From positions 44,232 through 108,231 of the forward strand of contig DATMWB010000003.1 of NCBI GenBank assembly GCA_035562735.1: a stretch of DNA of 64,000 nt, in the 5' to 3' direction. The notes under the pieces are model-generated. The model did no database searches, was not told where the DNA came from, and was given only the letters and a program-made list of their open reading frames with translations. Numbering within the stretch: the stretch's first letter is position 1; the number at the start of each line of letters is the position of its first letter. The stretch is from Candidatus Methanoperedens sp. (GTDB lineage Bacteria > Patescibacteriota > Microgenomatia > UBA12405). Both the position numbers and the translations under genes were made by a program. Positions 1 through 64,000 of this stretch are shown here, one piece after another.

Positions 1-95
1 TTCAGTATGGAAAAATGGGATGTTATGACGATGCTTATGGAATCCTTTCAAACGTTATGTGTACTGAGCCTGATAAATTTCAACCAAAAAAGTAA
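1..95 (+). CDS. 3' end of an unidentified upstream gene (partial, runs off window start)
   Basis: The frame is open from position 3 to TAA at 93-95 (…GCYDDAYGILSNVMCTEPDKFQPKK*). No recognisable domain. Confidence 0.2.
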   Translation, partial: QYGKMGCYDDAYGILSNVMCTEPDKFQPKK

Positions 96-109
96 TTTTG
101 TGCTATAAT
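81..109 (+). promoter_or_regulatory. Candidate promoter for rpsO with extended -10 TGcTATAAT (101-109)
   Basis: TGCTATAAT at 101-109 and a weak -35-like CAACCA at 81-86. It lies 80 nt upstream of the rpsO ATG. Confidence 0.35.
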
Positions 110-188
110 CCTTTCCTGACTATTAAATCGGTTTTTTGGGAGCCATTCCAAAATATTATAAATTACCGACAAATAGCCAAATAATTAC

Positions 189-458
189 ATGGCATTAACT
201 ACCGAAGAAAAAAGCGAGATTATCTCAAAATACGCCCAAGCTAAGGGTGATACAGGTTCTCCAGAAATCCAAGTTGCGATTCTTTCAAAAGAAATTGAAA
301 AACTCCAAGGTCATCTAGGTGAAAACAAGCACGATTCCCCCGCCAAAAGAGGTTTATTAAGTAAACTCGCCAAACGTCGACGTTTGCTTCGATATCTCTC
401 TATTCACAATGAAGAGCGATATAGCAAGATTGTTAAGGGCCTAAACCTTAAGAAATAA
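189..458 (+). CDS. rpsO: 30S ribosomal protein S15
   Basis: 89 aa with S15-typical conserved motifs (…GDTGSPEVQVA…LxxHL…KHDxxSRRGLL…). It sits in the canonical position upstream of pnp. Confidence 0.9.
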   Translation: MALTTEEKSEIISKYAQAKGDTGSPEIQVAILSKEIEKLQGHLGENKHDSPAKRGLLSKLAKRRRLLRYLSIHNEERYSKIVKGLNLKK

Positions 459-504
459 GTGTCTCGTATTACTCTATAATCAATTTATATTTATTTAATT
501 CATC

Positions 505-2730
505 ATGGCAAAAAATTCTGTCGATATCGTTATTGGTAACAAAAAAATTACACTTACAACTGGTCAATTGGCCCCTCAGGCCAACGCAGCTGTTACGGCC
601 CAAATGGGTAAGACAGTTGTTTTAGCCACTGTTGTCTTAGGAAAAGTTGATAAAACCAAGGATTATTTTCCCCTTTCTGTTGAATTTGCCGACAAACTTT
701 ATGCTGGTGGTTTAATCAAAGGTGGTAAATGGATAAAGCGTGAAGGCGGCCCTTCCGATACTGCCATTCTTTTTGGTCGAATCATTGACCGCTCAATTCG
801 TCCTTTATTTTCCTCTGATTTTAAATATGAAGTTCAAGTTATTGCCACAGTTTTAAGTAATGACAAAGAAAACGATGTCGTTATTCCCGCATTTACTGCT
901 GTTTCTGCTGCCTTGATGCTCTCAGATATTCCTTTTAATGGTCCAGTTTCTATTGTTCGTGTTGGTACAAATGAAGGTGAGTTAACCGTCTTCCCCACGA
1001 TTTCAGAGCTTCAAAAATCCACCTTAGATCTTCTTGTCTGTAAAGACTCTGAAGGTATCAATATGATTGAGGCTGATGCCAATATTGTCGACAACGACAC
1101 TGTTTTAAAAGCCATGCAGCTTGGTTTTGATACTGGTACTGAAATTAATGCTCAATTATCTGATTTTGCTAAAAAGTACGGCAAAAAGAAAGTTGATTAT
1201 CAACCACTATCTCCCTCAAAGGAATTAATTGCTGAAGTTGAAACTTTGGTAAAAAAAGAGCTAACCCAATTCATGATGGATGGTGTTGACGGGGCTCACA
1301 TAGCTGCCGAAGATAAAATAAAAGAAAAAGTTAAAGAGGCTTTTGAAGCCAAAATTAAAGCTGAAGAAGTTGAGGAAAATCAAGTCATTGAATCTGTTGA
1401 TCTACTCGTGCGTCAATATTTGCGAGAAGCTACTCTAAAAGGTACCCGTTATGACAAAAGAACTTTTGATGAAATTCGACCTTTAGAAATCGAGACGGGA
1501 GTTCTTCCTGTCACCCATGGTTCCGCCCTTTTTCAACGTGGTTTAACTCAAGCCTTGACAATTACTACTCTCGGTTCTCTAGCCGAACAGCAATATCTTC
1601 AAGATTCAAACGGAGAAATCACCAAAAGATATCTTCACTATTATTCTGCCGCTCCTTTTTCCACAGGTCAAACTGGTCGCTTTGGTCGTCCTGGAAGACG
1701 CGAAGTTGGACACGGTGCTCTTGCTGAAAAGGCCTTAGTTCCGGTCATTCCATCAATTGAAGAATTTCCTTATACCATTACTTTAACCTCTGAAGTTATG
1801 TCACAAAATGGTTCTTCATCCATGGCTTCTACCTGCGGTTCCACTCTTTCTCTTATGGACGCTGGTGTTCCCATAAAGGACAAAGTCGCTGGCATTTCTA
1901 TTGGTATGGTTTCCGATGATAATGGTAAATATGTTTTATTAACTGATATAGCTGGTATCGAAGACCACTGTGGTGATATGGATTTCAAAATTACTGGTAC
2001 TCGTAGTGGTATTACTGCAATTCAACTCGATATCAAAAGAATGGGTCTTTCCATGCAAATGATAAACGACACCTTTGTCGCTTCGACCAAGGCTCGTCTC
2101 CAAATTTTGGACAAAATTGATTCTGTTATGCCCGCTCCACGAGCCCAATTATCCGAATACGCTCCAAAAATAAAAATGGTTACTCTTCCAGAAGATAAAA
2201 TCGGAGAGGTTATTGGCTCTGGTGGAAAAACTATCAAAGCCTTAATGGAAAAATTTGCTGTTCAAATTGATATTGACGACGATGGACGTGCTTCAATTTG
2301 CGCCATAGATCAAGCTAAAATTGATGCTTGTGCCTACGAAATTGAATGTATGATTAAAGATGTTCAAATTGGTGAAGATTACGAAGGCATTGTCACTCGT
2401 GTTGAAAATTATGGCGCCTTTGTTGAATTCCTCCCCGGTCGTGAAGCTTTACTTCACGTTTCTGAAATGAGTGGGGGATTCCTAAGTGACCCTTCTTCCA
2501 TTATCAAAGTCGGTGACAAATTAAATGTCAAAATCTCCGGATTTAACGATAATCATCAAATAAAATTAAGCTCACCAGAATTTAAAGCAGCACACCCCGG
2601 AGTTCCTCGAGATCCTTCTGAAGCTCCTCGTGCTCCCATGGGTTCACGTCCTCCATTCAGAAATTTTGGTAGCCCAAGCGGTGGTCAAAATCGCTCTTCC
2701 TTTGGAGATCGAAATCGCCGAGGAAGATAA
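505..2730 (+). CDS. pnp: Polyribonucleotide nucleotidyltransferase (PNPase)
   Basis: 741 aa with two RNase PH-like domains plus KH and S1 domains (…KIGEVIGSGGKTIKAL…, …GIVTRVENYGAFVEF…). It ends in an RG-rich C-terminal tail. Confidence 0.92.
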   Translation: MAKNSVDIVIGNKKITLTTGQLAPQANAAVTAQMGKTVVLATVVLGKVDKTKDYFPLSVEFADKLYAGGLIKGGKWIKREGGPSDTAILFGRIIDRSIRPLFSSDFKYEVQVIATVLSNDKENDVVIPAFTAVSAALMLSDIPFNGPVSIVRVGTNEGELTVFPTISELQKSTLDLLVCKDSEGINMIEADANIVDNDTVLKAMQLGFDTGTEINAQLSDFAKKYGKKKVDYQPLSPSKELIAEVETLVKKELTQFMMDGVDGAHIAAEDKIKEKVKEAFEAKIKAEEVEENQVIESVDLLVRQYLREATLKGTRYDKRTFDEIRPLEIETGVLPVTHGSALFQRGLTQALTITTLGSLAEQQYLQDSNGEITKRYLHYYSAAPFSTGQTGRFGRPGRREVGHGALAEKALVPVIPSIEEFPYTITLTSEVMSQNGSSSMASTCGSTLSLMDAGVPIKDKVAGISIGMVSDDNGKYVLLTDIAGIEDHCGDMDFKITGTRSGITAIQLDIKRMGLSMQMINDTFVASTKARLQILDKIDSVMPAPRAQLSEYAPKIKMVTLPEDKIGEVIGSGGKTIKALMEKFAVQIDIDDDGRASICAIDQAKIDACAYEIECMIKDVQIGEDYEGIVTRVENYGAFVEFLPGREALLHVSEMSGGFLSDPSSIIKVGDKLNVKISGFNDNHQIKLSSPEFKAAHPGVPRDPSEAPRAPMGSRPPFRNFGSPSGGQNRSSFGDRNRRGR

Positions 2731-2750
2731 AATTCCTGTATACTTTTCTT

Positions 2751-3806
2751 GTGGATTCGACACTAACTATTTCTGATGCCATTGCCAAATTAAAAGCCAA
2801 AAGTGGAGGTGTCAATTTACCTGATGGCTTGGAAGCCAAGCTTGAGGAAATGTTTGCCCAACTTGAGGTAAATTCTCACTCTGAAACTACCTTCTGGACT
2901 TATTACCAAACAGCCTCAAAATACATTGATTGGATAATTTCTCTTCCTTGGAACAATCGATCCCAAGATATTTTAGATCTTCGTTTTGCCAGCGAGAAAC
3001 TCAACGAAAATCATTTTGGTCTTGATGATGTCAAAGAAAGAATTTTAGAATACATTTCTGTTTTGGCTCTCCAAAAAAATCGTAATCCTGATGTCAGTTT
3101 TCGTGCTCCTATTTTGCTTTTTACTGGTCTAGTCGGTACTGGAAAAACCACCATGGCCAAATCAATTGCTGATGTCATGGGGAGAAAACTTATCCGTATT
3201 CCCTTTGGTGGTTTAGGTGATCCCTTGTATTTACGTGGCCAAAGTCGTCTTCACCCAGAAGCAGAACCGGGTGCTATTATTAGAGCTTTATCTCAGTGTC
3301 AAACAAGAAACCCAGTTATTTTACTAGATGAAATAGATCGTGTCGCTGACGATGCTCTAAATACAATTATGGGTGTTCTAGTTGAATTACTTGATCCAGA
3401 GCAAAATGCCCACTTTACTGATCATTATATTGATTATCCCTTCGATTTATCCGAAGCATTTTTCGTTGCTACATGTAACAATACAACCCGTATAGCTACG
3501 GCAGTTATGGATCGTCTTGAAGTCATTCAGATGCCATCATATACCGATGAAGAAAAAATCGCTATTGGACAAGACTATATTTTCCCAAAAGCCTTAAAAG
3601 ATTCTGGATTAACCCCCGACGAATTAATAATCAAGGAAAATGTTTGGCTTGGAGTTGTGAGACCATTGGGTTTTGACGCTGGTGTAAGAACTTTAAAAAG
3701 AAATATTGAAGGACTCTGTCGAAAAGCTGCTGCCATGGTTCTTGCTGGTACAAAGCAGGTTGTAATCGATGAAACTAACATTAAAAAATTTATACCCCAG
3801 TGGTAA
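2751..3806 (+). CDS. Lon-type AAA+ ATPase module without a protease domain (GTG start)
   Basis: It aligns along its length to the central region of Lon (HFGLDDVKERILEYISV…ILLFTGLVGTGKTTMAKSIA…VILLDEIDRV…LDPEQNAHFTDHY…ATCN…MDRLEVIQMPSYTDEEK…AGVRTL). The ORF stops before any S16 peptidase Ser-Lys region and has no LON N-terminal domain. Confidence 0.7.
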   Translation: MDSTLTISDAIAKLKAKSGGVNLPDGLEAKLEEMFAQLEVNSHSETTFWTYYQTASKYIDWIISLPWNNRSQDILDLRFASEKLNENHFGLDDVKERILEYISVLALQKNRNPDVSFRAPILLFTGLVGTGKTTMAKSIADVMGRKLIRIPFGGLGDPLYLRGQSRLHPEAEPGAIIRALSQCQTRNPVILLDEIDRVADDALNTIMGVLVELLDPEQNAHFTDHYIDYPFDLSEAFFVATCNNTTRIATAVMDRLEVIQMPSYTDEEKIAIGQDYIFPKALKDSGLTPDELIIKENVWLGVVRPLGFDAGVRTLKRNIEGLCRKAAAMVLAGTKQVVIDETNIKKFIPQW

Positions 3807-3810
3807 AAAT

Positions 3811-4248
3811 ATGAAAAATACAATCATTGGTCTTATTTTAGGTTTAATTATCGCCATGTGGGCATTTTATTTGTATACCCAAAAACCAAAAATAACCACA
3901 TCATTACCTCCGGCTACACCCACAACTGCAGAAATTTCGGAGATCCCGGAAAATGTAATATCTGATGACGATTTAATTAGACAAGCCCTTGCGGACAAAT
4001 ATAACAAGGACCTTTCTGACGTCACTTATACATCTTCACAAAATGATGGTACTCACGCCTCAGGCGGTGTCAAGTTTTCTGGAGACATTGCTGGTGCTTG
4101 GGTGTTAGCCGCTAAAGATGATGGAGTCTGGAAAATTGTCCAAGATGGCAACGGTGTAATAATGTGCGAAATTGTTGCCCCATATGACTTTCCTGTTTCA
4201 ATGGTTGCCGAGTGTGTTGATAAAAACGGTAAACTCATAAAATATTAA
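3811..4248 (+). CDS. Hypothetical membrane-anchored protein
   Basis: There is an ATG at 3811 just after the Lon-like stop. It has an N-terminal TM helix (IIGLILGLIIAMWAFYLY) and an extracytoplasmic domain with no recognised family. The track ORF begins at 3769 and overlaps the upstream gene. Confidence 0.45.
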   Translation: MKNTIIGLILGLIIAMWAFYLYTQKPKITTSLPPATPTTAEISEIPENVISDDDLIRQALADKYNKDLSDVTYTSSQNDGTHASGGVKFSGDIAGAWVLAAKDDGVWKIVQDGNGVIMCEIVAPYDFPVSMVAECVDKNGKLIKY

Positions 4249-4250
4249 TT

Positions 4251-5165
4251 ATGAACAAAAAGGAAATTTATCTTTCACTTACACTGTTGGCCTTGGCTTT
4301 TGTCATCCTACTAACTACCCTTCTACCTTATCATCGGGAAAACCCAACCCCCAGTCCGAGTATTATTTCCCAACCGAGTGCTATACCCACCCCTTCCTTT
4401 TCTCCCATTATTATCTTATCCCCAAATATTTCAAAGCCATTAACCTCACCCCTCAAATTAATTGGTCTGATTGACAAAAGTTGGGTTTTTGAGGGATCTT
4501 TTCCCATAGAGCTTCTTGATAATCAAAATAAAAGCTTATTCAAAAGTACTGCTTCGGCTCCAAACTGGTTAGAGGAAGAATCAAAATACACCAGCTTTAT
4601 GGCTGTATTTAATTTTGTCACTTATAGTCCAAGTGGATTTGTCCAAGTGAAAAATTCTAATCCCAGTGGCCTTCCAGAAAACGACAAAAGAGTCACTATT
4701 CCGGTGACTTTCGATTCTACTTCAGTTACAAAAACAGGTTTAAAAACTTATAAAAACAATCAATATGGTTTTGAATTTGAAATACCAATAGACTGGGAAG
4801 CAAAAGAGAAACCACCATATCATACTTATTTTGGAAAAATAGGGGAAAGTTATTATAATGAGGGTTCAGTTTCAGATGGTGAAATTGTTATTTCAGTTGA
4901 GAAAAAAAATCCAAACGAAAATCTAGAAACAATTTTTAAGTCATACTACGATGGATTTTTAAAAAATTCAGATACAACTATTCAGAAAATTAAATTAGGA
5001 GGAATCGATGCTGGCTATTTTGATTATTTTGACGAGACTGCTTTTACCATCAAAGATAATTATAGAATTACAATCCAAGTCACTGCATATCCCCAAATAG
5101 ATCCCAGTGTTTATTCAAAAGATATTTTTCAACAAATTCTTTCAACTTTTAAATTTACAAAATAA
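4251..5165 (+). CDS. Hypothetical N-terminally anchored secreted protein (FKFT-motif paralog family)
   Basis: It has an N-terminal TM/signal anchor, a Pro/Ser-rich linker, an internal NxYGFEFEIPIDWE motif and a C-terminal …FQQILSTFKFTK. It resembles ORFs 24570-25220 and 25224-25988. Confidence 0.5.
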   Translation: MNKKEIYLSLTLLALAFVILLTTLLPYHRENPTPSPSIISQPSAIPTPSFSPIIILSPNISKPLTSPLKLIGLIDKSWVFEGSFPIELLDNQNKSLFKSTASAPNWLEEESKYTSFMAVFNFVTYSPSGFVQVKNSNPSGLPENDKRVTIPVTFDSTSVTKTGLKTYKNNQYGFEFEIPIDWEAKEKPPYHTYFGKIGESYYNEGSVSDGEIVISVEKKNPNENLETIFKSYYDGFLKNSDTTIQKIKLGGIDAGYFDYFDETAFTIKDNYRITIQVTAYPQIDPSVYSKDIFQQILSTFKFTK

Positions 5166-5740
5166 TGCCCTTAACAAAAGTTCAACAATTAGAATATATC
5201 GCCCATTTGGTGGGAAAATGTAAGAAGTGCGATTTATATAAAACTGCTACCAATCCGGTTCCCGGTTTTGGTAATCCCAATGCCGATATCGTCTTTATCG
5301 GTGAAGCCCCTGGAGCCCAAGAAGATAAGGAGGGTTTGCCTTTTGTGGGGAATTCAGGTAAACTATTAGACAAGCTTCTGAATACGATAAGTGTGCCTCG
5401 AAAAGACGTTTTTATCTGTAATATATTAAAACATCGCCCTCCAGAGAATCGAGATCCACTTCCACACGAAATGAAAGTCTGTGTTCCTTATTTAAAGGCT
5501 CAATTAAAAATTATAAAACCGAAAATTATCATTACTTTAGGGCGATTTGCAATGAGTTATTTTTTTCCATCTGAATCTATCAGTCGAGTTCATGGTCAAG
5601 TCAGAAAAATAATCTGGCAGGAACTACCGTTAACAATTGTTCCTGTATACCATCCTTCAGCTGGACTCAGAAATGGTGCCATGCTTAAATCATTACAAGA
5701 AGATTTTCTTAGTATAAGCAAATTATTAAAAGACAATTAG
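5165..5740 (+). CDS. Family 4 uracil-DNA glycosylase
   Basis: It carries the GEAPGxxEDxxGxPFVGxSGxLL motif, conserved cysteines (CKKCDL) and the HPSA motif. Confidence 0.8.
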   Translation: MPLTKVQQLEYIAHLVGKCKKCDLYKTATNPVPGFGNPNADIVFIGEAPGAQEDKEGLPFVGNSGKLLDKLLNTISVPRKDVFICNILKHRPPENRDPLPHEMKVCVPYLKAQLKIIKPKIIITLGRFAMSYFFPSESISRVHGQVRKIIWQELPLTIVPVYHPSAGLRNGAMLKSLQEDFLSISKLLKDN

Positions 5741-5758
5741 CCAGTTTAACTATTTATC

Positions 5759-5779
5759 TTTTTTACTATTTATCTATTA
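5759..5779 (+). promoter_or_regulatory. 21-bp motif TTTTTTACTATTTATCTATTA upstream of rnj (identical copy upstream of fusA)
   Basis: It is an exact 21-mer match to 42296-42316. Both copies end about 20-25 nt before an ATG. Confidence 0.35.
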
Positions 5780-5798
5780 AACTATTTATCAAAAAAAT

Positions 5799-7571
5799 AT
5801 GATTAATCAAAAAACATATCAAAAACCAGCTTTAAATCCAGCTCTTCAAAAGGATTTCACGAGGACACCTCATATACAAAATTTATCTAATGGTCAAGAT
5901 GCTGTCCGCATTTCTTCACTAGGCGCTTTTGGAGATGTAACTCAAAACATGTTCGTTTACGAGTTTGCCCCACGAGGGGACTTCTCAAAATCTCAAATCA
6001 TTATCGTCGATTGTGGTGTTGGTTTTCCTGAAGAAGACGCCTTTGGTGTTGATCTTCAAATTCCTGATACAACTTATTTGCTAGACAAAAAAGAACGGAT
6101 ATTGGGAATTTTTATTACCCATGGTCATGAAGACCATATTGGGGCTATTCGTTACGTATTACCAATATTAGGCAACAATATCCCCATCTTTGCTCCAAAA
6201 TTAGCAGCTGCCTTTATTGAATCGCGACTAGCAGAAAACCAAATTCGAGCCTCGGTTTCTGTCTATCAATCTGGAGATATTTTCAACAAAGGTCCTTTTA
6301 CTATCGAACCCATTAGAGTGACCCATTCAATTCCAGACACTCATCATTTTGCAATCACCACTCCAATTGGCGTTTTTTACCACGGATCTGATTTTAAGTT
6401 TGACGTCTTTCCGATTGACAACAAACCTGCAGAACTGAAAAAAATTGCCAATGCCGGTAACAAAAAAGTTATCGCTTTAATGTCTGATTCGCTAGGTGCC
6501 GACCACGAAGGTTATTCTCCGTCTGAACGAGATATTGCTGAAAACTTTAAGCATCAAATAGTCAACGCCAAGGGGCGAGTCTTTGTTACTTCTATTAGTA
6601 GTAATATTGTCCGTTGGGGTCAGGCTATCGAGTATGGAAAATCAACAGGTAGAAAAATTTGTGTTGTTGGTTATTCTGTCGATAAAGCTATCAATATTGC
6701 CAAAGAATTAGGTTATATTAAATTGGCTGATACCGATATGATTGCCCCAGAACGAGCCAAAAATTTCCCCGACAACAAGCTTTTATTTTTAGTTGCCGGT
6801 TTTGCCGGTCAACCCGATTCGGCATTGAGCAAAATGGTTATGGGTAAGCATCGTGTCAAAATAAAATCAGGTGACAAAGTAATCTTTTCCTCTCCAGACT
6901 ATATTCCTGGAACTACCAGTAATATCTACGAAATGATCGATATTCTTTCCAAAATGGGTGCTGATGTTGCCTATGGAGAAAAAGAAGAACTTCATGTCTC
7001 CGGTCATGGTTACCAAAAAGAACACGCCCTTCTGATGACCCTAACTAACCCTCGATATCTATTACCAATTGGTGGTAATTTCCGACATGTAAAAAGCTAT
7101 TTTTCAATGGCCAAAATAATGGGATTTACTGACGACCAATTTATTACCCCAGATTTCGATTCTGCAGTTACCTTTTATGCTAATGGTAAAGTTGATACCA
7201 ATTTTCATATTCCCATGCATAAGGTTCTAATTGATGGTCTTGGAATAGGTGATGTCGGTGCCACAGTTCTTCGCGATAGGAAAACTTTAGCTGAAGATGG
7301 AATGTTTAGTGTAGTTCTAATGGTCAATAAAGAAGATGGCACAATGTTTAAGGAACCAGTAATTCTCTCTCGGGGTTTTGTGTTTATGAAAGAAAACACC
7401 GATCTTATTGATTATCTAAAAGAAGAGGTTAAAAGACGCTTCGGAGAAGTTACTAGCAAGCCTGCCAACTTTGATTATATTAGAACTGAACTTCAGGCCT
7501 ATCTCGAAAACATTATCAAGGAAAAAACTGGTCGCGAACCCATGGTTCTACCACTGGTTATTGAGGTCTAA
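5799..7571 (+). CDS. rnj: Ribonuclease J (metallo-beta-lactamase/beta-CASP RNase)
   Basis: 590 aa with the HGHEDHIGA motif, beta-CASP region and RNase J C-terminal domain. Confidence 0.85.
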   Translation: MINQKTYQKPALNPALQKDFTRTPHIQNLSNGQDAVRISSLGAFGDVTQNMFVYEFAPRGDFSKSQIIIVDCGVGFPEEDAFGVDLQIPDTTYLLDKKERILGIFITHGHEDHIGAIRYVLPILGNNIPIFAPKLAAAFIESRLAENQIRASVSVYQSGDIFNKGPFTIEPIRVTHSIPDTHHFAITTPIGVFYHGSDFKFDVFPIDNKPAELKKIANAGNKKVIALMSDSLGADHEGYSPSERDIAENFKHQIVNAKGRVFVTSISSNIVRWGQAIEYGKSTGRKICVVGYSVDKAINIAKELGYIKLADTDMIAPERAKNFPDNKLLFLVAGFAGQPDSALSKMVMGKHRVKIKSGDKVIFSSPDYIPGTTSNIYEMIDILSKMGADVAYGEKEELHVSGHGYQKEHALLMTLTNPRYLLPIGGNFRHVKSYFSMAKIMGFTDDQFITPDFDSAVTFYANGKVDTNFHIPMHKVLIDGLGIGDVGATVLRDRKTLAEDGMFSVVLMVNKEDGTMFKEPVILSRGFVFMKENTDLIDYLKEEVKRRFGEVTSKPANFDYIRTELQAYLENIIKEKTGREPMVLPLVIEV

Positions 7572-7594
7572 GTTTTTTTTAGATAAACTTATTT

Positions 7595-7648
7595 TGCCCG
7601 CCTTTGTTTGCGATTTTTTCCCAGACAGGACGGGCATCCTTGTTTTTT
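7595..7648 (+). terminator. Weak hairpin plus T-run after rnj
   Basis: TGCCCGCC …loop… GGACGGGCA followed by TCCTTGTTTTTT. The loop is long, so this is a weak call. Confidence 0.3.
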
Positions 7649-7692
7649 AGGTTTAAATTTGGAGTTTGCAACAAATTTATCCTAAAAACACA

Positions 7693-7722
7693 ATCCCGAT
7701 GAGACTTTAGTCGACATCGGGA
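7693..7722 (+). promoter_or_regulatory. 9-bp inverted repeat (ATCCCGATG / CATCGGGAT) just upstream of a leaderless-type promoter
   Basis: A perfect 9-bp stem with a 12-nt loop, 15 nt upstream of the TGgTAAAAT box. Confidence 0.35.
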
Positions 7723-7736
7723 TATCTCCTAAATTT

Positions 7737-7745
7737 TGGTAAAAT
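7737..7745 (+). promoter_or_regulatory. Extended -10 (TGgTAAAAT) 5 nt upstream of ATG 7751, with no SD
   Basis: TG at 7737-38 and TAAAAT at 7740-45. The ATG at 7751 has no purine-rich SD between them. Confidence 0.35.
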
Positions 7746-7750
7746 ATCTC

Positions 7751-8320
7751 ATGAAAATACTTTCAATTTGCGGTTCCCCCCGAAAAGGCAATTCTGAAAC
7801 CATTCTTTTAGAACTCCAAAAACTTTTTAAAGAAAAAGGCGTTGAAAATGAAATAATTTTACTTCGTCAAAAAAATATCAACCGCTGTCATGGTTGTGTT
7901 GAATTTTGCAACCCTGCTGGGCTTTGTTGTCAAAAAGATGATGTAAGTTCTATTATCGATAAAATGGTGGAATCAGACGCCCTAATTATCATCTCCCCAA
8001 ACTATTTTCAAATGCCACCCGGATTGTTAAAAGACTTAATGGACAGGACCTGCGTAATTTTTGCCAGTGCCAAGGACGAGTTATTAAAAAATAAAAAAAT
8101 CGCTGTTATTGCTCTTGGTGCTGAGGAGGCAAAAGAAAGTCAAGTCTGCGCTGAAAATATTGCCAAGTTATATTGTCGCTATATTGGAAAAGTGGTTATA
8201 ACCAAAAGCTTTCAATCCAACAGTGAGCTAAAAGGAAATTTTAACGATATTCTAGAAAATTCTTATAATCCCGACATTAAAGCATCTCTCAATTCCATTG
8301 TAAAAGCTCTGTTAAAATAA
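7751..8320 (+). CDS. Flavodoxin-like NADPH-dependent FMN reductase / iron-sulfur flavoprotein
   Basis: It has the MKILSICGSPRKGNSE flavodoxin-like N-terminus typical of NADPH-dependent FMN reductases and a Cys cluster (CHGCVEFCNPAGLCCQ). The track start at 7736 is a TTG, and 7751 is the first ATG. Confidence 0.6.
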   Translation: MKILSICGSPRKGNSETILLELQKLFKEKGVENEIILLRQKNINRCHGCVEFCNPAGLCCQKDDVSSIIDKMVESDALIIISPNYFQMPPGLLKDLMDRTCVIFASAKDELLKNKKIAVIALGAEEAKESQVCAENIAKLYCRYIGKVVITKSFQSNSELKGNFNDILENSYNPDIKASLNSIVKALLK

Positions 8321-8323
8321 GCC

Positions 8324-10030
8324 ATGAAGTACTCACAACTTTTTGGTAAAACAAGCAAGACAGTTTCCAAGGATGCTACCGTCGCCAGTCATCGTCTTCT
8401 TCTTCAGGCTGGTTTCATTCGCCAACTTGCCGCAGGACGATACACCCTCCTTCCTCTCGGTCTAAAAGTATGTAAAAAAATTGAAAATATTATTAGAGAA
8501 GAGGTGGAAAAAACTGGAGCCCAAGAGTTAATTGTCCCTACTCTCCATCCAATTGAATTATGGCAACAAGCTAATCGAGATAAAAAATTTGGTGCTGCCA
8601 TGATGATGGTTAATGACCGTAATCAAGCCCAATTTACTTTAGGTGCTACTGCAGAAGTAATAATGTTGGACTTAGTCAAACAATTTGCCCCAAGCTACAA
8701 GGATTTACCTATAAATATCTACCAATTTTCCCAGAAATTTCGCGACGAAGCTCGTCCTTCTGGAGGTCTTTTACGAACCCGTGAATTTGTCATGAAAGAT
8801 GGTTATTCTTTTCATACAAACGAAGCCGACTTAAAAGAAACTTATCAAAAATATTGGGACGCTTATTTGAATATTGCCCAAAAATTAGATTTAAAAATTA
8901 TTGTTGTTGAATCAGACAATGGTGCTATTGGTGGGGCTGTTTCCCATGAATTTATGGTTGAATCTGAGGTGGGGGAGGACACTATTGCTACTTGTACCTG
9001 TGGATATGCTGCTAATTTGGAAAAAGCCTCCTTTGTCAAAAATTCTATTAATCTTGATGAAGCTGAAAAAGAACTAAGTGAAGTTGAAGCAGTCAGAGGT
9101 ACGACCATGGAAGATGGAGTCAAGTTACACAATTTACCTCTTAACTTACAAATCAAAGATGTGGTCTACGTTGACGAAAAAGGTCGCTTTATTTTGGCCA
9201 TTATCCGAGGTGATTTTATGGTTAATGAAACTAAATTAAAAAATTTAGTTCTTTCAAATGAATTACGCCATGCCACCGAAGAGGAAATCATCAACATTCT
9301 TCATTCTGTCCCTGGCTTTATTTCTCCGGTTGGAATAAGACAAAATATTGACCCCAAATCTGAGTTTATAATTGTTGCCGACGACTCTTTGCGCACTGTA
9401 AAAAACTGTTATGGTGGTTCCAACAAGAAAAATATTGACCTTCTCAATGTAAATATTGACCGTGACTATAAGGCCGATCTAGAAGGTGACATCGCCGCTG
9501 CCTGTGAGGGAGATATCTGTCCCCAGTGTAAATCTCAAAAACTACATTTAATAAAAGCCGTAGAGTTTGGCAATATTTTTAATATCGGCTATGCCTATTC
9601 TGATCCCATGAATGGAAACTACACTGACAAAGATGGTTCCCTAAAAAAGCTTTACATGGGTTCTTACGGAATTGGTATAGGAAGAGCAATGGCAATTGAT
9701 GTGGAAGTGCATCATGATGACACTGGGATAGTATGGCCAAAAAGTTTAGCCCCATATCAAGTTCACTTAATTGGTCTTGATGGTATGGGTGAAGATTTTT
9801 ATCAAGAATTACTTTTAAAGAATATTGATGTCCTTTTTGACGATCGCGATAGTGTTTCCGCTGGCGCAAAATTTGCTGACGCTGATTTAATAGGAATTCC
9901 TATTAGATTGGTTATCAGCAAGAGAAGTCAGGAAAAAGGTGGAATCGAATATAAATTAAGATCCCAAAAAGAGTCAGAAATTATAGACAAAAAAAATCTT
10001 ATCTCAAAAATTACTAATTACTTTAACTAA
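8324..10030 (+). CDS. proS: Prolyl-tRNA synthetase
   Basis: 568 aa with a class II aaRS core and ProRS-specific motifs (…HRLLLQAGFIRQ…, anticodon-binding C-terminus). Confidence 0.9.
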   Translation: MKYSQLFGKTSKTVSKDATVASHRLLLQAGFIRQLAAGRYTLLPLGLKVCKKIENIIREEVEKTGAQELIVPTLHPIELWQQANRDKKFGAAMMMVNDRNQAQFTLGATAEVIMLDLVKQFAPSYKDLPINIYQFSQKFRDEARPSGGLLRTREFVMKDGYSFHTNEADLKETYQKYWDAYLNIAQKLDLKIIVVESDNGAIGGAVSHEFMVESEVGEDTIATCTCGYAANLEKASFVKNSINLDEAEKELSEVEAVRGTTMEDGVKLHNLPLNLQIKDVVYVDEKGRFILAIIRGDFMVNETKLKNLVLSNELRHATEEEIINILHSVPGFISPVGIRQNIDPKSEFIIVADDSLRTVKNCYGGSNKKNIDLLNVNIDRDYKADLEGDIAAACEGDICPQCKSQKLHLIKAVEFGNIFNIGYAYSDPMNGNYTDKDGSLKKLYMGSYGIGIGRAMAIDVEVHHDDTGIVWPKSLAPYQVHLIGLDGMGEDFYQELLLKNIDVLFDDRDSVSAGAKFADADLIGIPIRLVISKRSQEKGGIEYKLRSQKESEIIDKKNLISKITNYFN

Positions 10031-10094
10031 TTTTCTAGAATCTAGTTTTTGTATCTAGTTTCTAATTTTTTAATTTTTACTCTATACTCTTCTT

Positions 10095-12230
10095 ATGCCT
10101 CGAGGACGCAAGAAAAATCGAATTTTACCAACACTTAAATTAAAGCCAGATACTGTCAAGTCAATTTTCTTTATCTTTTTTCTAATATTAGCCATACTTT
10201 CCGTATTTTCGTTTCTTCAACAGGGGACCGTTGCTACAGATGTAAACCTTGCTTTAACTAAATTTTTTGGTTGGGGGGCGGTTATGGTTCCTTTTTTACT
10301 GCTTCTAATTTCATTTCTCTTTACCAAAGTAAAATCACCGTTACGTGAGGCAAATGTATTTTTTGGTTTCTCCATAATGTTTTTTGCTCTATTGGGCCTT
10401 TTCAAGCAAGGTTTCGTCGGTTTGTTTTTTTGGGAACAGTTTCTTGCCCTTTTTTCTGAAGCACCGACATTCATAATTTTCTTTTTCGCTCTCATAGTCG
10501 GTTTTGTTGTTCTATTTGATACTAATATTGCCCAAGTTATCAAATTTATTGCTAATGTCTTCAATACAATACGCAAGTATTCTGTTGGCCAAGCAGTCAA
10601 ATTAAAAGAGAAAAAAATTGCCAAAGAATCAGCCAAGAATCCTCTTTATCAATCAGAAATGAATTCAGAAAATTCTGACCCCTTTGCCACAAAGGAAAAG
10701 GATTATGCCAAATCGAGTTCAAAAACAGACTTGGCAGTAGTCGATATTGCCCCAGTTTTTAAAACCACTTCACCCCTTACCTCAACTGGTAATCAGACCT
10801 GGGTTTACCCTTCAATGTCTCTTTTTGATGATACCCCCGGTGCCAAAGCAGATAGAGGTGATGTCCGAAAGAATGCTCAAATTATTGAGCAAACACTTGA
10901 TTCTTTTGGAATAACTGCCCGTGTAGCCGAAGTCAACAATAGTCCTTCTGTTACCCAATACGCCCTTGAAGTCGCTCTCGGTACCAAGCTTGCAAAAATT
11001 TTATCCCTCAGTAACGATTTAGCCATGGCGCTAGCAGCACCAGGTGGACAAATTAGAGTTGAGGCCCCAATTCCAGGACGTTCTTTGGTTGGTATTGAAA
11101 TGCCAAATCGTTCTTTGGAAGTGGTTCCAATTCGAACAATTCTAGAATCTGAAGCCATGAAAAATGCCAAGAGTAAAATATCTGTTCCCTTGGGTCTTGA
11201 TGTTGCCGGCCAACCAAAAGTTGCCGATATTTCCAAGATGCCTCATGTCTTGATTGCTGGTCAAACTGGTTCCGGTAAATCTATTTGTATCAATTCTTGG
11301 ATTTCAACAGTTTTATTCCGTGCTTCCCCCGACGAAGTTAGACTAATTATGGTCGATCCTAAGCGTGTCGAATTATCGGGCTATAATGGCATTCCCCATC
11401 TTCTAACTCCGGTTATTGTCGAACCAGAAAAAGTAGTCTCTGCCTTAAAATGGGCTGTCAATGAAATGGAACGTCGTTATAAAATGTTTACCGAAGTTGG
11501 TGCCAAAAACATTGAGGGTTACAACAATTTATCCGGCTTTCAGTCCATTCCTTACATTCTTATTGTCATTGATGAGTTAGCCGAAATTATGCTTTTCTCG
11601 CCTGCCGAAGTAGAAGACAATATTTGTCGTATTGCTCAAATGGCTCGTGCCACCGGTATTCACTTAGTACTAGCTACGCAGCGACCTTCAGTCAACATTA
11701 TTACTGGTTTAATCAAAGCCAACATTCCAACAAGAATAGCCTTTGCTGTTGCCTCTATGACTGATTCACGGGTTGTTCTTGATACCCCAGGGGCTGAAAA
11801 ATTATTAGGTCGGGGTGACATGCTTTACATCCCACCTGATTTAGCCAAGCCTGTTCGTGTCCAAGGTTGTTTTATTTCAGACAAGGAAGTAAATCGTTTA
11901 ATAGACTTTCTAAAGACTCAACGTACCGGTGAGTACAATGACGAAATTACTCGACAACCAGTAAATAGTCCCACTTCAATGAGCAAAAATGTAATGGTTT
12001 CCGATGGAGAAGAACGTGATTCCATGTTTGAGGACGCCATAAAACTTATCCAAGAAACCGGAAAAGCGTCAGCTTCACTATTACAACGCCGTCTTAAACT
12101 AGGTTATGCCCGCGCCGCCAGAGTCCTTGATGAATTGGAAAAAGCCGGAATAGTCGGCCCAGTCAATGGCGCCAAACCAAGAGAAATATTAATCGATCAC
12201 AGATCACCTTCTGATAATAATCTAGAATAA
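10095..12230 (+). CDS. ftsK: DNA translocase FtsK/SpoIIIE
   Basis: It has N-terminal TM helices, a Walker A motif (GQTGSGKS), a RecA-like motor domain and a C-terminal gamma winged-helix (LLQRRLKLGYARAARVLDELEKAGIVG). Confidence 0.85.
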   Translation: MPRGRKKNRILPTLKLKPDTVKSIFFIFFLILAILSVFSFLQQGTVATDVNLALTKFFGWGAVMVPFLLLLISFLFTKVKSPLREANVFFGFSIMFFALLGLFKQGFVGLFFWEQFLALFSEAPTFIIFFFALIVGFVVLFDTNIAQVIKFIANVFNTIRKYSVGQAVKLKEKKIAKESAKNPLYQSEMNSENSDPFATKEKDYAKSSSKTDLAVVDIAPVFKTTSPLTSTGNQTWVYPSMSLFDDTPGAKADRGDVRKNAQIIEQTLDSFGITARVAEVNNSPSVTQYALEVALGTKLAKILSLSNDLAMALAAPGGQIRVEAPIPGRSLVGIEMPNRSLEVVPIRTILESEAMKNAKSKISVPLGLDVAGQPKVADISKMPHVLIAGQTGSGKSICINSWISTVLFRASPDEVRLIMVDPKRVELSGYNGIPHLLTPVIVEPEKVVSALKWAVNEMERRYKMFTEVGAKNIEGYNNLSGFQSIPYILIVIDELAEIMLFSPAEVEDNICRIAQMARATGIHLVLATQRPSVNIITGLIKANIPTRIAFAVASMTDSRVVLDTPGAEKLLGRGDMLYIPPDLAKPVRVQGCFISDKEVNRLIDFLKTQRTGEYNDEITRQPVNSPTSMSKNVMVSDGEERDSMFEDAIKLIQETGKASASLLQRRLKLGYARAARVLDELEKAGIVGPVNGAKPREILIDHRSPSDNNLE

Positions 12231-12238
12231 AAATTCCT

Positions 12239-12835
12239 ATGAAGCGCGCCTCAACCATATTAGAATCTGCCCGCCTAGATAGAGAACTTGATTTTACAGA
12301 GATTAGTAAAAAGACAAAGATACCGCTTAGATACCTGATTGCCTTTGAAAATGAAAACACTTCAGATTTTCCCAGCGAGCCATATTGTTCCCTAATGGTC
12401 AAGGATTATGCTGAATTTTTGGGAATAAATGGTGAGGAGTTGCTTTCTTTATTTCGGCGTGATTACGATCGTCGACCCCAAAACACTCTTCGTCGTCGTT
12501 TTTGGTTTTCTCTCACCCCACAATTCGCCTTTACTACCTTCATAATTTTTTTGGGAATAGTTTTTACCGCTTATCTAGTAACCGAATATTTAAAATTTAA
12601 CCGCCCCCCGCAGCTAAAAATAAATTGGCCTCAAGACTTCTCTCAAAAAACTGTTGAAATATCAGGTATTACCGACCCTGAATCAACTATTAAAATAAAT
12701 GATTCTCTAGTCATTGTCGATTCTGACGGTAATTTTAAAAAAACTCTTGATATTTCTACTTCAGAAGCAAAAATTATTGTTGAAGCCAAGTCCCCAGCAG
12801 GTGTCATTAGCAAAGATGAAAAAGTTTTAAAATAG
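12239..12835 (+). CDS. RodZ-like HTH membrane protein
   Basis: It has an N-terminal XRE-like HTH with the RodZ signature (…ISKKTKIPLRYLIAFENEN…DYAEFLGI…), a single TM helix and a C-terminal extracytoplasmic domain. Confidence 0.55.
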   Translation: MKRASTILESARLDRELDFTEISKKTKIPLRYLIAFENENTSDFPSEPYCSLMVKDYAEFLGINGEELLSLFRRDYDRRPQNTLRRRFWFSLTPQFAFTTFIIFLGIVFTAYLVTEYLKFNRPPQLKINWPQDFSQKTVEISGITDPESTIKINDSLVIVDSDGNFKKTLDISTSEAKIIVEAKSPAGVISKDEKVLK

Positions 12836-12836
12836 T

Positions 12837-12851
12837 TTATACTGAAGCTAT
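12837..12851 (+). promoter_or_regulatory. Leaderless promoter/start module TTATACTGAAGCTAT(g) (identical 15-mer at 37046-37060)
   Basis: A -10-like TATACT at 12838-43 is followed 6 nt later by ATG 12850. The 15-mer is identical to the one upstream of rfbC. Confidence 0.35.
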
Positions 12852-13092
12852 GGATATCACTCAAATTGTTGTCATTATCAGTCTTTTATCAATTTCAGTC
12901 GTCATTGTTGCCGTTGGAATTTACCTAATAAAACTTATCAAAGATCTTCGCATTACTGTAGGTCAAACCAATCAGATGATCAGTTCTGTTTCTGGACCAG
13001 TGTCTTCCATTTCTGAATTTTTAATGGGTTTTAAAAACGGCATTTCACTTTTTAATTCTTTTTTTAGTAAAGACAAAAAAGAAGAAAAATAA
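12850..13092 (+). CDS. Small membrane protein (80 aa)
   Basis: It has a single long hydrophobic helix (VVIISLLSISVVIVAVGIYLI). No homology is recognised. Confidence 0.4.
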   Translation: MDITQIVVIISLLSISVVIVAVGIYLIKLIKDLRITVGQTNQMISSVSGPVSSISEFLMGFKNGISLFNSFFSKDKKEEK

Positions 13093-13097
13093 TTTTT

Positions 13098-13529
13098 ATG
13101 TCATGTTGTAACAACAAAGAATGCAGTTGCCATCAAAATAGTAGCTTTGTATTTGGGATATTTATAGGCTTAATCATTGGTGCAGTTATTGCTATTGTTA
13201 TCTATAAAAATAATCGTGAAAAGGTCTTTGAGAATTTAAAAAAGAAACTAGAAAAAATATTTAAATCGGTTTTGGAAAGTGAAACTTTTCAAAATATTTC
13301 TACACTAAAAAGAAAAGTGGATATTAACAATTCGGCAAAAATATCCAAAAAAATAGTAAAAAAGTCTTCCTCAAAAAATAGTGCGTTGTCCAAACAAAAA
13401 AGTATGGCAAAAGAAGTACCCTCAACATCTCATAAGATTGCTGTAACTCTTCCAAAAGAATTGATTCAAAGAGAGTTTGAAGTAAAGGCACCCCCTCAAA
13501 AGATTAAACCAAGAGTTTTTAAAAAGTAG
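13098..13529 (+). CDS. Small membrane protein with N-terminal Cys cluster and Lys-rich tail
   Basis: It has CCNNKECSCH, then a TM helix, then a K/S-rich low-complexity tail. Its family is unknown. Confidence 0.4.
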   Translation: MSCCNNKECSCHQNSSFVFGIFIGLIIGAVIAIVIYKNNREKVFENLKKKLEKIFKSVLESETFQNISTLKRKVDINNSAKISKKIVKKSSSKNSALSKQKSMAKEVPSTSHKIAVTLPKELIQREFEVKAPPQKIKPRVFKK

Positions 13530-13557
13530 CCTATAACTTGACTTAAATATCGTCGAT

Positions 13558-13566
13558 TGTTATAAT
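13558..13566 (+). promoter_or_regulatory. Extended -10 TGtTATAAT heading a long structured leader
   Basis: TGTTATAAT at 13558-66 lies 30 nt after the upstream stop and about 270 nt upstream of the lipoprotein ATG. Confidence 0.3.
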
Positions 13567-13582
13567 CACCTAATGCAATTTT

Positions 13583-13623
13583 AAGCGAACCTAAGGCAAC
13601 ACGTCTTTCCGTTCGCTTTTTTT
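13583..13623 (+). terminator. Hairpin (AAGCGAAC…GTTCGCTT) plus T7 run, either a terminator for ORF 13098-13529 or an attenuator in the leader
   Basis: An 8-bp stem with a 20-nt loop is followed by TTTTTTT. Confidence 0.45.
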
Positions 13624-13633
13624 GTATCGATAT

Positions 13634-13660
13634 TTGAATACGCATTATATGCGTATTCAA
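13634..13660. repeat. Perfect palindrome TTGAATACGCA-ttata-TGCGTATTCAA
   Basis: It has 11-bp perfect arms and a 5-nt spacer. It could be an operator-like site or a hairpin. Confidence 0.7.
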
Positions 13661-13672
13661 AGTACCTTAACA

Positions 13673-13686
13673 ATCGAGAGTGAGTA
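13673..13686 (+). repeat. Left copy of the 14-bp inverted repeat ATCGAGAGTGAGTA flanking the lipoprotein cassette
   Basis: It is the exact reverse complement of 14731-14744. Confidence 0.75.
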
Positions 13687-13693
13687 AAAAATA

Positions 13694-13759
13694 TACAAGT
13701 TTAGACTTGCACCAAGGACACAAGAAATTGCTTCCTTGATGCAAGTTTTCAAACTTGTA
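13694..13759 (+). promoter_or_regulatory. Long imperfect hairpin in the 5' leader of the lipoprotein gene
   Basis: TACAAGTTTAGACTTGCACCAAGGA …loop… TCCTTGATGCAAGTTTTCAAACTTGTA forms a stem of about 25 bp with one bulge. An SD (AAGGAGG, 13824-30) lies downstream. Confidence 0.45.
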
Positions 13760-13838
13760 TAAGATAAAGTCTTATCCTCCCTGTTTCTCCACCCCTAGCC
13801 AGCCTTAAAACTGGCAACCGCTCAAGGAGGCGGTAACA

Positions 13839-14669
13839 ATGTTCCACCGTGTGTTTGTTTTTCTCACCGTATTGGCAATGCTCCTCGGAGCTGCTGGTTG
13901 TTCCCCCCAAAACCAAGCCAACGTTGAAGCTTGGAACACTTTGTTTTTTGGTTCAGAAATTGAACTTCAGAACCAACCACCCGAGTACAGCGAGACGCTT
14001 CTGGATGCCATCAATAAGTATATTGGCGAAAATTGTCCAATGAAAAAAGATTATGATATTGATGGTAATGGACAGATGTACACCATTTGTCGTGATTTTG
14101 AAGGTGAGGCAATCGAAGTTAAGTCAGCTGATTTCTTGGGTCTAGGTCTTGTTGGCTTGACTGCCGTCAGCCCAATTCCTGGAGATGAACTCCTTGCTGT
14201 CAAGTGGGCCTGGAACTCAGAAAAGACAATCAAGGTCATTATTGCGGTTGTCTTCACTGTTGAGGTTGCCCACACCATCAATGTTGTTTACAGCAAAACA
14301 AGCAACCCGCTTCACAACCCACATAACTCGCAGGTAGCTCGTGATTACATCAGTAGAATTTGGAACGATATCCAAATAAAGTTGAGTAATCCCAAAAATC
14401 CCACCGGACCTATACTGTATTGCGCTGTCGTCGTCTATCAAAACGGAGTTCAATATGTCCGTGTGTTGAGTACTGTTGATAACGTTACCGGGATCATGTC
14501 CTGGTATGGAAGTGAAGGATGGGTACACGCCTTTGACAACAAAGACGTCTATGGTTTTCTTAATGGCATGCCTCGTGGAGCCATTTCCTACGACGTCAGT
14601 CGTCCCCTGCAAGATTGCTTAAACGCACTTGGTAAAGGTGTCCCCGCCGCGAATCAATACGCACCCTAA
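13839..14669 (+). CDS. Lipoprotein of unknown function (G+C-rich relative to surroundings)
   Basis: It has a signal peptide with a lipobox (LLGAAG|C), a strong SD 8 nt upstream and a visibly higher G+C than neighbouring genes. No family is recognised. Confidence 0.6.
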   Translation: MFHRVFVFLTVLAMLLGAAGCSPQNQANVEAWNTLFFGSEIELQNQPPEYSETLLDAINKYIGENCPMKKDYDIDGNGQMYTICRDFEGEAIEVKSADFLGLGLVGLTAVSPIPGDELLAVKWAWNSEKTIKVIIAVVFTVEVAHTINVVYSKTSNPLHNPHNSQVARDYISRIWNDIQIKLSNPKNPTGPILYCAVVVYQNGVQYVRVLSTVDNVTGIMSWYGSEGWVHAFDNKDVYGFLNGMPRGAISYDVSRPLQDCLNALGKGVPAANQYAP

Positions 14670-14678
14670 AAACCCTAT

Positions 14679-14720
14679 GGTTGGTACTGGCTAACCCCAG
14701 TACCAACCCCCTTCGGGGGA
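14679..14720. terminator. Tandem hairpins between convergent genes (12-bp perfect stem, then a CCCC-cUUCGg-GGGG tetraloop hairpin)
   Basis: The first hairpin is GGTTGGTACTGG-ctaacc-CCAGTACCAACC. The second is CCCCCTTCGGGGG. Confidence 0.5.
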
Positions 14721-14730
14721 CCACAAGCAC

Positions 14731-14744
14731 TACTCACTCTCGAT
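14731..14744 (-). repeat. Right copy of the 14-bp inverted repeat (TACTCACTCTCGAT)
   Basis: It is the reverse complement of 13673-13686, and the pair bracket 1,072 bp. Confidence 0.75.
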
Positions 14745-14749
14745 TTACA

Positions 14750-15367
14750 TTATTCCTCAACTTTTCCAAACACTTCTCTTAGTGATTCATTTACTGTCTT
14801 ATTTTGAACTTGTTCAATTAGTTGTTGTTGATAAGCTACAATTTCCCCATCGGTAATTCCACCCTTTTCCATTATTGTTTTTGCGTGTACTTCGTCTAAA
14901 ATTGATTCTCCGACCTCATCACCAATTCTACCAAGCAAGTTAATCACTATTGGTTTGATTAAAGCTTTTTGTTCCACTGTCAATTCCTCACTTGTCAATC
15001 CCTCAACAATCCACTCCGTAGTTTTATTTTGTAACTCAGCTGGAGGTTCAAAACATTTTCCCTGAGTACTCCAAACCAAAAAGGCGTCGCTAAAAGATTC
15101 TGCCAACACCATTCCCATTCCACTTCTCAATGCGACCCCGTATAAGTCTGTTTGTTCTGAAACATAATTCTCAACCGAAGCTATAACATCTAAATTATTA
15201 TCAATTCTAGCCACGCCATAGACAAATGCTAGTGATTCTACCCCCAATTTATCAATATTTCCCTTATTCATTTCCGTCACCGCTCTCACATCTTCAATTG
15301 AAGACCTTGCTCCGAGTGGTGTCACTTGCATTCCATCAAATATTGAGCGTGATTGTTCTGCAGCCAT
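14750..15367 (-). CDS. Hypothetical acidic protein (205 aa)
   Basis: A clean ORF divergent from alaS. No recognisable domain. Confidence 0.45.
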   Translation of the reverse strand: MAAEQSRSIFDGMQVTPLGARSSIEDVRAVTEMNKGNIDKLGVESLAFVYGVARIDNNLDVIASVENYVSEQTDLYGVALRSGMGMVLAESFSDAFLVWSTQGKCFEPPAELQNKTTEWIVEGLTSEELTVEQKALIKPIVINLLGRIGDEVGESILDEVHAKTIMEKGGITDGEIVAYQQQLIEQVQNKTVNESLREVFGKVEE

Positions 15368-15388
15368 AGCTTATTGTACCGCATTTCT

Positions 15389-15397
15389 TGCTATAAT
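15389..15397 (+). promoter_or_regulatory. Extended -10 TGcTATAAT 6 nt upstream of the alaS ATG (leaderless geometry)
   Basis: TGCTATAAT at 15389-97 with the ATG at 15404 and no SD. Confidence 0.4.
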
Positions 15398-15403
15398 CTC
15401 CCT

Positions 15404-17278
15404 ATGAACGCACGGGATTTGAAAAACAAATTTGTTGATTTTTTCAAAAACTATCAACATGCCGAAATTCCCAGTGCTTCAATTGTTCCCGAAAACGATC
15501 CCACCACTCTTTTCATTTCTGCTGGCATGCACCCCCTCGTTCCTTATCTCTTAGGTCAACCCCATCCTCTAGGCAAAAGGTTAGTTGATGTTCAAAAATG
15601 TATTCGTACTGGCGATATCGATGAAGTCGGTGATACCTATCATCACACTTTTTTTGAAATGCTTGGCAACTGGTCTCTTGGTGACTATTTCAAAAAAGAG
15701 ATGATTGCTTTTTCCTATGAGTTTTTAACCAACAAAAAATATCTAGGTCTTGATGTATCAAAATTAGCTTTCAGCTGTTTTGCTGGTGATCAAGACGCTC
15801 CTCGTGACGAAGAAAGTTTCAATTTTTGGCGTGAACAGGGAGTTAGTCCCAGCAGAATTGCCTATTTACCTAAAAAAAATAATTGGTGGGGTCCCGCTGG
15901 AGCTACTGGCCCCTGTGGTCCAGATACCGAAATGTTTTATTGGACAGGGGAGAGTGAAGCACCCGAAAAATTTGATGCCAATGATAGTCGTTGGTTGGAA
16001 ATTTGGAATGACGTTTTTATGCAGTACAACAAAAAAGCCAATGGTACCTTTGAAGCACTAAAAGCTCCAAACGTTGATACAGGTATGGGGGTTGAGCGAA
16101 CTACTGCAGTTTTATCGGGCTTATCGGATAATTATCAAACCTACATTTGGCAACCAATAATTCAAAAAATAGAGGAAATCTCTGGGAAAAAATATGTCGC
16201 TGCAATGAATAATCCCGTCATTGCGAGTAGCACATCCGTCATTGCGAGCGAAGCGAAGCAATCTTCTAAAAAAATCGCCACCTTATCTTCTACTTCTAAC
16301 GATGACGCCCGAAGTTTTCGCATTATCGCTGACCATATAAAGGCTGCAGTTTTTATGATTGCCGACAGTGTTGAACCCTCAAACAAAGAGCGTGGTTATG
16401 TTCTCCGTCGTCTTATTAGACGTAGTATCCGTCAAGGTAAAATTTTGGGAATAGAGCAAAATTTTTGCTCTATTATTGCCACTACTGTTTTAGACAATCA
16501 AAACAATTATGCTGGTACCTATTCCGAACTAGATTCAAACAAAAATAAAATTTTAGAGACTTTAGAGGCTGAAGAAACCAAATTTCGTCGCACTCTCAAC
16601 AAGGGTCTTAGTGAAATTACAAAATTAATTATCCGTCAAAAAAGTGTCTCCGGAAAAGAAGCTTTTGACTTATACCAATCCTTTGGTTTCCCCGTCGAAA
16701 TGATAGAGGAAGAATTAAGAAGAAACAATTTATCTTTAGATATTGCCGAGTTTAACCGTCTAAAAGAGGAACATCAAAAACTATCTCAAACTCTTTCTGC
16801 CGGAAAATTCAAGTCAGGTTTAGCTGATAATTCCGAAATTATCACCAAATATCACACTACTACCCATCTAATGCACGCCGCTCTTAGAAAAGTTTTGGGT
16901 GAGCATGTTGAACAAAGTGGTTCCAATATTACCTCAGAAAGACTTCGTTTTGATTTTTCCCATCCGCAAAAAGTTGCCGAAGATCAGCTAAAAGAAGTCG
17001 AAAAAATAGTCAATGAACAAATTAATGCCTCACTTTCCGTCACTGTGGAATCTATGAAATTTACTGATGCCCAAAAATCTGGTGCCTTAGCCTTTTTTGG
17101 CGCTAAATACCCAGAAATTGTTACTGTCTATACAGTCGGTGACCCAAAAAGTTTTTTTTCAAAGGAAGTCTGTACCGGCCCCCATGTCGATAATGTTGGG
17201 AAATTAGGTCATTTTGAAATTCAAAAAGAAGAATCCGCAGGCAGTGGCAAGCGTCGGATTTATGCTATTCTTAAGTAA
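15404..17278 (+). CDS. alaS: Alanyl-tRNA synthetase, short form lacking the C-Ala domain
   Basis: Met at 15404 aligns to the AlaRS N-terminus (…FVDFFKNYQHAEIPSASIVPENDPTTLF…). The catalytic and editing domains are present (HxxxH …CTGPHV). The ORF ends right after the editing domain. Confidence 0.88.
   Translation: MNARDLKNKFVDFFKNYQHAEIPSASIVPENDPTTLFISAGMHPLVPYLLGQPHPLGKRLVDVQKCIRTGDIDEVGDTYHHTFFEMLGNWSLGDYFKKEMIAFSYEFLTNKKYLGLDVSKLAFSCFAGDQDAPRDEESFNFWREQGVSPSRIAYLPKKNNWWGPAGATGPCGPDTEMFYWTGESEAPEKFDANDSRWLEIWNDVFMQYNKKANGTFEALKAPNVDTGMGVERTTAVLSGLSDNYQTYIWQPIIQKIEEISGKKYVAAMNNPVIASSTSVIASEAKQSSKKIATLSSTSNDDARSFRIIADHIKAAVFMIADSVEPSNKERGYVLRRLIRRSIRQGKILGIEQNFCSIIATTVLDNQNNYAGTYSELDSNKNKILETLEAEETKFRRTLNKGLSEITKLIIRQKSVSGKEAFDLYQSFGFPVEMIEEELRRNNLSLDIAEFNRLKEEHQKLSQTLSAGKFKSGLADNSEIITKYHTTTHLMHAALRKVLGEHVEQSGSNITSERLRFDFSHPQKVAEDQLKEVEKIVNEQINASLSVTVESMKFTDAQKSGALAFFGAKYPEIVTVYTVGDPKSFFSKEVCTGPHVDNVGKLGHFEIQKEESAGSGKRRIYAILK
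16216..16264 (+). repeat. Interspersed repeat copy A (partial unit plus full unit) inside the alaS coding sequence, in frame
   Basis: CGTCATTGCGAGtagcacatc + CGTCATTGCGAGCGAAGCGAAGCAATCT. It translates as VIASSTSVIASEAKQS within a loop insertion relative to canonical AlaRS. Confidence 0.7.
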
Positions 17279-19467
17279 TGGAGCTGTCCTATTATTGGCT
17301 TATTTCAATCACTACCGAAGTTGTTTCAGTGGGTCTGATAAAACGAGGTAATCCAAATACTTTGGCTGCGCTTGGTCCAGAAACCGAATGGCTTCCCGAC
17401 AATCCTGATTCATTTTTACACTCTGTTGATATTTCTTTATCAGAGGCGGCGCAAAAAGCTTCACTTGAGCCCGAACAAGAACCAGAAACAAGTGCTTTTA
17501 TCCTTCCACCAAAGTGGATCGGCAATGACGGTAAAATTTTTCCAGAATATTTAAAATTACTCGAAAACCTTTGTCGTTCTCTAAAATTAAAACCCCTTGG
17601 TTTTATCAGTAACGATGAAGCCTTCATCGAATCTCTTGGAAAAGAGGATTCATTCCCCCCAAGTTTTATTTTGGTATACCTTGGTATAAAAGAATTCTCC
17701 TTGTCCTTGGTATATCTTGGAGAAGTAAAAAAACGTTTTCATCAAGCCTTAAGTAATGATTTTACCCCTCAAGATTTAGAAAATGCTCTAGTTACTGTTC
17801 GTTTGGATTCAGCCTTACCCCCGAGAATTTTAGTCTTTGGTCATTTGGGATTAAGCATTATTGATGATTTAAAAAATTATTCTTGGATAGGTAAAAAAAA
17901 TGTTGAAACCTTTTTACATTTACCTGATGTTGAAGCCTATCAACCAGAGGAACTTTTTTCTTTGTATTGTAAAACCGTCTCCTCTCAAATTGAAAATAAA
18001 GCTCAAAATGCGTCACCCCCCCCAGTAGAAAAAGTTGATATCTCCGATAATAATCTCGAAGAGATAGCCGAGGAACCCATAGAAGAAATTGAAGAAACAG
18101 AAGAAGCTCCTAAAGACGAAAAAATATTTATCGAGGAAGATATAGAAAATTCCATAGATGAAGTTCCTGCGATGGATTTGGGTTTTTCCCAAATTACTGA
18201 CTCTGACTCTATTGTTTTGACTCCACCAACTTCTATTGATACAGACTCTTTTGCCAAGGAAAATATCGAGACTCAGTTACCCCCCTCAAAGTCCAACATA
18301 AATCTCCCTAAATTTTCCTTTCCCAAGATTTCTTTGCCAAGTTTAAAATTCAATCCTTGGTTCCTCTTTCCCTTGGCTCTTTCACCCCTACTTCTGCTCA
18401 TTCCCTACTATCTAATGAAAGCGGAAATTACGATAAATTTTACTCCAGTTGAGATAAACAAAGACTTCAATGTCACTCTTGATTCAACGGCTACTGATGT
18501 TACGACAAGTACCATTCCTGTTCTTAAAAAAACTCTTGATTTAAAGTTTTCAGAGTCTATTGCTACGACTGGTCAAAAAGAGACTGGTGACAAATCAAAA
18601 GGGGAAATTACCCTTTTTAACAAGGCTGACAAAATTCAAAATGCTCCCAAAGGCACAATACTATCTGACAACTCTGGTAAAAAATACGAACTACTCACTT
18701 CCATTCAAGTGCCCGCAAGTACCTTTGACCTCGCTGTTGGTAGTATTGCCATGGGAAAAATCAATGCCACCATAATTGCTAGTGATATTGGACCTGAGTT
18801 TGATTTAAATAAAGACACTCTTTTGTCCTTCAAAGATAACGCCAACTTACTGGCTAAAGTCAATGAAACAATTACCGGTGGAAGTCGACGTCAAATTAGA
18901 GTCGTCTCTTCCGAAGATAAAAGCAAATTAAATAAGGTCGTTACCGATTCTTTACCTACCCGCATTTCAGAAAAGGTTGACGCAGAATCTTCACTTGCTG
19001 GTCTTATGACTGGCACTCTCTTTGTCGACAAAAAACAACTCGATTTTAATCGTGAGATAGGTGAAGAGGCAGATACTCTTCAAGTAAATGCCAACTTGGT
19101 TCTTTCTTTGCTTCAAGTTGACCCCCAACAAAAAGAAAATATCCTAAAAACATTACTAGTAAATAATCAAGATGTTTTAAAATCTATTTCCTCACCCGCT
19201 GATTTTTCTTTTACTTTTAACGCCACCCAAAACACCTCATTAAAATCAACCGGAAAGTTGACCATAACAGGTAAGACACTTCCCAAAATTGATACTGAAA
19301 GCCTCCGTTCACGCTTAGTTGGGAAAAGTATCACTGACGCCTTGAGCATTGTAGATTCACAGTCCCGAGTTTATGATAGGGACATAAAGATAATTCCTTC
19401 CCCTTTCAAATTTCTCAAGCGTTTACCCCCATCTCGAGATAAAATTACCATTATCCAAAAATTTTAA
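17278..19467 (+). CDS. Membrane protein with a PilM/FtsA-like (actin-fold) cytoplasmic N-domain, an acidic linker, one TM helix and a beta-rich extracytoplasmic domain
   Basis: The N-terminal ~160 aa resemble the PilM/FtsA SHS2 region. An E/D-rich linker, a TM helix (WFLFPLALSPLLLLIPYYLM) and a ~350-aa C-terminal domain follow. The fold assignment is by eye only. Confidence 0.5.
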   Translation: MELSYYWLISITTEVVSVGLIKRGNPNTLAALGPETEWLPDNPDSFLHSVDISLSEAAQKASLEPEQEPETSAFILPPKWIGNDGKIFPEYLKLLENLCRSLKLKPLGFISNDEAFIESLGKEDSFPPSFILVYLGIKEFSLSLVYLGEVKKRFHQALSNDFTPQDLENALVTVRLDSALPPRILVFGHLGLSIIDDLKNYSWIGKKNVETFLHLPDVEAYQPEELFSLYCKTVSSQIENKAQNASPPPVEKVDISDNNLEEIAEEPIEEIEETEEAPKDEKIFIEEDIENSIDEVPAMDLGFSQITDSDSIVLTPPTSIDTDSFAKENIETQLPPSKSNINLPKFSFPKISLPSLKFNPWFLFPLALSPLLLLIPYYLMKAEITINFTPVEINKDFNVTLDSTATDVTTSTIPVLKKTLDLKFSESIATTGQKETGDKSKGEITLFNKADKIQNAPKGTILSDNSGKKYELLTSIQVPASTFDLAVGSIAMGKINATIIASDIGPEFDLNKDTLLSFKDNANLLAKVNETITGGSRRQIRVVSSEDKSKLNKVVTDSLPTRISEKVDAESSLAGLMTGTLFVDKKQLDFNREIGEEADTLQVNANLVLSLLQVDPQQKENILKTLLVNNQDVLKSISSPADFSFTFNATQNTSLKSTGKLTITGKTLPKIDTESLRSRLVGKSITDALSIVDSQSRVYDRDIKIIPSPFKFLKRLPPSRDKITIIQKF

Positions 19468-19469
19468 TC

Positions 19470-20201
19470 ATGAGTTATCTCTATGTTAAATCACCACCCA
19501 AGATTACTGCGCCCAAAAAAGTCATGTCGCCGCTGCGTCGAAAGATATTGGCCTCATTTTTTCTTGTTTCCGGCCTTTTGTTGTTTTTTTCAGTGGTCTT
19601 TCCCATAGTCCAATTTCAGCTTGAATATTCCACAAAGTTTAATCAAATTCTCAATCCACTTTCAAACCAATTCTACAACCAAAATGGTTCAGTTTTAGGT
19701 GATTTGAATACTGATTACACCGAATTATCGAATTGGTTTGTTAATGATTCAGAGGTGGTCTCATCTTCTTCACCAAGCTCCCTTATTACTACTTATTATG
19801 TATCCATTCCCAAATTGAAAATTGAGCAAGCGGCAGTCATTTTTGGTAGTACCGATTTGAAAAAATCACTTATCCAATATCCGAGAACCGCGCTTCCAGG
19901 TCAATTTGGATCTCCCGTTATCTTTGGCCATTCTGTGCTCCCTCAATTTTTCAACCCTAAGTCCTATATCACCATTTTTTCAACCTTACACAAATTGAAT
20001 CAAGGAGACGAAATATTTATTGATTATGATCATATCCGTTATAAATACGTCGTTGAAGAAATGTATGAAGTTCAACCTACCGACTTGTCGGTCTTAGAAC
20101 AGCGTTTTGATGGTCGATATCTAACCTTAGTTACCTGTTCTCCTCCTGGTACATATTTGCGCCGCTTAGTAATTAAAGCCCAAATTACCGACAATACATG
20201 A
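19470..20201 (+). CDS. Sortase family transpeptidase
   Basis: It has an N-terminal TM anchor, a catalytic His region (GHSVLP) and the TLVTC active-site motif. Confidence 0.7.
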   Translation: MSYLYVKSPPKITAPKKVMSPLRRKILASFFLVSGLLLFFSVVFPIVQFQLEYSTKFNQILNPLSNQFYNQNGSVLGDLNTDYTELSNWFVNDSEVVSSSSPSSLITTYYVSIPKLKIEQAAVIFGSTDLKKSLIQYPRTALPGQFGSPVIFGHSVLPQFFNPKSYITIFSTLHKLNQGDEIFIDYDHIRYKYVVEEMYEVQPTDLSVLEQRFDGRYLTLVTCSPPGTYLRRLVIKAQITDNT

Positions 20202-20572
20202 ACTATCTAGCTATTGATTATGGAACCAAAAGAATTGGTCTTGCCTATTCCCTAAACGGAATTATTTTTACTCTGCCCATTGTTCAAAATGACGACAAAA
20301 TTGTCGATATTCTAAAAAAAATTATTACTGAATATCAAATTGAAAAAATATTCATCGGTCTTTGTGAAGGGCCGATTGCAACAAAGACAAAAAAATTTAT
20401 TGATATGCTCACCCCCATGATAAAATTACCTATCGAAACAGTTGAAGAAGCGGTTAGTACAATCGAGGCTGAAAGTATTTTTTTAAAGAGTAAAAAAAAT
20501 ACCAAAAGTTACAAAAAACAAATCGATTCTGTAGCTGCTGCTGTAATTCTGAATCGAGTTATTGGTTTCTAA
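20198..20572 (+). CDS. ruvX: Putative pre-16S rRNA nuclease / Holliday junction resolvase YqgF
   Basis: It has the MNYLAIDYGTKRIGLA N-terminus typical of the YqgF/RuvX RNase H fold. Confidence 0.8.
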   Translation: MNYLAIDYGTKRIGLAYSLNGIIFTLPIVQNDDKIVDILKKIITEYQIEKIFIGLCEGPIATKTKKFIDMLTPMIKLPIETVEEAVSTIEAESIFLKSKKNTKSYKKQIDSVAAAVILNRVIGF

Positions 20573-20577
20573 AAACT

Positions 20578-20775
20578 ATGTTTAAAAATCTTATTTCCCC
20601 AATTCAAGCTTGGTTGTTGTCACAGGGTCGTTGTGTAGGATGTGGTGAAGAACTGTCTAAAGGACAAAGAAAAGTAATTCGAGGTCAAACAACTGTTACT
20701 TGTCGTTGTGGTAGGATATTTATCCATAACCATCAAAGTGACACCTATCGTCGAGCTCTTTTTAATGAAATTTAA
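20578..20775 (+). CDS. Small zinc-ribbon protein
   Basis: It has a CxxC…CxC cysteine arrangement (CVGCG…CRCGR). Confidence 0.35.
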   Translation: MFKNLISPIQAWLLSQGRCVGCGEELSKGQRKVIRGQTTVTCRCGRIFIHNHQSDTYRRALFNEI

Positions 20776-21698
20776 TGAAAAAACTTTTTTTTGTTTTTCC
20801 CCTAATTTTATTGCTTTTATTTGGACTATACATTTATAGTTTAACCTTTGCTCCCTCATCTGATACCACCAAAAAAGTTTTTGTAATAAATCAAGGAGAA
20901 CCTCTTCTGACCATTGCTTCAAGACTGGAAAAATTAAACTTTGTCCGTAGTCGATACGCCTTTATTGTCTATAGTCGATTGTCGGGTTTAAACACTCAAA
21001 TCAAAGCTGGTACTTTTTATCTTACTTCGTCAGAAAAACTTATCGAGCAAGCCCAAAGATTAACCAAGGGGGGTAGTACCGACTATTGGTTTAAAATTAT
21101 CCCCGGGTCTCGAATTGAAGAATTTTCCCCAGATACTGAATTTACCTCTGCTGCCCTTGGTCTTGAAGGTCAGCTTTTTCCTGATAGCTACTTAATTCCC
21201 AAGTATTACGTATCTTCGCAGATTCTTGACTTAATTTTAAAGAATTTTGAAGATAAGCAACTCGAAGCAAAAGGTAATTCTATCACTCCTTTTTCCGATT
21301 CCGAAGTGCTAGTTTTAGCTTCACTTTTAGAACGTGAAGCCAAAACATTGGCTGATAAAAAAATTATCGCTGGAATAATCAAAAATCGCCTAGACGTAGG
21401 CATGCCTCTTCAAATTGATGCCACTGTCCAATACGCCAAAGACTCTTTAGGCAACCCTGAAAAATACTGGAAGCCAATAAGCAAAGCCGATCTAAGCATT
21501 ATTTCTCCTTATAACACCTATAAAAACAAGGGATTACCCCCATCACCAATTTGTAATCCCGGTTTTGATTCACTAATTGCGGCCTATCATCCAACAGAAT
21601 CTAATTATGTCTACTACATCAATGATAATCAGGGAATTATGCATTACGCCAAAAATTTAGAAGAGCACAACACCAACGTGGCTAAATATTTAAGATGA
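20775..21698 (+). CDS. mltG: Endolytic murein transglycosylase MltG (YceG family)
   Basis: It has an N-terminal TM helix and YceG-like motifs (…KAGTFYL…, …LQIDATVQYA…). Confidence 0.8.
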   Translation: MKKLFFVFPLILLLLFGLYIYSLTFAPSSDTTKKVFVINQGEPLLTIASRLEKLNFVRSRYAFIVYSRLSGLNTQIKAGTFYLTSSEKLIEQAQRLTKGGSTDYWFKIIPGSRIEEFSPDTEFTSAALGLEGQLFPDSYLIPKYYVSSQILDLILKNFEDKQLEAKGNSITPFSDSEVLVLASLLEREAKTLADKKIIAGIIKNRLDVGMPLQIDATVQYAKDSLGNPEKYWKPISKADLSIISPYNTYKNKGLPPSPICNPGFDSLIAAYHPTESNYVYYINDNQGIMHYAKNLEEHNTNVAKYLR

Positions 21699-22261
21699 GA
21701 CAAGCCAAGCTAGTAAAAAGAGAAATTTTATTTGATAAATACGGTAAAAAGTTTATCGTTGATAATTTAGAGCAGCTTGATGGTAAGCCCGACTTTTGGG
21801 CTTATGTCTCCGCCCCCAGAGGTTCAATCATTGTCGCTATCGATAAAGACAAAAACTTAATTCTTGTTCATCAATATCGATATACCTTAAAAGATTTTAC
21901 ATACGAAAACCCTGCTGGAGCTGCCGATAAAAATGAAAATCTTTTAGAAACCGCCAATAGAGAGCTTTTTGAAGAAACAGGCTACAAGTCGAATCAATTT
22001 ATAAATCTTGGAAATTTTCATGATCTCCCCAACGAAACAGATCACCAATGTCAAATATTTTTAGCACTAAATTGCCAATTTATAGAAAAACCCGCCCTTG
22101 ATCCCTTTTCCGAAATATATTGTGAAATGACGACCGAAATTCATCCCTTTATTGATATTTACAATTCACTTGGTCAAGATACCTCACTTATAAAAAGCTC
22201 CGAACATACCGCTGCCATTTTCCTCGCCCATCGCTATCTCTCTACTCATAACTTACTTTAA
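21695..22261 (+). CDS. NUDIX hydrolase
   Basis: It carries the Nudix box (…GAADKNENLLETANRELFEETGY…). Confidence 0.7.
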   Translation: MRQAKLVKREILFDKYGKKFIVDNLEQLDGKPDFWAYVSAPRGSIIVAIDKDKNLILVHQYRYTLKDFTYENPAGAADKNENLLETANRELFEETGYKSNQFINLGNFHDLPNETDHQCQIFLALNCQFIEKPALDPFSEIYCEMTTEIHPFIDIYNSLGQDTSLIKSSEHTAAIFLAHRYLSTHNLL

Positions 22262-22266
22262 AAAAA

Positions 22267-22307
22267 CGTCATTGCGAGGAGCATTTGCTGAAGCGATGTG
22301 GCAATCT
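22267..22307 (+). repeat. Interspersed repeat copy B (divergent) between convergent gene ends
   Basis: CGTCATTGCGAGgagcatttgctgaagcgatgtgGCAATCT. Confidence 0.55.
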
Positions 22308-22328
22308 CAAAGGGATTGATTTTGTTTT

Positions 22329-23417
22329 TTATATTTGATTCTTCTTATTTACCAATTCATTCAAAATATTCCATCTCCTCTTTTTCTCACTCATTGGAAT
22401 TTCATCTTTAAAAAGTTTGGCTGATACCGTTCCCCGTCGGGGGGAATATTTATTTAAATAGGCAATCTCAAAACCAACTTTTTTACAGACATCAACCGTA
22501 TTTTGAAAAGCATCTTCATCTTCACCTGGGAATCCAATAATTATGTCAGTCGAAAATCTGACATCAGCGACTTTGCTCTTTATTTTTTTTACCAAATTTA
22601 AATATTCCTGTTTGGTATAGCCCCGATTCATGTTTTTTAAAACTTTATCGTCGCCGGCTTGGAAGGGGAGATGCAACAACCTATCAATATTTGGATATTT
22701 GGCGATAGTTTCAATCAATTCATCAGAAAAATCCCACGGGTTACTGCTCACAAAGGAAACCTTTTTTAATTTTTTCTTGGCTACCTCTTCCAACAGTTTA
22801 GGGAATAAACTTTTTATTCTTTTTTTACCCATATTTACCAATATTTCATCACCAAAATCACTTCCATAACTATTCACATTTTGCCCAATCAAGACTACTT
22901 CTTCAAAACCTTTTTCAATTGCATCATCTATTTCTTTTAAAATATCCTCCATTTTGCGCGATATCTCTTTTCCGCGAGAATAGGGAACAATACAATAAGA
23001 GCAAAAATTATTACATCCCGAGCTAATTGTAATCAATGCCGCTCTTTTTTTATTGCGTATAGGTTTTAAATCGAAACTTATTTCTTTTGTAGGGAGCAAC
23101 TGATCAACTCCCTTAATAGTTTTTTTAGCAATTGGCACCAAGCATCCAGTCAATATAATGGTTTTTAAGCCCCCTTTCCTCAAGGGGGGTACTCCGGAGG
23201 AGTGGGGGATTTTTTCCCACTTTCTTATTTCATTAATCAATCCGTAGACTCTGTTTTCTGCTGATTCTCTAACCACGCAACTATTAATAATTACCTTATC
23301 AGCCTCTTTCCAATTATCAACAAAAACGTCCCCTTTTTCAGCATAAAATGCCTTAACCCTTTCCGAGTCAGATTCGTTTTGAGCACATCCAAATGTTTTT
23401 AAATAAATTTTACTCAC
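22329..23417 (-). CDS. MiaB/RimO-family radical-SAM methylthiotransferase (short, no obvious TRAM domain)
   Basis: It has an MTTase N-terminal domain (KTFGCAQNESDSE) and a radical-SAM CxxxCxxC (CNNFCSYCIVP). At 362 aa it is shorter than canonical MiaB. Confidence 0.7.
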   Translation of the reverse strand: MSKIYLKTFGCAQNESDSERVKAFYAEKGDVFVDNWKEADKVIINSCVVRESAENRVYGLINEIRKWEKIPHSSGVPPLRKGGLKTIILTGCLVPIAKKTIKGVDQLLPTKEISFDLKPIRNKKRAALITISSGCNNFCSYCIVPYSRGKEISRKMEDILKEIDDAIEKGFEEVVLIGQNVNSYGSDFGDEILVNMGKKRIKSLFPKLLEEVAKKKLKKVSFVSSNPWDFSDELIETIAKYPNIDRLLHLPFQAGDDKVLKNMNRGYTKQEYLNLVKKIKSKVADVRFSTDIIIGFPGEDEDAFQNTVDVCKKVGFEIAYLNKYSPRRGTVSAKLFKDEIPMSEKKRRWNILNELVNKKNQI

Positions 23418-23474
23418 TTGCGTTGTAAATATATCATAGTTGCGTCACCTTAGAAAAAATGAGAATATTATTTC

Positions 23475-24566
23475 ATGACTGATACAAATCAAGACCCAAA
23501 CTACCAAGATATTTTAAATAAGTATGCTGATAGTTTAAAACCAAGCGAAGCATTACCATCTCAAGACCAAGCACCTAGTCCTCAAGATCAATTAGAATCA
23601 GTCCCAGAACCATCAGTCTCAGTTCCAGAAATCACCCCCCCTCCAACCATGCTTGAACCAGATCCAACCGCTGAGATGCTTCCAGACACCGAACCCCAAA
23701 CCGCAGTTATGACCGAAGCCAATTCCGAATCAATCGCTTTTTCTCCTCCGACTTCTGACACTACCAGCGATTTCGATAAAAAACCAGCCGAAACAGTCAC
23801 CGAGCCACCCAAAGATTTCTCTATTCCTCAGCCAGAAGTTCAAATTCCTCCATCAATGCAAGATTATGTTGATTCTTCAAAAACAGACAAACTAGATAGT
23901 ATCATTCCTTCACCTCCCATGACTTCAGATTCCTTTATTCCACCAGCTCCTCATCCAATAAATATTGCCCCAGATATCGAGGTACCAAAAGAAAATCATT
24001 TTTTTAAATACCTATTTTTCTTCTCCTTGATAATTTTTATTGTCGTAGCTGCCTTGCTGGCTTATTCATTTTATAGGACTCAAAAATCAACCACTGATGT
24101 AAAAAGTGTTCCCACCAATACCCCTCCGACAGGTCTTCCTGCTTCAAAATGTCTCATAAATGGTGAAGAATATGACATTGGTCAGTCTTTTCCTGCCTCT
24201 GACGGTTGTAATACCTGTTCTTGTGATAAAGACCTCTTGATTGCCTGTACTACTATGGCCTGTGACGCTAGTAATTCAGCAACTCCTACCGAATCTACCA
24301 CTATTTCAGCAGTCTCCAAAACAGCTCAGGAAGCATGTCAGCTAGAAAAATTTACCTGGCTAAGTAAATACTCTGAATGTGAAGATGCCAGTTCTAATCC
24401 GACAAATTTACAAAAACTAAAGACAATCTGTGAAACATACAAGGGTACACTCAATGAAACTGCCGATAGTTGTCGCCATGTTACGGAACCACCTTGTGGA
24501 CCTGAAGCCGTTGCTGTTTGTTCCTTTGCTGTGCCTACAATTCCAAAAACTACAATTGCACCATAA
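23475..24566 (+). CDS. Pro-rich membrane protein with a C-terminal Cys-rich extracytoplasmic domain
   Basis: It has a P/S/T/E-rich N-terminal half, a TM helix (LFFFSLIIFIVVAALLAYSFY) and a C-terminal domain with at least 14 cysteines. Confidence 0.5.
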   Translation: MTDTNQDPNYQDILNKYADSLKPSEALPSQDQAPSPQDQLESVPEPSVSVPEITPPPTMLEPDPTAEMLPDTEPQTAVMTEANSESIAFSPPTSDTTSDFDKKPAETVTEPPKDFSIPQPEVQIPPSMQDYVDSSKTDKLDSIIPSPPMTSDSFIPPAPHPINIAPDIEVPKENHFFKYLFFFSLIIFIVVAALLAYSFYRTQKSTTDVKSVPTNTPPTGLPASKCLINGEEYDIGQSFPASDGCNTCSCDKDLLIACTTMACDASNSATPTESTTISAVSKTAQEACQLEKFTWLSKYSECEDASSNPTNLQKLKTICETYKGTLNETADSCRHVTEPPCGPEAVAVCSFAVPTIPKTTIAP

Positions 24567-24569
24567 AAC

Positions 24570-25220
24570 ATGGACAGGTCAGACTTTTTCAAAATAGACA
24601 AGTCAGTAGTCCTTCTCTTATTTTTAGTTGTCATCCTTATTATCTCTATTATTATGCTGGTAAATTATCAGCGGACATTGGTTCTCTCCCATAACGCCGA
24701 TACTATTATTGCCGCTATTCCAACTCGTTCACCCTCAAATTCAAAAGTCAAAATATCTGCTACTCCTACACCCGACTTTCGTGCCAACTGGAAAGAATAT
24801 GAAAATAGGGAATATGGCTTTATGTTCAGATATCCTGAAAAATTAAATGCTATCAAAGACCCCCACTTTGATGGTAGAAGCATAGTATTAATTACCGATG
24901 ACACCCGAGAAACTGTAACTGCTAGCGGTTGGTTTGGAATTTTTGTCGCCATAAAACCAAATCCATCAAATTATGATTCAAAATCATATATTGAATGGCA
25001 AGTAAAAAATGACCCCCTCAATTCAGGTGTCAAAATCAAAAAGGCAAATGTTGTCGGCATTGATGCCTCAATCACCCAAGGGGAAGTTGTCAATAACAAC
25101 GGTGAAATAGGGCCAAAAGTTTATATCTCCAAAGGAGATAGTATTATTCTTCTCACCCCAAACCATTCTCAATACTTCGAAATACTAAGTCAAATAATTC
25201 CGACATTTAATTTTTTATAA
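24570..25220 (+). CDS. FKFT-motif family secreted protein (paralog)
   Basis: It has an N-terminal TM anchor, a YENREYGFMFRYPEKLN motif and a C-terminal …ILSQIIPTFNFL. Confidence 0.5.
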   Translation: MDRSDFFKIDKSVVLLLFLVVILIISIIMLVNYQRTLVLSHNADTIIAAIPTRSPSNSKVKISATPTPDFRANWKEYENREYGFMFRYPEKLNAIKDPHFDGRSIVLITDDTRETVTASGWFGIFVAIKPNPSNYDSKSYIEWQVKNDPLNSGVKIKKANVVGIDASITQGEVVNNNGEIGPKVYISKGDSIILLTPNHSQYFEILSQIIPTFNFL

Positions 25221-25223
25221 TTT

Positions 25224-25988
25224 ATGAAAAAATCCACTTTTTTTCTATATATCCTCACTGCCTTCTTTTTTGTCTCCGTTCTTATCTTGGCTTACCTTAA
25301 TTATTTTAGCTCTTCAAAAATACCCTCTACCGCAAAGCCTATTGATAATCCGAGCATTCTCCCCACTAAAACCGTCAATTTAACAATATCTCCAAGTATT
25401 ACCTCCTCACCTTTGTCACTTTCAAATTTAAAGACTTATACTGGCCAAGATTTTGTTTACTTAAACAACATATATAGTGCCTATACTTTTAACTATCCTG
25501 ATTTTTGTACTCTAAAAGATGACACCTTAAGCTGTACTCTAAAAAACAGCCTTGCCACTATACAAATAAATGCTGGTGGTCATGGCGGTGGCGAAGGGAA
25601 TTATCAGGTTCTTGTTGATAACCAATCAAAAATTTTTAACTCCATTGAGGGAAAACTAACCGCCATTGAAGACTTAGACAACAAAACTGTTTTTGGAACT
25701 TACTGGATAAACAAAACCCCAAAATTAACCCAAGAACCTATTTTTGGTTTTGAATTCTATGGCCTTTCTTCGTCAGACTTCAATGAATTTAAAACGCTTT
25801 TTGAACAACTATTGTCCACCTTCAAATTTACAGAGAATACGACCCCTTTTTCTTCTCAAGATCTTAATCAAGGCTGGTATTGGGGTCTTGAAAATCAGAA
25901 AAAAATAAATACACCTACAGACTGGGTATTTGCAGAAGCCGGTAAAAGTTCCTGTTGGCATTCTCCTGATAAAAACTGTAATCTTTAA
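25224..25988 (+). CDS. FKFT-motif family secreted protein (paralog)
   Basis: It has an N-terminal TM anchor and a C-terminal region with …FEQLLSTFKFTEN…. Confidence 0.5.
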   Translation: MKKSTFFLYILTAFFFVSVLILAYLNYFSSSKIPSTAKPIDNPSILPTKTVNLTISPSITSSPLSLSNLKTYTGQDFVYLNNIYSAYTFNYPDFCTLKDDTLSCTLKNSLATIQINAGGHGGGEGNYQVLVDNQSKIFNSIEGKLTAIEDLDNKTVFGTYWINKTPKLTQEPIFGFEFYGLSSSDFNEFKTLFEQLLSTFKFTENTTPFSSQDLNQGWYWGLENQKKINTPTDWVFAEAGKSSCWHSPDKNCNL

Positions 25989-25997
25989 TCAACCCCC

Positions 25998-26026
25998 TTG
26001 CGATATGTATAGTATGAGTATATAAT
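25998..26026 (+). promoter_or_regulatory. Candidate sigma70-type promoter for rpoB (TTGCGA-17-TATAAT)
   Basis: TTGCGA at 25998-26003 and TATAAT at 26021-26026 with a 17-nt spacer, 59 nt upstream of the rpoB ATG. Confidence 0.4.
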
Positions 26027-26084
26027 TCCCACATTCGGCGAGCGGTTGGAACATAACTCGTCATTTAAACTTTAATAGTTAAAT

Positions 26085-29000
26085 TTGTCGATGCCTTCCG
26101 CAAAAAGAACTTCTTGGGGTAAAAAATACCCACAAATTCCTGTTTTAGATTTACTCGCTGTCCAAAAAGAATCTTGGGCAAAATTTTTAAAAACTGATCT
26201 CGAAGAAACCGTCCGCTCCATTTCTCCTATATCCGATTACACTGGAAATAACTGGCTTTTAGAACTCGGAGAATTATTTTTCGATAAGATAACTGTCACT
26301 CCAGAAACTGCTAAGCTCAAAGGCCTAAATTACACCGTCCCCGTCTATACCAAAGCAAAACTAACCAACAAAAGAACTGGTCTTGTCCGTGAAGAAGATG
26401 TTTTCCTCCTAAACCTTCCCACCATGACTCCAGAAGCTACTTTTATAGTTAATGGTATCGAAAGAGGAGTTATCAATCAGCTCGTTCGTTCTCCAGGTGT
26501 TTATTTTACTGGCGAAGTCGATCCTGCAACTGGAAAAACTTTGTGTAATGCTGAAATCAGACCTGTTCGTGGTTCTTGGCTCGAATTTTTCATTGGTAAA
26601 AAAGAAGTCATCTTTGCTCGTATCGATCGTAAAAAGAAAGTTCCTGCTACCATCGTTCTACGTGCTGCCTGTGGATTACAAGACAAACAACTAGTTGGCG
26701 AGTTTGGTGATTATATCAACGCCACCATTTCTGCTGATCCCACTAAAAGCCAAGAAGAGGCTTATCTCGAATTTTACCGAAAACTCAGACCAGGTGAACC
26801 CGTTGTTCTCGAAAATGCTGAAAAATTTTTCAATGATAGATTTTTTGATCTTCGCACCTATGAATTAGGTCAAGTGGGTCGCTATAAAATCAATAAAAAA
26901 TTTGGTTTTAATTTTTCCGATTCCGACAAAGAAAATTGGGTCATCAAAAAAGAAGATTTAATCGCTACAATCCGTCAATTAATAAAATTACAAAAAGGTG
27001 AATCAAAACACTTCGATGATATTGATTCTCTTGCCAATCGTCGTCTTCGACGTGCTGGCGAAATTGTCGCCCAGGTTGCTCTTCGTCCAGCTATGGCCAG
27101 ATTCGAAAGAATGGTTAAAGAAAGGATGTCATTAATTTCCACCAAAGAGAAGCCAACTCCTTCTCAAATGATTAATCCTCAACCCCTTATATCTTCCTTG
27201 AATACTTTTTTTAGAAGTAACCAACTGTCCGCAATTTTAGATCAAACCAACCCTCTAGCTGAATTAGACCTTTTACGACGTGTCACTGTTGTCGGTGTTG
27301 GTGGTTTAACCCGTGAAAGAGCTGCTTTCTCTATTCGTGATGTTCATTCTTCCCAATACGGTCGTATTTGTACCGTTCGTTCCCCAGAAGGTCCAAATAT
27401 TGGTTTGGTTAGCTATCTAGCTCTCTATGCCGAAGTTGATAAATATGGTTTTATCGAAGCTCCTTTTAGGAAAGTTATCAAAAATGGTAAAAACTATACA
27501 TTCTCTGATGAAGTAGTTTATATGGATGCTGAGGATGAATATGATCATCGTATCACCCATCTTGGTGTCAAAATTGAAGGCAATGTTATCCAACAAAATT
27601 GGGTTCCTATCCGCTATCAAGGTGAGTTTGCTGAAGGCCCAATTGATCAGGTTGAATTTATCGACATGATTCCAAGTGAAATCGTTGGCGCTTCTGCTTC
27701 CCTTATTCCTTTTATTGATCATGACGATGCTACTCGTGCCCTTATGGGTTCTCACATGCAGACTCAAGCCGTACCTCTTATCCAACCAGAAGTACCTATT
27801 GTTGGTACTGGTATGGAGTCAACTGTTGCCTCCGCTATGAATAGATGTGTTTTAGCCAAAGAATCGGGAGTTGTTTCGTATGCTGATGCTGGTAGAGTTA
27901 TTATTGGTGACATTACCTATGAGGTTACGAAATTTGAAAGAACCTCTCCTTATGGTACTTGTTACAATCAACGCGTTTTGGTTAATGTCGGCGATAAAGT
28001 TAAAAAAGGTGAAGTTATTATCGATGGCCCATCTACCGCAGAAGGTGAACTATCTATTGGTAGAAACTTATTGGTAGCTTACGCTTCTATCGACGGTCTA
28101 GGTTATGAGGACTCATTCTTAATCTCTGATCGTTTAGTTAAGCAAGATGTTTTGACCAATATTCAAATTTTTGAATACAAAGCCGATGTTGTTGAAACCA
28201 AGCTTGGTACTGAAGAACTTACCAAAGACATTCCTAATGTATCAGAAGCTGAATTAGCTAAGTTAACTGACGATGGAATTGTTATGATTGGTGCCACTGT
28301 TGGTCCTAATGATATATTAGTCGGAAAAGTTGAACCTCGTGGTGAAAAAGAATTATCCGCCGAAGAAAGACTTTTACGCGCTATTTTTGGTGAAAAAGCT
28401 CGTGAAGTTAAAGACACTTCTCTCCGTGTTCCAAATGGTGAGGGTGGAGTAGTCATAAAAATCGAAGTGTTGGGTAAAGATGAAGGTGATGAATTAGATC
28501 CAGGAGTCAATAAGGTTGTCAAAGTATATGTCGCTCAAATCCGTCGTATTCAAGAAGGTGACAAAATTGCTGGACGTCATGGAAACAAGGGTGTTATCTG
28601 TCGTATTATGCCCGAGTATGACATGCCTCGTTTAGGTGATGGTACTCCTGTTGACTTAGTCATGTCTCCACTTTCAGTTATTGCTCGTATGAATTTGGGT
28701 CAAATCCTTGAAGTTACCCTCGCCTCTGCTGGTTATCACCTCAACAAGAAATATGCCGTTCCTGTCTTTGAAAAATATAGTGAAGATCAAATTGGTAAAG
28801 AGCTTGCTGAAGCTGGATTAAATCCAACTGGTAAGGCAAAACTTTATGACGGACGTACTGGTGATGCCTATGACCAAGAAGTTGTCGTTGGTGTTGGCTA
28901 CATCCTCAAATTGGTCCACATGGTCGATGACAAAGTTCATGCTCGCTCTACCGGTCCATACTCTTTAGTCACTCAACAACCACTTGGTGGTAAAGCCAGA

Positions 29001-29345
29001 ATGGGTGGTCAACGACTTGGAGAAATGGAAGTTTGGGCTCTAGAAGCACATCAAGCTGCTCACATTTTGCAGGAAATGTTAACCATTAAATCAGATGATA
29101 TCGAAGGTCGTACTCATGCCTTCCAAGCCATTATTAAGGGTCAACCTATTCCTGAGCCTGCCATTCCTGAATCATTCAAGGTTTTAACCAAAGAATTAGC
29201 TGGATTGGCACTCGATATTTCTCCTGTTGGTATGAAGCCAATAATTGAAGAAACCGCAGAAGAAATTGAGACAGAGCTTGAAACTGAAACTCAAGTCGAA
29301 ACTATTCCTGAAACAAATGTTGAAGATTTAAAGGAGGAAAACTAA
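26085..29345 (+). CDS. rpoB: DNA-directed RNA polymerase subunit beta
   Basis: 1086 aa with conserved RpoB blocks throughout (…GPNIGL…, …NMQRQAVPL…-like, …GGQRFGEMEVWALEA…). Confidence 0.95.
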   Translation: MSMPSAKRTSWGKKYPQIPVLDLLAVQKESWAKFLKTDLEETVRSISPISDYTGNNWLLELGELFFDKITVTPETAKLKGLNYTVPVYTKAKLTNKRTGLVREEDVFLLNLPTMTPEATFIVNGIERGVINQLVRSPGVYFTGEVDPATGKTLCNAEIRPVRGSWLEFFIGKKEVIFARIDRKKKVPATIVLRAACGLQDKQLVGEFGDYINATISADPTKSQEEAYLEFYRKLRPGEPVVLENAEKFFNDRFFDLRTYELGQVGRYKINKKFGFNFSDSDKENWVIKKEDLIATIRQLIKLQKGESKHFDDIDSLANRRLRRAGEIVAQVALRPAMARFERMVKERMSLISTKEKPTPSQMINPQPLISSLNTFFRSNQLSAILDQTNPLAELDLLRRVTVVGVGGLTRERAAFSIRDVHSSQYGRICTVRSPEGPNIGLVSYLALYAEVDKYGFIEAPFRKVIKNGKNYTFSDEVVYMDAEDEYDHRITHLGVKIEGNVIQQNWVPIRYQGEFAEGPIDQVEFIDMIPSEIVGASASLIPFIDHDDATRALMGSHMQTQAVPLIQPEVPIVGTGMESTVASAMNRCVLAKESGVVSYADAGRVIIGDITYEVTKFERTSPYGTCYNQRVLVNVGDKVKKGEVIIDGPSTAEGELSIGRNLLVAYASIDGLGYEDSFLISDRLVKQDVLTNIQIFEYKADVVETKLGTEELTKDIPNVSEAELAKLTDDGIVMIGATVGPNDILVGKVEPRGEKELSAEERLLRAIFGEKAREVKDTSLRVPNGEGGVVIKIEVLGKDEGDELDPGVNKVVKVYVAQIRRIQEGDKIAGRHGNKGVICRIMPEYDMPRLGDGTPVDLVMSPLSVIARMNLGQILEVTLASAGYHLNKKYAVPVFEKYSEDQIGKELAEAGLNPTGKAKLYDGRTGDAYDQEVVVGVGYILKLVHMVDDKVHARSTGPYSLVTQQPLGGKARMGGQRLGEMEVWALEAHQAAHILQEMLTIKSDDIEGRTHAFQAIIKGQPIPEPAIPESFKVLTKELAGLALDISPVGMKPIIEETAEEIETELETETQVETIPETNVEDLKEEN

Positions 29346-32300
29346 TGTTTAAATTTAAAAATATGCTCGATTTCACTGGTATCGAGATAAAACTTGCCTC
29401 TCCAGAGGAAATTTTATCCTGGTCTACTGGTGAAGTTCTAAAACCTGAAACTATTAACTATCGCTCTTGGCGTCCAGAAAAAGACGGTCTTTTTTGTGAA
29501 AAAATCTTTGGACCCTCTCGCGACTATGAATGTTACTGTGGCAAATACAAAAAAATCCGATTCAAAGGTGTTATTTGTGATAAATGTGGTGTTGAAGTAA
29601 CTACTAGCAAAGTTCGACGTGAACGAATGGGTCATATTGCCCTTGCCGCTCCTATTGCTCATTTATGGTATCTTCGAAACACCCCATCACCATTAGGTGT
29701 TATTCTCGATGTTCCTCAAAAAGAATTAGAAGCCGTTGTTTATTTCACTAAATATTTAGTGACCGCTGTTGATAACGACAAAAGAAAAGAAGCTTTAAAC
29801 AATTTAGCTATCAATTCTGAAAATCGTCAAAAACAAATCGATGTCGATTCCGCTGCTGCAATTGAAAGATACAAGACTCAAACAGCCAAGGAAAAGAAAG
29901 AACTTGACAACAAAATCAAGAACAAAGATCAGCTCCTAATTGCCAAAGAAGAACGTGATGTTCGTCTAAAACAAGACATTCAAAAAATTGAAAACAAAGC
30001 AACTTCCGAAAAAAATCGCATCGAATCCTTGATCAAATTCTTGGAAGATAAAATCAAAAGCATGGAAGTCCTCTCTGTCTTAACCGACGAAGAAGAATTT
30101 TATCTTGCCCAATTTAAGGCCGATATTTTCTACAAGGCAAAAATGGGTGCCGAAGCTTTATTAGAAGTACTAAAAAATATTGATCTTCCAGAGACTGTAA
30201 AAAATCTAAAAAAAGAATTAGCCAAAACTTCTTCAAAACTCAAGAAAAAGAAAATCATGTACAAGATTAGAATCCTAAATGGCATGATTGAAAATTCTAT
30301 TAATCCTTCATGGATGATAATGCAATATGTCCCAGTTATTCCACCAGATCTCCGTCCTATGGTCCAACTCACTGGAGGCCGATTTGCAACTTCAGATTTA
30401 AATGACCTTTATCGACGTCTTATCAACCGCAACAACCGTCTTAAAAAATTAATCAAACTAGGTGCTCCAGAAATTATTCTCCGAAATGAGAAGAGAATGC
30501 TTCAGGAATCCGTTGATATTCTTATTGATGCTCAAAAAAGCTCTAAGAATAAACGAAAAAGTAGCAAACGTTTACCTCGATCACTTTCTGACCTTCTTCG
30601 TGGTAAAAAAGGACGTTTCCGACGTAATCTTCTTGGAAAACGTGTTGATTATTCAGGTCGCTCCGTTATTGTAGTCGGTCCAGAATTAAAACTAAATCAA
30701 GTCGGTCTTCCAAAAGAGATTGCTCTTGAAATGTATCGACCTTTCGTTTTGAAAGAATTGATGGATAGCGGTCTAGCTGCTAACATCAAATCCGCCAAAA
30801 ACTTGATTGACCACCGTGTCAACGAGGTTTATGACATTTTGGAAAGAGTTACAAAAAATACTTATGTTCTCTTAAACCGTGCTCCAACCCTCCACAAGCT
30901 TTCAATTCAGGCATTCAAACCAGTTTTGACCGATGGTTTGGCTATTAGGCTTCATCCTTGTGTCTGTAAAGGTTTCAATGCTGACTTTGATGGAGATCAA
31001 ATGGGTGTCCATTTGCCTCTTTCCGCCGCAGCTCAAAAGGAAGCCAAACATCTCATGCTTCCTTCAAGAAATCTTCTCAAACCTTCAGATGGTGCTCCAG
31101 TTTCAATTCCATCCCAAGAAATGGCCGTCGGTTGTTACTACATCACTTCCGTAAATTCTGCTGATATTTCCAAAGAAAATCAAGAAGGATTTAAGGACTT
31201 ATCCATTATGGGTGATACTGAGGAATTAACATTAGCCTATCAAACAGGCAAAGTTGGTCTTCGTGAATTGGTCGTTGTCAGAATGGATGGTAAGCTCGTT
31301 AAAACCACCTATGGTCGAGTTTGGTTCAATTCCATACTTCCAAAAGAATTTGAATATATTAATGCACCTATGGCTGGCTCAAAAGCCCTAAACGACCTTA
31401 TCGTCAAGTCTATTGAAATTGCTGGACGTCTAAAAACAGTCCGCTTAATCGATTCTCTAAAAGATATAGGTTTTGCCGGATTTACTCTATCTGGACTTTC
31501 ATTAGCCATGCCTGACATGGGTTATCTATCTGAGAAAGAAGGGATAATTGCCGCCGCCGACAAACGCGTTGTGGAAATTGAAGACAACTATAAAATGGGA
31601 CTTATTAGTAATGAAGAGAAAAAGCGTCTAAGTCAATCTGTATGGATGGAAATTACCGAATCCATCGCTGAAAAAACTTGGGACACTCTTGATATTGATT
31701 CTCCTATCCGAGTAGTTTCTGCAGCTGGTATTAAGCGTGCCTCAAAAGATCAAATCAAACAGCTCTCCGGTATGCGTGGACTTATGGTTGATCCAACAGG
31801 TAAAATCGTTCAACTTCCCACCAAAAGCAATTTCCGTGAAGGTTTATCAGTCTTTGAATACATTACTGGTGCCCGAGGTACTCGTAAAGGTTTGGCTGAC
31901 ACAGCTTTACGTACTGCTGACGCTGGTTATTTGACCCGACGTTTAGTGGATACATCCCACGTAGCTATTACCCGAGAGGATGACTGTGGTACAACTCGTT
32001 TTTGGACCATTGATAGAAACGAAAAAGGTCGTGAGAAATATTTCGGACGTCGACTTTTAGGTCGTGTCTTAGCCAATGACGTTATTGATCCTGCTACAAA
32101 AAAGATTGTTGCCAAAAAAGGCGATCTTATAGATAACAACCTTCAAGCAATTATCGAAGCTACTGAGGTCAAAACAGTTGATATTCGATCCGCACTAACC
32201 TGTAAATCAAAAGTAGGTCTTTGTCGTAAATGTTATGGATGGGATCTCTCTACCCGTCAGATGGTTGGTTTTGGAGTTCCAGTTGGAGTTGTTGCCGCTC

Positions 32301-33085
32301 AATCAGTCGGAGAACCAGGTACCCAGCTTACTCTTCGAACTAAACACACTGGTGGTGTCCTTGGTGTCGACGTTACCCAAGGTTTGCCTCGTATCCAAGA
32401 ACTCTTTGAAGTCAGAATGCCAAAGCTACCTTCTCCATTAGCTGAGATTGACGGTAAGATCAAAGTAAAAGAAAATGTCGATGGTTACGAATTAAAATTA
32501 ACTGGAAAAGATAAAAATGGTGCTGCCAAGACAATAAATTATCTTCTTCCAAGCAATGTTACTCTCTTAGTTGGAGATGGTGACCTTGTGGGTCAGGGAA
32601 CTCAACTATGTTCTGGTCCTATCGATGTTCGTGAAATTCTTGAAGTTTCAGGTTTAGAAGCAGCTCAACGCTATCTCATCAACTCAATTCAAGGAGTCTA
32701 CGAATCCCAAGGTATTGCTATTCACGACAAACACATTGAAGTAATTGTTCGTGAAATGAGTGACAAGCTAAAAATTGAGGATCCAGGTGATACCAATTTC
32801 CTTTATGGTCAAATCGTTACTAGACCAGTCTACGAAGAAGCCAATAATAAAGTAAAGGAAAACAACAAAGATGGTAAAGCCTCAAAAGGACACAAAGTAC
32901 TTTTGGGTCTTATCCAATCATCTCTTACTACTGGATCATGGCTTTCTGCAGCCTCTTTCCAACAAACCACTGGAGTTTTAACCGAAGCTTCCTTACTTGC
33001 CGAGGTTGATAGCTTGATAGGTTTGAAAGAAAATGTTATTATCGGACGTCTGATTCCTGTAGGAAAGGGTCAGGAAATTAAATAA
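29345..33085 (+). CDS. rpoC: DNA-directed RNA polymerase subunit beta'
   Basis: 1246 aa with the zinc-binding CxxC…Cxx[10 protein letters not shown] and trigger loop. Confidence 0.95.
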
Positions 33086-33087
33086 TT

Positions 33088-33510
33088 ATGCCAACTTTTA
33101 ATCAACTAATCAGTAAATGTCGAAAGGTCCGACGTCTTAAATTAAGAACCGGTGCACTTCGAGACAATTTTAATAGTATAAAAAGTACTAGTATTGACAG
33201 TTACAATCCCCAAAAGAAAGGGGTAGTAACAGTGGTCAAGACGATGACTCCAAAAAAACCTCATTCTGCTTTACGAAAAGTAGCTAGGGTAAGATTAAGC
33301 AATCGAGCCACTGTCACCGCTTACATTCCTGGTATCGGACATAATTTAGCCGAACATGGTATCGTCTCTATCCGTGGTGGACGTGTTCGAGATCTTCCTG
33401 GTGTTCGTTATCATATTATTCGCGGTAAATATGACGCTGGTGCTGTTGTCGGTCGTCAACAATCCCGCAGCAAATACGGTGCAAAACGTTCTGCTCCGGC
33501 TAAAAGCTAA
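33088..33510 (+). CDS. rpsL: 30S ribosomal protein S12
   Basis: It has the PTxNQL and KKPNSALRK motifs. Confidence 0.95.
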
Positions 33511-33527
33511 TCCATTTAAAAAAATAT

Positions 33528-34010
33528 ATGTCAAGAAAAGGTCAAATAAAAATTAGAGAAGTCCTACCCGACACTGAATACAAGAGTGTTGTAGTTACCA
33601 AGCTTATCAATCGTGTTATGTATGCCGGCAACAAAAATGCTGCTCAAAAACAGGTTTATGAAGCATTGCAACTTTTTAAAAAAGAAAGTAAAAGTGAAGA
33701 TATTATTACTACTCTCGAACAAGCACTTGATAATTTGAAACCAAAAGTTGAGGTTCGTCCTCGTCGTATTGGTGGCGCTGTTTATCAAGTTCCCACACCT
33801 GTGCGAGGTAGTCGTCAATATTCCCTTGCCATTCGCTGGTTGGTAACTTCAGCTAGAAAAAGACCCAACAAACAATATCATTCCTTTGCCCTAAAGTTAG
33901 CTGCCGAACTCTTAGCCACCCTAAACAATGAGGGCTCTTCTATTGCTAAGCGTCAAGAAATTGAGAGAATGGCCGAAGCCAATCGCGCCTTTGCTCATTT
34001 GCGTTGGTAA
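33528..34010 (+). CDS. rpsG: 30S ribosomal protein S7
   Basis: 160 aa, typical S7. Confidence 0.95.
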   Translation: MSRKGQIKIREVLPDTEYKSVVVTKLINRVMYAGNKNAAQKQVYEALQLFKKESKSEDIITTLEQALDNLKPKVEVRPRRIGGAVYQVPTPVRGSRQYSLAIRWLVTSARKRPNKQYHSFALKLAAELLATLNNEGSSIAKRQEIERMAEANRAFAHLRW

Positions 34011-34027
34011 AAAGCTAATTGCAATAA

Positions 34028-34063
34028 TTCGTCATTGCGAGGAGGTACTCCGACGAAGCAATC
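34028..34063 (+). repeat. Interspersed repeat copy C (between the rpsG stop and a terminator)
   Basis: TCGTCATTGCGAGgaggtactccgacGAAGCAATCT. Confidence 0.7.
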
Positions 34064-34074
34064 TATTTTAAAAT

Positions 34075-34102
34075 AAAAAAGTCCCCTGTATAGGGGACTT
34101 TT
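34075..34102. terminator. Rho-independent terminator after rpsG (bidirectional-type hairpin)
   Basis: AAAAAGTCCCCT-gtat-AGGGGACTTTTT, a 12-bp stem with flanking A and T runs. Confidence 0.75.
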
Positions 34103-34136
34103 TAGTTATTTGTTCTATCATGTATCTGATATATAT

Positions 34137-34145
34137 TGATATAAT
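34137..34145 (+). promoter_or_regulatory. Extended -10 TGaTATAAT 5 nt upstream of ATG 34151 (leaderless geometry)
   Basis: Its spacing to the ATG is identical to that of the 7737 element, with no SD. Confidence 0.4.
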
Positions 34146-34150
34146 AAGTA

Positions 34151-34570
34151 ATGTCGAGGTATGAATTGTTTCAACACTTAGTTGGAGAAGAAATAAGAAA
34201 AAGTAATCCCCATGGCAAATTACAGGTTGTTGGCGATACCTCTACTTTAGAAGACGACGAAAGACTTTTCCATATCGCTGGGGAACTCATTTCAAATTGT
34301 GCCGAAAAGGGAGCTGAAGAGATAACTTTAACTCTAACACCACGGCTAATAGTCGTAGAAGACAATTTAGTTCACACCCCAGAAGAAGTGGAAAAAATTC
34401 TTGAAAATATTCAGCAACCACTACCAGTAACCAATAAAGCTATCGTTGAAAACGGTCAATCAATTCGTGGTTTTGGTATTTTTAGTGTTCGAAACACTCT
34501 CCTTGAAATTGGTGCTTCCTTGTTTTATGAACATCGTGATGGTCGAATAATCGCTAGAGTTGAATTATAA
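34151..34570 (+). CDS. Small GHKL (histidine-kinase-like) ATPase domain protein, anti-sigma-factor/SpoIIAB-like size
   Basis: 139 aa with an N-box-like ELISNCAEKG and a G-box-like GFGIFSVRNTLLEIGASL. There is no sensor or DHp domain. Confidence 0.5.
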   Translation: MSRYELFQHLVGEEIRKSNPHGKLQVVGDTSTLEDDERLFHIAGELISNCAEKGAEEITLTLTPRLIVVEDNLVHTPEEVEKILENIQQPLPVTNKAIVENGQSIRGFGIFSVRNTLLEIGASLFYEHRDGRIIARVEL

Positions 34571-34615
34571 GAAAGAAATCTGGTTAGACTATTTTGTTTT
34601 GTGTTAACATAATTT

Positions 34616-36004
34616 ATGTCATTATTTTCAAAATCAAAAGTTGTTCTCTGGCCAAAAGATGAAAGCCTAGAAATATATTTAGACCGAAGTGACAACAACA
34701 CCTTTTCTTTTGAAACAAATCTTTGGAGTGAACAAGGTGATGATAGTTTAAATAGTTTAGCCAGCTTTTTTAAACAAAATAAAATATCCGAGGCATATGT
34801 TCTCCTAAATGACACTTATGTTATTACCAAGACTTTTATTTACGATTCTGTTGTCACTAAGCTCGATCCAAATGAAGTCATAACCTTGGCCAAAGATTCA
34901 ATAGATTTCAAAATATCACCCGAGTCTGTTACCTTTGATCTTGAGTCTGAAGGAAATCGGACTTTAGTTCGAACAAGAATTTTCAATCAGGATAAATTTC
35001 AAATACTTACTGCCAATCTCCAAAAAATTGGTCTAAAAGTACTTGATTTTGAAACCGTATCTTCATCTGTGGCCAAGCTTTACACCAATTTTGATAACGG
35101 TCAGTATTTTTTCTTTTACCCCATAAATACCCACGATTACGTTGCTATCCTAAGCAACAAAGGAAATGTTTACTTAACCTCAATTATCAAAAAATCTCTT
35201 CCGGAACTTAAGAAGTTATTAAATTACGCTCAAGCCTATTTTAGCAACAAGGAGCCAACCCAATATTTGCCAGATACCAATTACAACGAATCCGAAATTT
35301 GTCAACGTTTTCAAAAAGCGTCAAATCTACCTCTACCAGTTCTATCTTTCTTTATTGGCCAATCGAAGCCTGTTGCTGATATAATAAAGACAGAAACAAC
35401 CCAGACGCTTCCCCCAACGCCTACTTCTAATATTATCGATTCAACAAATAATCCCTTACCAACTATGGAAAACAACAAAAAAAGTCTTTTACCAATAATT
35501 GCTGTTTTTATCATCACCGCAATTGTTGCCTCAATTATTGTTTGGTTTATATTAAACCAAAACAAAGATACTGATTTAAATCCAGGTGGTGAAAACCCGG
35601 CAGAAGAAATAAGTAGTACCCCAATGGCAACCGAAGAACCAACTCCTACTATTGCTGAGCTTAGTAAAACCCTAAAAATACAGGTGCTAAATGCCACCGA
35701 CATAAATGGTCAAGCAGCCACTATCAAAACTGAATTGACCAACCTCGGTTTCACTAGTATCAATACAGGTAACAGCAAAGAAGCAGCAACCAGCAACCAA
35801 ATTCAAATAAAAAAGACCATTGTTCCGGACTATTTTCTTAAAAACGTGGCTCAATTTTCGACAGCAACAGTCAGTGAGTTATCTGAAACTTCAACCTATG
35901 ATGTTGTCTTTATTATTGGGGTAGATCTCAAAACTGGAAGTGCCGCTCCTACAGCGACAACTCCCACTACAACTAGTACCCCATCAGCTACTCCCACTAA
36001 TTAG
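34616..36004 (+). CDS. Membrane protein with a PilM-like cytoplasmic N-domain, one TM helix and a C-terminal LytR_C domain
   Basis: The N-terminal ~290 aa resemble PilM (…FQILTANLQKIGLKVLDFETVSSSVAKLY). A TM helix (LLPIIAVFIITAIVASIIVWFIL) and a LytR_C-like C-terminus (LKIQVLNATDINGQAATIKTELTNLGF…VVFIIGVDL) follow. Confidence 0.5.
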   Translation: MSLFSKSKVVLWPKDESLEIYLDRSDNNTFSFETNLWSEQGDDSLNSLASFFKQNKISEAYVLLNDTYVITKTFIYDSVVTKLDPNEVITLAKDSIDFKISPESVTFDLESEGNRTLVRTRIFNQDKFQILTANLQKIGLKVLDFETVSSSVAKLYTNFDNGQYFFFYPINTHDYVAILSNKGNVYLTSIIKKSLPELKKLLNYAQAYFSNKEPTQYLPDTNYNESEICQRFQKASNLPLPVLSFFIGQSKPVADIIKTETTQTLPPTPTSNIIDSTNNPLPTMENNKKSLLPIIAVFIITAIVASIIVWFILNQNKDTDLNPGGENPAEEISSTPMATEEPTPTIAELSKTLKIQVLNATDINGQAATIKTELTNLGFTSINTGNSKEAATSNQIQIKKTIVPDYFLKNVAQFSTATVSELSETSTYDVVFIIGVDLKTGSAAPTATTPTTTSTPSATPTN

Positions 36005-36021
36005 TAATTAAAAAAATCACT

Positions 36022-37041
36022 ATGAAAATCCTTGTTACAGGAGGTTGCGGTTTTATTGGTAGTAATTTTATCCATTATTGGTTGTCGCGACATCCCGATG
36101 ACACCATTGTAAATTTAGATAAATTGACCTATGCTGCCAATCCAGAATCACTACGTGATTTAGAAAAAAATCCTCATTATCAATTTATCAAAGCTGACAT
36201 TTGTGATGAGGTTGCGGTCGACAAAGTTATGTCCGAAGGTATCGAGCTCATAATTCATTTTGCCGCCGAATCACATGTTGATCGTTCTATCGATGATCCA
36301 CTTCTTTTTGTAAAGACCAACGTTTTAGGAACTTACACCCTTTTAAATTCCGCAAAAAAACACGGCAACATCCGTTTTCACCATGTTTCCACTGACGAAG
36401 TTTTTGGAGCTCTCCCCTTAGATACTGAGGAAAAATTCACTGAAGATACTCACTATGATCCCCGAAGTCCATACTCAGCTTCAAAAGCATCTTCAGATCA
36501 CTTTGTTAGATCTTTCTATCATACATTTAATTTGCCAGTGACTATCAGTAATTGTTCAAATAACTATGGTGCCTTTCAATCTCCAGAAAAATTTGTGCCA
36601 AGAATGATTACTAATCTTATGGATGGTAAAAAAATTCCTGTCTATGGAGATGGTCTCTATGTCCGAGATTGGCTTTATGTTGACGACCATTGTTCTGCCA
36701 TCGAAGCTATTGTCTTAAATGGAAAAATAGGTCAGTCATACAATATTGGCGGTCTTGTCAAAGACTATTCCAACCTAGAAGTTGCCAAGACAATTCTTCA
36801 AATTATGGGTAAAACCGATGCTGAACTTGAATTTGTAGCCGATAGACCTGGTCATGATCGTCGCTATGCTGTCTCTTGGGAAAAAATTCATAATGAATTG
36901 AATTGGTCTCCCAGTCTTACCTTTGAAGAGGGGATAACAAAAACAATCAACTGGTATCAGCAAAACGAAACATGGTGGCGCGAAGCTAAGACCGAAGCTG
37001 AAGCTTTCTATGTCCGACTCAACGCTTCAAAAAACAAATAA
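36022..37041 (+). CDS. rfbB: dTDP-glucose 4,6-dehydratase
   Basis: MKILVTGGCGFIGSNF, YxxxK and an extended SDR fold. Confidence 0.88.
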   Translation: MKILVTGGCGFIGSNFIHYWLSRHPDDTIVNLDKLTYAANPESLRDLEKNPHYQFIKADICDEVAVDKVMSEGIELIIHFAAESHVDRSIDDPLLFVKTNVLGTYTLLNSAKKHGNIRFHHVSTDEVFGALPLDTEEKFTEDTHYDPRSPYSASKASSDHFVRSFYHTFNLPVTISNCSNNYGAFQSPEKFVPRMITNLMDGKKIPVYGDGLYVRDWLYVDDHCSAIEAIVLNGKIGQSYNIGGLVKDYSNLEVAKTILQIMGKTDAELEFVADRPGHDRRYAVSWEKIHNELNWSPSLTFEEGITKTINWYQQNETWWREAKTEAEAFYVRLNASKNK

Positions 37042-37045
37042 TTTG

Positions 37046-37060
37046 TTATACTGAAGCTAT
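37046..37060 (+). promoter_or_regulatory. Leaderless promoter/start module TTATACTGAAGCTAT (second identical copy)
   Basis: TGtTATACT at 37044-52 is followed 8 nt later by the rfbC ATG at 37061. The 15-mer is identical to 12837-12851. Confidence 0.35.
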
Positions 37061-37621
37061 ATGATGAAATTTACCCCACTCTCCATTCCTGGACTAGTTC
37101 TTGTTGAACCTCAAGTATTTGGTGATGAAAGAGGTTTTTTTATGGAAACTTACAGTAAAAAAGAGTTTGCTGAAGCTGGTATAAATGTTGATTTTGTTCA
37201 AGACAACCACTCCCGATCTACCCAAGGGGTGCTCCGCGGACTTCATTTTCAAAAACCACCTTTTGCCCAAGCAAAACTTGTTAGAGTTACTCAAGGTGAA
37301 GTTTTGGATGTGGCTGTTGATATTCGACCCGATTCTCCGACCTTTGGTAAATGGGATTCAGCGCATCTTACCGCTGAAAACAAAAAAATGTTTTATCTTC
37401 CCGAAGGTTTTGCACATGGATTTTATGTCTTAACCGAAACAGCCGATTTCCAATACAAGTGTACCAACTTCTACAATAAGGAATCTGAAGGCGGTCTACT
37501 TTGGAATGACCCTGATATCAATATTGCTTGGATGGCTCCAAGTCCCACTCTTTCCGACAAAGATAAAAACTGGCCAAATCTAAAAGATATTGAAGCCGAG
37601 CTTAAAACCCTCAAGTGGTAA
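37061..37621 (+). CDS. rfbC: dTDP-4-dehydrorhamnose 3,5-epimerase
   Basis: Cupin RmlC motifs (…RGFFMETY…, …RGLHFQ…). Confidence 0.88.
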   Translation: MMKFTPLSIPGLVLVEPQVFGDERGFFMETYSKKEFAEAGINVDFVQDNHSRSTQGVLRGLHFQKPPFAQAKLVRVTQGEVLDVAVDIRPDSPTFGKWDSAHLTAENKKMFYLPEGFAHGFYVLTETADFQYKCTNFYNKESEGGLLWNDPDINIAWMAPSPTLSDKDKNWPNLKDIEAELKTLKW

Positions 37622-37684
37622 CAATAAATTTAACATTAAAAAATCTTATACTTTTTAATGAATTTTCAATAAACAACTTTTTGT

Positions 37685-37716
37685 CCCCCTTATTAAGGGG
37701 GATTAAGGGGGTTTAA
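37685..37716 (+). terminator. G/C hairpin (CCCCCTTA…TAAGGGGG), a duplicated GGGGG arm and then TTT after rfbC
   Basis: CCCCCTTATTAAGGGGGATTAAGGGGGTTT. Confidence 0.3.
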
Positions 37717-37739
37717 ATTATTAATTTAAAAATTTTTTT

Positions 37740-38624
37740 ATGAAAATTATTGGCACAGGTCTCACCGGTTTGGTTGGTTCAAGAATCATTGAGCTTAATC
37801 CAGATGTTGAATTCATCAATATTTCTATTGAAACTGGGATCAGTATCCTTGATCCTATTCAGCTAGAAAAAGTGTTTACCGACAATCCTGACGCAGATGC
37901 GGTTTTACATCTGGCTGCCTTTACTGACACCAACGGTGCCTGGGAGCAAAACGGTGATAAAAATGGTCTATGTTATCAGCTCAATGTCACCGGAACTCAA
38001 AATATTGTTGATTTGTGTAAAAAATACGATAAATATTTAATTCATATTTCCACCGACTTTGTTTTTGATGGAAAAAAAGTTGGAAAATATACCGAAGATG
38101 ACCTTCCAAATCCTATCGAATGGTACGGTCAAACCAAATATTTTTCTGAAAAAGTTGTCCTAGATTCAGGCATTTTATCCTCTATTGTTAGACTGGCTTT
38201 TCCTTACCGAGCCAATTTTGAACCCAAAAAAGATATCATCCGCAAAATTATTGATGGTTTCAAAGCTGGTAAGCTCTATCCCCAATGGACCGACCATTTT
38301 ACCAGTCCAGTCTTTATTGACGATATAGCCAATGCCCTAAAAGTATTTTTTGAAAAAAAACCTATCGGAATCTATCACTTAGTTGGTTCCTCTTCGCAGT
38401 CACCTTTTGAAATGTGTCAATTCATCGCAGAAGTTTTTGGATTTGATAAAAGTATAGTTCAAGCCAGCACCTTGGCAGATTATGTCAAATCATTACCCGA
38501 AGGTTCACGCCCATGGCAATACAATTTATCCTTAAGTAACGAAAAAATAAAATCTCTCGGTATTCAAATCAAAACCTTAAAAGAAGGTCTTGAAGAGATG
38601 AAAAGACAGACGGAAAACACTTGA
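37740..38624 (+). CDS. rfbD: dTDP-4-dehydrorhamnose reductase-like NAD(P)-dependent epimerase/dehydratase
   Basis: It has a Rossmann N-terminus (GTGLTGLVGS) and the YGQTKYFSE catalytic motif typical of RmlD. Confidence 0.65.
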   Translation: MKIIGTGLTGLVGSRIIELNPDVEFINISIETGISILDPIQLEKVFTDNPDADAVLHLAAFTDTNGAWEQNGDKNGLCYQLNVTGTQNIVDLCKKYDKYLIHISTDFVFDGKKVGKYTEDDLPNPIEWYGQTKYFSEKVVLDSGILSSIVRLAFPYRANFEPKKDIIRKIIDGFKAGKLYPQWTDHFTSPVFIDDIANALKVFFEKKPIGIYHLVGSSSQSPFEMCQFIAEVFGFDKSIVQASTLADYVKSLPEGSRPWQYNLSLSNEKIKSLGIQIKTLKEGLEEMKRQTENT

Positions 38625-38647
38625 TGGTTTAGTTGTTACAATTAGAT

Positions 38648-39742
38648 ATGGATAGAGAACCTCCAGCTTCTGTATTTTCTAATGCAAACAAACTGTCTGC
38701 ATTTCCAAAACAAGTCGAATCAGTTTTAAGAGGTGAAACTATTGCTCCAATCACCCTTGAAATTCAACCTAGCTCCGGTTGTAATCACGCCTGTCCCAAA
38801 TGTTCCGGAAAATTAAATAAAGATTCTCCTTATTATGCCGAAATAAGAAAACAATTTACATTTATAAACCCCGATGTGGTTAAGGGAATTGTCGATTCTC
38901 CAAGAGCTCCATTAGGTGTAGTTTTTGCTGGTGATACAGGTGACCCTCTTCTTCATCCCCAGATTGAGTCACTTATAGACATTGTCAGCGATAAAAACAT
39001 TTCTATCTCAGTGATTACTAATGGCCAGGCATTAAATCAGAGTATTTCCCAAAAAATTGTGCAAAGATGTCAGGGTGTAAGGGTCTCATTAGATGCTTTC
39101 GACGCAAAGTCACACCAATTGACACATGGTAGCAATGGTGAACAATGGGAAAGTTTATTAGAAAACATTAGAGAGCTTGTCAGTCTACGGGATAATTCTC
39201 CGAAAAAAAAAGAATGTTTAATTGGTATTGGTTATTTGACCGCAAAACACACACTCGGTGGAATCATTGAGGCTACAAAACTTGCAAAAGATCTTGGAGT
39301 AGATTATATCCATTTTCGCCCATTTTTTTATTCTAATGATGAAATTAGTCAGGAAATTATCGAAAGTTGTAAAGCTTTAGAAGATGAAAATTTCTCTGTA
39401 ATATTTCCCGGCGCCAAATATCAAAATTCAAAAGATAGAAACTATCCAACGTGTAAGGCTGCAAATTTTGTAACAGTTATAAATCCTAAAGGAGAAGCAT
39501 ATATTTGTTGTCATCACATAGGACAAGAAAATGCCAAAATTGATACCATTGGAACAAATCCAGAAGATTGGGATAAATTTGTTATAAGTGATAAAAGACG
39601 CGATCTAATCCAAAAATTTAATTTAACCGAATGTCCGCCATTTTGTCGTCTTCATAGTCATAATCAAACTTTATCCAAAGGAGTTTCCGTAGATTTATTA
39701 AACCAGCCTGTATCCGCCAGTCACCACGCCAAGTTTTTATAA
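38648..39742 (+). CDS. Radical SAM domain protein (possible sugar-modifying enzyme)
   Basis: It has a CxxxCxxC (SSGCNHACPKCSG) and additional C-terminal cysteines (CCHH…CPPFC). The first ATG is at 38648, while the track ORF begins at TTG 38633. Confidence 0.65.
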   Translation: MDREPPASVFSNANKLSAFPKQVESVLRGETIAPITLEIQPSSGCNHACPKCSGKLNKDSPYYAEIRKQFTFINPDVVKGIVDSPRAPLGVVFAGDTGDPLLHPQIESLIDIVSDKNISISVITNGQALNQSISQKIVQRCQGVRVSLDAFDAKSHQLTHGSNGEQWESLLENIRELVSLRDNSPKKKECLIGIGYLTAKHTLGGIIEATKLAKDLGVDYIHFRPFFYSNDEISQEIIESCKALEDENFSVIFPGAKYQNSKDRNYPTCKAANFVTVINPKGEAYICCHHIGQENAKIDTIGTNPEDWDKFVISDKRRDLIQKFNLTECPPFCRLHSHNQTLSKGVSVDLLNQPVSASHHAKFL

Positions 39743-39777
39743 TTATTTCTATTTTTCCCAGCCTTCCATTAAAAGTG

Positions 39778-39806
39778 TTGTTTTTTGCACAATTATAGGA
39801 TATAAT
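39778..39806 (+). promoter_or_regulatory. Candidate promoter TTGTTT-17-TATAAT upstream of the G+C-rich orphan gene
   Basis: A -35-like box at 39778-83 and a perfect TATAAT at 39801-06. An SD (AAGGAGAG, 39846-53) precedes ATG 39858. Confidence 0.4.
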
Positions 39807-39857
39807 ACCAATGCTTGTTTTAGCGTCGCATCTCATTTCCTAAATAAGGAGAGCTTG

Positions 39858-40535
39858 ATGAGCGACAATCGTTCTTTGACAATCGAAGGTGGGTCGACCG
39901 TGACCATCAGTTTCAAGACTGATCCCGCCAATGATTGGCAGCTAACGCTGCAAAACGTTCGGGAAGAGGAAGGCGGAATTTTCGCCGACAATTTTCTTCT
40001 TGCCCGGAAAAACGGTCAACATTTCTTTGCCAAACTCGTAAAAGTTTTGGGGATCAAAGCCGACGGATCAGAATTTCCGTACTGGCTTCCCAGGATTTTT
40101 GACATCGGGAATGGCTACAAATGTGGAGATGTCGTAATTCAGTTTCGCAAACACCCCCAGTCGAAACGCTGGATGGTTGATGTGGAATCAGAATACGGCA
40201 GCAAGTCTCCCGATCTCCTAGAAAAGGTTATCCGAATCAGTCGTTCTTCGCTTGACAATATCAAGCAGGCTGTTAAGAAAACCGTCAAGGAAACCGGACA
40301 AGACTGGCTCAACTCTCAGCGTATTGGTGGAGACAAAGTTTCCATGCATTGCGTTGACGCAGGTTGGTCACCACAGCTTTTTGCTCAGGGCAAGGTAATG
40401 GATGTTTTCGACTTCGTTGCAAATTCCCATGATGGTCCCGGGAAAATCGCACTAGTTGAAGCACTTCAACACCTTCCCACCCCCATCGCCAAGCAAGTCG
40501 CGATGTGTATCATTGTTCCTCCAACCGAGGAATAA
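39858..40535 (+). CDS. Hypothetical protein, G+C-rich orphan gene
   Basis: A 226-aa ORF with a strong SD and markedly higher G+C than its neighbours. No recognisable domain. Confidence 0.5.
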   Translation: MSDNRSLTIEGGSTVTISFKTDPANDWQLTLQNVREEEGGIFADNFLLARKNGQHFFAKLVKVLGIKADGSEFPYWLPRIFDIGNGYKCGDVVIQFRKHPQSKRWMVDVESEYGSKSPDLLEKVIRISRSSLDNIKQAVKKTVKETGQDWLNSQRIGGDKVSMHCVDAGWSPQLFAQGKVMDVFDFVANSHDGPGKIALVEALQHLPTPIAKQVAMCIIVPPTEE

Positions 40536-40631
40536 AAAACTAGCCAGATGCTAGAACAAGCATGCCGACACCCCATGTGTTGACGTTTTAAGCTGACGTC
40601 TCCTACGTTCGGTCGAAGCACAATTTTTTAT

Positions 40632-40689
40632 GTGTCCTCTTCTCTGATTTCAGACTTCGGTCTGTTTAAAAAATCAGGGAAGGGGACAC
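40632..40689. promoter_or_regulatory. Nested hairpin with a 19-bp outer stem (2 G·U if RNA) enclosing a 5-bp stem with a UUCG tetraloop
   Basis: GTGTCCTCTTCTCTGATTT-[CAGAC-TTCG-GTCTG]-tttaaaa-AAATCAGGGAAGGGGACAC. No U-run follows in either orientation, so it is not a canonical terminator. Confidence 0.5.
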
Positions 40690-40698
40690 AGTTATATT

Positions 40699-41934
40699 TC
40701 AAATTCTCTTCCCCACTCTCTCTCCCTCTCTCACAGCATAATTAATACCCCTGTCTTCCGGATATATTTGTGCAAAGTTAACATGAATAACTTTATTTTC
40801 TACATTAGTTTTTCTCTCCGTCTTGTCATTATAATTTTTGGTAACTATATGTTGTGCATATTTAAATCTAAAAACATGTTTTTCAATAAGTCCTTTTTCA
40901 CTAAATTCAGGAAAAATTTTCTTTAAATAGTCAAAAAAATCTTTTTCAATTAAAGAGTCTTTGCATGTAAAATATTTGTGATTTTGGGGCAAATAAGTCC
41001 CCATATAATAAATATTTTTTCCGCCATAATTCTCTGTCCCCATTAGGTTTGTATGTTGAATAAAGGCCAAAAAAGGGGAGTTGATATCATTGATATTATG
41101 CCAATAATAAGGACTTAAACTCTGTTTTGAAGAAAAAACCATCGTCACCGCTCCCAAATAATCAATACCATCTAATGGCGCCGAGCTAATAATTCTATCG
41201 AATCCGTCATCGCGAGTGTAATCACGAAGCAATCTTTCTGGATTGGTCTCAATATTCGTCTTTATCTCTCCTCCCAACTCTTTTATTCTTTTTTCCAATT
41301 CATCAATAATTATTTGAAATCCTCCTTCCATATAACCTAGATACTCTTTCCCCCTTTCACTCGAATTACCTCTTGTATGAATTCTTGCCCACATCCATGC
41401 CATTGAAATATCTTGATATCTATCGTTAAATTTACCTTTTAATAGTGGCTCCCAGACTACTTTATAAGCATTTTCCCCACACCATTTTCTCATCCACTCA
41501 TAAGCCAAAACATCTTCAAATTTCTTCCAATTCTTTTCTCTTTCTAGATAGATTTTAACTAGTCCCAATCTCAACTTATCAAATAAATTTAGAGGTTTAA
41601 ATTTTAATAAATCTATTACCCCTGCAAACGGATATATAGTTCCACTGTAATATAGAGCAGTTTTACTCTCAAACCATTTTAACTTATTTTCCAAACCCAA
41701 CTCCTTGATCAAAGCAATTATTTCTTTGTCAGTTTTAAAAATGTGATGATAAGCTTTCTCTAAATTCGTCCCTTCAATTTTAAATCCCCCCAACAATCCA
41801 CCCAAACTATCACTTCTCTCAAAAATTATTACCTTATGACCCTTTTGAAGCATTCTGTATCCCACCACCAAACCTGTTATTCCTCCGCCGATTATTGCAA
41901 TTTTTTGTTTTTTCACTTCCAAATTATATCTCAA
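40699..41934 (-). CDS. FAD-dependent oxidoreductase (amine-oxidase / UDP-galactopyranose-mutase-like Rossmann family)
   Basis: It has the dinucleotide-binding motif IAIIGGGITGLVVG…E…GGL at the N-terminus and is about 410 aa. It sits in a sugar-nucleotide context. Confidence 0.6.
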   Translation of the reverse strand: MRYNLEVKKQKIAIIGGGITGLVVGYRMLQKGHKVIIFERSDSLGGLLGGFKIEGTNLEKAYHHIFKTDKEIIALIKELGLENKLKWFESKTALYYSGTIYPFAGVIDLLKFKPLNLFDKLRLGLVKIYLEREKNWKKFEDVLAYEWMRKWCGENAYKVVWEPLLKGKFNDRYQDISMAWMWARIHTRGNSSERGKEYLGYMEGGFQIIIDELEKRIKELGGEIKTNIETNPERLLRDYTRDDGFDRIISSAPLDGIDYLGAVTMVFSSKQSLSPYYWHNINDINSPFLAFIQHTNLMGTENYGGKNIYYMGTYLPQNHKYFTCKDSLIEKDFFDYLKKIFPEFSEKGLIEKHVFRFKYAQHIVTKNYNDKTERKTNVENKVIHVNFAQIYPEDRGINYAVREGERVGKRI

Positions 41935-41949
41935 TCAGCTTATAACGGG

Positions 41950-41958
41950 TGTTAGAAT
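41950..41958 (+). promoter_or_regulatory. Extended -10 TGtTAGAAT 7 nt upstream of ATG 41966 (leaderless geometry)
   Basis: TG-n-TAGAAT with the ATG at 41966 and no SD. Confidence 0.35.
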
Positions 41959-41965
41959 TAAAAAT

Positions 41966-42214
41966 ATGGAAAATAAACAAAATAAAAAGAATTTTTTAGC
42001 CTTGGGTCGAACTCATATGGCTAATGAAAGAACTATGTTATCTTATTGGCGCACCGCTCTAACATTTTTAGTTCTTGGCGCCTATCTAATCAGACAAACT
42101 CCCGCCGAAGAATTTATATTACCCGCCACAATTGCTATTTTATTTGGTGTTGTACTCTTTATTTTTGGAACAGTTAAGTTCTATCAATTTAAAAAAATTA
42201 TCAACAACAGTTAG
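41966..42214 (+). CDS. DUF202/YidH-family small membrane protein
   Basis: It has the ANERTMLSYWRTALTFLVLG signature and two TM helices. Confidence 0.55.
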   Translation: MENKQNKKNFLALGRTHMANERTMLSYWRTALTFLVLGAYLIRQTPAEEFILPATIAILFGVVLFIFGTVKFYQFKKIINNS

Positions 42215-42264
42215 CTTTGGAAAATCCTACCCAAACAAGATTTTTCGTGATATCATAATCAAGT

Positions 42265-42300
42265 CAAAAAAAGCGGGTGTCTTGCCCGTTTTTATTTTTT
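42265..42300. terminator. A-run / GCGGG…CCCG hairpin / T-run (bidirectional-type)
   Basis: AAAAAAGCGGGTGTCTTGCCCGTTTTTATTTTTT. Confidence 0.45.
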
Positions 42301-42316
42301 TACTATTTATCTATTA
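42296..42316 (+). promoter_or_regulatory. Second copy of the 21-bp motif TTTTTTACTATTTATCTATTA, upstream of fusA
   Basis: Identical to 5759-5779. Confidence 0.35.
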
Positions 42317-42341
42317 GTCTATTCAACTAATTATCTAAAAA

Positions 42342-44453
42342 ATGGCCGACGCAATTCAAGTCACTAAAAACCGTGTAGTTACCATGGATAAAGTCCGAAA
42401 CATCGGTATTATCGCTCATATCGATGGTGGAAAAACTACCACCACTGAACGTCTTCTTTTTTATACTGGAAAAATTCACAAAATTGGTTCTGTTGATGAA
42501 GGTACTACCACAACTGATTCAATGGTCCAAGAAAAGGAGAGGGGAATTACCATCCAATCCGCCTGTATTACCACCTTTTTTAAGAATTATCGTATCAATA
42601 TTATTGATACTCCAGGGCATGTTGATTTTACCGCTGAAGTTGAACGTTCACTTCGTGTCTTAGATGGTGCCATCATGATTTTTGACGGAAATGCCGGTGT
42701 TCAAGCCCAATCTGAAACTGTGTGGCGACAAGCCGACAAGTATCAAGTTCCTCGCCTCGCCTTTGTCAACAAAATGGACAAGGTTGGAGCATCCTTCCAA
42801 GGAACTCTTGATTCTATTACTCAAAAATTACGTTGTCCTATCGTTCCAGTTGTCTTACCTATTGGTGAAGAGCATGACTTTATGGGTGTTATTGATCTCA
42901 TGGAAATGAAGATGATTGTTTATGATAAGGATGAAGAAGGTATGGAATTTACCACCAAAGATGTTACTCCAGAATTTATAGAAGCTGCCACCAAAGCCCG
43001 CGCTGCCATGGTCGAAAAAATTGCCGGTGAAGACGAAACGCTCATGGAAAAATTCCTCAATGATGAGGAGATTTCGGTTCCAGAGCTTAAAGCTGTCCTA
43101 AGAAAAGCCACTATTGATAGAAAATTATTCCCCGTCTTTTGTGGTGCTGCTTGGAGAAACAAGGGTATTCATCCTATTCTAGACGCTATCGTTGACTACT
43201 TACCTTCTCCAATTGATTTACCTCCAACAATAGGATTTGACGTTACTACTGGCGATAAAATTTCTCGTAAACCAGAAAACAAAGAACCTTTTTCCGGACT
43301 TTTATTTAAAGTTCAATCAGATCCACATGTTGGTACCTTGTCCTATGTCCGTATTTACTCAGGTTCCATAAAAACTGGTCAAGAAGTTTACAATGCTACC
43401 AAGCAAAAAAGCGAAAGAATCGGTCGTTTACTCCTAATGCACGCTGATAAGCGTGAAGGTATAGAAGAAGGTTATGCAGGTGAAATTATTGCCTGTATTG
43501 GTTTAAAAGAATCAATAACTGGAGACACCTTGTGCGATAAATCAGCCCCAATCTCTCTTTCTCCAATCCAGTTTTCCGAACCGGTTATTTCCCTTTCTAT
43601 TGAGCCAGAAACTGCCGATGATCAGGAAAAAATGGGCGCAGCCCTCAATCGTTTAACCTCAGAAGATCCCACCTTTAGAGTTTCATACAACCATGAAACT
43701 GGCCAAACAATTATTGCTGGTATGGGTGAACTATACCTCGAAATTATTGTTGATCGTTTAAAGCGCGAATTTGGAGTTGCCGTTAAAACAGGCGCCCCAC
43801 AGGTTGCTTATCGTGAAACAATTTCTCAAAATGCCGAAGGTGAAGGTAAATATATCCACCAATCCGGTGGTCATGGTCAGTATGGTCATTGTAAAGTCCG
43901 TGTTGAACCCAAGAATCGCGGTGAAGGTATTGAGTTTGTCAATGCTATCAAGGGTGGTGTTATTCCTGCCAACTTTATTCCCGCTATTGAAAAAGGTGTT
44001 CGTGAAACTCTCCAAAAAGGTATTATTGCTGGTTACCCATGTACTGACATTAAAGTTTCAGTTTACGACGGTTCTTACCACGAAGTTGATTCTTCAGAAA
44101 TGTCATTCAAATTGGCCGGTGCTTACGCCATCAAAGATGCTTTTGGACTAGCTAGACCTCTCATCCTCGAACCTATCATGAAGTTTGAAGTTGCTACTCC
44201 TTCCGAATTTTTAGGAACAGTAATTGGTGACCTTTCTTCCAGACGCGGTCAAATTGCTGGTACCACTGAGGCTTTTGGTTTTAGTACCATCGAAGCCACC
44301 ATTCCTCTAGAGGCTGTTCGTGGTTACGCCACCGTTATCCGCTCTCTAACTCAAGGACGCGGTTCATTCTATATGGAACCAAGCCACTACGACCCAGTTC
44401 CTCGTGATATTCAGGAAAAACTAACCATCAAGACTACTGATAAAAAAGAATAA
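42342..44453 (+). CDS. fusA: Elongation factor G
   Basis: It has G-domain motifs (AHIDGGKTT, DTPGH, NKMD) and all five EF-G domains. Confidence 0.95.
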   Translation: MADAIQVTKNRVVTMDKVRNIGIIAHIDGGKTTTTERLLFYTGKIHKIGSVDEGTTTTDSMVQEKERGITIQSACITTFFKNYRINIIDTPGHVDFTAEVERSLRVLDGAIMIFDGNAGVQAQSETVWRQADKYQVPRLAFVNKMDKVGASFQGTLDSITQKLRCPIVPVVLPIGEEHDFMGVIDLMEMKMIVYDKDEEGMEFTTKDVTPEFIEAATKARAAMVEKIAGEDETLMEKFLNDEEISVPELKAVLRKATIDRKLFPVFCGAAWRNKGIHPILDAIVDYLPSPIDLPPTIGFDVTTGDKISRKPENKEPFSGLLFKVQSDPHVGTLSYVRIYSGSIKTGQEVYNATKQKSERIGRLLLMHADKREGIEEGYAGEIIACIGLKESITGDTLCDKSAPISLSPIQFSEPVISLSIEPETADDQEKMGAALNRLTSEDPTFRVSYNHETGQTIIAGMGELYLEIIVDRLKREFGVAVKTGAPQVAYRETISQNAEGEGKYIHQSGGHGQYGHCKVRVEPKNRGEGIEFVNAIKGGVIPANFIPAIEKGVRETLQKGIIAGYPCTDIKVSVYDGSYHEVDSSEMSFKLAGAYAIKDAFGLARPLILEPIMKFEVATPSEFLGTVIGDLSSRRGQIAGTTEAFGFSTIEATIPLEAVRGYATVIRSLTQGRGSFYMEPSHYDPVPRDIQEKLTIKTTDKKE

Positions 44454-44495
44454 AGTTTATCGCGAGCAAATCGAATGGTTATTGCATTCAATAAC

Positions 44496-44524
44496 TCGTC
44501 ATTGCGAGCGAAGCGAAGCAATCT
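44496..44524 (+). repeat. Interspersed repeat copy D (between the fusA stop and a terminator)
   Basis: TCGTCATTGCGAGCGAAGCGAAGCAATCT. Confidence 0.7.
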
Positions 44525-44534
44525 ATAAAAATCT

Positions 44535-44558
44535 AAACCCGCCGAAGAGGCGGGTTTT
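44535..44558 (+). terminator. Rho-independent terminator after fusA
   Basis: AAACCCGCC-gaaga-GGCGGGTTTT. Confidence 0.75.
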
Positions 44559-44560
44559 CA

Positions 44561-44589
44561 TTGACAACCTATAAAATTTGTAATAGATT
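44561..44589 (+). promoter_or_regulatory. Candidate promoter TTGACA-17-TAGATT for the orphan gene between fusA and tuf
   Basis: A perfect -35 TTGACA lies immediately after the terminator, with a 17-nt spacer and a TAGATT -10. Confidence 0.35.
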
Positions 44590-44622
44590 TATGTCAGTTA
44601 ATATTTAAAATTACAAAAAAAT

Positions 44623-45618
44623 ATGCCAGGATTTTTCGATAGATTAAAACCCCAACCAAAAAATATAGCTCCAGCTTCCGAACCAGTTATTTCCACCCCA
44701 GTTGAAGTTACAAAACCTGTTGAAGTAACTCCTCCAGTAGAACCAGATTTCAAAAACAGTCAAATAGGTACTCCATTTGAAACCCCTATTGCCTTTGCTC
44801 AAAGATATTATGAAGCTGTGAAGACAACTGGTGAATTAACTCCAGAAATGCAAACAAAAATGGCCGCCTTTACCGAAGTATCAGGTATTCTGGCTGACGG
44901 TTGGCGATCAGAACAGGAAGAAAATGCTACTCTCGAAAAATCAAAAAGACCATCAGAAAAATTAAAAGATGCTCTAAAGGCTGGTATAAGACCAAATGGT
45001 TCATATTCGGTTGATACTGCAGGAAGAGAAATCGATTGGGCTTTCCAGACTATTGTTGGTGGCGCTGAAACCAAGCTAAGTCAGGAAAAAATAGTCTCTG
45101 ACAAATCTCCAGAAGATATTGTCGCCGATTTATTTAACAGCGGTGGTCTTATCAGAAGAATCGATATGGGTAATCTAATGAGAGGTTATGCAGGAGCTTT
45201 AGAGGAACAATCTCGCGATGGTGGTTTTTTAAGGACAGAACAAATTGCTATGTGGAAATCACTTGGTGTCATTCCAGCTGAAGCTCCGAATGGTGGATCT
45301 TTTCCACTAGGTCAGGAAAATGCCTATCTAATTAGACTCTTAAAAAGAGATGGACAGACAACCGAGACGGAAGTTAAAACTGAAGATGGTCAAGCCCTAA
45401 TAGAATACAAAAGACCAACTAAAGTTGAAGGAGTCTCCGCTGTCATTAGTATAAGAAAAGATTTACTAGATAGTCATCAAAGAGTCTCGAATCCAGACGG
45501 CTACCAAATGGTAAATGGATTTCGCCTCGAATTAAGCCCCGAATTTTATACAGGGACATTAGGTATTAAACCTACGGAGGGGGTATCTGTGACACCAACA
45601 GAAAAACCAACCGAGTAA
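44623..45618 (+). CDS. Hypothetical protein inserted between fusA and tuf
   Basis: A 331-aa ORF bounded by terminators on both sides. Its N-terminus is Pro/Val/Glu-rich, and no domain is recognised. Confidence 0.5.
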   Translation: MPGFFDRLKPQPKNIAPASEPVISTPVEVTKPVEVTPPVEPDFKNSQIGTPFETPIAFAQRYYEAVKTTGELTPEMQTKMAAFTEVSGILADGWRSEQEENATLEKSKRPSEKLKDALKAGIRPNGSYSVDTAGREIDWAFQTIVGGAETKLSQEKIVSDKSPEDIVADLFNSGGLIRRIDMGNLMRGYAGALEEQSRDGGFLRTEQIAMWKSLGVIPAEAPNGGSFPLGQENAYLIRLLKRDGQTTETEVKTEDGQALIEYKRPTKVEGVSAVISIRKDLLDSHQRVSNPDGYQMVNGFRLELSPEFYTGTLGIKPTEGVSVTPTEKPTE

Positions 45619-45637
45619 AATCTCTATCTTTAACTCT

Positions 45638-45661
45638 AACCCCGCCATTCGGCGGGGTTTT
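45638..45661 (+). terminator. Rho-independent terminator
   Basis: AACCCCGCC-attc-GGCGGGGTTTT. Confidence 0.75.
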
Positions 45662-45844
45662 CATTGACCTGATTTTGTGCTATTATCCATAAATTCAGCG
45701 AATAACCTTTTAGTCTTGTTTTTACCTCCACTTCCATCTTGCGAAGCTGGTGTCTTACTGATACAATTCTAAAGTATTTTTCGCTACAATTAATTGTTAT
45801 TAATTTTCCGCGACAAGCGGATTTTTTAAAAAAAACAAAAACAT

Positions 45845-47017
45845 ATGGCTGACACCTATCAAAGAACTAAACCCCATGTTAATGTTGGTACTATTGGTCA
45901 TGTCGATCATGGTAAAACAACCTTAACTGCGGCTATTACCAAAATTCAAGGAAATGCAAAATCTTACGCCGATATCGCCAAGGGTGGTACCGTTCGTGAT
46001 GCTAACAAAATTGTTACTATTGCTATTTCCCACGTCGAATACGAATCTGAAGCTCGTCATTATGCTCATATCGACTGTCCAGGGCACGCTGACTACGTCA
46101 AAAACATGATTACCGGTGCCGCTCAAATGGACGGTGCTATTCTCGTTGTTTCTGCTCCAGATGGTCCAATGCCTCAAACTCGTGAGCACGTACTTTTAGC
46201 CAAACAAGTTAATGTTCCTTCCTTAGTCGTCTTCTTAAACAAAGTCGATCTCGTCACTGATCCAGAATTCTTGGATCTTGTCGAAATGGAAATCAGAGAT
46301 CTTTTAACTAAGTACGGCTATCCAGGTGATACTACCCCAATTGTCCGTGGTTCAGCTCTAAAAGCTCTCAATGGTGAAGCTGATGGTATCGAATCTATCA
46401 AGAAATTGATGGAAGCTCTCGATTCTTTCATTCCTGAACCTGTCCGTGAACTCGATAAGCCTTTCTTAATGCCTATCGAAGACGTCTTCTCTATCAAAGG
46501 TCGTGGCACTGTTGCTACCGGTAGAATCGAACGCGGTATTGTTAAAGTCAACGATGAAGTTGAAATCGTCGGTCTACGTGATACTAGAAAAGCTATCGTT
46601 ACTGGTGTGGAAATGTTCCACAAATCTCTTGACCAAGGTCAAGCAGGTGACAATGTCGGTTTACTCTTAAGAGGTATTGAAAAAGATGATATCGAACGTG
46701 GACAAGTCATGTCCAAAGTCGGTACCATTACTCCTCACACCGAATTCAAAGCTGAAGTACTTTTACTTAAAAAAGAAGAAGGTGGACGTCACACTCCAAT
46801 CTTTGCTGGTTACCGACCTCAAGTCTTCATCAGAACAACTGATGTCACCGGTGAAGTAACCCTTCCTGAAGGTGTTGAAATGGTTATGCCAGGTGATAAC
46901 GCCAATGTTACCGTTAAATTAATCAAACCAGTTGCTATGGAAAATGGTTTCCGCTTCGCTATTCGTGAAGGTGGATTGACCGTTGGTGCTGGTGCTATTA
47001 CCGGAATCATTAAATAA
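45845..47017 (+). CDS. tuf: Elongation factor Tu
   Basis: [22 protein letters not shown]. 390 aa. Confidence 0.95.
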
Positions 47018-47018
47018 A

Positions 47019-47327
47019 ATGAAAGGCAATCGTATTCGTATTAGACTTAAATCTTTTGACCACCGTCTCATTGACGAGGCGGCGGTCAAGATTGTGGAAG
47101 CTGCAGTTACTGCTGGTGCCACAGTTCAAGGACCCATACCTTTGCCCACTTCTCGCAAACTCATTACAGTTTTAACTAGTCCTCATACCGATAAAAATGC
47201 TCGTGATCATTACGAAGTATTGACTCACAAACGTTTAATCGATATCTTCAGCACTAATCTTCGTACCGTCGATAGCCTCCAGCATCTCGACTTGCCCTCC
47301 GGAGTTGAAGTTGAAGTCAAGATGTAA
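47019..47327 (+). CDS. rpsJ: 30S ribosomal protein S10
   Basis: MKGNRIRIRLKSFDHRLID… The ATG at 47019 lies 1 nt after the tuf stop. The track ORF from 46983 is an in-frame read-through artefact. Confidence 0.93.
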   Translation: MKGNRIRIRLKSFDHRLIDEAAVKIVEAAVTAGATVQGPIPLPTSRKLITVLTSPHTDKNARDHYEVLTHKRLIDIFSTNLRTVDSLQHLDLPSGVEVEVKM

Positions 47328-47335
47328 TTACCATT

Positions 47336-47893
47336 ATGATTTCCGGATTTCTTACTCAAAAAAAATTCATGACCAGTATTTTTACCGATGATGGTAAACG
47401 TCTTGCTGTCACTGTTTTGGAAGCAAAACCTCTTACTGTCAATCGATTACGAACCGTTGCCAAAGATGGCTATGATGCTGTTCAAACCAAGTCTCACAAA
47501 AATAAACTAGTTGAATTTCAAGCTGTGTCTGAGACGCCTCTTGAAGTAAAGACCGAAATTACCGCCGATTTAGTTTTCTCTCCAGGCGATCAAGTATCCG
47601 CTACTAGCAAATCAAAAGGTCGAGGTTTTGCTGGTGTTATCAAGCGTTGGGGATTCCGTCGTCAGCCAGTCACTGGTGGTCAATCTGATAGAGTCCGAGC
47701 TCCAGGTTCAATCGGTGCTCAAACTCCAGGTAAAGTAGTCCGAGGTAAAAAAATGCCAGGACATTATGGTAATGCTACAGCTACCGTTACTCATTTGAAA
47801 ATTGTCAAATTCGACAAAGAGCAATCTTTGCTTTATGTTGCTGGCGCTGTTCCAGGTCATGTCAATTCTTGGGTGATAATTTCAAAATCATAA
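47336..47893 (+). CDS. rplC: 50S ribosomal protein L3
   Basis: …GFLTQKKFMTSIFTDDGKRLAVTVLE… L3 signature. Confidence 0.9.
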   Translation: MISGFLTQKKFMTSIFTDDGKRLAVTVLEAKPLTVNRLRTVAKDGYDAVQTKSHKNKLVEFQAVSETPLEVKTEITADLVFSPGDQVSATSKSKGRGFAGVIKRWGFRRQPVTGGQSDRVRAPGSIGAQTPGKVVRGKKMPGHYGNATATVTHLKIVKFDKEQSLLYVAGAVPGHVNSWVIISKS

Positions 47894-47897
47894 ACAT

Positions 47898-48599
47898 ATG
47901 GCAAAAACTATTAAAACTCAAAAAACTGTAAAAACAACCAAGACAGTAAAAACTGTTTCCGCTAGCAAAGCCAGTCTTTACAACATAAATGCCGAAAAAA
48001 TCAAGGATATTTCTTTAGACAAGAATATATTTGAATACAAAATTAATGAAAAATTAATTGCTCAGTCTATAAAAATATATCTCCACAACCAACGTGCTGC
48101 TCACGCCATTGCCAAACATCGCGGTGAGGTTGCCGGTACCACCAAAAAAATGTATGCCCAAAAGGGAACAGGAAATGCTCGTCATTCAACCGCCAAGGCT
48201 CCTCAATTTGTTGGTGGAGGTTCAGCTCACGGCCCTCGTGGTGATCAAAAAACACCTCAACATTTTTCCCAAAAATTACGTCAATCTGCTCTAAAGTCAG
48301 TCTTATCAAAATTTGCTTTAAACAAATCCATTTTAGTCATCGAAAAATTATCGACCATTGAACCAAAAACCAAAACCGCTTGGTCTTTTGTTGATAAATT
48401 AGAAAAACAAAACGAATCATTGGCAAATAGCCGTAAAATTGGTATCATAACCAGTCGTAGCTTAGACAACGTCAAACGAGCTTTCGGGAATATTCCTGGA
48501 ATCAAAATTCTTTCAGTTAAATCACTGAATTCCTATGATTTATCAAGACAGAATTATTTGATGTTTACGCTCTCGGCATTAAAACAATTATCAAAATAA
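47898..48599 (+). CDS. rplD: 50S ribosomal protein L4 (with Lys/Thr-rich N-terminal extension)
   Basis: L4 core (…KGTGNARHSTAKAPQFVGGG…). It sits in the canonical S10-operon position. Confidence 0.9.
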   Translation: MAKTIKTQKTVKTTKTVKTVSASKASLYNINAEKIKDISLDKNIFEYKINEKLIAQSIKIYLHNQRAAHAIAKHRGEVAGTTKKMYAQKGTGNARHSTAKAPQFVGGGSAHGPRGDQKTPQHFSQKLRQSALKSVLSKFALNKSILVIEKLSTIEPKTKTAWSFVDKLEKQNESLANSRKIGIITSRSLDNVKRAFGNIPGIKILSVKSLNSYDLSRQNYLMFTLSALKQLSK

Positions 48600-48600
48600 T

Positions 48601-48888
48601 ATGATTATAAAAAGACCTCTAGTCACCGAAAAATCAATTGCCGCCCAAACAACCGGCAAGTATGGTTTTGTTGTTGACGTCAAAGCTACCAAAAGTCAAG
48701 TTGCTCGTGAATTTGAATCACTTTTTGGTATCAAACCTCTAATGGTCAATATGTTCATTGTTAAGGGTAAAGTTAAAAGTAATTGGAAAACTCGTACCCC
48801 TATCAATCGTCCAAATTTTAAAAAAGCTATTGTTTCTATTGGAAAAGATCAAAAAATTGATATTTTAACTTTGAAAAATGAAAAATAA
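48601..48888 (+). CDS. rplW: 50S ribosomal protein L23
   Basis: 95 aa, in canonical position. Confidence 0.9.
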   Translation: MIIKRPLVTEKSIAAQTTGKYGFVVDVKATKSQVAREFESLFGIKPLMVNMFIVKGKVKSNWKTRTPINRPNFKKAIVSIGKDQKIDILTLKNEK

Positions 48889-49621
48889 ATTATTAACCAT
48901 CAAGAAAAAACGTAGTGGTCGTGATTCTCAAGGACATGTTTCTGTCCGTCACCGCGGTGGTGAGCAAAAACGTTTTCTTCGTCTAATTGACTGGAAAAGA
49001 AATAAGCTCGATGTTAAAGCAAAAGTAATAGCTATTGAATATGATCCTGGTCGCACTGCCGATATTGCCCTTTTATCCTACGAAGATGGTTCCAAATCCT
49101 ACATCTTGGCAAGCGCCAATATGAAAATCAACGATGTTGTTGTCTATTCAGAGTCCGCACCCATCAAAGAAGGTAATAAATTACCCTTAAAATATATTCC
49201 TGTTGGTACCGCTCTTCATTGTTTAGAGTTCCAAGCTGGAAAAGGTGCTCAAATCATTAAATCAGCTGGTTCCGCTGCTTATATTCAATCAATCGATGGG
49301 GAAAAAGTAACCATTAAGCTTCCTTCAGGTGAGCTTCGTCTCTTCCCCGGCTCAGCTTGTGCCACAATTGGTCAAGTTGGAAATGCTAACCATTCAAACG
49401 AAAAATTAGTTAAAGCTGGCGATTCCCGACATCGTGGTTTTAGGCCAAGTGTTCGTGGTGTTGCTCAAAATCCTCATTCACATCCACATGGAGGTGGAGA
49501 GGGTCGATCAAGTATTGGTATGAACCCAAAAACTCCTTGGGGTAAACCAGCAATGGGCAAAAAAACCAGAAAAAGAAAAAAATCTTCAAATAAATTAATT
49601 ATTAAACGTCGTTCAAAATAA
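48878..49621 (+). CDS. rplB: 50S ribosomal protein L2
   Basis: …[10 protein letters not shown]…, …HPHGGGEGR…. Confidence 0.92.
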
Positions 49622-49622
49622 T

Positions 49623-49898
49623 ATGGCTAGAAGTTCACGAAAAGGTCCATACATTGATGCAAAGTTAATCAAAAAAACTGCAGCTAATACGGACGGATCA
49701 TCTATCAAAACCTATGCCCGTGGTAGCCAGATTTCTCCAGACTTTGTTGGTCATCACTATTCTGTTCACAATGGCCACAAATTTATTGAAGTTTACGTTA
49801 CTGAAGACATGGTTGGTCATCGTTTAGGCGAATTTGCCTTAACTCGCACCTTCAAGGGTCACGGCCGTGTTGTTAAACGTGTTATTGAAAAGACCTAA
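49623..49898 (+). CDS. rpsS: 30S ribosomal protein S19
   Basis: …[32 protein letters not shown]…. Confidence 0.93.
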
Positions 49899-49902
49899 AA
49901 AT

Positions 49903-50352
49903 ATGGCAAAAGAAATTGTTAAAAAAACTACTCTAAAAAAAGAAGTTACCAAAAAAGCAACTAATACTCCAGTTGCCGCCACTCCCGTGCTTGTAGCTCC
50001 CGAATACAAAAAATCTGTCTATACCGATAAAAATATCAAAATTTCTCCACGTAAACTTCGTCTTTTAGCCAATTCTATAAAAAAACTAAGTCCAAGTGAA
50101 GCTTCAATAAAGCTTTCTCTCACAAATACAAAAGCCGCTCGCATTTTGACTAGTGCTCTAAAGACGGTTGTATCTGTAGCCAAAAACAACTATAATCTCT
50201 CACCTGAAAGCCTAATCTTCGATTCTATCCAAGTCGATGAAGGTCCAAAAATTAAACGTATGGACAAATCTCATGGTTCCCACTTTTCTCGTGGAATAAT
50301 CATGAAACGTCACAGTCGCTTAATCATAATTGTTAAAGGTCTAGTCAAATAA
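49903..50352 (+). CDS. rplV: 50S ribosomal protein L22 (with Lys-rich N-terminal extension)
   Basis: The ATG at 49903 follows the rpsS stop, and an L22 core lies downstream of a KKEVTKK-type extension. Confidence 0.88.
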   Translation: MAKEIVKKTTLKKEVTKKATNTPVAATPVLVAPEYKKSVYTDKNIKISPRKLRLLANSIKKLSPSEASIKLSLTNTKAARILTSALKTVVSVAKNNYNLSPESLIFDSIQVDEGPKIKRMDKSHGSHFSRGIIMKRHSRLIIIVKGLVK

Positions 50353-50355
50353 TCT

Positions 50356-51000
50356 ATGGGTCAAAAAATTAATCCTATTTCTTTTAGACTTAAGACACAC
50401 TCTACTTCACCTGAGTGGATGTCCTCTTGGTTTGCTCAAAAAAGTCGTTACAAAGAACTACTACTTGAAGATTATAAGATTCGCGAAGCTCTCCAAAAAA
50501 GACTCTCTTCAGCTGGTATTGTCTCAATTAGGATTGAAAGATCTGCCAAAAAAATTAAGCTCATCTTAGCCGTAAGCCGCCCAGGTTTAGTTATCGGTCG
50601 TGGTGGTAAAGAATTAGAAAGTGTCAAAAATGAAGTTCAAAAACTATTGACCAAACAAAGCTCAAAAACAAACATCGATATCCAAGTTGAGGAATTCAAA
50701 AATGTAGATTTATCAGCAAAACTTATCGCCGAAAAAATTTCTTACCAATTAGCCAAGCGCATGCCTTATCGTCGAGTTGTCTTGTCAGCGGTCGAGAAAT
50801 CAATGGCTGCCGGTGTCAAAGGGATAAAAGTAATTCTCTCAGGTCGTATCAATGGTGCTGAAATTAGTCGTCGTGAAAAGTTTCACCAGGGCCAAGTTCC
50901 ATTGAGTACCATCAAAGCTCGTGTAGATTATGCCGAAGTACCTTGTTTAACTCGTTCAGGCTACATTGGTGTTAAAGTTTATCTTTGTTTAGCCGTCTAA
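50356..51000 (+). CDS. rpsC: 30S ribosomal protein S3
   Basis: [12 protein letters not shown]…, KH domain. Confidence 0.93.
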
Positions 51001-51004
51001 AAAT

Positions 51005-51409
51005 ATGTTGCAACCATCACGTACAAAATACAGAAAACAATTTCGCGGTCGAATGAGAGGAAATTCTCAAGGTAATTTAGTTGCCTTTGGTGAATATGGC
51101 CTTAAGTCGATGGCTTGTGGTTGGATAACCAGTAACCAAATTGAATCAGCCAGACGCGCTATCGCTCATGCTACCAAAAGAAGTGGTCGCACCTGGATTC
51201 GTATTTTTCCTGATAAACCATTTACTCAAAAAGGGGCAGGTGCTCCCTTGGGTGCCGGTAAGGGAGACGTCAAAGGCTATGTCGCTGTTATTCGACCAGG
51301 TAGAATTTTATTTGAAGTTACCGGTATTACTGAAGCAGCTGCTCATGAGGCCCTTCGTCTTGCTGCCGCCAAATTACCAGTTATAACCAAAGTAGTTAAA
51401 AGAAAATAA
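51005..51409 (+). CDS. rplP: 50S ribosomal protein L16
   Basis: [19 protein letters not shown]…. Confidence 0.93.
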
Positions 51410-51424
51410 TTTACTCTAGAATTT

Positions 51425-51622
51425 ATGAAAAAAACTGATAAAATTGCCTACAAGCAAAAAAGCACTGCCGAACTAAACAAACTTTTGGCGGAACTCAAAA
51501 AAAAGTATATTGAGTCAAAAAGTAAACAGTATTTGGGAAATCAAAAAGACACCTCTGTTTTCAAAAAAATTCAATCAGAAATTGCATTAATTTTGACATT
51601 ACTAAACCAAAATGACAGATAA
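51425..51622 (+). CDS. rpmC: 50S ribosomal protein L29
   Basis: 65 aa helical, in canonical position between L16 and S17. Confidence 0.8.
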   Translation: MKKTDKIAYKQKSTAELNKLLAELKKKYIESKSKQYLGNQKDTSVFKKIQSEIALILTLLNQNDR

Positions 51623-51878
51623 AATTAAAGAAACCGGAAAAATATTTACTGGCGTCGTTGTCTCTGACAAAATGACCAACACTATTGTTATCTCTTTGTC
51701 CTACACTTCTCGTCACCCTTTATACAAAAAAATTGTCAAGAAAAATAAAAAAATCTATGCCGATAATAATCTAAACGCCAAAGCAGGTGACACTGTCATG
51801 GTAAAAGAAACTCGTCCTCTTAGTAAACTAAAAAGATTTACCACATTAAAAATTGTTAAAACAGGTTTAACTGACTAA
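51612..51878 (+). CDS. rpsQ: 30S ribosomal protein S17
   Basis: …[14 protein letters not shown]…. Confidence 0.9.
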
Positions 51879-51879
51879 T

Positions 51880-52248
51880 ATGTTACAACTAAGAACTCGA
51901 CTAAAACCAGCTGATAATTGTGGTGCAAAATCACTTGAAATTATGCATATCTACGTTGGATCAAAACACAAACAATGCGGTGTTGGAGATATTGTTTTGG
52001 CCGTAGTCAAAGAAGCCATGCCCAATGGACTTGTTAAAAAGAAAGAGAAAGTTAAAGCTGTAATTGTTCGAACAAAAAAAGAATTGGGTCGACCAGATGG
52101 TTCCTATATCCGTTTTTCCGATAATGCTGCAGTAATTATAGATTCTCAAAAAAATCCTCGAGGAACTCGTATCTTTGGACCTATTGCTCGTGAAATCAAA
52201 GATGCTGGTTTTACCAAAATTGCTTCAATGGCCAAGGAGGTTTATTAA
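51880..52248 (+). CDS. rplN: 50S ribosomal protein L14
   Basis: [17 protein letters not shown]…. Confidence 0.93.
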
Positions 52249-52252
52249 AAAT

Positions 52253-52573
52253 ATGAAAATTCAAAAAGGCGATAAAGTAGAAATAATGATTGGTAAAGAC
52301 AAGGGTCGAAATGGTGAAGTTCTCCGTGTTTTTTCTAAAAGCGAAGAAATAGTCATAAAAGGATTAAATATGTTCAAGAAACATATCAAACCAACTCAAG
52401 GCCAAAAAGGTGGTATTGTCGAAAAAGAACGTCCCATAAAAGCCTCAAAAGTAATGCTTATTTGCCCTAGTTGTGGTAAAAAAATTCGAGTAGCCTATTC
52501 CATTGATAAAAACGGTGACAAATCTCGTATTTGTCGAAAATGTAAATCAATAATCATTGCCTCCAAAAAATAA
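52253..52573 (+). CDS. rplX: 50S ribosomal protein L24 (variant with a C-terminal CxxC…CxxC cysteine pair)
   Basis: The ATG at 52253 has an SD (AAGGAGG) 12 nt upstream. A KOW domain (…GDKVEIMIGKDKGRNGEV…) precedes …CPSCGKK…CRKCKS…. Confidence 0.85.
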   Translation: MKIQKGDKVEIMIGKDKGRNGEVLRVFSKSEEIVIKGLNMFKKHIKPTQGQKGGIVEKERPIKASKVMLICPSCGKKIRVAYSIDKNGDKSRICRKCKSIIIASKK

Positions 52574-52578
52574 AATAT

Positions 52579-53112
52579 ATGATGTCAACTTACATAAAAG
52601 AAATTAACCAACAATTGGCCAAGGAATTAGGATCAAAAAATCCAAACTCACTTCCAAAATTAAAAAAAGTGGTCATAAACTATCGTGTTTCCGATGGTCG
52701 TGATTCAAAAGAACAGTTAGCTGCCGCCGAAAAAGAATTGATGGCTATAACTGGTCAAAAACCACGTTTAACTACCTCAAAAAAGTCAATTGCTGCATTC
52801 AAATTACGTCAAGGTGAGCCTTTGGCTTACAAGGTTACCCTTCGAGGTACCAGAATGTATGATTTTATCTACAAACTTTTTCACATTGTCTTACCCCGAC
52901 TTCGTGACTTTAAAGGTCTACCTTCAAGTTCTTTTGACAAGGAAGGTAATTATTCTCTAACTATCCACGATCAAACATATTTTTCCGAGGTGGATTTAGA
53001 TGTTATAAACAAAATTCGTTCCGTTCAAGTTACTATGGGTATTTCTGCCTCTTCAATCGAAGAGTCAAAAATGTTATTATCCACCCTAGGTTTTCCATTT
53101 GAGAAAAATTAA
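52579..53112 (+). CDS. rplE: 50S ribosomal protein L5
   Basis: 177 aa, in canonical position. Confidence 0.92.
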
Positions 53113-53114
53113 CT

Positions 53115-53300
53115 ATGGCTACAACTGCAAAAATTGTTCGTGAAGCAAAAAAACTAAAGTACTCAAATCGACATCATAATCGATGTCAGCTTTGTGGTAG
53201 ACCTCGATCTTATATTCGTCTATTTGGTCTTTGTCGTTTATGTTTTAGAAAATTAGCCAACACTGGCGCTCTCCCTGGAGTTAAAAGGGCCAGCTGGTAA
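53115..53300 (+). CDS. rpsN: 30S ribosomal protein S14, zinc-binding short (type Z) form
   Basis: 61 aa with CQLCGR…CRLCFR. Confidence 0.9.
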
Positions 53301-53307
53301 AAAATAT

Positions 53308-53676
53308 ATGATTAACTCTTTATCTTGCGATTTACTTACTAGAATAAAAAATGGCTCTAGAGCTGGACGCAAAAGTATCAACGCTCCACTTTCAAAATAT
53401 TCATTGAGTATTTTAGAACAACTAAAAAAATATGGATTTATCAGTGATTTCACTGTTAACGCAGAAGATAGAATTATCTCCATCGCCAAGCCACACGTAT
53501 TAGACATCGAAATATTTTCACGACCAGGTCGCCGTTTGTACTGTACTTCCACCTCCTTACCTTGGGGAAAAACACCTAAATCATTAATAATTATCTCAAC
53601 CTCCTCCGGTTTGCTCTCTCAAAGAGAAGCCGCTACCAAAAAACTTGGTGGCGAATTAATTGCCGAGATTTGGTAA
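53308..53676 (+). CDS. rpsH: 30S ribosomal protein S8
   Basis: 122 aa, in canonical position. Confidence 0.92.
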   Translation: MINSLSCDLLTRIKNGSRAGRKSINAPLSKYSLSILEQLKKYGFISDFTVNAEDRIISIAKPHVLDIEIFSRPGRRLYCTSTSLPWGKTPKSLIIISTSSGLLSQREAATKKLGGELIAEIW

Positions 53677-53682
53677 ACACTT

Positions 53683-54222
53683 ATGTCACGTATTGGTCGA
53701 CAAATCATCATTATCCCAGAAAATGTAACCGTTAAAAACGATTCTTCGGTTATCACTATTACTGGTCCAAAGGGGGTTTTAACTTATACTCTTCCCCTTA
53801 AAATCGAAGTTTCTATTTCCGAAAACAAGCTTGTAGTCTCCCGTCTTTCTGAGGACAAACAAACACGTTCCAATCATGGTTCCGCAAGAGCTCATCTAAA
53901 CAACATGATCAAAGGTGTTGTTGAGCCTTGGATAAAAGAATTAGAAATTCGAGGTACTGGTTACAAAGCTTCTGTTGCTGGCAACAAACTTACCGTTTTA
54001 GCTGGTTATATTCATCCTGTATATATTATCGCCCCAGAGGGTATTATCATTTCCGTTGCCGAAGAAACTAAAATTACTGTTTCTGGATGCAACCGTGAAG
54101 TTGTTGGTCAAGTCGCCAGCAATATTAGAAAAATTAGAACTCCAGAACCCTACAAAGGTAAAGGTATTCGCTATCTAAACGAGTTTATAAAATTAAAAGC
54201 CGGTAAGACCGCAAAAGCCTAA
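53683..54222 (+). CDS. rplF: 50S ribosomal protein L6
   Basis: [17 protein letters not shown]…. Confidence 0.92.
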
Positions 54223-54227
54223 ATCAT

Positions 54228-54572
54228 ATGTCAATTGTCAACAATACTAAAATTAGAAGACTTCGAAGAGTACGAGGAAAATTATCACAAAATAAAAGTA
54301 TTCCTCGACTTTCTGTTTTTCGCAGTAATTGTCATATTTGGGCACAAATTATTGATGATAAACACGGTAAAACTTTTGTATCAGCCTCAACAAAAACCGT
54401 AAAAACCAAGGGCACAAAGTCAGAACAAGCTCATGCCGTTGGTGTGGCTTTGGCTTCCCTTGCTACTTCCAAAAAAATAACTTTTGTTAGATTTGATCGT
54501 GGCTCTTATCGTTACCATGGCCGAGTCAAAGCTCTTGCCGAGGGTGCACGTTCAGGAGGTCTAAAATTTTAA
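54228..54572 (+). CDS. rplR: 50S ribosomal protein L18
   Basis: 114 aa, in canonical position. Confidence 0.9.
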
Positions 54573-54579
54573 AAAAAAT

Positions 54580-55035
54580 ATGTATCAAGACAAAGAAACT
54601 AAAATAATAAGTGAATTTACCGACAAGGTTGTTGAAGTTAAACGCGTTTCCAAAAAGACAAAGGGAGGCAATCAAGTCTCTTTTACAGCCTTAGTTGTTA
54701 CCGGTGACAAGAAAAATCGAGTCGGAGTTGGACATGGTCGTGCAAAAAGTGTTGCTGATGCTATCCAAAAAGCCATAAATCGTGCCCGAAAGACACTAAT
54801 CGAAGTAAACATTGTCAATGGTACTATTCCAGCCTCAGTCAAATTAAAATTCAAAGGCGCTGTTGTGTTAATTCGTCCCGGAAAACAGGGAAGTGGTCTT
54901 ATTGCTGGAGGCCCCGTTCGTTCAGTTGTCGAACTTGCCGGTATCAAAGATATTGTCAGTAAAATAATTGGCTCAAAAAACAAATCAATAAATGTTTGGG
55001 CAACACTCAAAGCTTTAGAAATTCTTAAAAAATAA
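54580..55035 (+). CDS. rpsE: 30S ribosomal protein S5
   Basis: …GRAKSVADAIQKA…. Confidence 0.92.
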   Translation: MYQDKETKIISEFTDKVVEVKRVSKKTKGGNQVSFTALVVTGDKKNRVGVGHGRAKSVADAIQKAINRARKTLIEVNIVNGTIPASVKLKFKGAVVLIRPGKQGSGLIAGGPVRSVVELAGIKDIVSKIIGSKNKSINVWATLKALEILKK

Positions 55036-55036
55036 T

Positions 55037-55492
55037 ATGGATATCTTGTCAAACTTACAAAAAACTGTTGCCAAAACCGCCAAGCGAGTAGGTCGAGGTA
55101 TTGGATCTGGAGTCGGTGGTCACACTACTGGCCGTGGTGCCAAAGGTGACAATGTTCGTGGTCATGGTAAATTGACTTTTGATGGAACTAAGATTAAAAA
55201 ATCATGGTTAAAGAGATTACCTTTTCTTAGGGGAAAACATCGATTACTACCAAAGGATGATACTTATATAATTTCTCTATCCCAAATTTCTACATGGTTT
55301 AAAAGTGGGGACATGGTTGACAAAAAATCGATTTTTGAAAAAATAAGTCGCACTACAGTACGAGATTTAACCAAAAAAGTTAAAATTCTTTCCACTGGGG
55401 AATTAGACAAAAAATTAACCTTCAAGGGAATTGAACTTTCTAAAAAAACAGTCGCAAAAATCGTTGCTTCTGGTGGTAAGATAGAGTCATGA
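55037..55492 (+). CDS. rplO: 50S ribosomal protein L15
   Basis: …[19 protein letters not shown]… It directly follows rpsE with no L30 gene between them. Confidence 0.88.
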
Positions 55493-56769
55493 ATTACCTC
55501 TCAAAATCTTTATCTCTCTATTTTGAAGGTCTAAAGACACCACTGCTTCGTAAAAAGATTTTTATAACTCTTGGAATTTTAGTATTTTTCCGCCTAATCG
55601 CTCATATCCCAGTACCAGGTGTCAATTTATCTCTTCTAAAATCATTTTTTGCTCAAAATCAATTTTTATCGTTACTAGATATATTTTCTGGTGGAACATT
55701 AGCCAATTTTTCAATAGCCGCTTTAGGCCTAAATCCCTATATCAATGCTTCTATCATGCTTCAGCTGTTTGGTTTTGTTATTCCCGAATTAAAAGAATTA
55801 CAAAAAGAAGGGGAATATGGTCGTGCCAAAATAAATCAGTACACTAGAATTCTCACTATCCCCCTCTCAATTTTTCAGGCTTTAGCTATGTATGGTATTT
55901 TAAATTCCCAAAATATAATTGGCCAACAATCAATTTTAACTATTATTGCTCTTGTCCTCTCCATGGTTACCGGTACAATGATTATGATATTTCTTGGTGA
56001 GCTAATAAACGAATTTGGAATTGGCAATGGAATTTCGGTTATGATTTTTGCAGGTATTATTTCCCGCCTTCCCATCGCCGCTGTCCAATCACTTAGTCTA
56101 GCCGATTTTTCTAACCCCCAAACTCTCTTTAACTTAATCTTATTTTTGGCCTTAGCTTTTGCCATTGTATTTGCTGTGGTTACGATAGAAGAAGCTGTCT
56201 TTAGAATTCCAATTTCCTATGCAAAAAGAGCTCAAACCACCTATCTTCCCATAAAGGTAAATGTAGCCGGAGTCATGCCAATAATTTTTGCAGTTTCTCT
56301 TGTTTCTATGCCTTCTTTGTTGGGACAATCTCTTAGTCGAGTCAGTAATCCAGCCATTGCCAATTTTGCTAGACATCTCTCAGACGCTTTTAGTAGTACA
56401 AGTGCCACTTATTTAATATTTTATTTTCTTTTAGTTATTGGTTTCACGATATTTTATTCAACTGTCGTCTTTAAACCCAAAGATGTTGCCGAAGAACTTA
56501 GAAAATCAGGCGGTTTTATTCCCGGTATTCGACCAGGGATTGCCACCGAAAAAAGACTCCAATACTTACTCTATCGCGTTGTTTTTATCGGTGCAGTTTT
56601 CTTAGCTCTTATTGCGGTTGTCCCTTCTTTAGTCCAAAACATCACTGGCATCACTTCACTAACAATTGGTGGAACTTCAGTCCTCATTGTCGTCTCCGTT
56701 ATTCTAGAACTCAATCGTAAAATAGAAAATGTTGTTCAAATGTATAATTACGATAAACTAACTTATTAA
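55489..56769 (+). CDS. secY: Preprotein translocase subunit SecY
   Basis: 10-TM SecY; 426 aa. Confidence 0.92.
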
Positions 56770-56771
56770 AA

Positions 56772-57362
56772 ATGTCATTAAATCTTTTTATAATCGGTCC
56801 AAGTGGTTGTGGTAAATCGACCCAAGCCAAGCTCATTGCAAAAAAATACAATCTCACCCATCTTTCAACCGGCCAACTTCTTCGAGACGAAATAGCAAAT
56901 AAAACAGGCTTTGGTGTTGAAGCAAAAACATATATTGATCAAGGAAAATTAGTTCCCGATGATTTAGTTTTTGACGTTCTAGTAGCCAAATTAAAAACAA
57001 TAGATTATCAAAATTTTATTATTGATGGTTTTCCCCGACTTTTAAATCAAGGTAAAATTGTCGAATATTTTCTTAAAAAACAATCAAGACCTTTTTCTCT
57101 GCTAATTCATTTGACCGTAAGTCTTGCCGAAATTTCTACTCGCCGAGCCAGACTCGGAGATGAGTTTCAAGATAAAGACAGGACCGACAATACTCCTGAA
57201 GCTATTGCCTCACGTCAACAATTCTACGATGACGGTATTACTCCAATTCGTGAATACTTTGAATCAAAGGGATTATTTTTTGATGTTGATGGCAACCGGC
57301 CAGTCGAACCAGTTTTTACCGATATTGTTAACAAAATCGAAATAATTAAAAACAAATTATAA
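56772..57362 (+). CDS. adk: Adenylate kinase (short form without a zinc lid)
   Basis: GPSGCGKSTQA P-loop, 196 aa. Confidence 0.88.
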   Translation: MSLNLFIIGPSGCGKSTQAKLIAKKYNLTHLSTGQLLRDEIANKTGFGVEAKTYIDQGKLVPDDLVFDVLVAKLKTIDYQNFIIDGFPRLLNQGKIVEYFLKKQSRPFSLLIHLTVSLAEISTRRARLGDEFQDKDRTDNTPEAIASRQQFYDDGITPIREYFESKGLFFDVDGNRPVEPVFTDIVNKIEIIKNKL

Positions 57363-57373
57363 ATTTAATCTAA

Positions 57374-57577
57374 ATGAAAGAACCACAAGTAAAAGCAATT
57401 GTCACAGAAGTTCTACCCGACCAACTTTTTCGGGTAAAACTTGAGGACGGTCGTCAAATCGTCTGTTATTTAGCGGGAAAATTAAAAATGCACCATATCC
57501 GCTGTTTGGCTGGAGATACCGTATCTCTAGTCCTATCTCCCGATGGTAATAAAGGTCGTATAACTTATCGTGGTTAA
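57374..57577 (+). CDS. infA: Translation initiation factor IF-1
   Basis: 67 aa S1-like OB fold. Confidence 0.92.
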   Translation: MKEPQVKAIVTEVLPDQLFRVKLEDGRQIVCYLAGKLKMHHIRCLAGDTVSLVLSPDGNKGRITYRG

Positions 57578-57649
57578 TCCCCAAAAAAAATGTAATTTAC
57601 TCTTTGATATTATTCGAAGTTTAGGTTACAATACCAAAGTCTAAAGTTT

Positions 57650-57763
57650 ATGAAAGTTAAATCAAGCATAAAACTCCGCTGCAAGAACTGTAAAATCGTC
57701 ATTCGACGGGGTATTAAACGAGTTATTTGTTCTACCAAAAGACACACCCAAAAACAGGGTTAA
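57650..57763 (+). CDS. rpmJ: 50S ribosomal protein L36 (not in the ORF track, under 60 aa)
   Basis: Manual translation gives MKVKSSIKLRCKNCKIVIRRGIKRVICSTKRHTQKQG*. It shows the C-x2-C…C-x5-H zinc-ribbon L36 pattern in the canonical infA-rpmJ-rpsM position. Confidence 0.85.
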   Translation: MKVKSSIKLRCKNCKIVIRRGIKRVICSTKRHTQKQG

Positions 57764-57770
57764 CTTTAAT

Positions 57771-58187
57771 ATGAGAATTTCCGGAATTGAAATCCCCGAC
57801 AACGAAAGAGCCCAAATTGCTCTAACTCGTTTTTACGGTATTGGTCCAAAAAATGTTATCGAATTAGCCAAAAAAGCTGGTATTGAACTTGATACTCGGG
57901 TTAAAACCTTTACTCGTGACAACATTAGCAATCTAATGAAAGCTTTGGAAGAGTTCCAAACAGAAGGTGACCTAAAAAGAGAAATTCGTGAAAATATTGA
58001 TCGTTTAAAAGCAATTAAATGTTACCGTGGTATTCGCCATATTGTTTCTCTCCCTGTACGTGGTCAAAGGACAAAATCTAATTCCCGTACACGCAAGGGT
58101 AAAAAGAAAACAGTTGGTTCTCTTACCAAGGAAGCTTGGGCAAAAATTGAAACCCAGCAAAAAGCTGCTTCAACCGCAAAAAAATAA
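57771..58187 (+). CDS. rpsM: 30S ribosomal protein S13
   Basis: MRISGIEIPDNER…. Confidence 0.92.
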   Translation: MRISGIEIPDNERAQIALTRFYGIGPKNVIELAKKAGIELDTRVKTFTRDNISNLMKALEEFQTEGDLKREIRENIDRLKAIKCYRGIRHIVSLPVRGQRTKSNSRTRKGKKKTVGSLTKEAWAKIETQQKAASTAKK

Positions 58188-58193
58188 AATCAT

Positions 58194-58619
58194 ATGGCTA
58201 AATCAACCAAAACTGAATCATCTTCACAAAAAGTCAAAGCACCTTCAGTTCGAAAGAAAGTTATCAAAAGTATTTCTGAAGGTAGACTTTATATTCAATC
58301 CACCTTCAACAACACCATTGTCACAGTTACTGATGCCAATGGAAATGCTCTTGCTTGGTCTTCCTCAGGTCAGTGTGGTTTCAAGGGTTCGAGGAAATCA
58401 ACTCCTTTCGCCGCTACCACTGCCATCGAAAAAGCTCTTGATGGTGTCAAACAGTATGGTATTAAAAAATTAGCAGTTTACTTAAAAGGTCCAGGTACAG
58501 GCCGAGACGCCGCACTCCGATTCTTGCGTACAAAGCGAGATTTTGAAGTTGACGTAATTGCCGATGTTACCCCAGTTCCACACAACGGCCCCCGACCTCC
58601 CAAGGCCCGCCGAGTTTAA
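58194..58619 (+). CDS. rpsK: 30S ribosomal protein S11
   Basis: 141 aa, in canonical position. Confidence 0.92.
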
Positions 58620-58630
58620 TCTAAACCAAT

Positions 58631-59260
58631 ATGAGAACTACACTAGATACCAAATGTCGTCTTTGTCGAGCAGAGGGCGTTAAGCTCTACCTAAAAGGTG
58701 CTCGTTGTTTTTCACCAAAATGCCCACTAGAAAAAAAAGGCGCTATTAAGCCTGGTATGCACGGTTTGAAAAGAGGTAAAAAACCCACTGATTACGGAAT
58801 TCAACTTCGTGCCAAACAAAAAGCCAAGAGAATTTACGGAGTTATGGAAACTCAGTTCAAAAATTATTACAACGCCGCCAAAAAGCTAAAAGGTTTAGTT
58901 GGTGACAATTTAATGATTCTTTTAGAAAGAAGACTCGACAATGTTGTTTATAATGCTGGTTTGTGTTTATCAAGAAGTCATGCAAAGGAGTTAATCAGTC
59001 ATAAACAAATTCTTGTAAATGATGCTGTCCTCAACATCTCCTCTTATCAAGTTAATGTTGGTGATGTAATTACCTTAAAATCAAAGATAGTTGAAAAGTC
59101 TGGCGATACTTTTAAATATGCCGACAAAGACTTCAAATCCCCAGAATGGATTGATCTCAACAAATCAAAAAATTCTGCTAAAATACTTGCTCTTCCCATT
59201 ATCGATCAAAATCAAAACGGGATCGATGTTAATTTAATCATTGAATATTATTCAAGATAA
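58631..59260 (+). CDS. rpsD: 30S ribosomal protein S4
   Basis: N-terminal zinc-finger-like CRLCRAEG…CFSPKC. Confidence 0.92.
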   Translation: MRTTLDTKCRLCRAEGVKLYLKGARCFSPKCPLEKKGAIKPGMHGLKRGKKPTDYGIQLRAKQKAKRIYGVMETQFKNYYNAAKKLKGLVGDNLMILLERRLDNVVYNAGLCLSRSHAKELISHKQILVNDAVLNISSYQVNVGDVITLKSKIVEKSGDTFKYADKDFKSPEWIDLNKSKNSAKILALPIIDQNQNGIDVNLIIEYYSR

Positions 59261-59276
59261 CAAAAAGGAGACACTC

Positions 59277-60197
59277 ATGATCGACACCAGCCGATTTCAT
59301 ATCAAAACCATTAAACAAAATGCCAATTATGGCAAATTTGAATTAAGTCCTCTTGTTGGTGGATTAGGCCACACTTTAGGAAATAGTCTTCGACGTATTT
59401 TATTAATCACTATTCCAGGTGCTGCCATTACCCGTATCAAAATAGATGGAGCCACCCATCTTTTTACCACCCTAAACGGTGTTAAAGAAGATTTAGTTGA
59501 AGTTTCTTTAAATCTTAAAAAAGTAAAGTTTACCTACACCAAGGAAGAACCCATTACTCTCGTTTTAGATAAAAAAGGTAAAGGTGTCGTTACTGCTGGA
59601 GATATTGCCGACAATACTGTTTGTAAAGTAGCCAATCCTGATCAAGTTATTGCTACCCTTACTGATGACAAAGCCCATCTAAAAATTGAAATAACTGTTG
59701 AACGTGGTGTTGGTTATACTCTGGCTCGTGAACAAAAAACCGATATCGTTGGCGAAATAATTCTAGATGCAACTTTTACCTCTGTTTTAAAAGCTAATTA
59801 CACTGTTGAACCAACCCGTCTTGGTAAAAAGAGTAATTATGACAAATTAACCATGGAAATTTGGACCGACGGTTCTATTGAACCTATGGCCGCACTTCAA
59901 GCTGCAACCAAAGATTTAATCAATGCCCTTAGCCAAATTGTTGATACTCGTGAATTCGACGACGAGGTCATAACTTTAGATTCAATGCCTATCAACCAAA
60001 TGGCAGAAATCAGTGTTGAAGAAATTGAATTACCTCTTCGAGTTACCAATGCTCTTAAAAAAGCAGGTTATCCTACTATTGACGCCCTAGTCAAAGCTGG
60101 TCGTCCTGATGTTAGCAAGGCAAAAAATGTTGGCGAAAAATCATTAAAAATTATTGATGCTTGGCTTCGAGAAAAAGGCTTTTCTTGGAACAAATAA
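59277..60197 (+). CDS. rpoA: DNA-directed RNA polymerase subunit alpha
   Basis: The ATG at 59277 has an SD (AAAGGAG) 7 nt upstream. The track start at 59241 overlaps rpsD and is rejected. Confidence 0.9.
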   Translation: MIDTSRFHIKTIKQNANYGKFELSPLVGGLGHTLGNSLRRILLITIPGAAITRIKIDGATHLFTTLNGVKEDLVEVSLNLKKVKFTYTKEEPITLVLDKKGKGVVTAGDIADNTVCKVANPDQVIATLTDDKAHLKIEITVERGVGYTLAREQKTDIVGEIILDATFTSVLKANYTVEPTRLGKKSNYDKLTMEIWTDGSIEPMAALQAATKDLINALSQIVDTREFDDEVITLDSMPINQMAEISVEEIELPLRVTNALKKAGYPTIDALVKAGRPDVSKAKNVGEKSLKIIDAWLREKGFSWNK

Positions 60198-60200
60198 AGT

Positions 60201-60713
60201 ATGAGACATCGAATATCTGGTCGACAATTAGGACGTAATATCAACGAACGCCAATCTCTCTATCGTTCTCAGTTGCGCAGTCTTTTCACTTATGGTTTTA
60301 TCAAAACCACCACCGCCAAAGCAAAATCTATAATGCCTTTGGCAGAAAAAATTGCTGCCGCTGCAGTAAAAGCAGATCTAAACTCTCGTCGCTATATTTT
60401 TACCTTCTTTCAAGATAGAAATGTTGTCAACAATATTGTCACCGCATTTTCAACCACTTTTTCTGGTCAAACCCAAAATTTTACCCAGATGAACAACGTC
60501 AAGTTTCGACAAGGTGATAATGCCTTGATTGTCAAACTAAGTTTTATCAAAGAAATAAACACCTTACCCAAGGAGATTTCCAAGCAAGATAAAAAAGCTG
60601 CTTCAGACAAAATAAAAACCTCCTTTGGTGGTAAAAAAGTTGCTGTAAAAAAGGAGACTGTAAAAAAAGAAGTTACTAAAAAAGTCGTTAAAAAAGGGGA
60701 AACTAAAAAATGA
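60201..60713 (+). CDS. rplQ: 50S ribosomal protein L17 (with Lys-rich C-terminal tail)
   Basis: MRHRISGRQLGRN…, with a C-terminal KKVAVKKETVKKEVTKKVVKK tail. Confidence 0.88.
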   Translation: MRHRISGRQLGRNINERQSLYRSQLRSLFTYGFIKTTTAKAKSIMPLAEKIAAAAVKADLNSRRYIFTFFQDRNVVNNIVTAFSTTFSGQTQNFTQMNNVKFRQGDNALIVKLSFIKEINTLPKEISKQDKKAASDKIKTSFGGKKVAVKKETVKKEVTKKVVKKGETKK

Positions 60714-61132
60714 AATCAAAAACCACTGTTTTAAAAGGAAGTAATCCAGTCCGTTCCTGGGTTTTAGTTGACTTGTCAGGTAAAACATTGGGACGTGCCG
60801 CCACAGAAATTGCTGCGGTACTCATGGGAAAAAACAAAGCCACTTTTTCATATCATCGAGATGATGGTGATTATGTAGTAGCTATCAATGCCAAGGATAT
60901 TGTTGTTACCGGAAAAAAACTAAAGCAAAAAATATATTATCACCATACTGCATTCGCCGGACATTTAAAAGAAATGAGTCTAAAAGAACTGATGGTCAAG
61001 GATCCTCGCAAAGTAATTGAATTTGCTGTTCATGGCATGCTTCCTAAAAATCATCTTCGACCTCTTAGAATGCGCCGTTTAAAAATTTCTGCAAATGCAG
61101 AACACAAATATACCGAAAAATTAGGTAAATAA
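60710..61132 (+). CDS. rplM: 50S ribosomal protein L13
   Basis: 140 aa, in canonical position. Confidence 0.92.
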   Translation: MKSKTTVLKGSNPVRSWVLVDLSGKTLGRAATEIAAVLMGKNKATFSYHRDDGDYVVAINAKDIVVTGKKLKQKIYYHHTAFAGHLKEMSLKELMVKDPRKVIEFAVHGMLPKNHLRPLRMRRLKISANAEHKYTEKLGK

Positions 61133-61134
61133 TT

Positions 61135-61551
61135 ATGGCAACTCCAAAAACCACCAAAAAAACCGCCAATACTTATGTTTACGCCCTCGGTCGTCGTAAA
61201 TCTGCTGTTGCTACCATCAAATTATTTTCTGGAAAAGGTGATTCAACCATCAACGCTCGAGAAATTAATAAATACTTCCCCTTAACTTTTTCTCGTCTCG
61301 AGCTACCATTCAAAACAACTGGAACGGAAGGAAAATTTCATTTTTCTGCCAAAATTGTTGGCGGTGGAAGAACCGGTCAATTAGCCGCTCTGATTTTAGC
61401 CATATCCCGCGCTCTTAAAAAGGGCAATCCTGACATGACCCTCGCTTTAGCTCAAGCAGGACTTTTGACTGTTGACGCTAGAGTTCGTGAAAGAAGAATG
61501 GTTGGTACCGGCGGTAAAGCTCGTAAACAAAAGCAATCTCCAAAGCGTTAA
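61135..61551 (+). CDS. rpsI: 30S ribosomal protein S9
   Basis: C-terminal …GGKARKQKQSPKR. Confidence 0.92.
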   Translation: MATPKTTKKTANTYVYALGRRKSAVATIKLFSGKGDSTINAREINKYFPLTFSRLELPFKTTGTEGKFHFSAKIVGGGRTGQLAALILAISRALKKGNPDMTLALAQAGLLTVDARVRERRMVGTGGKARKQKQSPKR

Positions 61552-61558
61552 TATTCTT

Positions 61559-61628
61559 GTCATTGCGACCACCTTCGTCATTTTGACTACCTTCGTCATT
61601 GCGAGGAGGTACTCCGACGAAGCAATCT
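61559..61628 (+). repeat. Interspersed repeat copy E (two 18-bp partial units plus a full unit) between the rpsI stop and a terminator
   Basis: GTCATTGCGACCACCTTC | GTCATTTTGACTACCTTC | GTCATTGCGAGgaggtactccgacGAAGCAATCT. Confidence 0.7.
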
Positions 61629-61642
61629 CTCTTAAAACCTCA

Positions 61643-61667
61643 AACCCGCCTCTCCGGCGGGTTTTTT
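61643..61667 (+). terminator. Rho-independent terminator after rpsI
   Basis: AAACCCGCC-tctcc-GGCGGGTTTTTT. The stem is the same as in the fusA terminator, with a complementary loop. Confidence 0.8.
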
Positions 61668-61692
61668 AAATTTTTCATAGTAAAATAAACTC

Positions 61693-62421
61693 ATGTCTTT
61701 TATCCAATCTCTTATTCTTTCTATTATTCAGGGTATTACTGAATTTTTACCCGTATCTTCCTCTGGTCATTTAAATTTATTTCAACACTTTTTTGGCTTA
61801 ACTCCTTCATTAGGTTTTGATATTTTTCTTAACACTGCTACCTTATTATCTGTTCTATTCTTTTTTCGCCTTAGAATCAAGTTCTTTTTTTCTCACTTAC
61901 CCCAAATTATTGTTGCCTCAATTCCGGCTGCCTTTGTCGGTATATTTTTAAATGACAATGTCGAATCAATATTTTCTAATTATTCTCTCTTACCGTTATT
62001 TTTTATAATTAATTCATCAATTTTATTAACCACAAAAAGATCAAGGGGTGAAAAATCAGAAATAACCCTACTACAGGCAATTATAATCGGTATATCTCAA
62101 GCCTTTGCCATACTCCCGGGAGTATCCCGCGCTGGCACTACCATTGCCACTGCTCTTGCCCTTGGTCTTTCACCAGAAACTGCCTTTAATTTTTCCTTTT
62201 GTCTTTTTATTCCCGCCTCACTTGGAGCCATAGTTCTTGGAGTTACCAATCTCGACTTGACTTCTTATCTAAATATCCAATATTTGGCTTCTTTTCTACT
62301 TACTTTTATTGTCGGTTTATTTTCCCTAAACATACTCCAAAAAGTCCTAAAAAATCGTCAAATTTGGTTCTTTGGAATATATACTCTATTTTTAGCTCTT
62401 CTTTTGCTTTTTCTAACCTAA
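61693..62421 (+). CDS. uppP: Undecaprenyl-diphosphatase
   Basis: …GITEFLPVSSSGHL… and PGxSRSG motifs, polytopic membrane protein. Confidence 0.85.
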   Translation: MSFIQSLILSIIQGITEFLPVSSSGHLNLFQHFFGLTPSLGFDIFLNTATLLSVLFFFRLRIKFFFSHLPQIIVASIPAAFVGIFLNDNVESIFSNYSLLPLFFIINSSILLTTKRSRGEKSEITLLQAIIIGISQAFAILPGVSRAGTTIATALALGLSPETAFNFSFCLFIPASLGAIVLGVTNLDLTSYLNIQYLASFLLTFIVGLFSLNILQKVLKNRQIWFFGIYTLFLALLLLFLT

Positions 62422-62654
62422 GCTTCTGCTATTGGACCCTTTAGCTTCACTTCGTTAAACTTTTTTATATTTTTTATGGTTTTTTTAAGCGCCTTATATC
62501 GTTTTTCCACGTCACTGGCTTCGGTAAAGATTTCTGATACCACCAACAATTCCTTATCACTATTTTTCTTTGTCATTTTTTTATATAAATTTTGGTTTCA
62601 GTTTTGAGGAGTTATTTAAAAATAATTTAGATAAAAATTAGTTAAATAATATTC

Positions 62655-62687
62655 TCTCCCCTCCTTTCAAAGGAGGGGCAGGGGAGG
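62655..62687. terminator. G/C-rich hairpin downstream of the convergent korB gene
   Basis: CCCCTCCTTT-caa-AGGAGGGG followed by CAGGGGAGG. Confidence 0.3.
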
Positions 62688-63311
62688 TTAACTTTGTTTT
62701 AATTGTTTTCCAAAACTTACACACAGCTGTTCCAAATCTAAAAGATGAAAACCTTTGTGACTTATGGCCCTTTCCATCGCCTCATTCACTTTTAGAGGTT
62801 CTTTACAATCAAGATGTTCAGCAGTCACTTCTGGATTTACAGTTTTTAGTAACTCCACTGGCATCAAAGCCACACTTGGTACACCGTGAGGTGTCGATTT
62901 TGTCTTGGTCCCCTTTGGAGTAGTAGGGCTACTTTGACCAGTAGTCAGAGAATAGAGATGGTTATTGGCCACGATTACGGTAATATCGATGTTTAATCTA
63001 GCTGCGGCTATCAAGTGACTCAATCCTTCACCATAAATTCCTCCGTCACCACCAATAGCAATCACATTTAGTTCGGGGTTGGCCAATTTTATTCCCACTG
63101 CAGTTGAAATAGATCTACCATGAAGAGAGTGGACTCCCCACCCTTTAACGAAGTCAGCCATGTTACCAATACAACCAATATCATAGACAATAACAGTCTT
63201 ATCTTGGTCAAGATTTAATTTTGCCAAAGTACCCTGTAAACCAGCAAAAATAACATAATCTTCACACCCAGGACACCATGTAGGGATAACCCCTGATCGC
63301 CAATTAGTCAT
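62688..63311 (-). CDS. 2-oxoacid:ferredoxin oxidoreductase beta subunit (TPP-binding)
   Basis: …WCPGCEDY… N-terminus and the TPP-binding GDGG motif (…IAIGGDGGIYGEGL…). Confidence 0.8.
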   Translation of the reverse strand: MTNWRSGVIPTWCPGCEDYVIFAGLQGTLAKLNLDQDKTVIVYDIGCIGNMADFVKGWGVHSLHGRSISTAVGIKLANPELNVIAIGGDGGIYGEGLSHLIAAARLNIDITVIVANNHLYSLTTGQSSPTTPKGTKTKSTPHGVPSVALMPVELLKTVNPEVTAEHLDCKEPLKVNEAMERAISHKGFHLLDLEQLCVSFGKQLKQS

Positions 63312-64000
63312 TTAGTTCCTCCTTTAATTCTTCCGGAAAGAAAGGCCTTCCGTCATATTTTAATATTTTTTTAGTAAACTCAACTGTCATTTTTGATTTT
63401 AAAAGAGATTCAAGTTGGGCTGTGGCATTATTTTCCACTAATATCTTTTCTGAAAAACCATTTATTATTTGACCTATCCTTGGGTCTATTGGCCATAAGC
63501 CCTTGAGCTGTAAAAAGGCAAAATCTTCTTTGTTTTCCATTTCTTTTAAGGCTTCTAAAATCGCTCCCTTTGTCGAACCCCAAGAAACAATTATCTTTTT
63601 AGCCTTATCACTACCATATAAGTTTACCTTTGGCATCGCCTCTAAAATATCCTTTTCTTTATTCAATCTCAAATCCATGGCTTTCTTACTTTCCGCCGCT
63701 TCTTCCACAGAATAACCATCCTCATTATGCTCATAACTATTATATAGTTTAATTGTGTGACCCTTCCCCGGAATTTGTTTGGTACTAACAACGACTTCTT
63801 TCTCATCAATATTAAAGTCTTTTGTATTAGCACTACTTTCTGAGAGATTTTTATCTGAAAGCATTATCACTGGAATATCAAACTTATTGGCCAAATTTAA
63901 AGACAACTTACTAAGTTCATAGGCTTCTTCATGATCACCAGCCGCCAGTACTACCTTGGGAAATTCTCCATGACCGCTATGAATGGCAAACAACAAATCA
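63304..64000 (-). CDS. 2-oxoacid:ferredoxin oxidoreductase alpha subunit (C-terminal part; the N-terminus lies beyond the window end)
   Basis: The frame is open to the window edge, and the C-terminal region is of the KorA/PorA type. Its stop overlaps the beta subunit start. Confidence 0.7.
   Translation of the reverse strand, partial: DLLFAIHSGHGEFPKVVLAAGDHEEAYELSKLSLNLANKFDIPVIMLSDKNLSESSANTKDFNIDEKEVVVSTKQIPGKGHTIKLYNSYEHNEDGYSVEEAAESKKAMDLRLNKEKDILEAMPKVNLYGSDKAKKIIVSWGSTKGAILEALKEMENKEDFAFLQLKGLWPIDPRIGQIINGFSEKILVENNATAQLESLLKSKMTVEFTKKILKYDGRPFFPEELKEELND

Follow-up and report, generated by a model that had tools for sequence, protein, structure and literature searches.

A conserved structured leader and an inverted copy of its core frame a fast-evolving lipoprotein gene in Candidatus Shapirobacteria

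Several described bacterial systems resemble parts of the locus analysed here. In Staphylococcus aureus, translation of the icaR mRNA is blocked by base pairing between its 3′ UTR and the region of the Shine-Dalgarno sequence. Type I 3′-UTR-derived sRNAs, for example, DapZ and MicL, have their promoter at the end of the upstream gene and share the terminator of that gene. Invertons, such as fimS and the invertible promoters of Bacteroides, consist of a segment near a surface-protein gene that is bracketed by short exact inverted repeats. The ompA and aprE mRNAs, messages for abundant envelope proteins, possess 5′ stabilizer hairpins. For the combination of a boxA with a leader-trailer helix, the precedent is the ribosomal RNA (rrn) operon (PMC10250234), and the boxA consensus is GYTCTTTAANA (PMC5725501).

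The region studied is the 309-bp spacer 5′ of a lipoprotein gene, at positions 13530-13838 of a 64-kb window, the window being the whole stretch of DNA that was analysed. The same gene order is found in seven related lineages, all of them Ca. Shapirobacteria of the candidate phyla radiation (CPR). In a more distant lineage (JGI 3300075153) the gene order is shared and the spacer is just 190 nt. The features of the locus in the window are as follows.

Upstream operon: ftsK to a ytxH-like gene, whose stop codon is 9 nt 5′ of promoter P
13538-13566, + strand: promoter P, TTGACT (13538-13543), 17-nt spacer, TGtTATAAT (13558-13566)
13573-13627, + strand: H1, three-tier hairpin, U7 run (13617-13623)
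13633-13661, + strand: H2, perfect palindromic hairpin with 13-bp arms
13662-13687, + strand: invariant block GTNCNTTAACAATCGAGAGTGAGTAA, 26 nt, between H2 and H3
13672-13686, + strand: left copy of the 15-nt core AATCGAGAGTGAGTA, inside the invariant block
13692-13761, + strand: H3, long imperfect hairpin of about 25-29 bp
13763-13776, + strand: GATAA/TTATC hairpin, in five lineages in shifted register, absent from L004 and L027
13798-13815, + strand: GCCAG/CTGGC hairpin, in five lineages, absent from L004 and L027
13817-13834, + strand: Shine-Dalgarno hairpin, ACCGC/GCGGT stem with AAGGAGG in the loop; start codon at 13839
13839-14669, + strand: lipoprotein gene, 276 aa, signal peptide and lipobox LLGAAGC
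14679-14708, + strand: H4, 12-bp hairpin GGTTGGTACTGG/CCAGTACCAACC, nearly invariant in nine lineages
14707-14719, + strand: H5, CCCCC-TTCG-GGGGG hairpin
14731-14745, minus strand: second (right) copy of the 15-nt core, inverted, which reads TACTCACTCTCGATT on the + strand
14750-15367, minus strand: converging 205-aa gene for an all-helical repeat protein, which invariably accompanies the locus

A preliminary description of the spacer had listed a series of nested symmetric elements and judged their density to be far above background. Every one of the listed elements was found in the sequence, with slightly corrected coordinates, and the structure does exceed background: the leader folds at -90 kcal/mol, versus -50.5 ± 4.5 kcal/mol for shuffled sequences (z -8.8, 0/200). 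When 120-nt windows were ranked across the whole stretch by GC-regressed MFE (n = 1597), those of the leader ranked 2, 8, 15, and 16. Strong structure is found in other intergenic regions of the window too, and the leader structure is therefore high but not unique. The conserved leader that was to be sought upstream of lipoprotein homologs elsewhere does exist in the seven Shapirobacteria lineages, where promoter, H1, H2, H3, and a Shine-Dalgarno sequence in a hairpin loop are all kept. Nucleotide identity of the leader is equal to or higher than that of the adjoining coding sequence. In the flanking genes, third codon positions approach saturation, with a difference of 0.5-0.6 between the main lineages, and the untranslated flanks of the lipoprotein gene contain unchanged blocks of 15-55 nt. 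Judged by these comparisons, the 309-bp spacer is a genuine, strongly conserved structured leader of a fast-evolving gene for a surface lipoprotein.

The Rfam 15 scan that had been proposed as a check produced 0 matches at the gathering threshold over the whole window, rRNA being absent, and at E ≤ 10 and E ≤ 5 it returned generic long-hairpin miRNA models alone, far under threshold; tRNA and tmRNA searches likewise found none. Searching 185,579 species genomes with an 18-mer retrieved the two known Shapirobacteria loci, six unrelated chance matches, and nothing more, and the same search of viral contigs gave one chance match. An H1 pattern search of JGI metagenomes identified two contigs, both already known, and a phage collection had no match at the DNA or protein level. 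Two potential open reading frames overlapping the leader were rejected as coding: one of 12 codons, whose 3′ end falls in the invariant block (MRIQSTLTIESE followed by a stop), is stopped or out of frame in lineages L008 and L011, and in L004 a TAA breaks the frame of the other, on the minus strand at 13496-13660.

Promoter P begins 9 nt past the stop codon of the ytxH-like gene. The extended -10 noted earlier at 13558-13566 is present and can now be joined to a TTGACT -35 at 17-nt spacing, within the 16-18 nt that separate sigma-70 hexamers. With 11 of 12 consensus positions and the TG extension, it is the best promoter-like site between 12.8 and 15.5 kb, and in the seven lineages the two hexamers and the TGn persist while the spacer sequence drifts. 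Transcription is predicted to start at approximately 13572-13573. The terminator-like hairpin with a T7 run previously placed at 13583-13623 is also there, and is extended by an outer helix, ATGCAA/TTGTAT (13573-13578/13622-13627), that had been missed. The main stem of H1 is AAGCGAAC/GTTCGCTT (13583-13590/13611-13618) and the inner stem is AAGGC/GTCTT; the energy is -16.4 kcal/mol (z -4.0). H1 has the form of an intrinsic terminator, a G+C-containing stem followed by at least six U (-13 kcal/mol, T7), and was missed by an automated terminator scan because the scan allows loops of 8 nt at most. Hairpin-plus-U-run terminators occur elsewhere in the same organism, and H1 is the sole terminator candidate for the ftsK-to-ytxH operon.

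H1 and its U7 run are nearly invariant in the seven lineages, with 100% of cells paired in the inner two helices, and the loop sequence is invariant too, not the stem alone. There is one compensatory change, CG to GC in L027, and the three one-sided changes all leave G-U or A-U pairs. In 7/7 lineages H1 folds at -18 to -20 kcal/mol on the + strand versus -10 to -15 kcal/mol on the minus strand, a stability advantage of 3-9 kcal/mol. The promoter footprint, the near-invariance of H1 and U7, and the favored + strand together support, at the level of sequence, the earlier suggestion of a small terminated noncoding RNA. As with DapZ and MicL, the promoter is directly 3′ of the upstream gene and the terminator is shared with it. 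Unlike those sRNAs, the RNA of this locus would be almost the terminator hairpin alone, and the unit lies directly before another gene and so would also act as an attenuator. No complementarity of at least 12 nt to the H1 RNA was detected in the 64-kb window, and antisense pairing of H1 with the invariant block, or with any start region in the window, did not rise above chance and was rejected. Resemblance to the ompA and aprE mRNAs lies in the long structured 5′ UTR, the hairpin at the extreme 5′ end, and the envelope protein gene that follows; H1 differs in its terminator-like U7 run, and a matching trailer is absent from ompA and aprE.

Downstream of H1, the palindrome reported at 13634-13660 is perfectly symmetric, as stated, but its arms are 13 bp rather than 11 bp long (13633-13645/13649-13661). 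It is unique within the window and has a z of -5.5. Across lineages the sequence of H2 varies and the pairing is kept, with changes on both sides in 7/13 pairs; for H1 and H2 jointly, 93% of cells are paired and there are 8 double-change pairs versus 4.0 ± 1.3 in shuffles. An inverted repeat spanning these elements is likewise real, although it measures 10 bp (13553-13562/13668-13677) and not 8 bp. In 6/7 lineages just 7 bp of it persist, the L004 version is degenerate, and the left arm is upstream of the predicted transcription start.

Closer to the gene, the imperfect hairpin of ~25 bp first assigned to 13694-13759 was found with bounds of 13692-13761 (H3; -32.7 kcal/mol, z -10.3). In L004 and L027 its site is occupied by unrelated sequence that still forms a 13-bp plus a 7-bp hairpin, and H3, like the Shine-Dalgarno hairpin, is retained in 7/7 lineages with differing sequences. 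The small GATAA/TTATC and GCCAG/CTGGC elements and the Shine-Dalgarno sequence, AAGGAGG (13824-13830), were all recovered, the GCCAG/CTGGC hairpin having one compensatory change (GUCAG/CUGAC in L011). The stem of the Shine-Dalgarno hairpin covaries in 7/7 lineages, as CCGC/GCGG, CCGGA/UCCGG, and CCGG/CCGG.

Between H2 and H3, the invariant block is unchanged in the seven lineages apart from two N positions. Its first 11 nt are boxA-like (GTNCNTTAACAA at this locus) and are directly 5′ of the core. The fit to the boxA consensus is perfect in L008, with one mismatch in L004 and L027 and two in the window, the consensus being gamma-proteobacterial and possibly not that of these organisms; in the AT-rich window, boxA is not enriched and matches this good are as frequent as expected by chance. 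Interpretation is constrained most by the inverted copy of the core 3′ of the lipoprotein gene, which the preliminary description had missed. The right copy is exact in 9/9 lineages covering the site, and neither copy has changed in any lineage; the match ends sharply at the same points throughout, with mismatches on either side. Inverted repeats of 14-16 nt within 5 kb often arise by chance in the window (15 pairs), so the 15-mer pair is significant only through its conservation. There are no further copies of the 15-mer in the window, and a stretch at 39868-39893 that resembles the block matches at 18/26 nt, which is chance level by estimate. The 15-mer pair links two conserved blocks, one in the trailer and the other the most conserved of the leader. 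The 15-bp helix has an energy of -24.6 kcal/mol, and in co-folds of leader and trailer the 15 pairs form at a probability of 0.95-0.97 in 7/7 lineages. Wobble-compatible transitions would be possible at nine trailer positions and none is seen; because both strands are invariant, no covariation can be counted in this helix.

The enclosed lipoprotein ORF exhibits a coding substitution pattern (codon position 3 > position 1 > position 2). The proteins are 52-92% identical between lineages and 52-68% identical between allele classes, with a conserved C-terminal 60 residues and central variation, and no match was found in Pfam, NCBIfam, or PADLOC. The lipoprotein tree conflicts with the tree of the neighboring gene, and alleles appear to have been exchanged between lineages. 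The gene was rejected as the target of a diversity-generating retroelement, the variation being central and not 3′, and no reverse transcriptase being found among the ORFs scanned. In the trailer, an A-to-G change in H4 of L011 gives a U-G pair that is wobble-compatible on the + strand only, and there is no U-run terminator on the + strand between the lipoprotein stop codon and the trailer copy of the core.

On these grounds, the lipoprotein gene is framed by a conserved leader and an inverted core, and such frames have so far been described mainly for ribosomal RNA. Like icaR, the locus has a 3′ UTR complementary to the 5′ UTR of its own mRNA; unlike icaR, the block is separated by ~150 nt from the Shine-Dalgarno sequence downstream of it, and the latter remains exposed in its loop. 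The E. coli rrn operons (PMC10250234, PMC5725501) are alike in the succession of promoter, variable hairpin, boxA-like sequence, conserved leader strand, and complement 3′ of the gene. The leader strand is nearly invariant in both, and here, as in rrn, its complement (15 bp at this locus) follows shortly 3′ of the gene. The locus is unlike rrn in enclosing a protein gene instead of rRNA, in its helix of 15 bp compared to 25-40 bp, in a leader strand that abuts the boxA-like sequence where that of rrn is 18-19 nt downstream, in a boxA match that is perfect in one lineage only and not above chance, and in the terminator-type hairpin that precedes everything.

We tentatively favor a reading in which promoter P and H1 give rise to a leaky stop and to an RNA of ~50 nt, and the read-through mRNA closes into a leader-trailer helix like that of pre-rRNA. 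Transcription would start at the putative sigma-70 promoter in the 3′ untranslated stretch of the ytxH-like gene, and the first 55 nt would fold into H1, where, to judge from its structure, most transcripts would stop. The terminated ~50-nt RNA would have paired 5′ and 3′ ends, and a fraction of transcripts would read through, carrying H2, the single-stranded block, H3, and the Shine-Dalgarno sequence in its loop. After the coding sequence, H4, and H5, the trailer core may pair with the leader core in vivo to give a panhandle mRNA; the boxA-like sequence, which we regard as a lead only, might tether the leader close to the polymerase until the trailer has been made. The likely outcome would be end protection, RNase III processing, or both, setting the level of a lipoprotein under diversifying selection. 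Against the pairing, the 15-mer never varies, so that selection on pairing and on sequence are not separable; 15 bp spanning ~1 kb of translated RNA is short compared with the 25-40 bp of rRNA; efficient termination at H1 would leave few transcripts that reach the block; and boxA-like matches of this quality are as frequent in the window as chance predicts. A complete rRNA-style frame for a protein gene, with Nus factors that are recruited by the boxA-like site and hold the leader at the polymerase, the 15-bp helix across ~1 kb, and RNase III yielding a stable end-protected mRNA, seems to us unlikely.

The uniform, sharp helix ends fit recognition of a word better than selection on a helix, and the 15-mer could be bound by an RNA-binding protein, a trans RNA, or a polar DNA-bound roadblock or regulator. 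The word would be present in the same sense in the 5′ leader of the lipoprotein gene (+) and in the 3′ UTR of the 205-aa gene (minus), and complementarity would be a by-product of gene convergence. The absolute invariance and shared boundaries of both copies in all lineages argue for this explanation, as do the variable linker and stable hairpin that follow 5-13 nt on along each strand (H3 on the +, H5/H4 on the minus), the position of the right copy, always 4-10 nt past the stop codon of the 205-aa gene, and the constant presence of that gene for a helical-repeat protein. We consider it plausible though doubtful. The same repeats might instead serve a DNA inversion switch, in which a recombinase flips the ~1.06-kb segment containing H3, the lipoprotein gene, and H4/H5 at the 15-bp repeats; the flipped gene would lose promoter P and become co-directional with and downstream of the 205-aa gene, resulting in phase variation or a promoter swap. 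An exact, sharp-edged inverted repeat does bracket the entire lipoprotein gene with the promoter outside, the repeats are invariant as recombinase sites should be, and a fast-evolving lipoprotein with a discordant tree is expected under diversifying selection. Short exact inverted repeats beside a surface-protein gene are shared with invertons, but here they bracket the whole gene and not a promoter, and inversion appears improbable: the 22/22 contigs, from nine lineages and many samples, have one orientation, 0/39 junctions are inverted (18 left and 21 right, in assembled contigs), and assemblies are continuous through both repeats, with contig ends not at repeat edges. A scan of 27 window ORFs, all immediate neighbors included, turned up no recombinase, the 15-mer has no internal dyad symmetry, and the conserved RNA-type features of the + strand would be left unexplained. 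Other DNA elements were tried and rejected: a dif/Xer site, a replication terminator, an integron attC, and IS200-type ends do not fit the consensus, gene orientation and GC skew are unchanged across the locus, and the palindrome sequence is not conserved; for a repeated or mobile element, neither the palindrome nor the 15-mer has further copies in the window.

It is also rather unlikely that the locus consists of two unrelated units, a 3′-UTR-type sRNA gene (P and H1) acting on distant targets followed by an ordinary stabilizing 5′ UTR, with the 15-mer having no role of its own. A 3′-UTR promoter sharing the operon terminator matches the type I sRNAs, and H1 starts at +1 or +2, like 5′ stabilizer hairpins, but the invariance of both 15-mers and of H4 amid near-saturated third positions would be unexplained, no conserved second promoter was seen between H1 and the start codon on inspection of the alignment, and the window yielded no sRNA target. 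The earlier proposal of a riboswitch or attenuator leader holds insofar as the leader is conserved and structured, and fails for an Rfam family; it fails also for an antiterminator, since only ~10 nt of RNA precede H1 and no antiterminator helix is possible. A ligand-sensing riboswitch or protein-controlled attenuator centered on H1 would agree with the promoter-terminator-gene order and the invariant H1 loop, yet it matches nothing in Rfam and its conserved bases are spread across stems, not junctions, and we regard it as very unlikely. The least probable explanation is the operator array, also raised at first, in which H2 and other symmetric elements bind a dimeric repressor. A perfect palindrome with 13-bp arms ~60 bp downstream of the start site would suit it, but the palindrome is single in the window, no regulator gene is linked, and its sequence differs among lineages with the same neighbors; the arms of H2 change together, and a hairpin therefore fits better than a conserved protein site.

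CPR bacteria cannot be grown alone, and their attachment to a host depends on surface proteins; to our knowledge, almost nothing is known about gene regulation and noncoding RNA in them. At this locus the flanks are constant while the enclosed, lineage-specific lipoprotein diverges. If the repeats recombine, a CPR organism would have a phase-variation switch at this locus, and if a protein binds the word, the two would represent a new regulator-site pair. Under the leader-trailer reading that we tentatively favor, pairing would create in an mRNA the counterpart of the leader-trailer helix of rRNA. The rRNA-style frame, which we consider unlikely, would, if true, provide a reduced-genome CPR bacterium with a route to a very stable, end-protected mRNA for a major surface lipoprotein.

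The window is a housekeeping stretch with nearly all genes on the + strand (among them those for RNase J, ProRS, FtsK, a RodZ-like HTH_25 protein, AlaRS, rpoB/rpoC, EF-G, EF-Tu, and ribosomal proteins), and its DNA is from a CPR bacterium. A search of 5.8 billion proteins gave only six clusters of homologs for the 276-aa lipoprotein, including one with the name Candidatus Shapirobacteria; for the converging 205-aa gene there are ten. Common to all homologs is the gene order FtsK, HTH_25, an 80-aa gene, an ~130-aa gene, a spacer of 286-311 bp, the lipoprotein gene, the converging ~205-aa gene, and AlaRS. The leader was compared in seven distinct versions (the window, L003, L012, L008, L011, L004, and L027) and the region 3′ of the gene in nine (the same with L031 and L032), these lineages amounting to about three groups. 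Public record labels conflict: 'Candidatus Methanoperedens sp.' is the label on a 111,911-nt contig encoding an identical 205-aa protein, and 'uncultured Gammaproteobacteria bacterium' that on the L004 contig. Mis-binning of those records is likely, because both the genes present and the nearest named relatives point to Shapirobacteria. A contig from a more distant lineage (JGI 3300075153) keeps the gene order, with a 205-aa homolog at 52% identity, a 295-aa lipoprotein homolog, and a spacer of just 190 nt. The divergent spacer between alaS and the 205-aa gene is kept at 36-37 nt in all lineages, and alaS is apparently leaderless: an extended -10 (TGcTATAAT, 15389-15397) ends 6 nt 5′ of the conserved ATG at 15404, without a Shine-Dalgarno sequence.

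Features of the lipoprotein locus
13098-13529, + strand: ytxH-like gene, 5′ neighbor of the spacer
13530-13838, + strand: spacer (leader) between the ytxH-like gene and the lipoprotein ORF
13538-13543 and 13558-13566, + strand: promoter P, TTGACT, 17-nt spacer, TGtTATAAT; 11 of 12 consensus positions
13553-13562 and 13668-13677: spanning inverted repeat, 10 bp
13573-13627, + strand: hairpin H1 in three tiers, ATGCAA/TTGTAT, AAGCGAAC/GTTCGCTT, and AAGGC/GTCTT; T7 run at 13617-13623
13633-13645 and 13649-13661: palindromic hairpin H2, 13-bp arms
13662-13687: 26-nt block between H2 and H3, GTNCNTTAACAATCGAGAGTGAGTAA; invariant in 7/7 lineages save two N positions
13672-13686: 15-nt core of the block, left copy, AATCGAGAGTGAGTA
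13692-13761: long hairpin H3, z -10.3
13817-13834: small hairpin with the Shine-Dalgarno sequence in its loop
13839-14669, + strand: lipoprotein ORF, 276 aa
14679-14708: 12-bp hairpin H4, GGTTGGTACTGG/CCAGTACCAACC; almost invariant
3′ of the gene: hairpin H5, CCCCC/GGGGG; almost invariant
14731-14745: right copy of the 15-nt core, exact and inverted

Every element that the preliminary description listed in the leader was found, including the extended -10, the terminator-like hairpin with its T7 run (H1), and the long imperfect hairpin (H3); two proved longer than described, the arms of H2 (13 rather than 11 bp) and the spanning inverted repeat (10 rather than 8 bp). Structure was indeed above background, the whole leader folding at -90 kcal/mol versus -50.5 ± 4.5 in shuffles (z -8.8). 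Its 120-nt windows, corrected for GC, rank 2, 8, 15, and 16 of 1597, a level comparable to that of some other intergenic regions of the window. Other unusually stable predicted RNA stretches (GC-corrected) lie at 62561-62720, 34001-34200, 40601-40720, 7561-7760, 37601-37760, and 9801-9960, some matching terminator-like sites (34080 on the minus strand, 37733, and 40624). No tRNA was found, and small ORFs on either strand of the leader are not conserved across lineages.

The leader is conserved 5′ of lipoprotein homologs. Both flanking genes show coding-type substitution (differences at position 3 > 1 > 2), and divergence at third codon positions is 0.5-0.6 among the main lineages, near saturation; the spacer is at least as conserved as the surrounding coding DNA, and some of its blocks never change. 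P is the top promoter-like site within 12.8-15.5 kb, and across lineages its spacer drifts but the two hexamers and the TGn are retained, the classic footprint expected of a real promoter. H1 is nearly invariant, loop included. Because its changes are all pairing-compatible (CG to GC in L027, and three one-sided changes to G-U or A-U pairs) and the + strand fold is the more stable in every lineage (-18 to -20 versus -10 to -15 kcal/mol), the alignments indicate that H1 is an RNA hairpin of the + strand. At the position of H2 every lineage has a palindromic hairpin of different sequence, both sides having changed in 7 of 13 pairs. Likewise, at the position of H3 the unrelated sequences of L004 and L027 still form a 13-bp plus 7-bp hairpin, and the stem of the Shine-Dalgarno hairpin covaries (CCGC/GCGG, CCGGA/UCCGG, CCGG/CCGG). 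Taken together, H1 and H2 have 93% of cells paired, falling to 27-59% when partners are slid by one to three columns, and 8 pairs carry double changes versus 4.0 ± 1.3 in shuffles, of which 1 in 500 reaches 8. Independent assemblies start inside or just before H1 (L001 at window position 13584, L013 and L014 at about 13593, L003 at 13535) and do not break at the 15-mer repeats; reduced coverage across the hairpin and its T7 run, or upstream variation between strains, is a possible cause.

H1 is the sole hairpin-plus-U-run site after the upstream operon, and canonical sites of this kind follow other genes of the organism (e.g., 42295, 61662, and 34080 on the minus strand). At the sequence level, P plus H1 is thus arranged as a small RNA gene sharing the operon's terminator would be; it fits a type I 3′-UTR sRNA, and to that extent the small terminated ncRNA proposed earlier stands. 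No second conserved promoter was found between H1 and the start codon, so the lipoprotein gene probably relies on H1 read-through for its transcription.

Conservation in the spacer between the converging genes (14670-14749) is among the highest at the locus (0.83-0.93 nucleotide identity). H4 and H5 are not canonical terminators in either direction, because a U-run follows them only on the minus strand and only in some lineages. The inverted pair of 15-mers is exact in every lineage with both sides covered, and the right copy in 9/9; the edges of identity of both copies fall at the same place in all lineages, and the adjoining linkers vary. With up to three mismatches, no further copy occurs in the window except one chance-level hit. 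The repeat by itself means little, because the AT-rich window holds 15 pairs of inverted repeats of 14-16 nt within 5 kb by chance. That the most conserved leader block is the reverse complement of a conserved trailer block, with both frozen across lineages, cannot, on these alignments, be chance.

Two side observations concern the block. The start of an unannotated 225-aa ORF (39858-39895) contains GTTCTTTGACAATCGAAGGTGGGT, an 18/26-nt match that is also Gram-positive-type boxA-like; by estimate, chance alone would give about one match of this quality in the window. A minus-strand promoter-like site (13644-13673; TTGTTA, 18 nt, TATAAT in the H2 loop; 10/12) would drive RNA antisense to H1, converging on P. 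Its TTGTTA belongs to the block, read in reverse complement, and by hand a -10-like hexamer (at least 5/6 matches) was found 16-18 nt from it in 6/7 lineages; these hexamers are likely by chance, because the palindrome is AT-rich.

We tentatively favor a panhandle mechanism. Its sequence-level parts are a conserved P, a + strand terminator-type hairpin, two structure-conserved hairpins, a Shine-Dalgarno sequence in a loop, and a block core complementary to a trailer element. P would fire strongly, most transcripts ending at H1 as an ~50-nt RNA with paired ends; read-through transcripts would form the leader and, once the gene is transcribed, the trailer would pair with the block, closing the mRNA into a panhandle whose ends may be protected or processed. 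The leader-trailer duplex is worth -24.6 kcal/mol, its 15 pairs have a probability of 0.95-0.97 in leader and trailer co-folds of all lineages, the + strand has no U-run terminator from the stop codon to the trailer copy, and strand-informative changes in H1 and H4 favor the + strand. Against pairing, the helix never varies and thus lacks covariation, and even tolerable wobble-compatible changes are absent.

That invariance, with the sharp edges, would also be accounted for if the 15-mer were a putative recognition word. Both converging transcripts would carry the same word and then a hairpin: the left copy precedes H3 on the + strand, and the right copy, read on the minus strand, comes 4-10 nt beyond the stop codon of the 205-aa gene and ahead of H5 and H4; we consider this explanation possible, if somewhat unlikely. 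A DNA inversion switch acting at the two copies is quite unlikely, and two unrelated ordinary units are about equally so. Of the earlier proposals, a riboswitch or protein-controlled attenuator is highly improbable, the leader matching no Rfam family, and a dimeric-repressor operator is scarcely credible, as H2 differs in sequence by lineage with its pairing kept.

The lipoprotein tree conflicts with that of the neighboring 205-aa gene. Between the window and L003 the lipoprotein is 92% identical and the 205-aa protein only 82%, whereas between L003 and L012 the 205-aa protein is 90% identical and the lipoprotein only 63%, the L012 allele being nearer to those of L004, L008, and L027. This disagreement suggests that recombination within the conserved flanks or signal-peptide region has exchanged alleles of about three classes, and that the surface protein is under diversifying or balancing selection.

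The first 11 nt of the block resemble boxA (consensus GYTCTTTAANA; PMC5725501), perfectly in L008, with one mismatch in L004 and L027 and two in the window, the consensus being gamma-proteobacterial and perhaps not the organism's own. The block's two variable positions are exactly the mismatching ones, and matches of such quality occur at chance frequency in the window. In rrn operons, Nus factors bound to boxA are proposed to keep boxC close to the polymerase until the trailer appears (PMC10250234). The order at this locus (hairpin, boxA-like sequence, leader strand, gene, trailer strand) mirrors theirs, and by analogy it would work most like a pre-rRNA leader-trailer frame; it is not a member, because the enclosed gene is protein-coding, the helix is short, and the boxA is unproven. 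The 5′-3′ UTR pairing of icaR is alike, but there the Shine-Dalgarno sequence is the paired part and here it is not. The combination of these elements around a protein-coding gene, with both 15-mers frozen, is not known to match any described system. One by one the elements are familiar, and the locus is restricted to a narrow Shapirobacteria clade.

What the first reader, a model, noticed from the sequence alone, without database searches (positions are those of the whole stretch)
16216..61628. Family of short interspersed repeats (TCGTCATTGCGAG-N10-19-GAAGCAATCT) occupying the stop-codon-to-terminator gap of core genes
There are five copies, all in the same orientation: 16216-16264 (inside alaS), 22267-22307, 34028-34063 (after rpsG), 44496-44524 (after fusA) and 61559-61628 (after rpsI). 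The 5' half (T)CGTCATTGCGAG and 3' half GAAGCAATCT are conserved, and ATTGC/GCAAT can pair as a small hairpin. The middle comes in two flavours, CGAAGCGAA and GAGGTACTCCGAC. Copies A and E carry extra tandem partial 5' units of 18-21 bp. Three copies sit immediately upstream of strong intrinsic terminators. Five copies in 64 kb of a small genome is a dense, structured repeat family. It could be a REP/RPE-like selfish element, an RNA 3'-end processing or protein-binding site, or an anchor for something still unknown.
Basis: seen in the sequence. Interest (0 to 1): 0.75.

Follow-up and report, generated by a model that had tools for sequence, protein, structure and literature searches.

The report
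Ssn-nuclease hairpin repeats (CGTC REPs)
The repeats are real, but they belong to an already described and very widespread family of short hairpin repeats (CGTC-tagged REPs, also called Ssn-related motifs) that small GIY-YIG 'Ssn' nucleases recognise on single-stranded DNA, so the finding is genuine and mostly already explained.

Summary
CGTCATTGCGAG occurs six times exactly plus once with one mismatch, all on the + strand, against 0.1 expected.

The unit is not specific to this genome. The same 12-mer and 9-mer around a variable hairpin saturate scans of viral contigs and of species-representative genomes from at least nine phyla.

The family matches the CGTC-tagged REPs of Di Nocera 2013. 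In 80 metagenome loci found only by protein similarity, a ~95-aa GIY-YIG gene has a copy upstream in 59/78 and an inverted copy downstream in 44/77 (background about 0.02 per 200 nt). This reproduces the NTS/SRM-Ssn system of Chenal 2025, in which the hairpin is bound as ssDNA and cut just upstream.

New points are modest:
- The published SRM search pattern misses this ATTGC subtype.
- The host is a Shapirobacteria-like CPR.
- The alaS copy is an in-frame inverted doublet, absent from some close relatives.

No ssn gene lies in the window. The RNA 3'-end reading has no support. Verdict: new member of a known kind, low to moderate interest.

The parts
16196..16307 (+). In-frame insert in alaS (about 32-34 extra residues, VAAMNNPVIASSTSVIASEAKQSSKKIATLSSTS). 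It holds all the alaS repeat pieces.
   Evidence: The PDB alignment breaks here: query residues 284-320 face 6 residues of Aquifex AlaRS. Shapirobacteria homologs P0125, P0126, P0130, P0143 and P0217 lack the insert. P0124 has a 20-residue version, and P0122 has the full one.
16216..16227 (+). Orphan 5' half (CGTCATTGCGAG with no 3' half), 9 nt before copy A
   Evidence: The same layout (12-mer, 9 nt, then a full copy) sits next to the GIY-YIG gene in L159.
16236..16266 (+). Full copy A, short type (inner GCGAAGC mini-hairpin), inside alaS
   Evidence: CM 43.6 bits, E 1.9e-9
16274..16307 (-). Decayed inverted partner of copy A (ATCGCC...GATGACG). Together with copy A it forms a tag-outward doublet.
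   Evidence: Homologous positions in L445 and L446 are recognised by the CM on the - strand (E 0.06 and 0.024). DNA alignment. The window version itself falls below the CM threshold.
22266..22309 (+). Full copy B, long divergent middle, 3' end GTGGCAATCT. It lies 5 nt after the NUDIX stop and 19 nt before the stop of the convergent radical-SAM gene.
   Evidence: CM 25.4 bits, E 1.4e-4; ORFs
34029..34066 (+). Full copy C, long type (GAGGAGGTACTCCGAC), 19 nt after the rpsG stop
   Evidence: CM 36.8 bits, E 1.3e-7
34076..34103 (.). Terminator-like hairpin 11 nt after copy C (a neighbour, not part of the repeat)
41204..41237 (+). It is antisense inside ORF 40699-41934(-), where it encodes RLLRDYTRDDG.
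   Evidence: CM 20.8 bits, E 2.4e-3. Whether it is an insertion is unresolved.
44496..44526 (+). Full copy D, short type, 43 nt after the fusA stop
   Evidence: CM 42.0 bits, E 5e-9
44535..44557 (.). Terminator-like hairpin 10 nt after copy D (a neighbour, not part of the repeat)
   Evidence: scored on the - strand; sequence
61559..61592 (+). Two orphan 5' units of 18 nt (GTCATTGCGACCACCTTC, GTCATTTTGACTACCTTC) before copy E
   Evidence: A related strain's contig, L121, has only one such unit.
61593..61630 (+). Full copy E, long type with the same middle as copy C. CGTC starts 42 nt after the rpsI stop.
   Evidence: CM 40.2 bits, E 1.6e-8. The Logan contigs L121 and L442 both end inside this copy.
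61642..61667 (+). Terminator-like hairpin with a T run, 13 nt after copy E (a neighbour, not part of the repeat)
   Evidence: Read directly from the sequence

Best explanation
The units are a local population of CGTC-tagged REPs, also called Ssn-related motifs. Each is a short imperfect hairpin with five parts:
- an unpaired 5' tag, (C/T)GTC;
- a 5-bp outer stem, ATTGC/GCAAT;
- a purine-rich internal loop, GA on the 5' side and GAA on the 3' side;
- a variable inner hairpin closed by G...C;
- an invariant C right after the stem.

In other genomes, two such units in tag-outward orientation flank a ~95-aa single-domain GIY-YIG nuclease gene (ssn). In the Neisseria member that has been studied, this nuclease binds the hairpin only when the DNA is single-stranded, only on the tagged strand, and cuts a few nucleotides upstream.

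Doublets without the gene look like miniature derivatives of the gene-carrying unit. Single copies look like half-sites.

In this Shapirobacteria-like CPR genome the units have spread into tolerated places: just after stop codons, ahead of terminators, and in frame into a loop of AlaRS. They are gained and lost between close relatives.

Shown here: the anatomy, covariation of the stems, cross-phylum distribution, linkage to the GIY-YIG gene, and insertion polymorphism.

Inferred from the literature: ssDNA binding and cleavage by a cognate Ssn.

Unknown: how copies multiply, and whether this genome still has an ssn gene.
For: Non-random and oriented:
- 7 matches against 0.1 expected, all on +.
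- A CM trained elsewhere finds six full copies, all on +.

Hairpin:
- Of 287 distinct inner segments, 251 start with G and 250 end with C.
- They have 1.91 contiguous end pairs on average against 0.38 in shuffles, with 41 different stems of 3 bp or more.
- The outer stem covaries in relatives.

Same unit elsewhere:
- The viral-contig loci range from 30 to 72% GC.
- Record titles name at least nine phyla, including two Patescibacteria MAGs.
- Of 41 adjacent pairs, 34 are tag-outward, with a spacer mode of 22-24 nt.

Linkage to the nuclease gene (80 loci retrieved by GIY-YIG protein similarity only):
- 59/78 have a + copy within 200 nt upstream.
- 44/77 have a - copy within 200 nt downstream.
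- 34/75 have both.
- Background is 0.022 per 200 nt.
- The gene in L159 is flanked exactly by copies.

Same protein family as the NTS-flanked genes: E of 6e-31 to 1.7e-23 over the whole profile.

Literature:
- CGTC REPs with an unpaired tag, AT-starting stems, mostly head-to-head dimers, intragenic members and no transposase (PMC3733652).
- NTS = CGTCATTCCCGCGMAVGCGGGAATCYRG, the NTS-ssnA-NTS layout, ssDNA-only strand-specific binding, a cut upstream of the motif, and GTC plus the C after the palindrome as the critical bases (PMC11893778).
- Those same bases are invariant in alignment A2.

Mobility: the alaS site is empty in L444, holds a 71-nt doublet in L445, and holds the doublet plus 42 nt in the window and L446. 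The syntenic 21.8 kb of L444 has no copy at all.
Against: - No ssn gene lies in the 64 kb, and I could not reach the rest of the source genome. A working nuclease in this organism is therefore not shown.
- None of the six copies matches the published degenerate SRM search pattern, as I implemented it.
- The stem-and-loop geometry differs from the 8-9 bp stems with 4-5 nt loops given for CGTC families.
- Nearest-neighbour folding gives no significant stability for single copies, as RNA or as DNA.
- Ssn is only known to be a nuclease. Nobody has shown that it copies the repeats.
- No cognate enzyme for the ATTGC subtype has been assayed.
Confidence: 0.8

Rival explanations
1. An RNA element of the 3' UTR. 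The hairpin is transcribed with rpsG, fusA and rpsI, and it stabilises, processes or helps terminate the mRNA.
For: - Four of six copies lie 5-43 nt after a stop codon in the sense orientation, and three are followed within 10-13 nt by a terminator-like hairpin.
- Across other loci, single copies between same-direction genes are sense 25 times and antisense 12 times, p about 0.05.
- Di Nocera et al. argue that many REPs are transcribed (PMC3733652).
Against: - RNA folding z-scores run from -2.25 to +0.64. Only copy B reaches -2.25, and its predicted fold is not the family hairpin.
- There is no Rfam hit.
- One copy is antisense to its host gene and one is translated inside alaS.
- Relatives lack the copies at the same sites, so the genes do not need them.
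- The same unit flanks a nuclease gene in both orientations.
- N. meningitidis SsnA does not bind RNA (PMC11893778).
- A side effect on mRNA is not excluded.
Confidence: 0.1
2. A REPIN-type element mobilised by a REP-associated tyrosine (Y1/HUH) transposase.
For: - The general likeness: an unpaired 4-nt tag followed by a hairpin, inverted doublets, and locations after genes.
- A syntenic relative carries an IS200-like Y1 ORF (L444 3468-4091, 27.2 bits).
Against: - A RAYT query found nothing in 2 Mb of repeat-bearing loci.
- The Y1 ORF in L444 sits in a stretch with no copies of the repeat, and the window has an FMN reductase at that place.
- Di Nocera et al. found no tyrosine transposase flanked by CGTC units (PMC3733652).
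- The gene that is flanked is a GIY-YIG nuclease.
Confidence: 0.04
3. Inert relics. The units were spread in an ancestor by an Ssn-carrying element that has since been lost, and they now only decay.
For: - No ssn gene lies in the window.
- The window holds decayed pieces: the inverted alaS partner, orphan 5' halves, copy B and copy F.
- Chenal et al. report that 19% of genomes rich in SRMs lack a recognisable homolog (PMC11893778).
Against: - Four copies are near-perfect, and two share an identical 35-nt sequence (34030-34064 and 61594-61628).
- The number of 18-nt units differs between strains whose S9 proteins are identical, which points to recent change.
- This is a sub-case of the main explanation rather than a true alternative.
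Confidence: 0.25

Closest known systems
NTS / Ssn-related motifs (SRM) with Ssn GIY-YIG ssDNA nucleases (Chenal et al., Nat Commun 2025, PMC11893778)
   Same: - The 5' CGTCATT and the 3' AATCY(RG) are identical to the Neisseria NTS.
- A hairpin lies between them.
- The element is directional.
- Inverted copies flank a ~95-aa single-domain GIY-YIG gene.
- Copies number many per genome and occur across many phyla.
   Different: - The stem is ATTGC/GCAAT with a GA/GAA internal loop and a variable inner hairpin, not ATTCCCGCG/CGCGGGAAT.
- The published degenerate pattern does not match any window copy.
- No enzyme of this subtype has been assayed.
- No ssn gene lies in the window.
- The host is a CPR bacterium.
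CGTC-tagged REP superfamily, families CGTC-1 to CGTC-4 (Di Nocera et al., BMC Genomics 2013, PMC3733652)
   Same: - An unpaired CGTC/TGTC tag.
- A stem that starts with A-T and T-A.
- A short 3' tail.
- Mostly head-to-head dimers.
- Location after ORFs.
- Intragenic members.
- No tyrosine transposase.
   Different: - The described families have 8-9 bp stems and 4-5 nt loops.
- They were found in 5 phyla, mostly Alphaproteobacteria.
- The ATTGCGAG string is absent from the paper's text and its held supplements.
- The authors say bulged types may have escaped them.
Neisseria dRS3/NIME repeats and Rickettsia RPE-4 and RPE-6
   Same: - Di Nocera et al. equate them with CGTC-1 and CGTC-4.
- RPEs are known for in-frame insertion into protein genes, as seen here in alaS.
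   Different: - Different stem sequences and lengths.
- Sequence similarity to RPEs was not tested here.
GTAG REPs / REPINs with RAYT transposases
   Same: The logic is the same: a tagged ssDNA hairpin, inverted doublets, and a single gene flanked by the repeats.
   Different: - A different tag.
- A different enzyme class: HUH/Y1 rather than GIY-YIG.
- REPIN-RAYT systems are reported to be inherited mostly vertically, whereas this unit is found with identical sequence across phyla and on viral contigs.

Membership tests
CGTC-tagged REPs (Di Nocera 2013) | Unpaired CGTC (or TGTC/CCTC) tag at one end | tested here: met
   All six full copies start with CGTC. GTC is invariant in 44 copies from unrelated loci, where TGTC is frequent.
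CGTC-tagged REPs (Di Nocera 2013) | Stem whose first two positions are complementary A-T and T-A | tested here: met
   ATTGC/GCAAT in five copies and ATCGC/GCAAT in copy F. The variants ATTCT/AGAAT and ATCCT/AGGAT keep the AT start.
CGTC-tagged REPs (Di Nocera 2013) | Stem of 8-9 bp and loop of 4-5 nt | tested here: not met
   The outer stem is 5 bp, followed by a GA/GAA internal loop and an inner hairpin of 5-40 nt.
CGTC-tagged REPs (Di Nocera 2013) | Short unpaired 3' tail (consensus CCA) | tested here: inconclusive
   The C after the stem is invariant. Window tails are CT followed by a variable base, whereas doublets elsewhere end in CCAG.
CGTC-tagged REPs (Di Nocera 2013) | Mostly head-to-head dimers | tested here: met
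   In other genomes, 34 of 41 adjacent pairs are tag-outward. In the window only the alaS unit is a doublet.
CGTC-tagged REPs (Di Nocera 2013) | Located after ORFs (unidirectional or convergent contexts), with some intragenic units | tested here: met
   In the window, 4 copies lie after stop codons and 2 are intragenic. In other loci the contexts are 37 unidirectional, 12 convergent and 2 divergent.
SRM/NTS-Ssn system (Chenal 2025) | Match to the published degenerate pattern HGTCWYN(0-2)YYVSBRHN(0-5)WNVSBRGN(0-2)RNCYNB | tested here: not met
   0 of 6 window copies match, and there are 0 hits near the 80 GIY-YIG genes. The Neisseria NTS control matches.
SRM/NTS-Ssn system (Chenal 2025) | Conserved GTC before the palindrome and a C right after it (the bases critical for cutting and binding in NTS) | tested here: met
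   G3, T4, C5 and C28 are invariant in alignment A2 and present in all six window copies.
SRM/NTS-Ssn system (Chenal 2025) | Inverted copies flank a small single-domain GIY-YIG gene (motif-ssn-motif) | tested here: met
   59/78 upstream, 44/77 downstream and 34/75 both, against a background of 0.022 per 200 nt. L159 shows exact flanking. This holds for the repeat family, not for the window itself.
SRM/NTS-Ssn system (Chenal 2025) | The flanked protein belongs to the Ssn family (cd10448; about 94 aa) | tested here: inconclusive
   The proteins are 95-98 aa and hit only PF01541. GIY-YIG genes flanked by NTS-type hairpins (L401, L376) hit their profile at 6e-31 and 1.7e-23. I could not make a direct comparison with N. 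meningitidis SsnA or with CDD.
SRM/NTS-Ssn system (Chenal 2025) | A cognate ssn gene in the same genome | not testable with these tools
   There is none in the 64 kb. The 111.9-kb source contig and the rest of the genome could not be fetched.
SRM/NTS-Ssn system (Chenal 2025) | Strand-specific binding and cutting of ssDNA, with none on dsDNA or RNA | not testable with these tools
   This needs a biochemical assay.
REPIN/RAYT | A Y1/HUH transposase gene flanked by the repeats | tested here: not met
   There was no RAYT hit in 2 Mb of repeat-bearing loci. The Y1 ORF in L444 has no copies nearby.
Any Rfam RNA family | Score at or above a family's gathering threshold | tested here: not met
   0 matches in the window.

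The most novel reading that the evidence does not exclude
The ATTGC subtype, with its GA/GAA internal loop, could be a distinct and so far uncatalogued class of Ssn motif.
- The published search pattern misses it.
- It is paired with its own tightly conserved Ssn subclade (60-76% identity among the hits retrieved).
- It occurs with identical 21 specified bases in at least nine phyla and on many viral contigs.

That pattern would fit an element that is spreading horizontally now, rather than an ancient domesticated one. In DNA-scavenging CPR bacteria it might act on incoming or replicating ssDNA, and it can write itself in frame into essential genes such as alaS.
Probability: 0.3. Interest if true: 0.5.

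Novelty: new member of a known kind. Interest (0 to 1): 0.3.

Why it matters
For annotation, these units explain several things:
- contig breaks (two Logan contigs end inside copy E);
- spurious small ORFs;
- odd peptide inserts such as VIASEAKQS in AlaRS and RLLRDYTRDDG in an oxidase.

For the Ssn field, the result extends the motif catalogue. A very common subtype lies outside the published search pattern, so published counts of motif-flanked ssn genes are probably underestimates.

It also places the system in CPR/Patescibacteria, whose small genomes are usually thought to be poor in repeats.

The series of alaS alleles (empty, doublet, doublet plus extra piece) gives a natural before-and-after set for working out how these units insert, which is still unknown.

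Tried and rejected
1. Rfam at gathering thresholds gave nothing.
2. Folding single copies as RNA or DNA gave z-scores near zero, so I rested the hairpin claim on covariation instead.
3. Literature search by sequence strings and by repeat-encoded peptides returned only chance primer hits.
4. All-against-all clustering of ORFs near copies in viral contigs was swamped by phage modules and by spurious high-GC ORFs. It gave no lead.
5. The RAYT hypothesis found no hit.
6. E. coli YhbQ as a probe was too distant. Probes that I recalled from memory served only as search seeds, and were then replaced by real proteins from the database.
7. Attempts to reach the rest of the source contig by exact-protein look-ups failed or returned only short Logan contigs.
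8. I tried to orient the copies relative to replication using GC skew. The + strand is C-rich throughout although it carries nearly all genes, so the direction of replication could not be called.
9. Whether copy F is an insertion in the oxidase gene is unresolved, because the only structural homolog is too distant.
10. NCBIfam and PADLOC have no specific model for the nuclease. The nearest solved structure is a UPF0213 protein at E 2e-6.
11. The supplements of both key papers held no usable sequence lists.

Full report

Yes. CGTCATTGCGAG occurs six times exactly, at 16216, 16237, 22267, 34030, 44497 and 61594. It occurs once more with one mismatch at 41205. All are on the + strand. Dinucleotide-preserving shuffles give 0.10 matches on average and never 7. 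GAAGCAATCT follows at five of these sites.

Reading the sites shows six full units and three orphan 5' halves. The orphans are at 16216-16227 and, as two 18-nt units, at 61559-61592.

It lies antisense inside an amine-oxidase-like ORF. Copy B ends in GTGGCAATCT rather than GAAGCAATCT.

- copy A is inside alaS;
- copies C, D and E lie 19-43 nt after the stops of rpsG, fusA and rpsI;
- copy B lies between a NUDIX gene and a convergent radical-SAM gene.

Terminator-like hairpins start 10-13 nt after copies C, D and E.

**2. Anatomy**

I scanned viral contigs for the 12-mer and the 9-mer GAAGCAATC separated by 4-30 bases.

The middles differ widely but always form a hairpin. Examples are GCGNAGC (N = A 30, C 18, G 10, T 10), GGNAC, GGGCTTGCCC and GGCCCGCCGTTCGGGCC.

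Over all loci there are 287 distinct inner segments:
- 251 begin with G and 250 end with C;
- they carry 1.91 contiguous Watson-Crick pairs from their ends, against 0.38 in shuffles;
- there are 41 different stems of 3 bp or more.

The unit therefore reads: tag (C/T)GTC, outer stem ATTGC/GCAAT, internal loop GA on one side and GAA on the other, a variable G...C-closed hairpin, then an invariant C (alignment A2).

My reading is that the GA/GAA loop forms sheared G·A pairs and that GNA is a mini-loop. That is an inference, not a result. Standard folding energies for single copies are not significant, as RNA or as DNA. Support for the structure comes from covariation.

The outer stem covaries as well:
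- ATTCT/AGAAT and ATCCT/AGGAT around a GIY-YIG gene in L235;
- ATCG/CGAT in the alaS partner copy.

**3. Distribution**

The viral-contig loci that carry the unit range from 30 to 72% GC.

Its record titles name Alpha- and Gammaproteobacteria, Bacteroidota, Ignavibacteria, Patescibacteria (L150, L199), Melainabacteria, Planctomycetota, Sporomusa, Haliangium and Armatimonadetes.

Plasmids of Novosphingobium, Methylosinus, Methylobacterium and Aulosira carry the unit, and it is never annotated there.

Adjacent copies are mostly tag-outward doublets: 34 of 41, with a spacer mode of 22-24 nt. Such a doublet folds into a long hairpin with z = -13.

**4. What the unit is linked to**

A RAYT probe found nothing in 2 Mb of repeat-bearing loci.

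A small GIY-YIG gene turned up in three loci. In L159 it is flanked exactly by inverted copies. The left one has the same layout as window copy A: a 12-mer, 9 nt, then a full unit.

I then made a test that does not depend on the repeat:
- The L159 protein has thousands of 95-98-aa homologs that hit only PF01541.
- An alignment of 20 of these homologs (A1) retrieved 80 metagenome loci by protein similarity alone.
- Of these, 59/78 have a + copy within 200 nt upstream.
- 44/77 have a - copy within 200 nt downstream, often overlapping the stop codon.
- 34/75 have both.
- The background more than 600 nt away is 0.022 per 200 nt.

**5. Comparison with what is known**

Di Nocera et al. 2013 (PMC3733652) defined CGTC-tagged REPs. 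Their features are an unpaired CGTC/TGTC tag, stems starting with A-T and T-A, a short tail, mostly head-to-head dimers, a location after ORFs, and some intragenic members. They equated these repeats with Neisseria dRS3 and with Rickettsia RPE-4 and RPE-6. They stressed that no dedicated transposase is known.

Chenal et al. 2025 (PMC11893778) found the partner:
- The Neisseria NTS, CGTCATTCCCGCGMAVGCGGGAATCYRG, and related 'SRM' hairpins flank ssnA.
- ssnA encodes a 94-aa single-domain GIY-YIG protein.
- The protein binds the motif only as ssDNA and only on the tagged strand.
- It cuts a few nt upstream and lowers transformation by NTS-bearing DNA.
- The three bases before the palindrome matter most for cutting, and the C after it matters most for binding.

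The window unit shares the 5' CGTCATT and the 3' AATCY with the NTS. Those critical bases are invariant in A2.

To tie the proteins together, I fetched viral contigs carrying NTS-type hairpins. GIY-YIG genes flanked by them (L401, L376) match the A1 profile over its full length at 6e-31 and 1.7e-23.

My analysis therefore rediscovers a published system.

**6. What is not in those papers**

- The published degenerate SRM pattern, as I coded it, matches the NTS control. It matches none of the six window copies and nothing near the 80 GIY-YIG genes.
- All 80 of those genes carry ATTGC-type flanks.
- The ATTGCGAG string is absent from the text and held supplements of the 2013 paper.
- The geometry (5-bp stem, internal loop, variable inner hairpin) departs from the 8-9 bp stems and 4-5 nt loops of the CGTC families. 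The 2013 authors note that bulged types may have escaped them.

**7. Behaviour in this lineage**

The AlaRS is 100% identical to P0121, which sits on a 111.9-kb NCBI contig labelled Methanoperedens. All of its close relatives are Candidatus Shapirobacteria.

The window's protein carries 32-34 residues that P0125, P0126, P0130, P0143 and P0217 lack. P0124 has a 20-residue version, and P0122 has the full one. The insert falls where the PDB alignment breaks.

At the DNA level:
- the site is empty in L444;
- L445 holds a 71-nt tag-outward doublet bounded by CGTC...GACG;
- the window and L446 hold that doublet plus 42 further nt containing an orphan 5' half.

The model recognises the inverted partner in L445 and L446. 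In the window the partner has decayed (16274-16307).

The syntenic 21.8 kb of L444 has no copy at all.

Two Logan contigs from related samples end inside copy E. One of them has a single 18-nt orphan unit where the window has two.

Orphan 5' halves lie upstream of full copies 46 times in 629, against 18 times downstream.

These facts point to recent gain, loss and local remodelling.

**8. Model search of the window**

Model R1 was built only from copies next to GIY-YIG genes in unrelated metagenomes. It finds six full copies, all on the + strand, and nothing else below E = 0.1.

No ssn gene lies in the 64 kb. The rest of the genome was out of reach.

**9. Rivals**

*An RNA 3'-UTR role.* The position and sense orientation of four copies favour it, as does a weak sense bias elsewhere (25 against 12). 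Several facts count against it: the folding results, the antisense and intragenic copies, the empty sites in relatives, and the flanking of a nuclease gene in both orientations.

*A RAYT-driven REPIN.* This is not supported.

*Relics of a lost element.* This remains possible for this particular genome.

**10. Verdict**

The repeat family is real and correctly delimited apart from one missed copy. It is a Shapirobacteria-lineage population of CGTC-tagged REPs / Ssn-related motifs.

The most likely mechanism is recognition of the tagged strand, when single-stranded, by a cognate Ssn nuclease. How the copies multiply is unknown.

It is a new member of a known kind: a subtype outside the published search pattern, in a new host lineage. 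Interest is low to moderate.

Noticed in passing
window 15404-17278 (alaS); whole window: The AlaRS is 100% identical to a protein on a 111.9-kb NCBI contig labelled 'Candidatus Methanoperedens sp.' MAG. All of its close relatives (66-89% identity) are Candidatus Shapirobacteria or Patescibacteria, so the contig is probably a mis-binned CPR contig.
   Followed up: partly
window 61559-61592 vs L121 10424-10441: The number of 18-nt orphan 5' units before copy E differs between strains. The window has two. A Logan contig that encodes an identical S9 protein has one.
   Followed up: partly
window 1-64000: The GC skew of the + strand is negative in every 8-kb window (-0.02 to -0.15), although nearly all genes, including the ribosomal protein operons, are on the + strand. 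The direction of replication could not be inferred.
   Followed up: no
L444 3468-4091 vs window 7736-8320: A syntenic Shapirobacteria relative has an IS200-like Y1 transposase ORF (PF01797, 27.2 bits) between RNase J and ProRS. The window has an FMN reductase at that place.
   Followed up: partly
window 17278-19467; L444 11779-13953: A 724-729-aa ORF with no Pfam match directly follows alaS, overlapping its stop codon. It is conserved in position in the relative.
   Followed up: no
L025 2690-2820: Four head-to-tail copies of the unit with a 33-nt period (GTCGTCGTCATTGCGAGCCTGCGAAGCAATCTG). This is a tandem array rather than the usual inverted doublet.
   Followed up: no
L235 3930-4480; L043 10490-10990: Other GIY-YIG genes of the same family are flanked by different hairpins: GTCATTCTGAG..GAAGAATC, GTCATCCTGAGG..GAAGGATC, and a GGGCTTGACCCGG type. 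This suggests many co-varying nuclease-motif pairs. The L043 gene looks frameshifted.
   Followed up: partly
window 41204-41237 (ORF 40699-41934, - strand): The antisense copy is translated as RLLRDYTRDDG inside a flavin amine-oxidase-like protein. The alignment to the only structural homolog shows no clear extra length, so it is unclear whether this copy is an insertion or a replacement.
   Followed up: partly
window 34030-34064 and 61594-61628: Copies C and E share an identical 35-nt sequence, including the GAGGAGGTACTCCGAC middle. Copies A and D share the short middle. So there are two sequence subtypes within one genome.
   Followed up: no

Follow-up and report, generated by a model that had tools for sequence, protein, structure and literature searches.

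Introduction

Two superfamilies of REPs, tagged GTAG or CGTC, have been described previously (Di Nocera, De Gregorio & Rocco 2013, BMC Genomics 14:522, PMC3733652). In the CGTC REPs the stem starts with AT and is followed by a 3-nt tail (consensus CCA), TGTC and CCTC are known as variants of the tag, and the families CGTC-1 to CGTC-4 have stems of 8-9 bp with loops of 4-5 nt (PMC3733652). They occur mainly as head-to-head dimers with the tags on the outside, just 3' of ORFs and also inside genes, and no transposase is known for them (PMC3733652). Intragenic REPs have been reported in the tRNA synthetase genes of X. oryzae, E. litoralis and S. alaskensis, as well as in uvrA, recB, polA and others, and VIPAKAGI and VIAGLDPAIH...ARVKPAHD are published examples of peptides read in frame from REPs (PMC3733652). 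RPE-4 and RPE-6 of R. conorii have been identified as CGTC-4 and CGTC-1 REPs, respectively (PMC3733652).

Related systems include the RPEs of Rickettsia (Ogata et al. 2000, as presented in PMC3733652), REPIN/RAYT (Bertels & Rainey 2011, PMC3116915), and the gene-internal, ORF-bearing MITEs of Coxiella (PMC5896051). A literature search on REP/RAYT in CPR or Patescibacteria retrieved nothing relevant. Here we describe a repeat that is read in frame within alaS in a stretch of 64,000 nucleotides, referred to in its entirety as the window, and compare it with these systems.

Results

The insert in alaS

The alaS gene (15404-17278, + strand) encodes a product of 624 aa that matched Pfam tRNA-synt_2c (E 1.9e-129) and tRNA_SAD, and that consists of a class II AlaRS core, a helical domain and an editing domain without a C-Ala domain. 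It is 100% identical to database protein P0001, and its closest homologues belong to Candidatus Shapirobacteria (CPR/Patescibacteria). The initial annotation had proposed that a repeat copy is read in frame within this gene, and both the sequence and the frame given for 16216-16264 (...NNPVIASSTSVIASEAKQSSKK...) were found to be correct. It had also described an insertion of about 30 aa; the insertion is real, being absent from 86 of 120 orthologues, and is larger than thought, as it comprises 111 nt or 37 codons (16196-16306, + strand; residues 265-301, VAAMNNPVIASSTSVIASEAKQSSKKIATLSSTSNDD) and holds several REP units. The peptide stretch across the region reads ...NNPVIASSTSVIASEAK....

In those 86 of the 120 closest orthologues (Shapirobacteria), GKKY is separated from (F/I)RIIADH by a mere 6-9 residues, in line with a lineage-specific insertion. 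The HMMER match with the AlaRS of A. aeolicus (1riq) was broken at query 266/304, a place occupied by 6 residues in the crystal chain. The insert does not lie between the catalytic and editing regions, as had been assumed, but between the aminoacylation core and the helical tRNA-recognition domain. Based on an AlphaFold2 model of the product (61 sequences, mean pLDDT 82.5), residues 261-297 are coil with no secondary structure and residues 269-298 have a pLDDT <50, and block-mean pLDDT values are ~93-97 in the helices on either side (250-260 and 298-320). The insert is therefore predicted to sit in a disordered loop joining the two domains, in agreement with the loop that had been anticipated on the structure. 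Judging from its intact frame, it is probably translated as a Ser/Ala/Lys-rich linker.

We compared the orthologue DNA for nine alaS loci, in all of which synteny was conserved. The site is empty in L004 and L006, with AAAAAATAT and then 6-8 codons. In L001 and L003, 69 nt are present immediately 3' of AAAAAATAC, composed of GTCATTGCGAGCGAAGCGAAGCAATCT-TCTGAAA-AGATCGCCACGTCGTCTTCGACTCCTCGCGATGAC, and the window and L002 have the same 69-nt block plus 42 nt more on the 5' side. The filled alleles differ from the empty ones also 3' of the insert, by 3-5 codons, and neither a target-site duplication nor an exact excision footprint could be defined from the comparison of filled and empty alleles. 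The insert has inverted termini of 11-12 nt; a TA...TA flank was seen in L001 only, with no consistent duplication.

Anatomy of the repeat unit and its dimer

Each unit consists of a CGTC (or TGTC) tag, the segment ATTGC-GA-[G, variable mini-hairpin, C]-GAA-GCAAT and a short tail. Its structure is thus an outer helix of 5 bp (ATTGC/GCAAT), a conserved 5'-GA/5'-GAA internal loop and an inner hairpin closed by G...C. The intact unit in alaS (16237-16264, + strand) reads CGTC, ATTGC-GA-[GC GAA GC]-GAA-GCAAT with a CT tail, and is translated as VIASEAKQS. Together with a decayed second unit in inverted orientation (16272-16307, - strand), which is read as KIATLSSTSNDD, it makes a head-to-head dimer with the tags outward. 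The extra block on the 5' side (16196-16236) consists of a truncated inverted REP end, GTCGCTGCAATGA, that faces a truncated head, CGTCATTGCGAG (16216-16227), and forms a small hairpin. This block is limited to the lineage of the window and L002, and L001 and L003 carry the simple 69-nt dimer alone.

In the fold of 16196-16312, GCTGCAATGA is paired with TCATTGCGAGTAGC. The second unit is intact in L001, L002 and L003, where it reads AGATCGCCACGTCGTCTTCGACTCCTCGCGATGAC(G), with CGTCATCGCGAGGAG...GGCGATCT as its reverse complement. In the window, CCTCGCGATGAC has changed into TCTAACGATGAC, and because of this decay of the 3' unit the long hairpin is weakened. The fold of the intact 71-nt dimer of L001 reached -18.2 kcal/mol as DNA (z -3.0) and -30.5 kcal/mol as RNA (z -3.9). 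The single unit gave no stable hairpin by nearest-neighbour energies (z about 0), which counts against its reading as a REP. Five of the six frames are free of stops in the single unit, and four of six in the dimer.

Among 171 copies in other genomes, the base 5' of GTC was C in 106 and T in 57. The unique inner segments ended in C in 96 of 100 cases and formed many different complementary stems; compared with shuffled inner segments, their median z was -1.85. As the inner segments vary and are still complementary, it is the hairpin shape that is conserved and not the inner sequence. A K-turn was considered for the GA/GAA internal loop and rejected on register, as a 3-nt bulge is missing from the commonest variant and the other variant pairs off by one. 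A search of the whole window with Rfam at gathering thresholds gave no match.

Copies across the window

The 26-mer GTCATTGCGAGCGAAGCGAAGCAATC is present twice in the window (16238 and 44498), with 0.00 occurrences expected from shuffles. The identity extends to 28/28 positions over 16237-16264 and 44497-44524, with 16238-16263 and 44498-44523 as the 26-nt core. Allowing one mismatch, the 11-mer head GTCATTGCGAG was found 8 times against 0.5 expected, always on the + strand (16217, 16238, 22268, 34031, 41206, 44498, 61559 and 61595).

Four of the loci are intergenic, and all four lie 7-45 nt 3' of a stop codon. A single REP (22267-22307, + strand) is located 7 nt 3' of the stop of gene 21695-22261, the L005 orthologue of which matches Pfam NUDIX. 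Another single REP (34030-34064, + strand), with the inner hairpin GGAG GTA CTCC, follows 21 nt past the stop of a gene ending at 34010, by eye rpsG, and is itself followed by a terminator hairpin. The single REP that equals the alaS unit (44497-44524, + strand) is found 45 nt past the stop of a gene ending at 44453, by eye fusA, and has a terminator on its 3' side. The fourth locus is a REP cluster (61558-61628, + strand) after a gene ending at 61551, by eye rpsI, in which two truncated heads, TGTCATTGCGAC and CGTCATTTTGAC, 18 nt apart, precede a complete unit (61594-61628), again with a terminator 3' of it. All complete units in the window have the CGTC tag, and TGTC occurs in one truncated head, at 61558. 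In addition to alaS, a single REP (41205-41235, + strand) lies antisense and in frame in an FAD oxidoreductase gene (40699-41934, - strand), where it is read as PERLLRDYTRDDG. No GTAG REPs were found in the window.

The six REP loci share one chromosomal orientation, including the one inside the minus-strand gene. The GC skew is negative over the whole window, and 68 of its 74 ORFs are on the + strand. The single orientation fits strand-specific insertion via single-stranded DNA, in a small sample in which most of the ORFs are on the + strand too.

Distribution beyond the window

The same sequence pattern was detected in more than 120 DNA stretches from Alpha-, Gamma- and Deltaproteobacteria (many of them Bradyrhizobium), Chloroflexi, Bacteroidota and Cyanobacteria, and also from Zixibacteria, Planctomycetota, Patescibacteria and others. 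In this multi-phylum scan the 26-mer of the alaS unit was the commonest variant. The heterodimer, in which unit 1 (ATTGC/GCAAT) and unit 2 (ATCGC/GCGAT) are arranged head-to-head around an A-rich spacer, was found outside alaS as well. Scanning metagenomes for the dimer junction gave 8 loci, none of them in alaS; these show the architecture in other contexts and add no further alaS alleles.

In-frame copies of the same REP family were identified in other genomes, in uvrA (L120) and guaA (L096). Long open frames across REPs in the high-GC genomes L028 and L053 look spurious, and in L008 and L034 the REP lies upstream of the real start; none of these was accepted as an in-frame copy. The loop of the FAD oxidoreductase in which the copy at 41205-41235 is located is short in most orthologues and holds REP- or hairpin-derived peptides in some.

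One codon position with many inserts

Of the 120 orthologues, 34 have an insert at the same alaS position, and these inserts fall into at least seven classes. CGTC dimers are present in 6 orthologues, and L129 has a CGTC heterodimer of another sequence type, which holds a canonical unit, TGTC ATTCTGAC GTAT GTCAGAAT, with an 8-bp stem and a 4-nt loop. In L138 the insert is a GTAG-type REP dimer (tat|GTAGAGACG...CGTCTCTAC), an intergenic copy of which is found on the same contig. The remaining classes are an LPCQGEV hairpin type in 12 orthologues, a PVKGGG type in 2, a non-palindromic DDFYIKDGKQCWVDV block in 9, and others in 3. A search of L005 (21.8 kb) and of the window turned up no additional LPCQGEV-type inserts, which leaves this class a putative repeat. 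In a neighbour-joining tree of AlaRS the insert classes are scattered among insert-free sister sequences, and the insertion points vary by 0-4 nt between insert types. Several different repeats have repeatedly landed in this alaS loop. A similar coincidence of sites was noted for recB in Xanthomonas (PMC3733652).

DNA and protein signals in the insert

Purifying selection on alaS is strong outside the insert (dN/dS 0.06-0.11, dS 0.9-2.1). Within the insert, dN/dS was 0.35-1.6 and dS 0-0.30. Between L001 and L003 the inserts are identical at 66 of 69 nt, compared with 69-70% for the genes and the 150-nt flanks (binomial P about 9e-8). Given this identity and the very low dS, the insert behaves as DNA and not as protein. 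This pattern is compatible with recent insertions of a single master element that took place independently, with gene conversion and with nucleotide-level constraint, but not with a neutral peptide loop that was inherited.

The low dS of the insert might also stem from nucleotide-level selection or gene conversion and not from recent insertion, which would speak against an insertion of REPs.

Discussion

Probable assignment to the CGTC-tagged REPs

Based on its sequence features, the alaS element appears to be a member of the CGTC-tagged REP superfamily, and we regard the insertion of such a REP as a highly probable explanation of the insert. The unpaired CGTC/TGTC tag is present, and every copy starts its stem with AT (ATTGC...GCAAT). 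Pairs of units were head-to-head in 31 cases and tail-to-tail in 4, as published for CGTC REPs. Further points of agreement are the location 3' of ORFs, the lack of a linked transposase and the frame V-I...x-D, in which VIASEAKQS...PRDD is read in the same way as VIPAKAGI and VIAGLDPAIH...ARVKPAHD. However, a stem of 8-9 bp with a loop of 4-5 nt was not found; the element has a bipartite stem, with a 5-bp helix, the GA/GAA internal loop and a variable inner hairpin. As these dimensions depart from the published ones, the element would either be a member not yet listed or deviate in structure from the four families. The short 3' tail reads CT(N) in the window, where the published consensus is CCA; elsewhere CAG was the commonest sequence after GCAATC (...AAT-CCA-G; 63 of 171 copies). 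In addition, the CPR host had not been sampled in 2013.

The likeness to RPEs that was put forward in the initial annotation goes further than analogy, as RPE-4 and RPE-6 are themselves CGTC REPs, and the alaS element shares with them the tag, the AT start, the head-to-head dimer and the V-I...x-D frame. As described in PMC3733652, RPEs are selfish palindromic elements that stand in frame in essential genes, where loops tolerate them. The alaS element differs from them in stem sequence and in host and lifestyle, it probably falls outside the Rickettsia sequence families, and RPE-1 is much longer. Its stem sequence also differs from the CGTC-1 peptide signature VIPAKAGI, and the link to RPEs thus goes through the equivalence of RPE-4 and RPE-6 published in PMC3733652. 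The idea that such insertions were well documented in Rickettsia only did not hold, since intragenic REPs are already a published class, with in-frame copies in many species and genes including tRNA synthetases, to which the uvrA (L120) and guaA (L096) copies can be added. The alaS element does not belong to a new kind. What is new is the CPR host, the bipartite variant of the stem, and that different repeat families have repeatedly used a single codon position.

Like a REPIN, the 71-nt dimer is an inverted REP doublet that forms one long hairpin. In contrast to REPIN/RAYT systems, no RAYT association was seen for the alaS-type CGTC element. In L127, a sister genome, we found a RAYT-like Y1 gene (Y1_Tnp 30.6 bits; REP_Tyr_transpos E 1.8e-12, under the curated cut-off), which is flanked by GTAG and not CGTC REPs and contains one GTAG REP in frame. 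That locus is a typical REPtron, but of the GTAG superfamily. A cognate RAYT gene flanked by the same CGTC REPs was found neither in the window, by eye, nor in L127. The MITEs of Coxiella resemble the element in being short and non-autonomous, in having terminal inverted repeats and in that they may add peptide segments; the 71-nt element differs in being made of REP units, with no target-site duplication or parent IS seen.

Origin and fate of the insert

Taken as a whole, the alaS insert is with high probability a non-autonomous palindromic repeat of CGTC REPs that landed as a head-to-head dimer in a tolerant loop. Two inverted units with outward tags would make up a REPIN-like dimer of ~71 nt, which would have landed directly after the codon of Tyr264, 3' of AAAAAATA. 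It may have been mobilised as a single-stranded hairpin intermediate by a Y1/HUH-type or other enzyme; no transposase was obvious by eye in the ORF translations of the window. Survival in an essential gene would have been possible with a net length change that is in frame (69 nt from GTC to GAC in L001 and L003, and 111 nt in the window), mostly stop-free frames, a variable disordered loop and little constraint on the peptide sequence. In the lineage of the window, more truncated REP units were probably acquired later on the 5' side, and the 3' unit would have decayed.

The hotspot itself may reflect a target preference, combined with the loss through selection of insertions outside permissive loops. 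We think it rather unlikely that the loop after Tyr264 and the matching loop of the FAD oxidoreductase are true landing pads, with some feature of the target, for example the A6TA tract or single-stranded DNA structure formed locally, guiding CGTC and GTAG REPs and other hairpins to one and the same nucleotide. Protein loops in small-genome CPR would then owe much of their diversity to REP insertion, which would still be going on, and the uniform + orientation would stem from strand-specific insertion at the replication fork.

The scatter of insert types on the AlaRS tree, and the near-identity of the 69-nt insert in distant alaS backgrounds, would also be produced if alleles or segments had been transferred among Shapirobacteria by homologous recombination after one ancient insertion, without transposition in this lineage. 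However, the 150-nt flanks show no raised identity, as the 69% between L001 and L003 is the level of the whole gene. The insertion points lie 0-4 nt apart between types, and at least seven unrelated insert classes occur at the one site, and we judge such a spread to be improbable. Slightly less probable still is that the insert has been co-opted, either as a DNA or RNA hairpin or as a peptide loop, with a function in alaS mRNA stability or translation or in contact with tRNA or a partner. Co-option would account for the nucleotide conservation of the insert, the dS of which is far under that of the gene, and it agrees with the RNA hairpin of about -30 kcal/mol of the intact dimer and with the fact that four genes on the + strand, three of which are by eye translation genes, have intergenic REPs in their 3' UTRs. 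Against this, 86 of 120 orthologues do without the insert, the hairpin is decaying in the window, the insert has a dN/dS of 0.35-1.6, and the loop is predicted to be disordered and receives unrelated repeats at the same site.

The general variability of the loop is all that speaks for an ordinary, lineage-specific protein loop with a coincidental likeness to the repeat, or for an assembly artefact, and the data refute both to the point that we give them virtually no chance. The match of 26/26 nt to a second locus had an expectation of 0, and the same insert was recovered in four independent assemblies (NCBI, JGI, ENA and Logan). A peptide insertion in orthologues without the DNA repeat, which the initial annotation named as evidence of coincidence, was not seen; those orthologues are also without the peptide. 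A removal of the block after transcription or translation, in the manner of a mini-intron or an intein, so that the mature enzyme would be without it, is equally hard to credit. A hairpin-forming block at a domain junction might suggest it, but the block measures only 69-111 nt, has no Rfam match and shows no intein or intron features, and the frame is kept in all carriers. This maintained frame, with four of six dimer frames open, is as expected if the block is translated.

The insertion of a CGTC-REP dimer into alaS extends in-frame REP/RPE-like insertions to the Candidate Phyla Radiation, with its small and tightly packed genomes. The alaS position provides a natural experiment, in which seven or more insert classes have struck a single codon position of an essential synthetase, and close relatives offer empty alleles for comparison. 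REPs also explain common odd low-complexity peptides, such as VIASEAKQS, RLLRxARNDG and DCFASLAMT, and spurious "hypothetical proteins" in metagenome annotation. Additionally, the alaS hotspot could help to pin down the target choice and the mobilising enzyme of CGTC REPs.

In-frame repeats in coding sequences

Besides the REP dimer in alaS, the window holds a second in-frame REP at 41205-41235, which lies antisense within the FAD/NAD(P) oxidoreductase gene (40699-41934, minus strand) and reads as PERLLRDYTRDDG. The oxidoreductase loop that carries it is short in some orthologues, and in others it is occupied by different repeat-derived peptides, namely LLRSARNDG, LPPRELGTSLEEGRLK and FNPSKSPFDKGDF, the last of which is encoded by the hairpin AAGTCCCCCTTTGACAAGGGGGACTT.

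The alaS site itself was found to hold other inserts in other genomes. In stretch L138, a GTAG-type REP dimer (8356-8446) is inserted in alaS following the Tyr codon, precisely where the window has its CGTC dimer, and a further copy of this GTAG-type REP is intergenic at L138 2221-2248. Stretch L128 has at this site a 16-aa non-palindromic insert (10787-10852), (G)DxxDDFYIKDGKQCWVDV, that is not REP-like. The same peptide was observed in the AlaRS orthologues P0008, P0022, P0068, P0074, P0101, P0105, P0113 and P0117, and its distribution across the AlaRS tree is patchy.

Genes of other MAGs also contain in-frame dimers of the REP family present in the window. These are uvrA in stretch L120, with the UvrA peptide VIASKAKQSHSTGSANNGIATSPLAPRNDN, and guaA (GMP synthase) in stretch L096, with the peptide VIARPRSGAAISKNSEIASEGAPRNDD. 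This is reminiscent of published work in which REPs were enriched in repair genes.

Organization of REPs and a RAYT-like transposase gene on a sister contig

A REP cluster is located at 61558-61628 of the window, 3' of the gene ending at 61551 (rpsI, as read by eye), and consists of the truncated REP heads TGTCATTGCGAC and CGTCATTTTGAC with a spacing of 18 nt, followed by a complete REP. Similar duplicated heads were seen in the alaS insert, where the spacing is 21 nt. Additionally, an 84-nt unit made up of a REP and then a terminator occurs at 34028-34111 and 61592-61675 with 77% identity between the two loci. The two terminators have stems of different sequence, GTCCCC.../GGGGAC in the first and CCCGCC.../GGCGGG in the second.

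On the sister Shapirobacteria contig L127, a REPtron spans 3634-4646. GTAG REPs (GTAGAGACGTTGCATGCAACGTCTCTAC) lie on either side of its RAYT-like Y1 transposase gene (3723-4367), and a GTAG REP copy is also present in frame within the transposase gene itself (4048-4075).

Other repeats and signals

AT-rich arrays with a period of 8 nt (TTTACTATTTATCTATTA...) were detected at 5745-5800 and 42282-42345, directly upstream of two genes, one with its start at 5799 (identified as RNase J from synteny with stretch L005) and the other with its start at 42342 (fusA, as read by eye), and may be promoter or regulatory repeats. A conserved terminator hairpin followed by TTTTCATTGAC is present at 44529-44565 and 45632-45668; the TTGAC after the hairpin may be the -35 box of the next gene.

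AlaRS domain content and source of the contig

The AlaRS of the window lacks a C-Ala domain, the editing domain being its last. Both AlaRS and the oxidoreductase are labelled 'Candidatus Methanoperedens sp.' in the source record. However, the nearest named homologues of both proteins are bacterial (Shapirobacteria/Patescibacteria), as is the conserved synteny around alaS, and the contig has probably been mis-binned.
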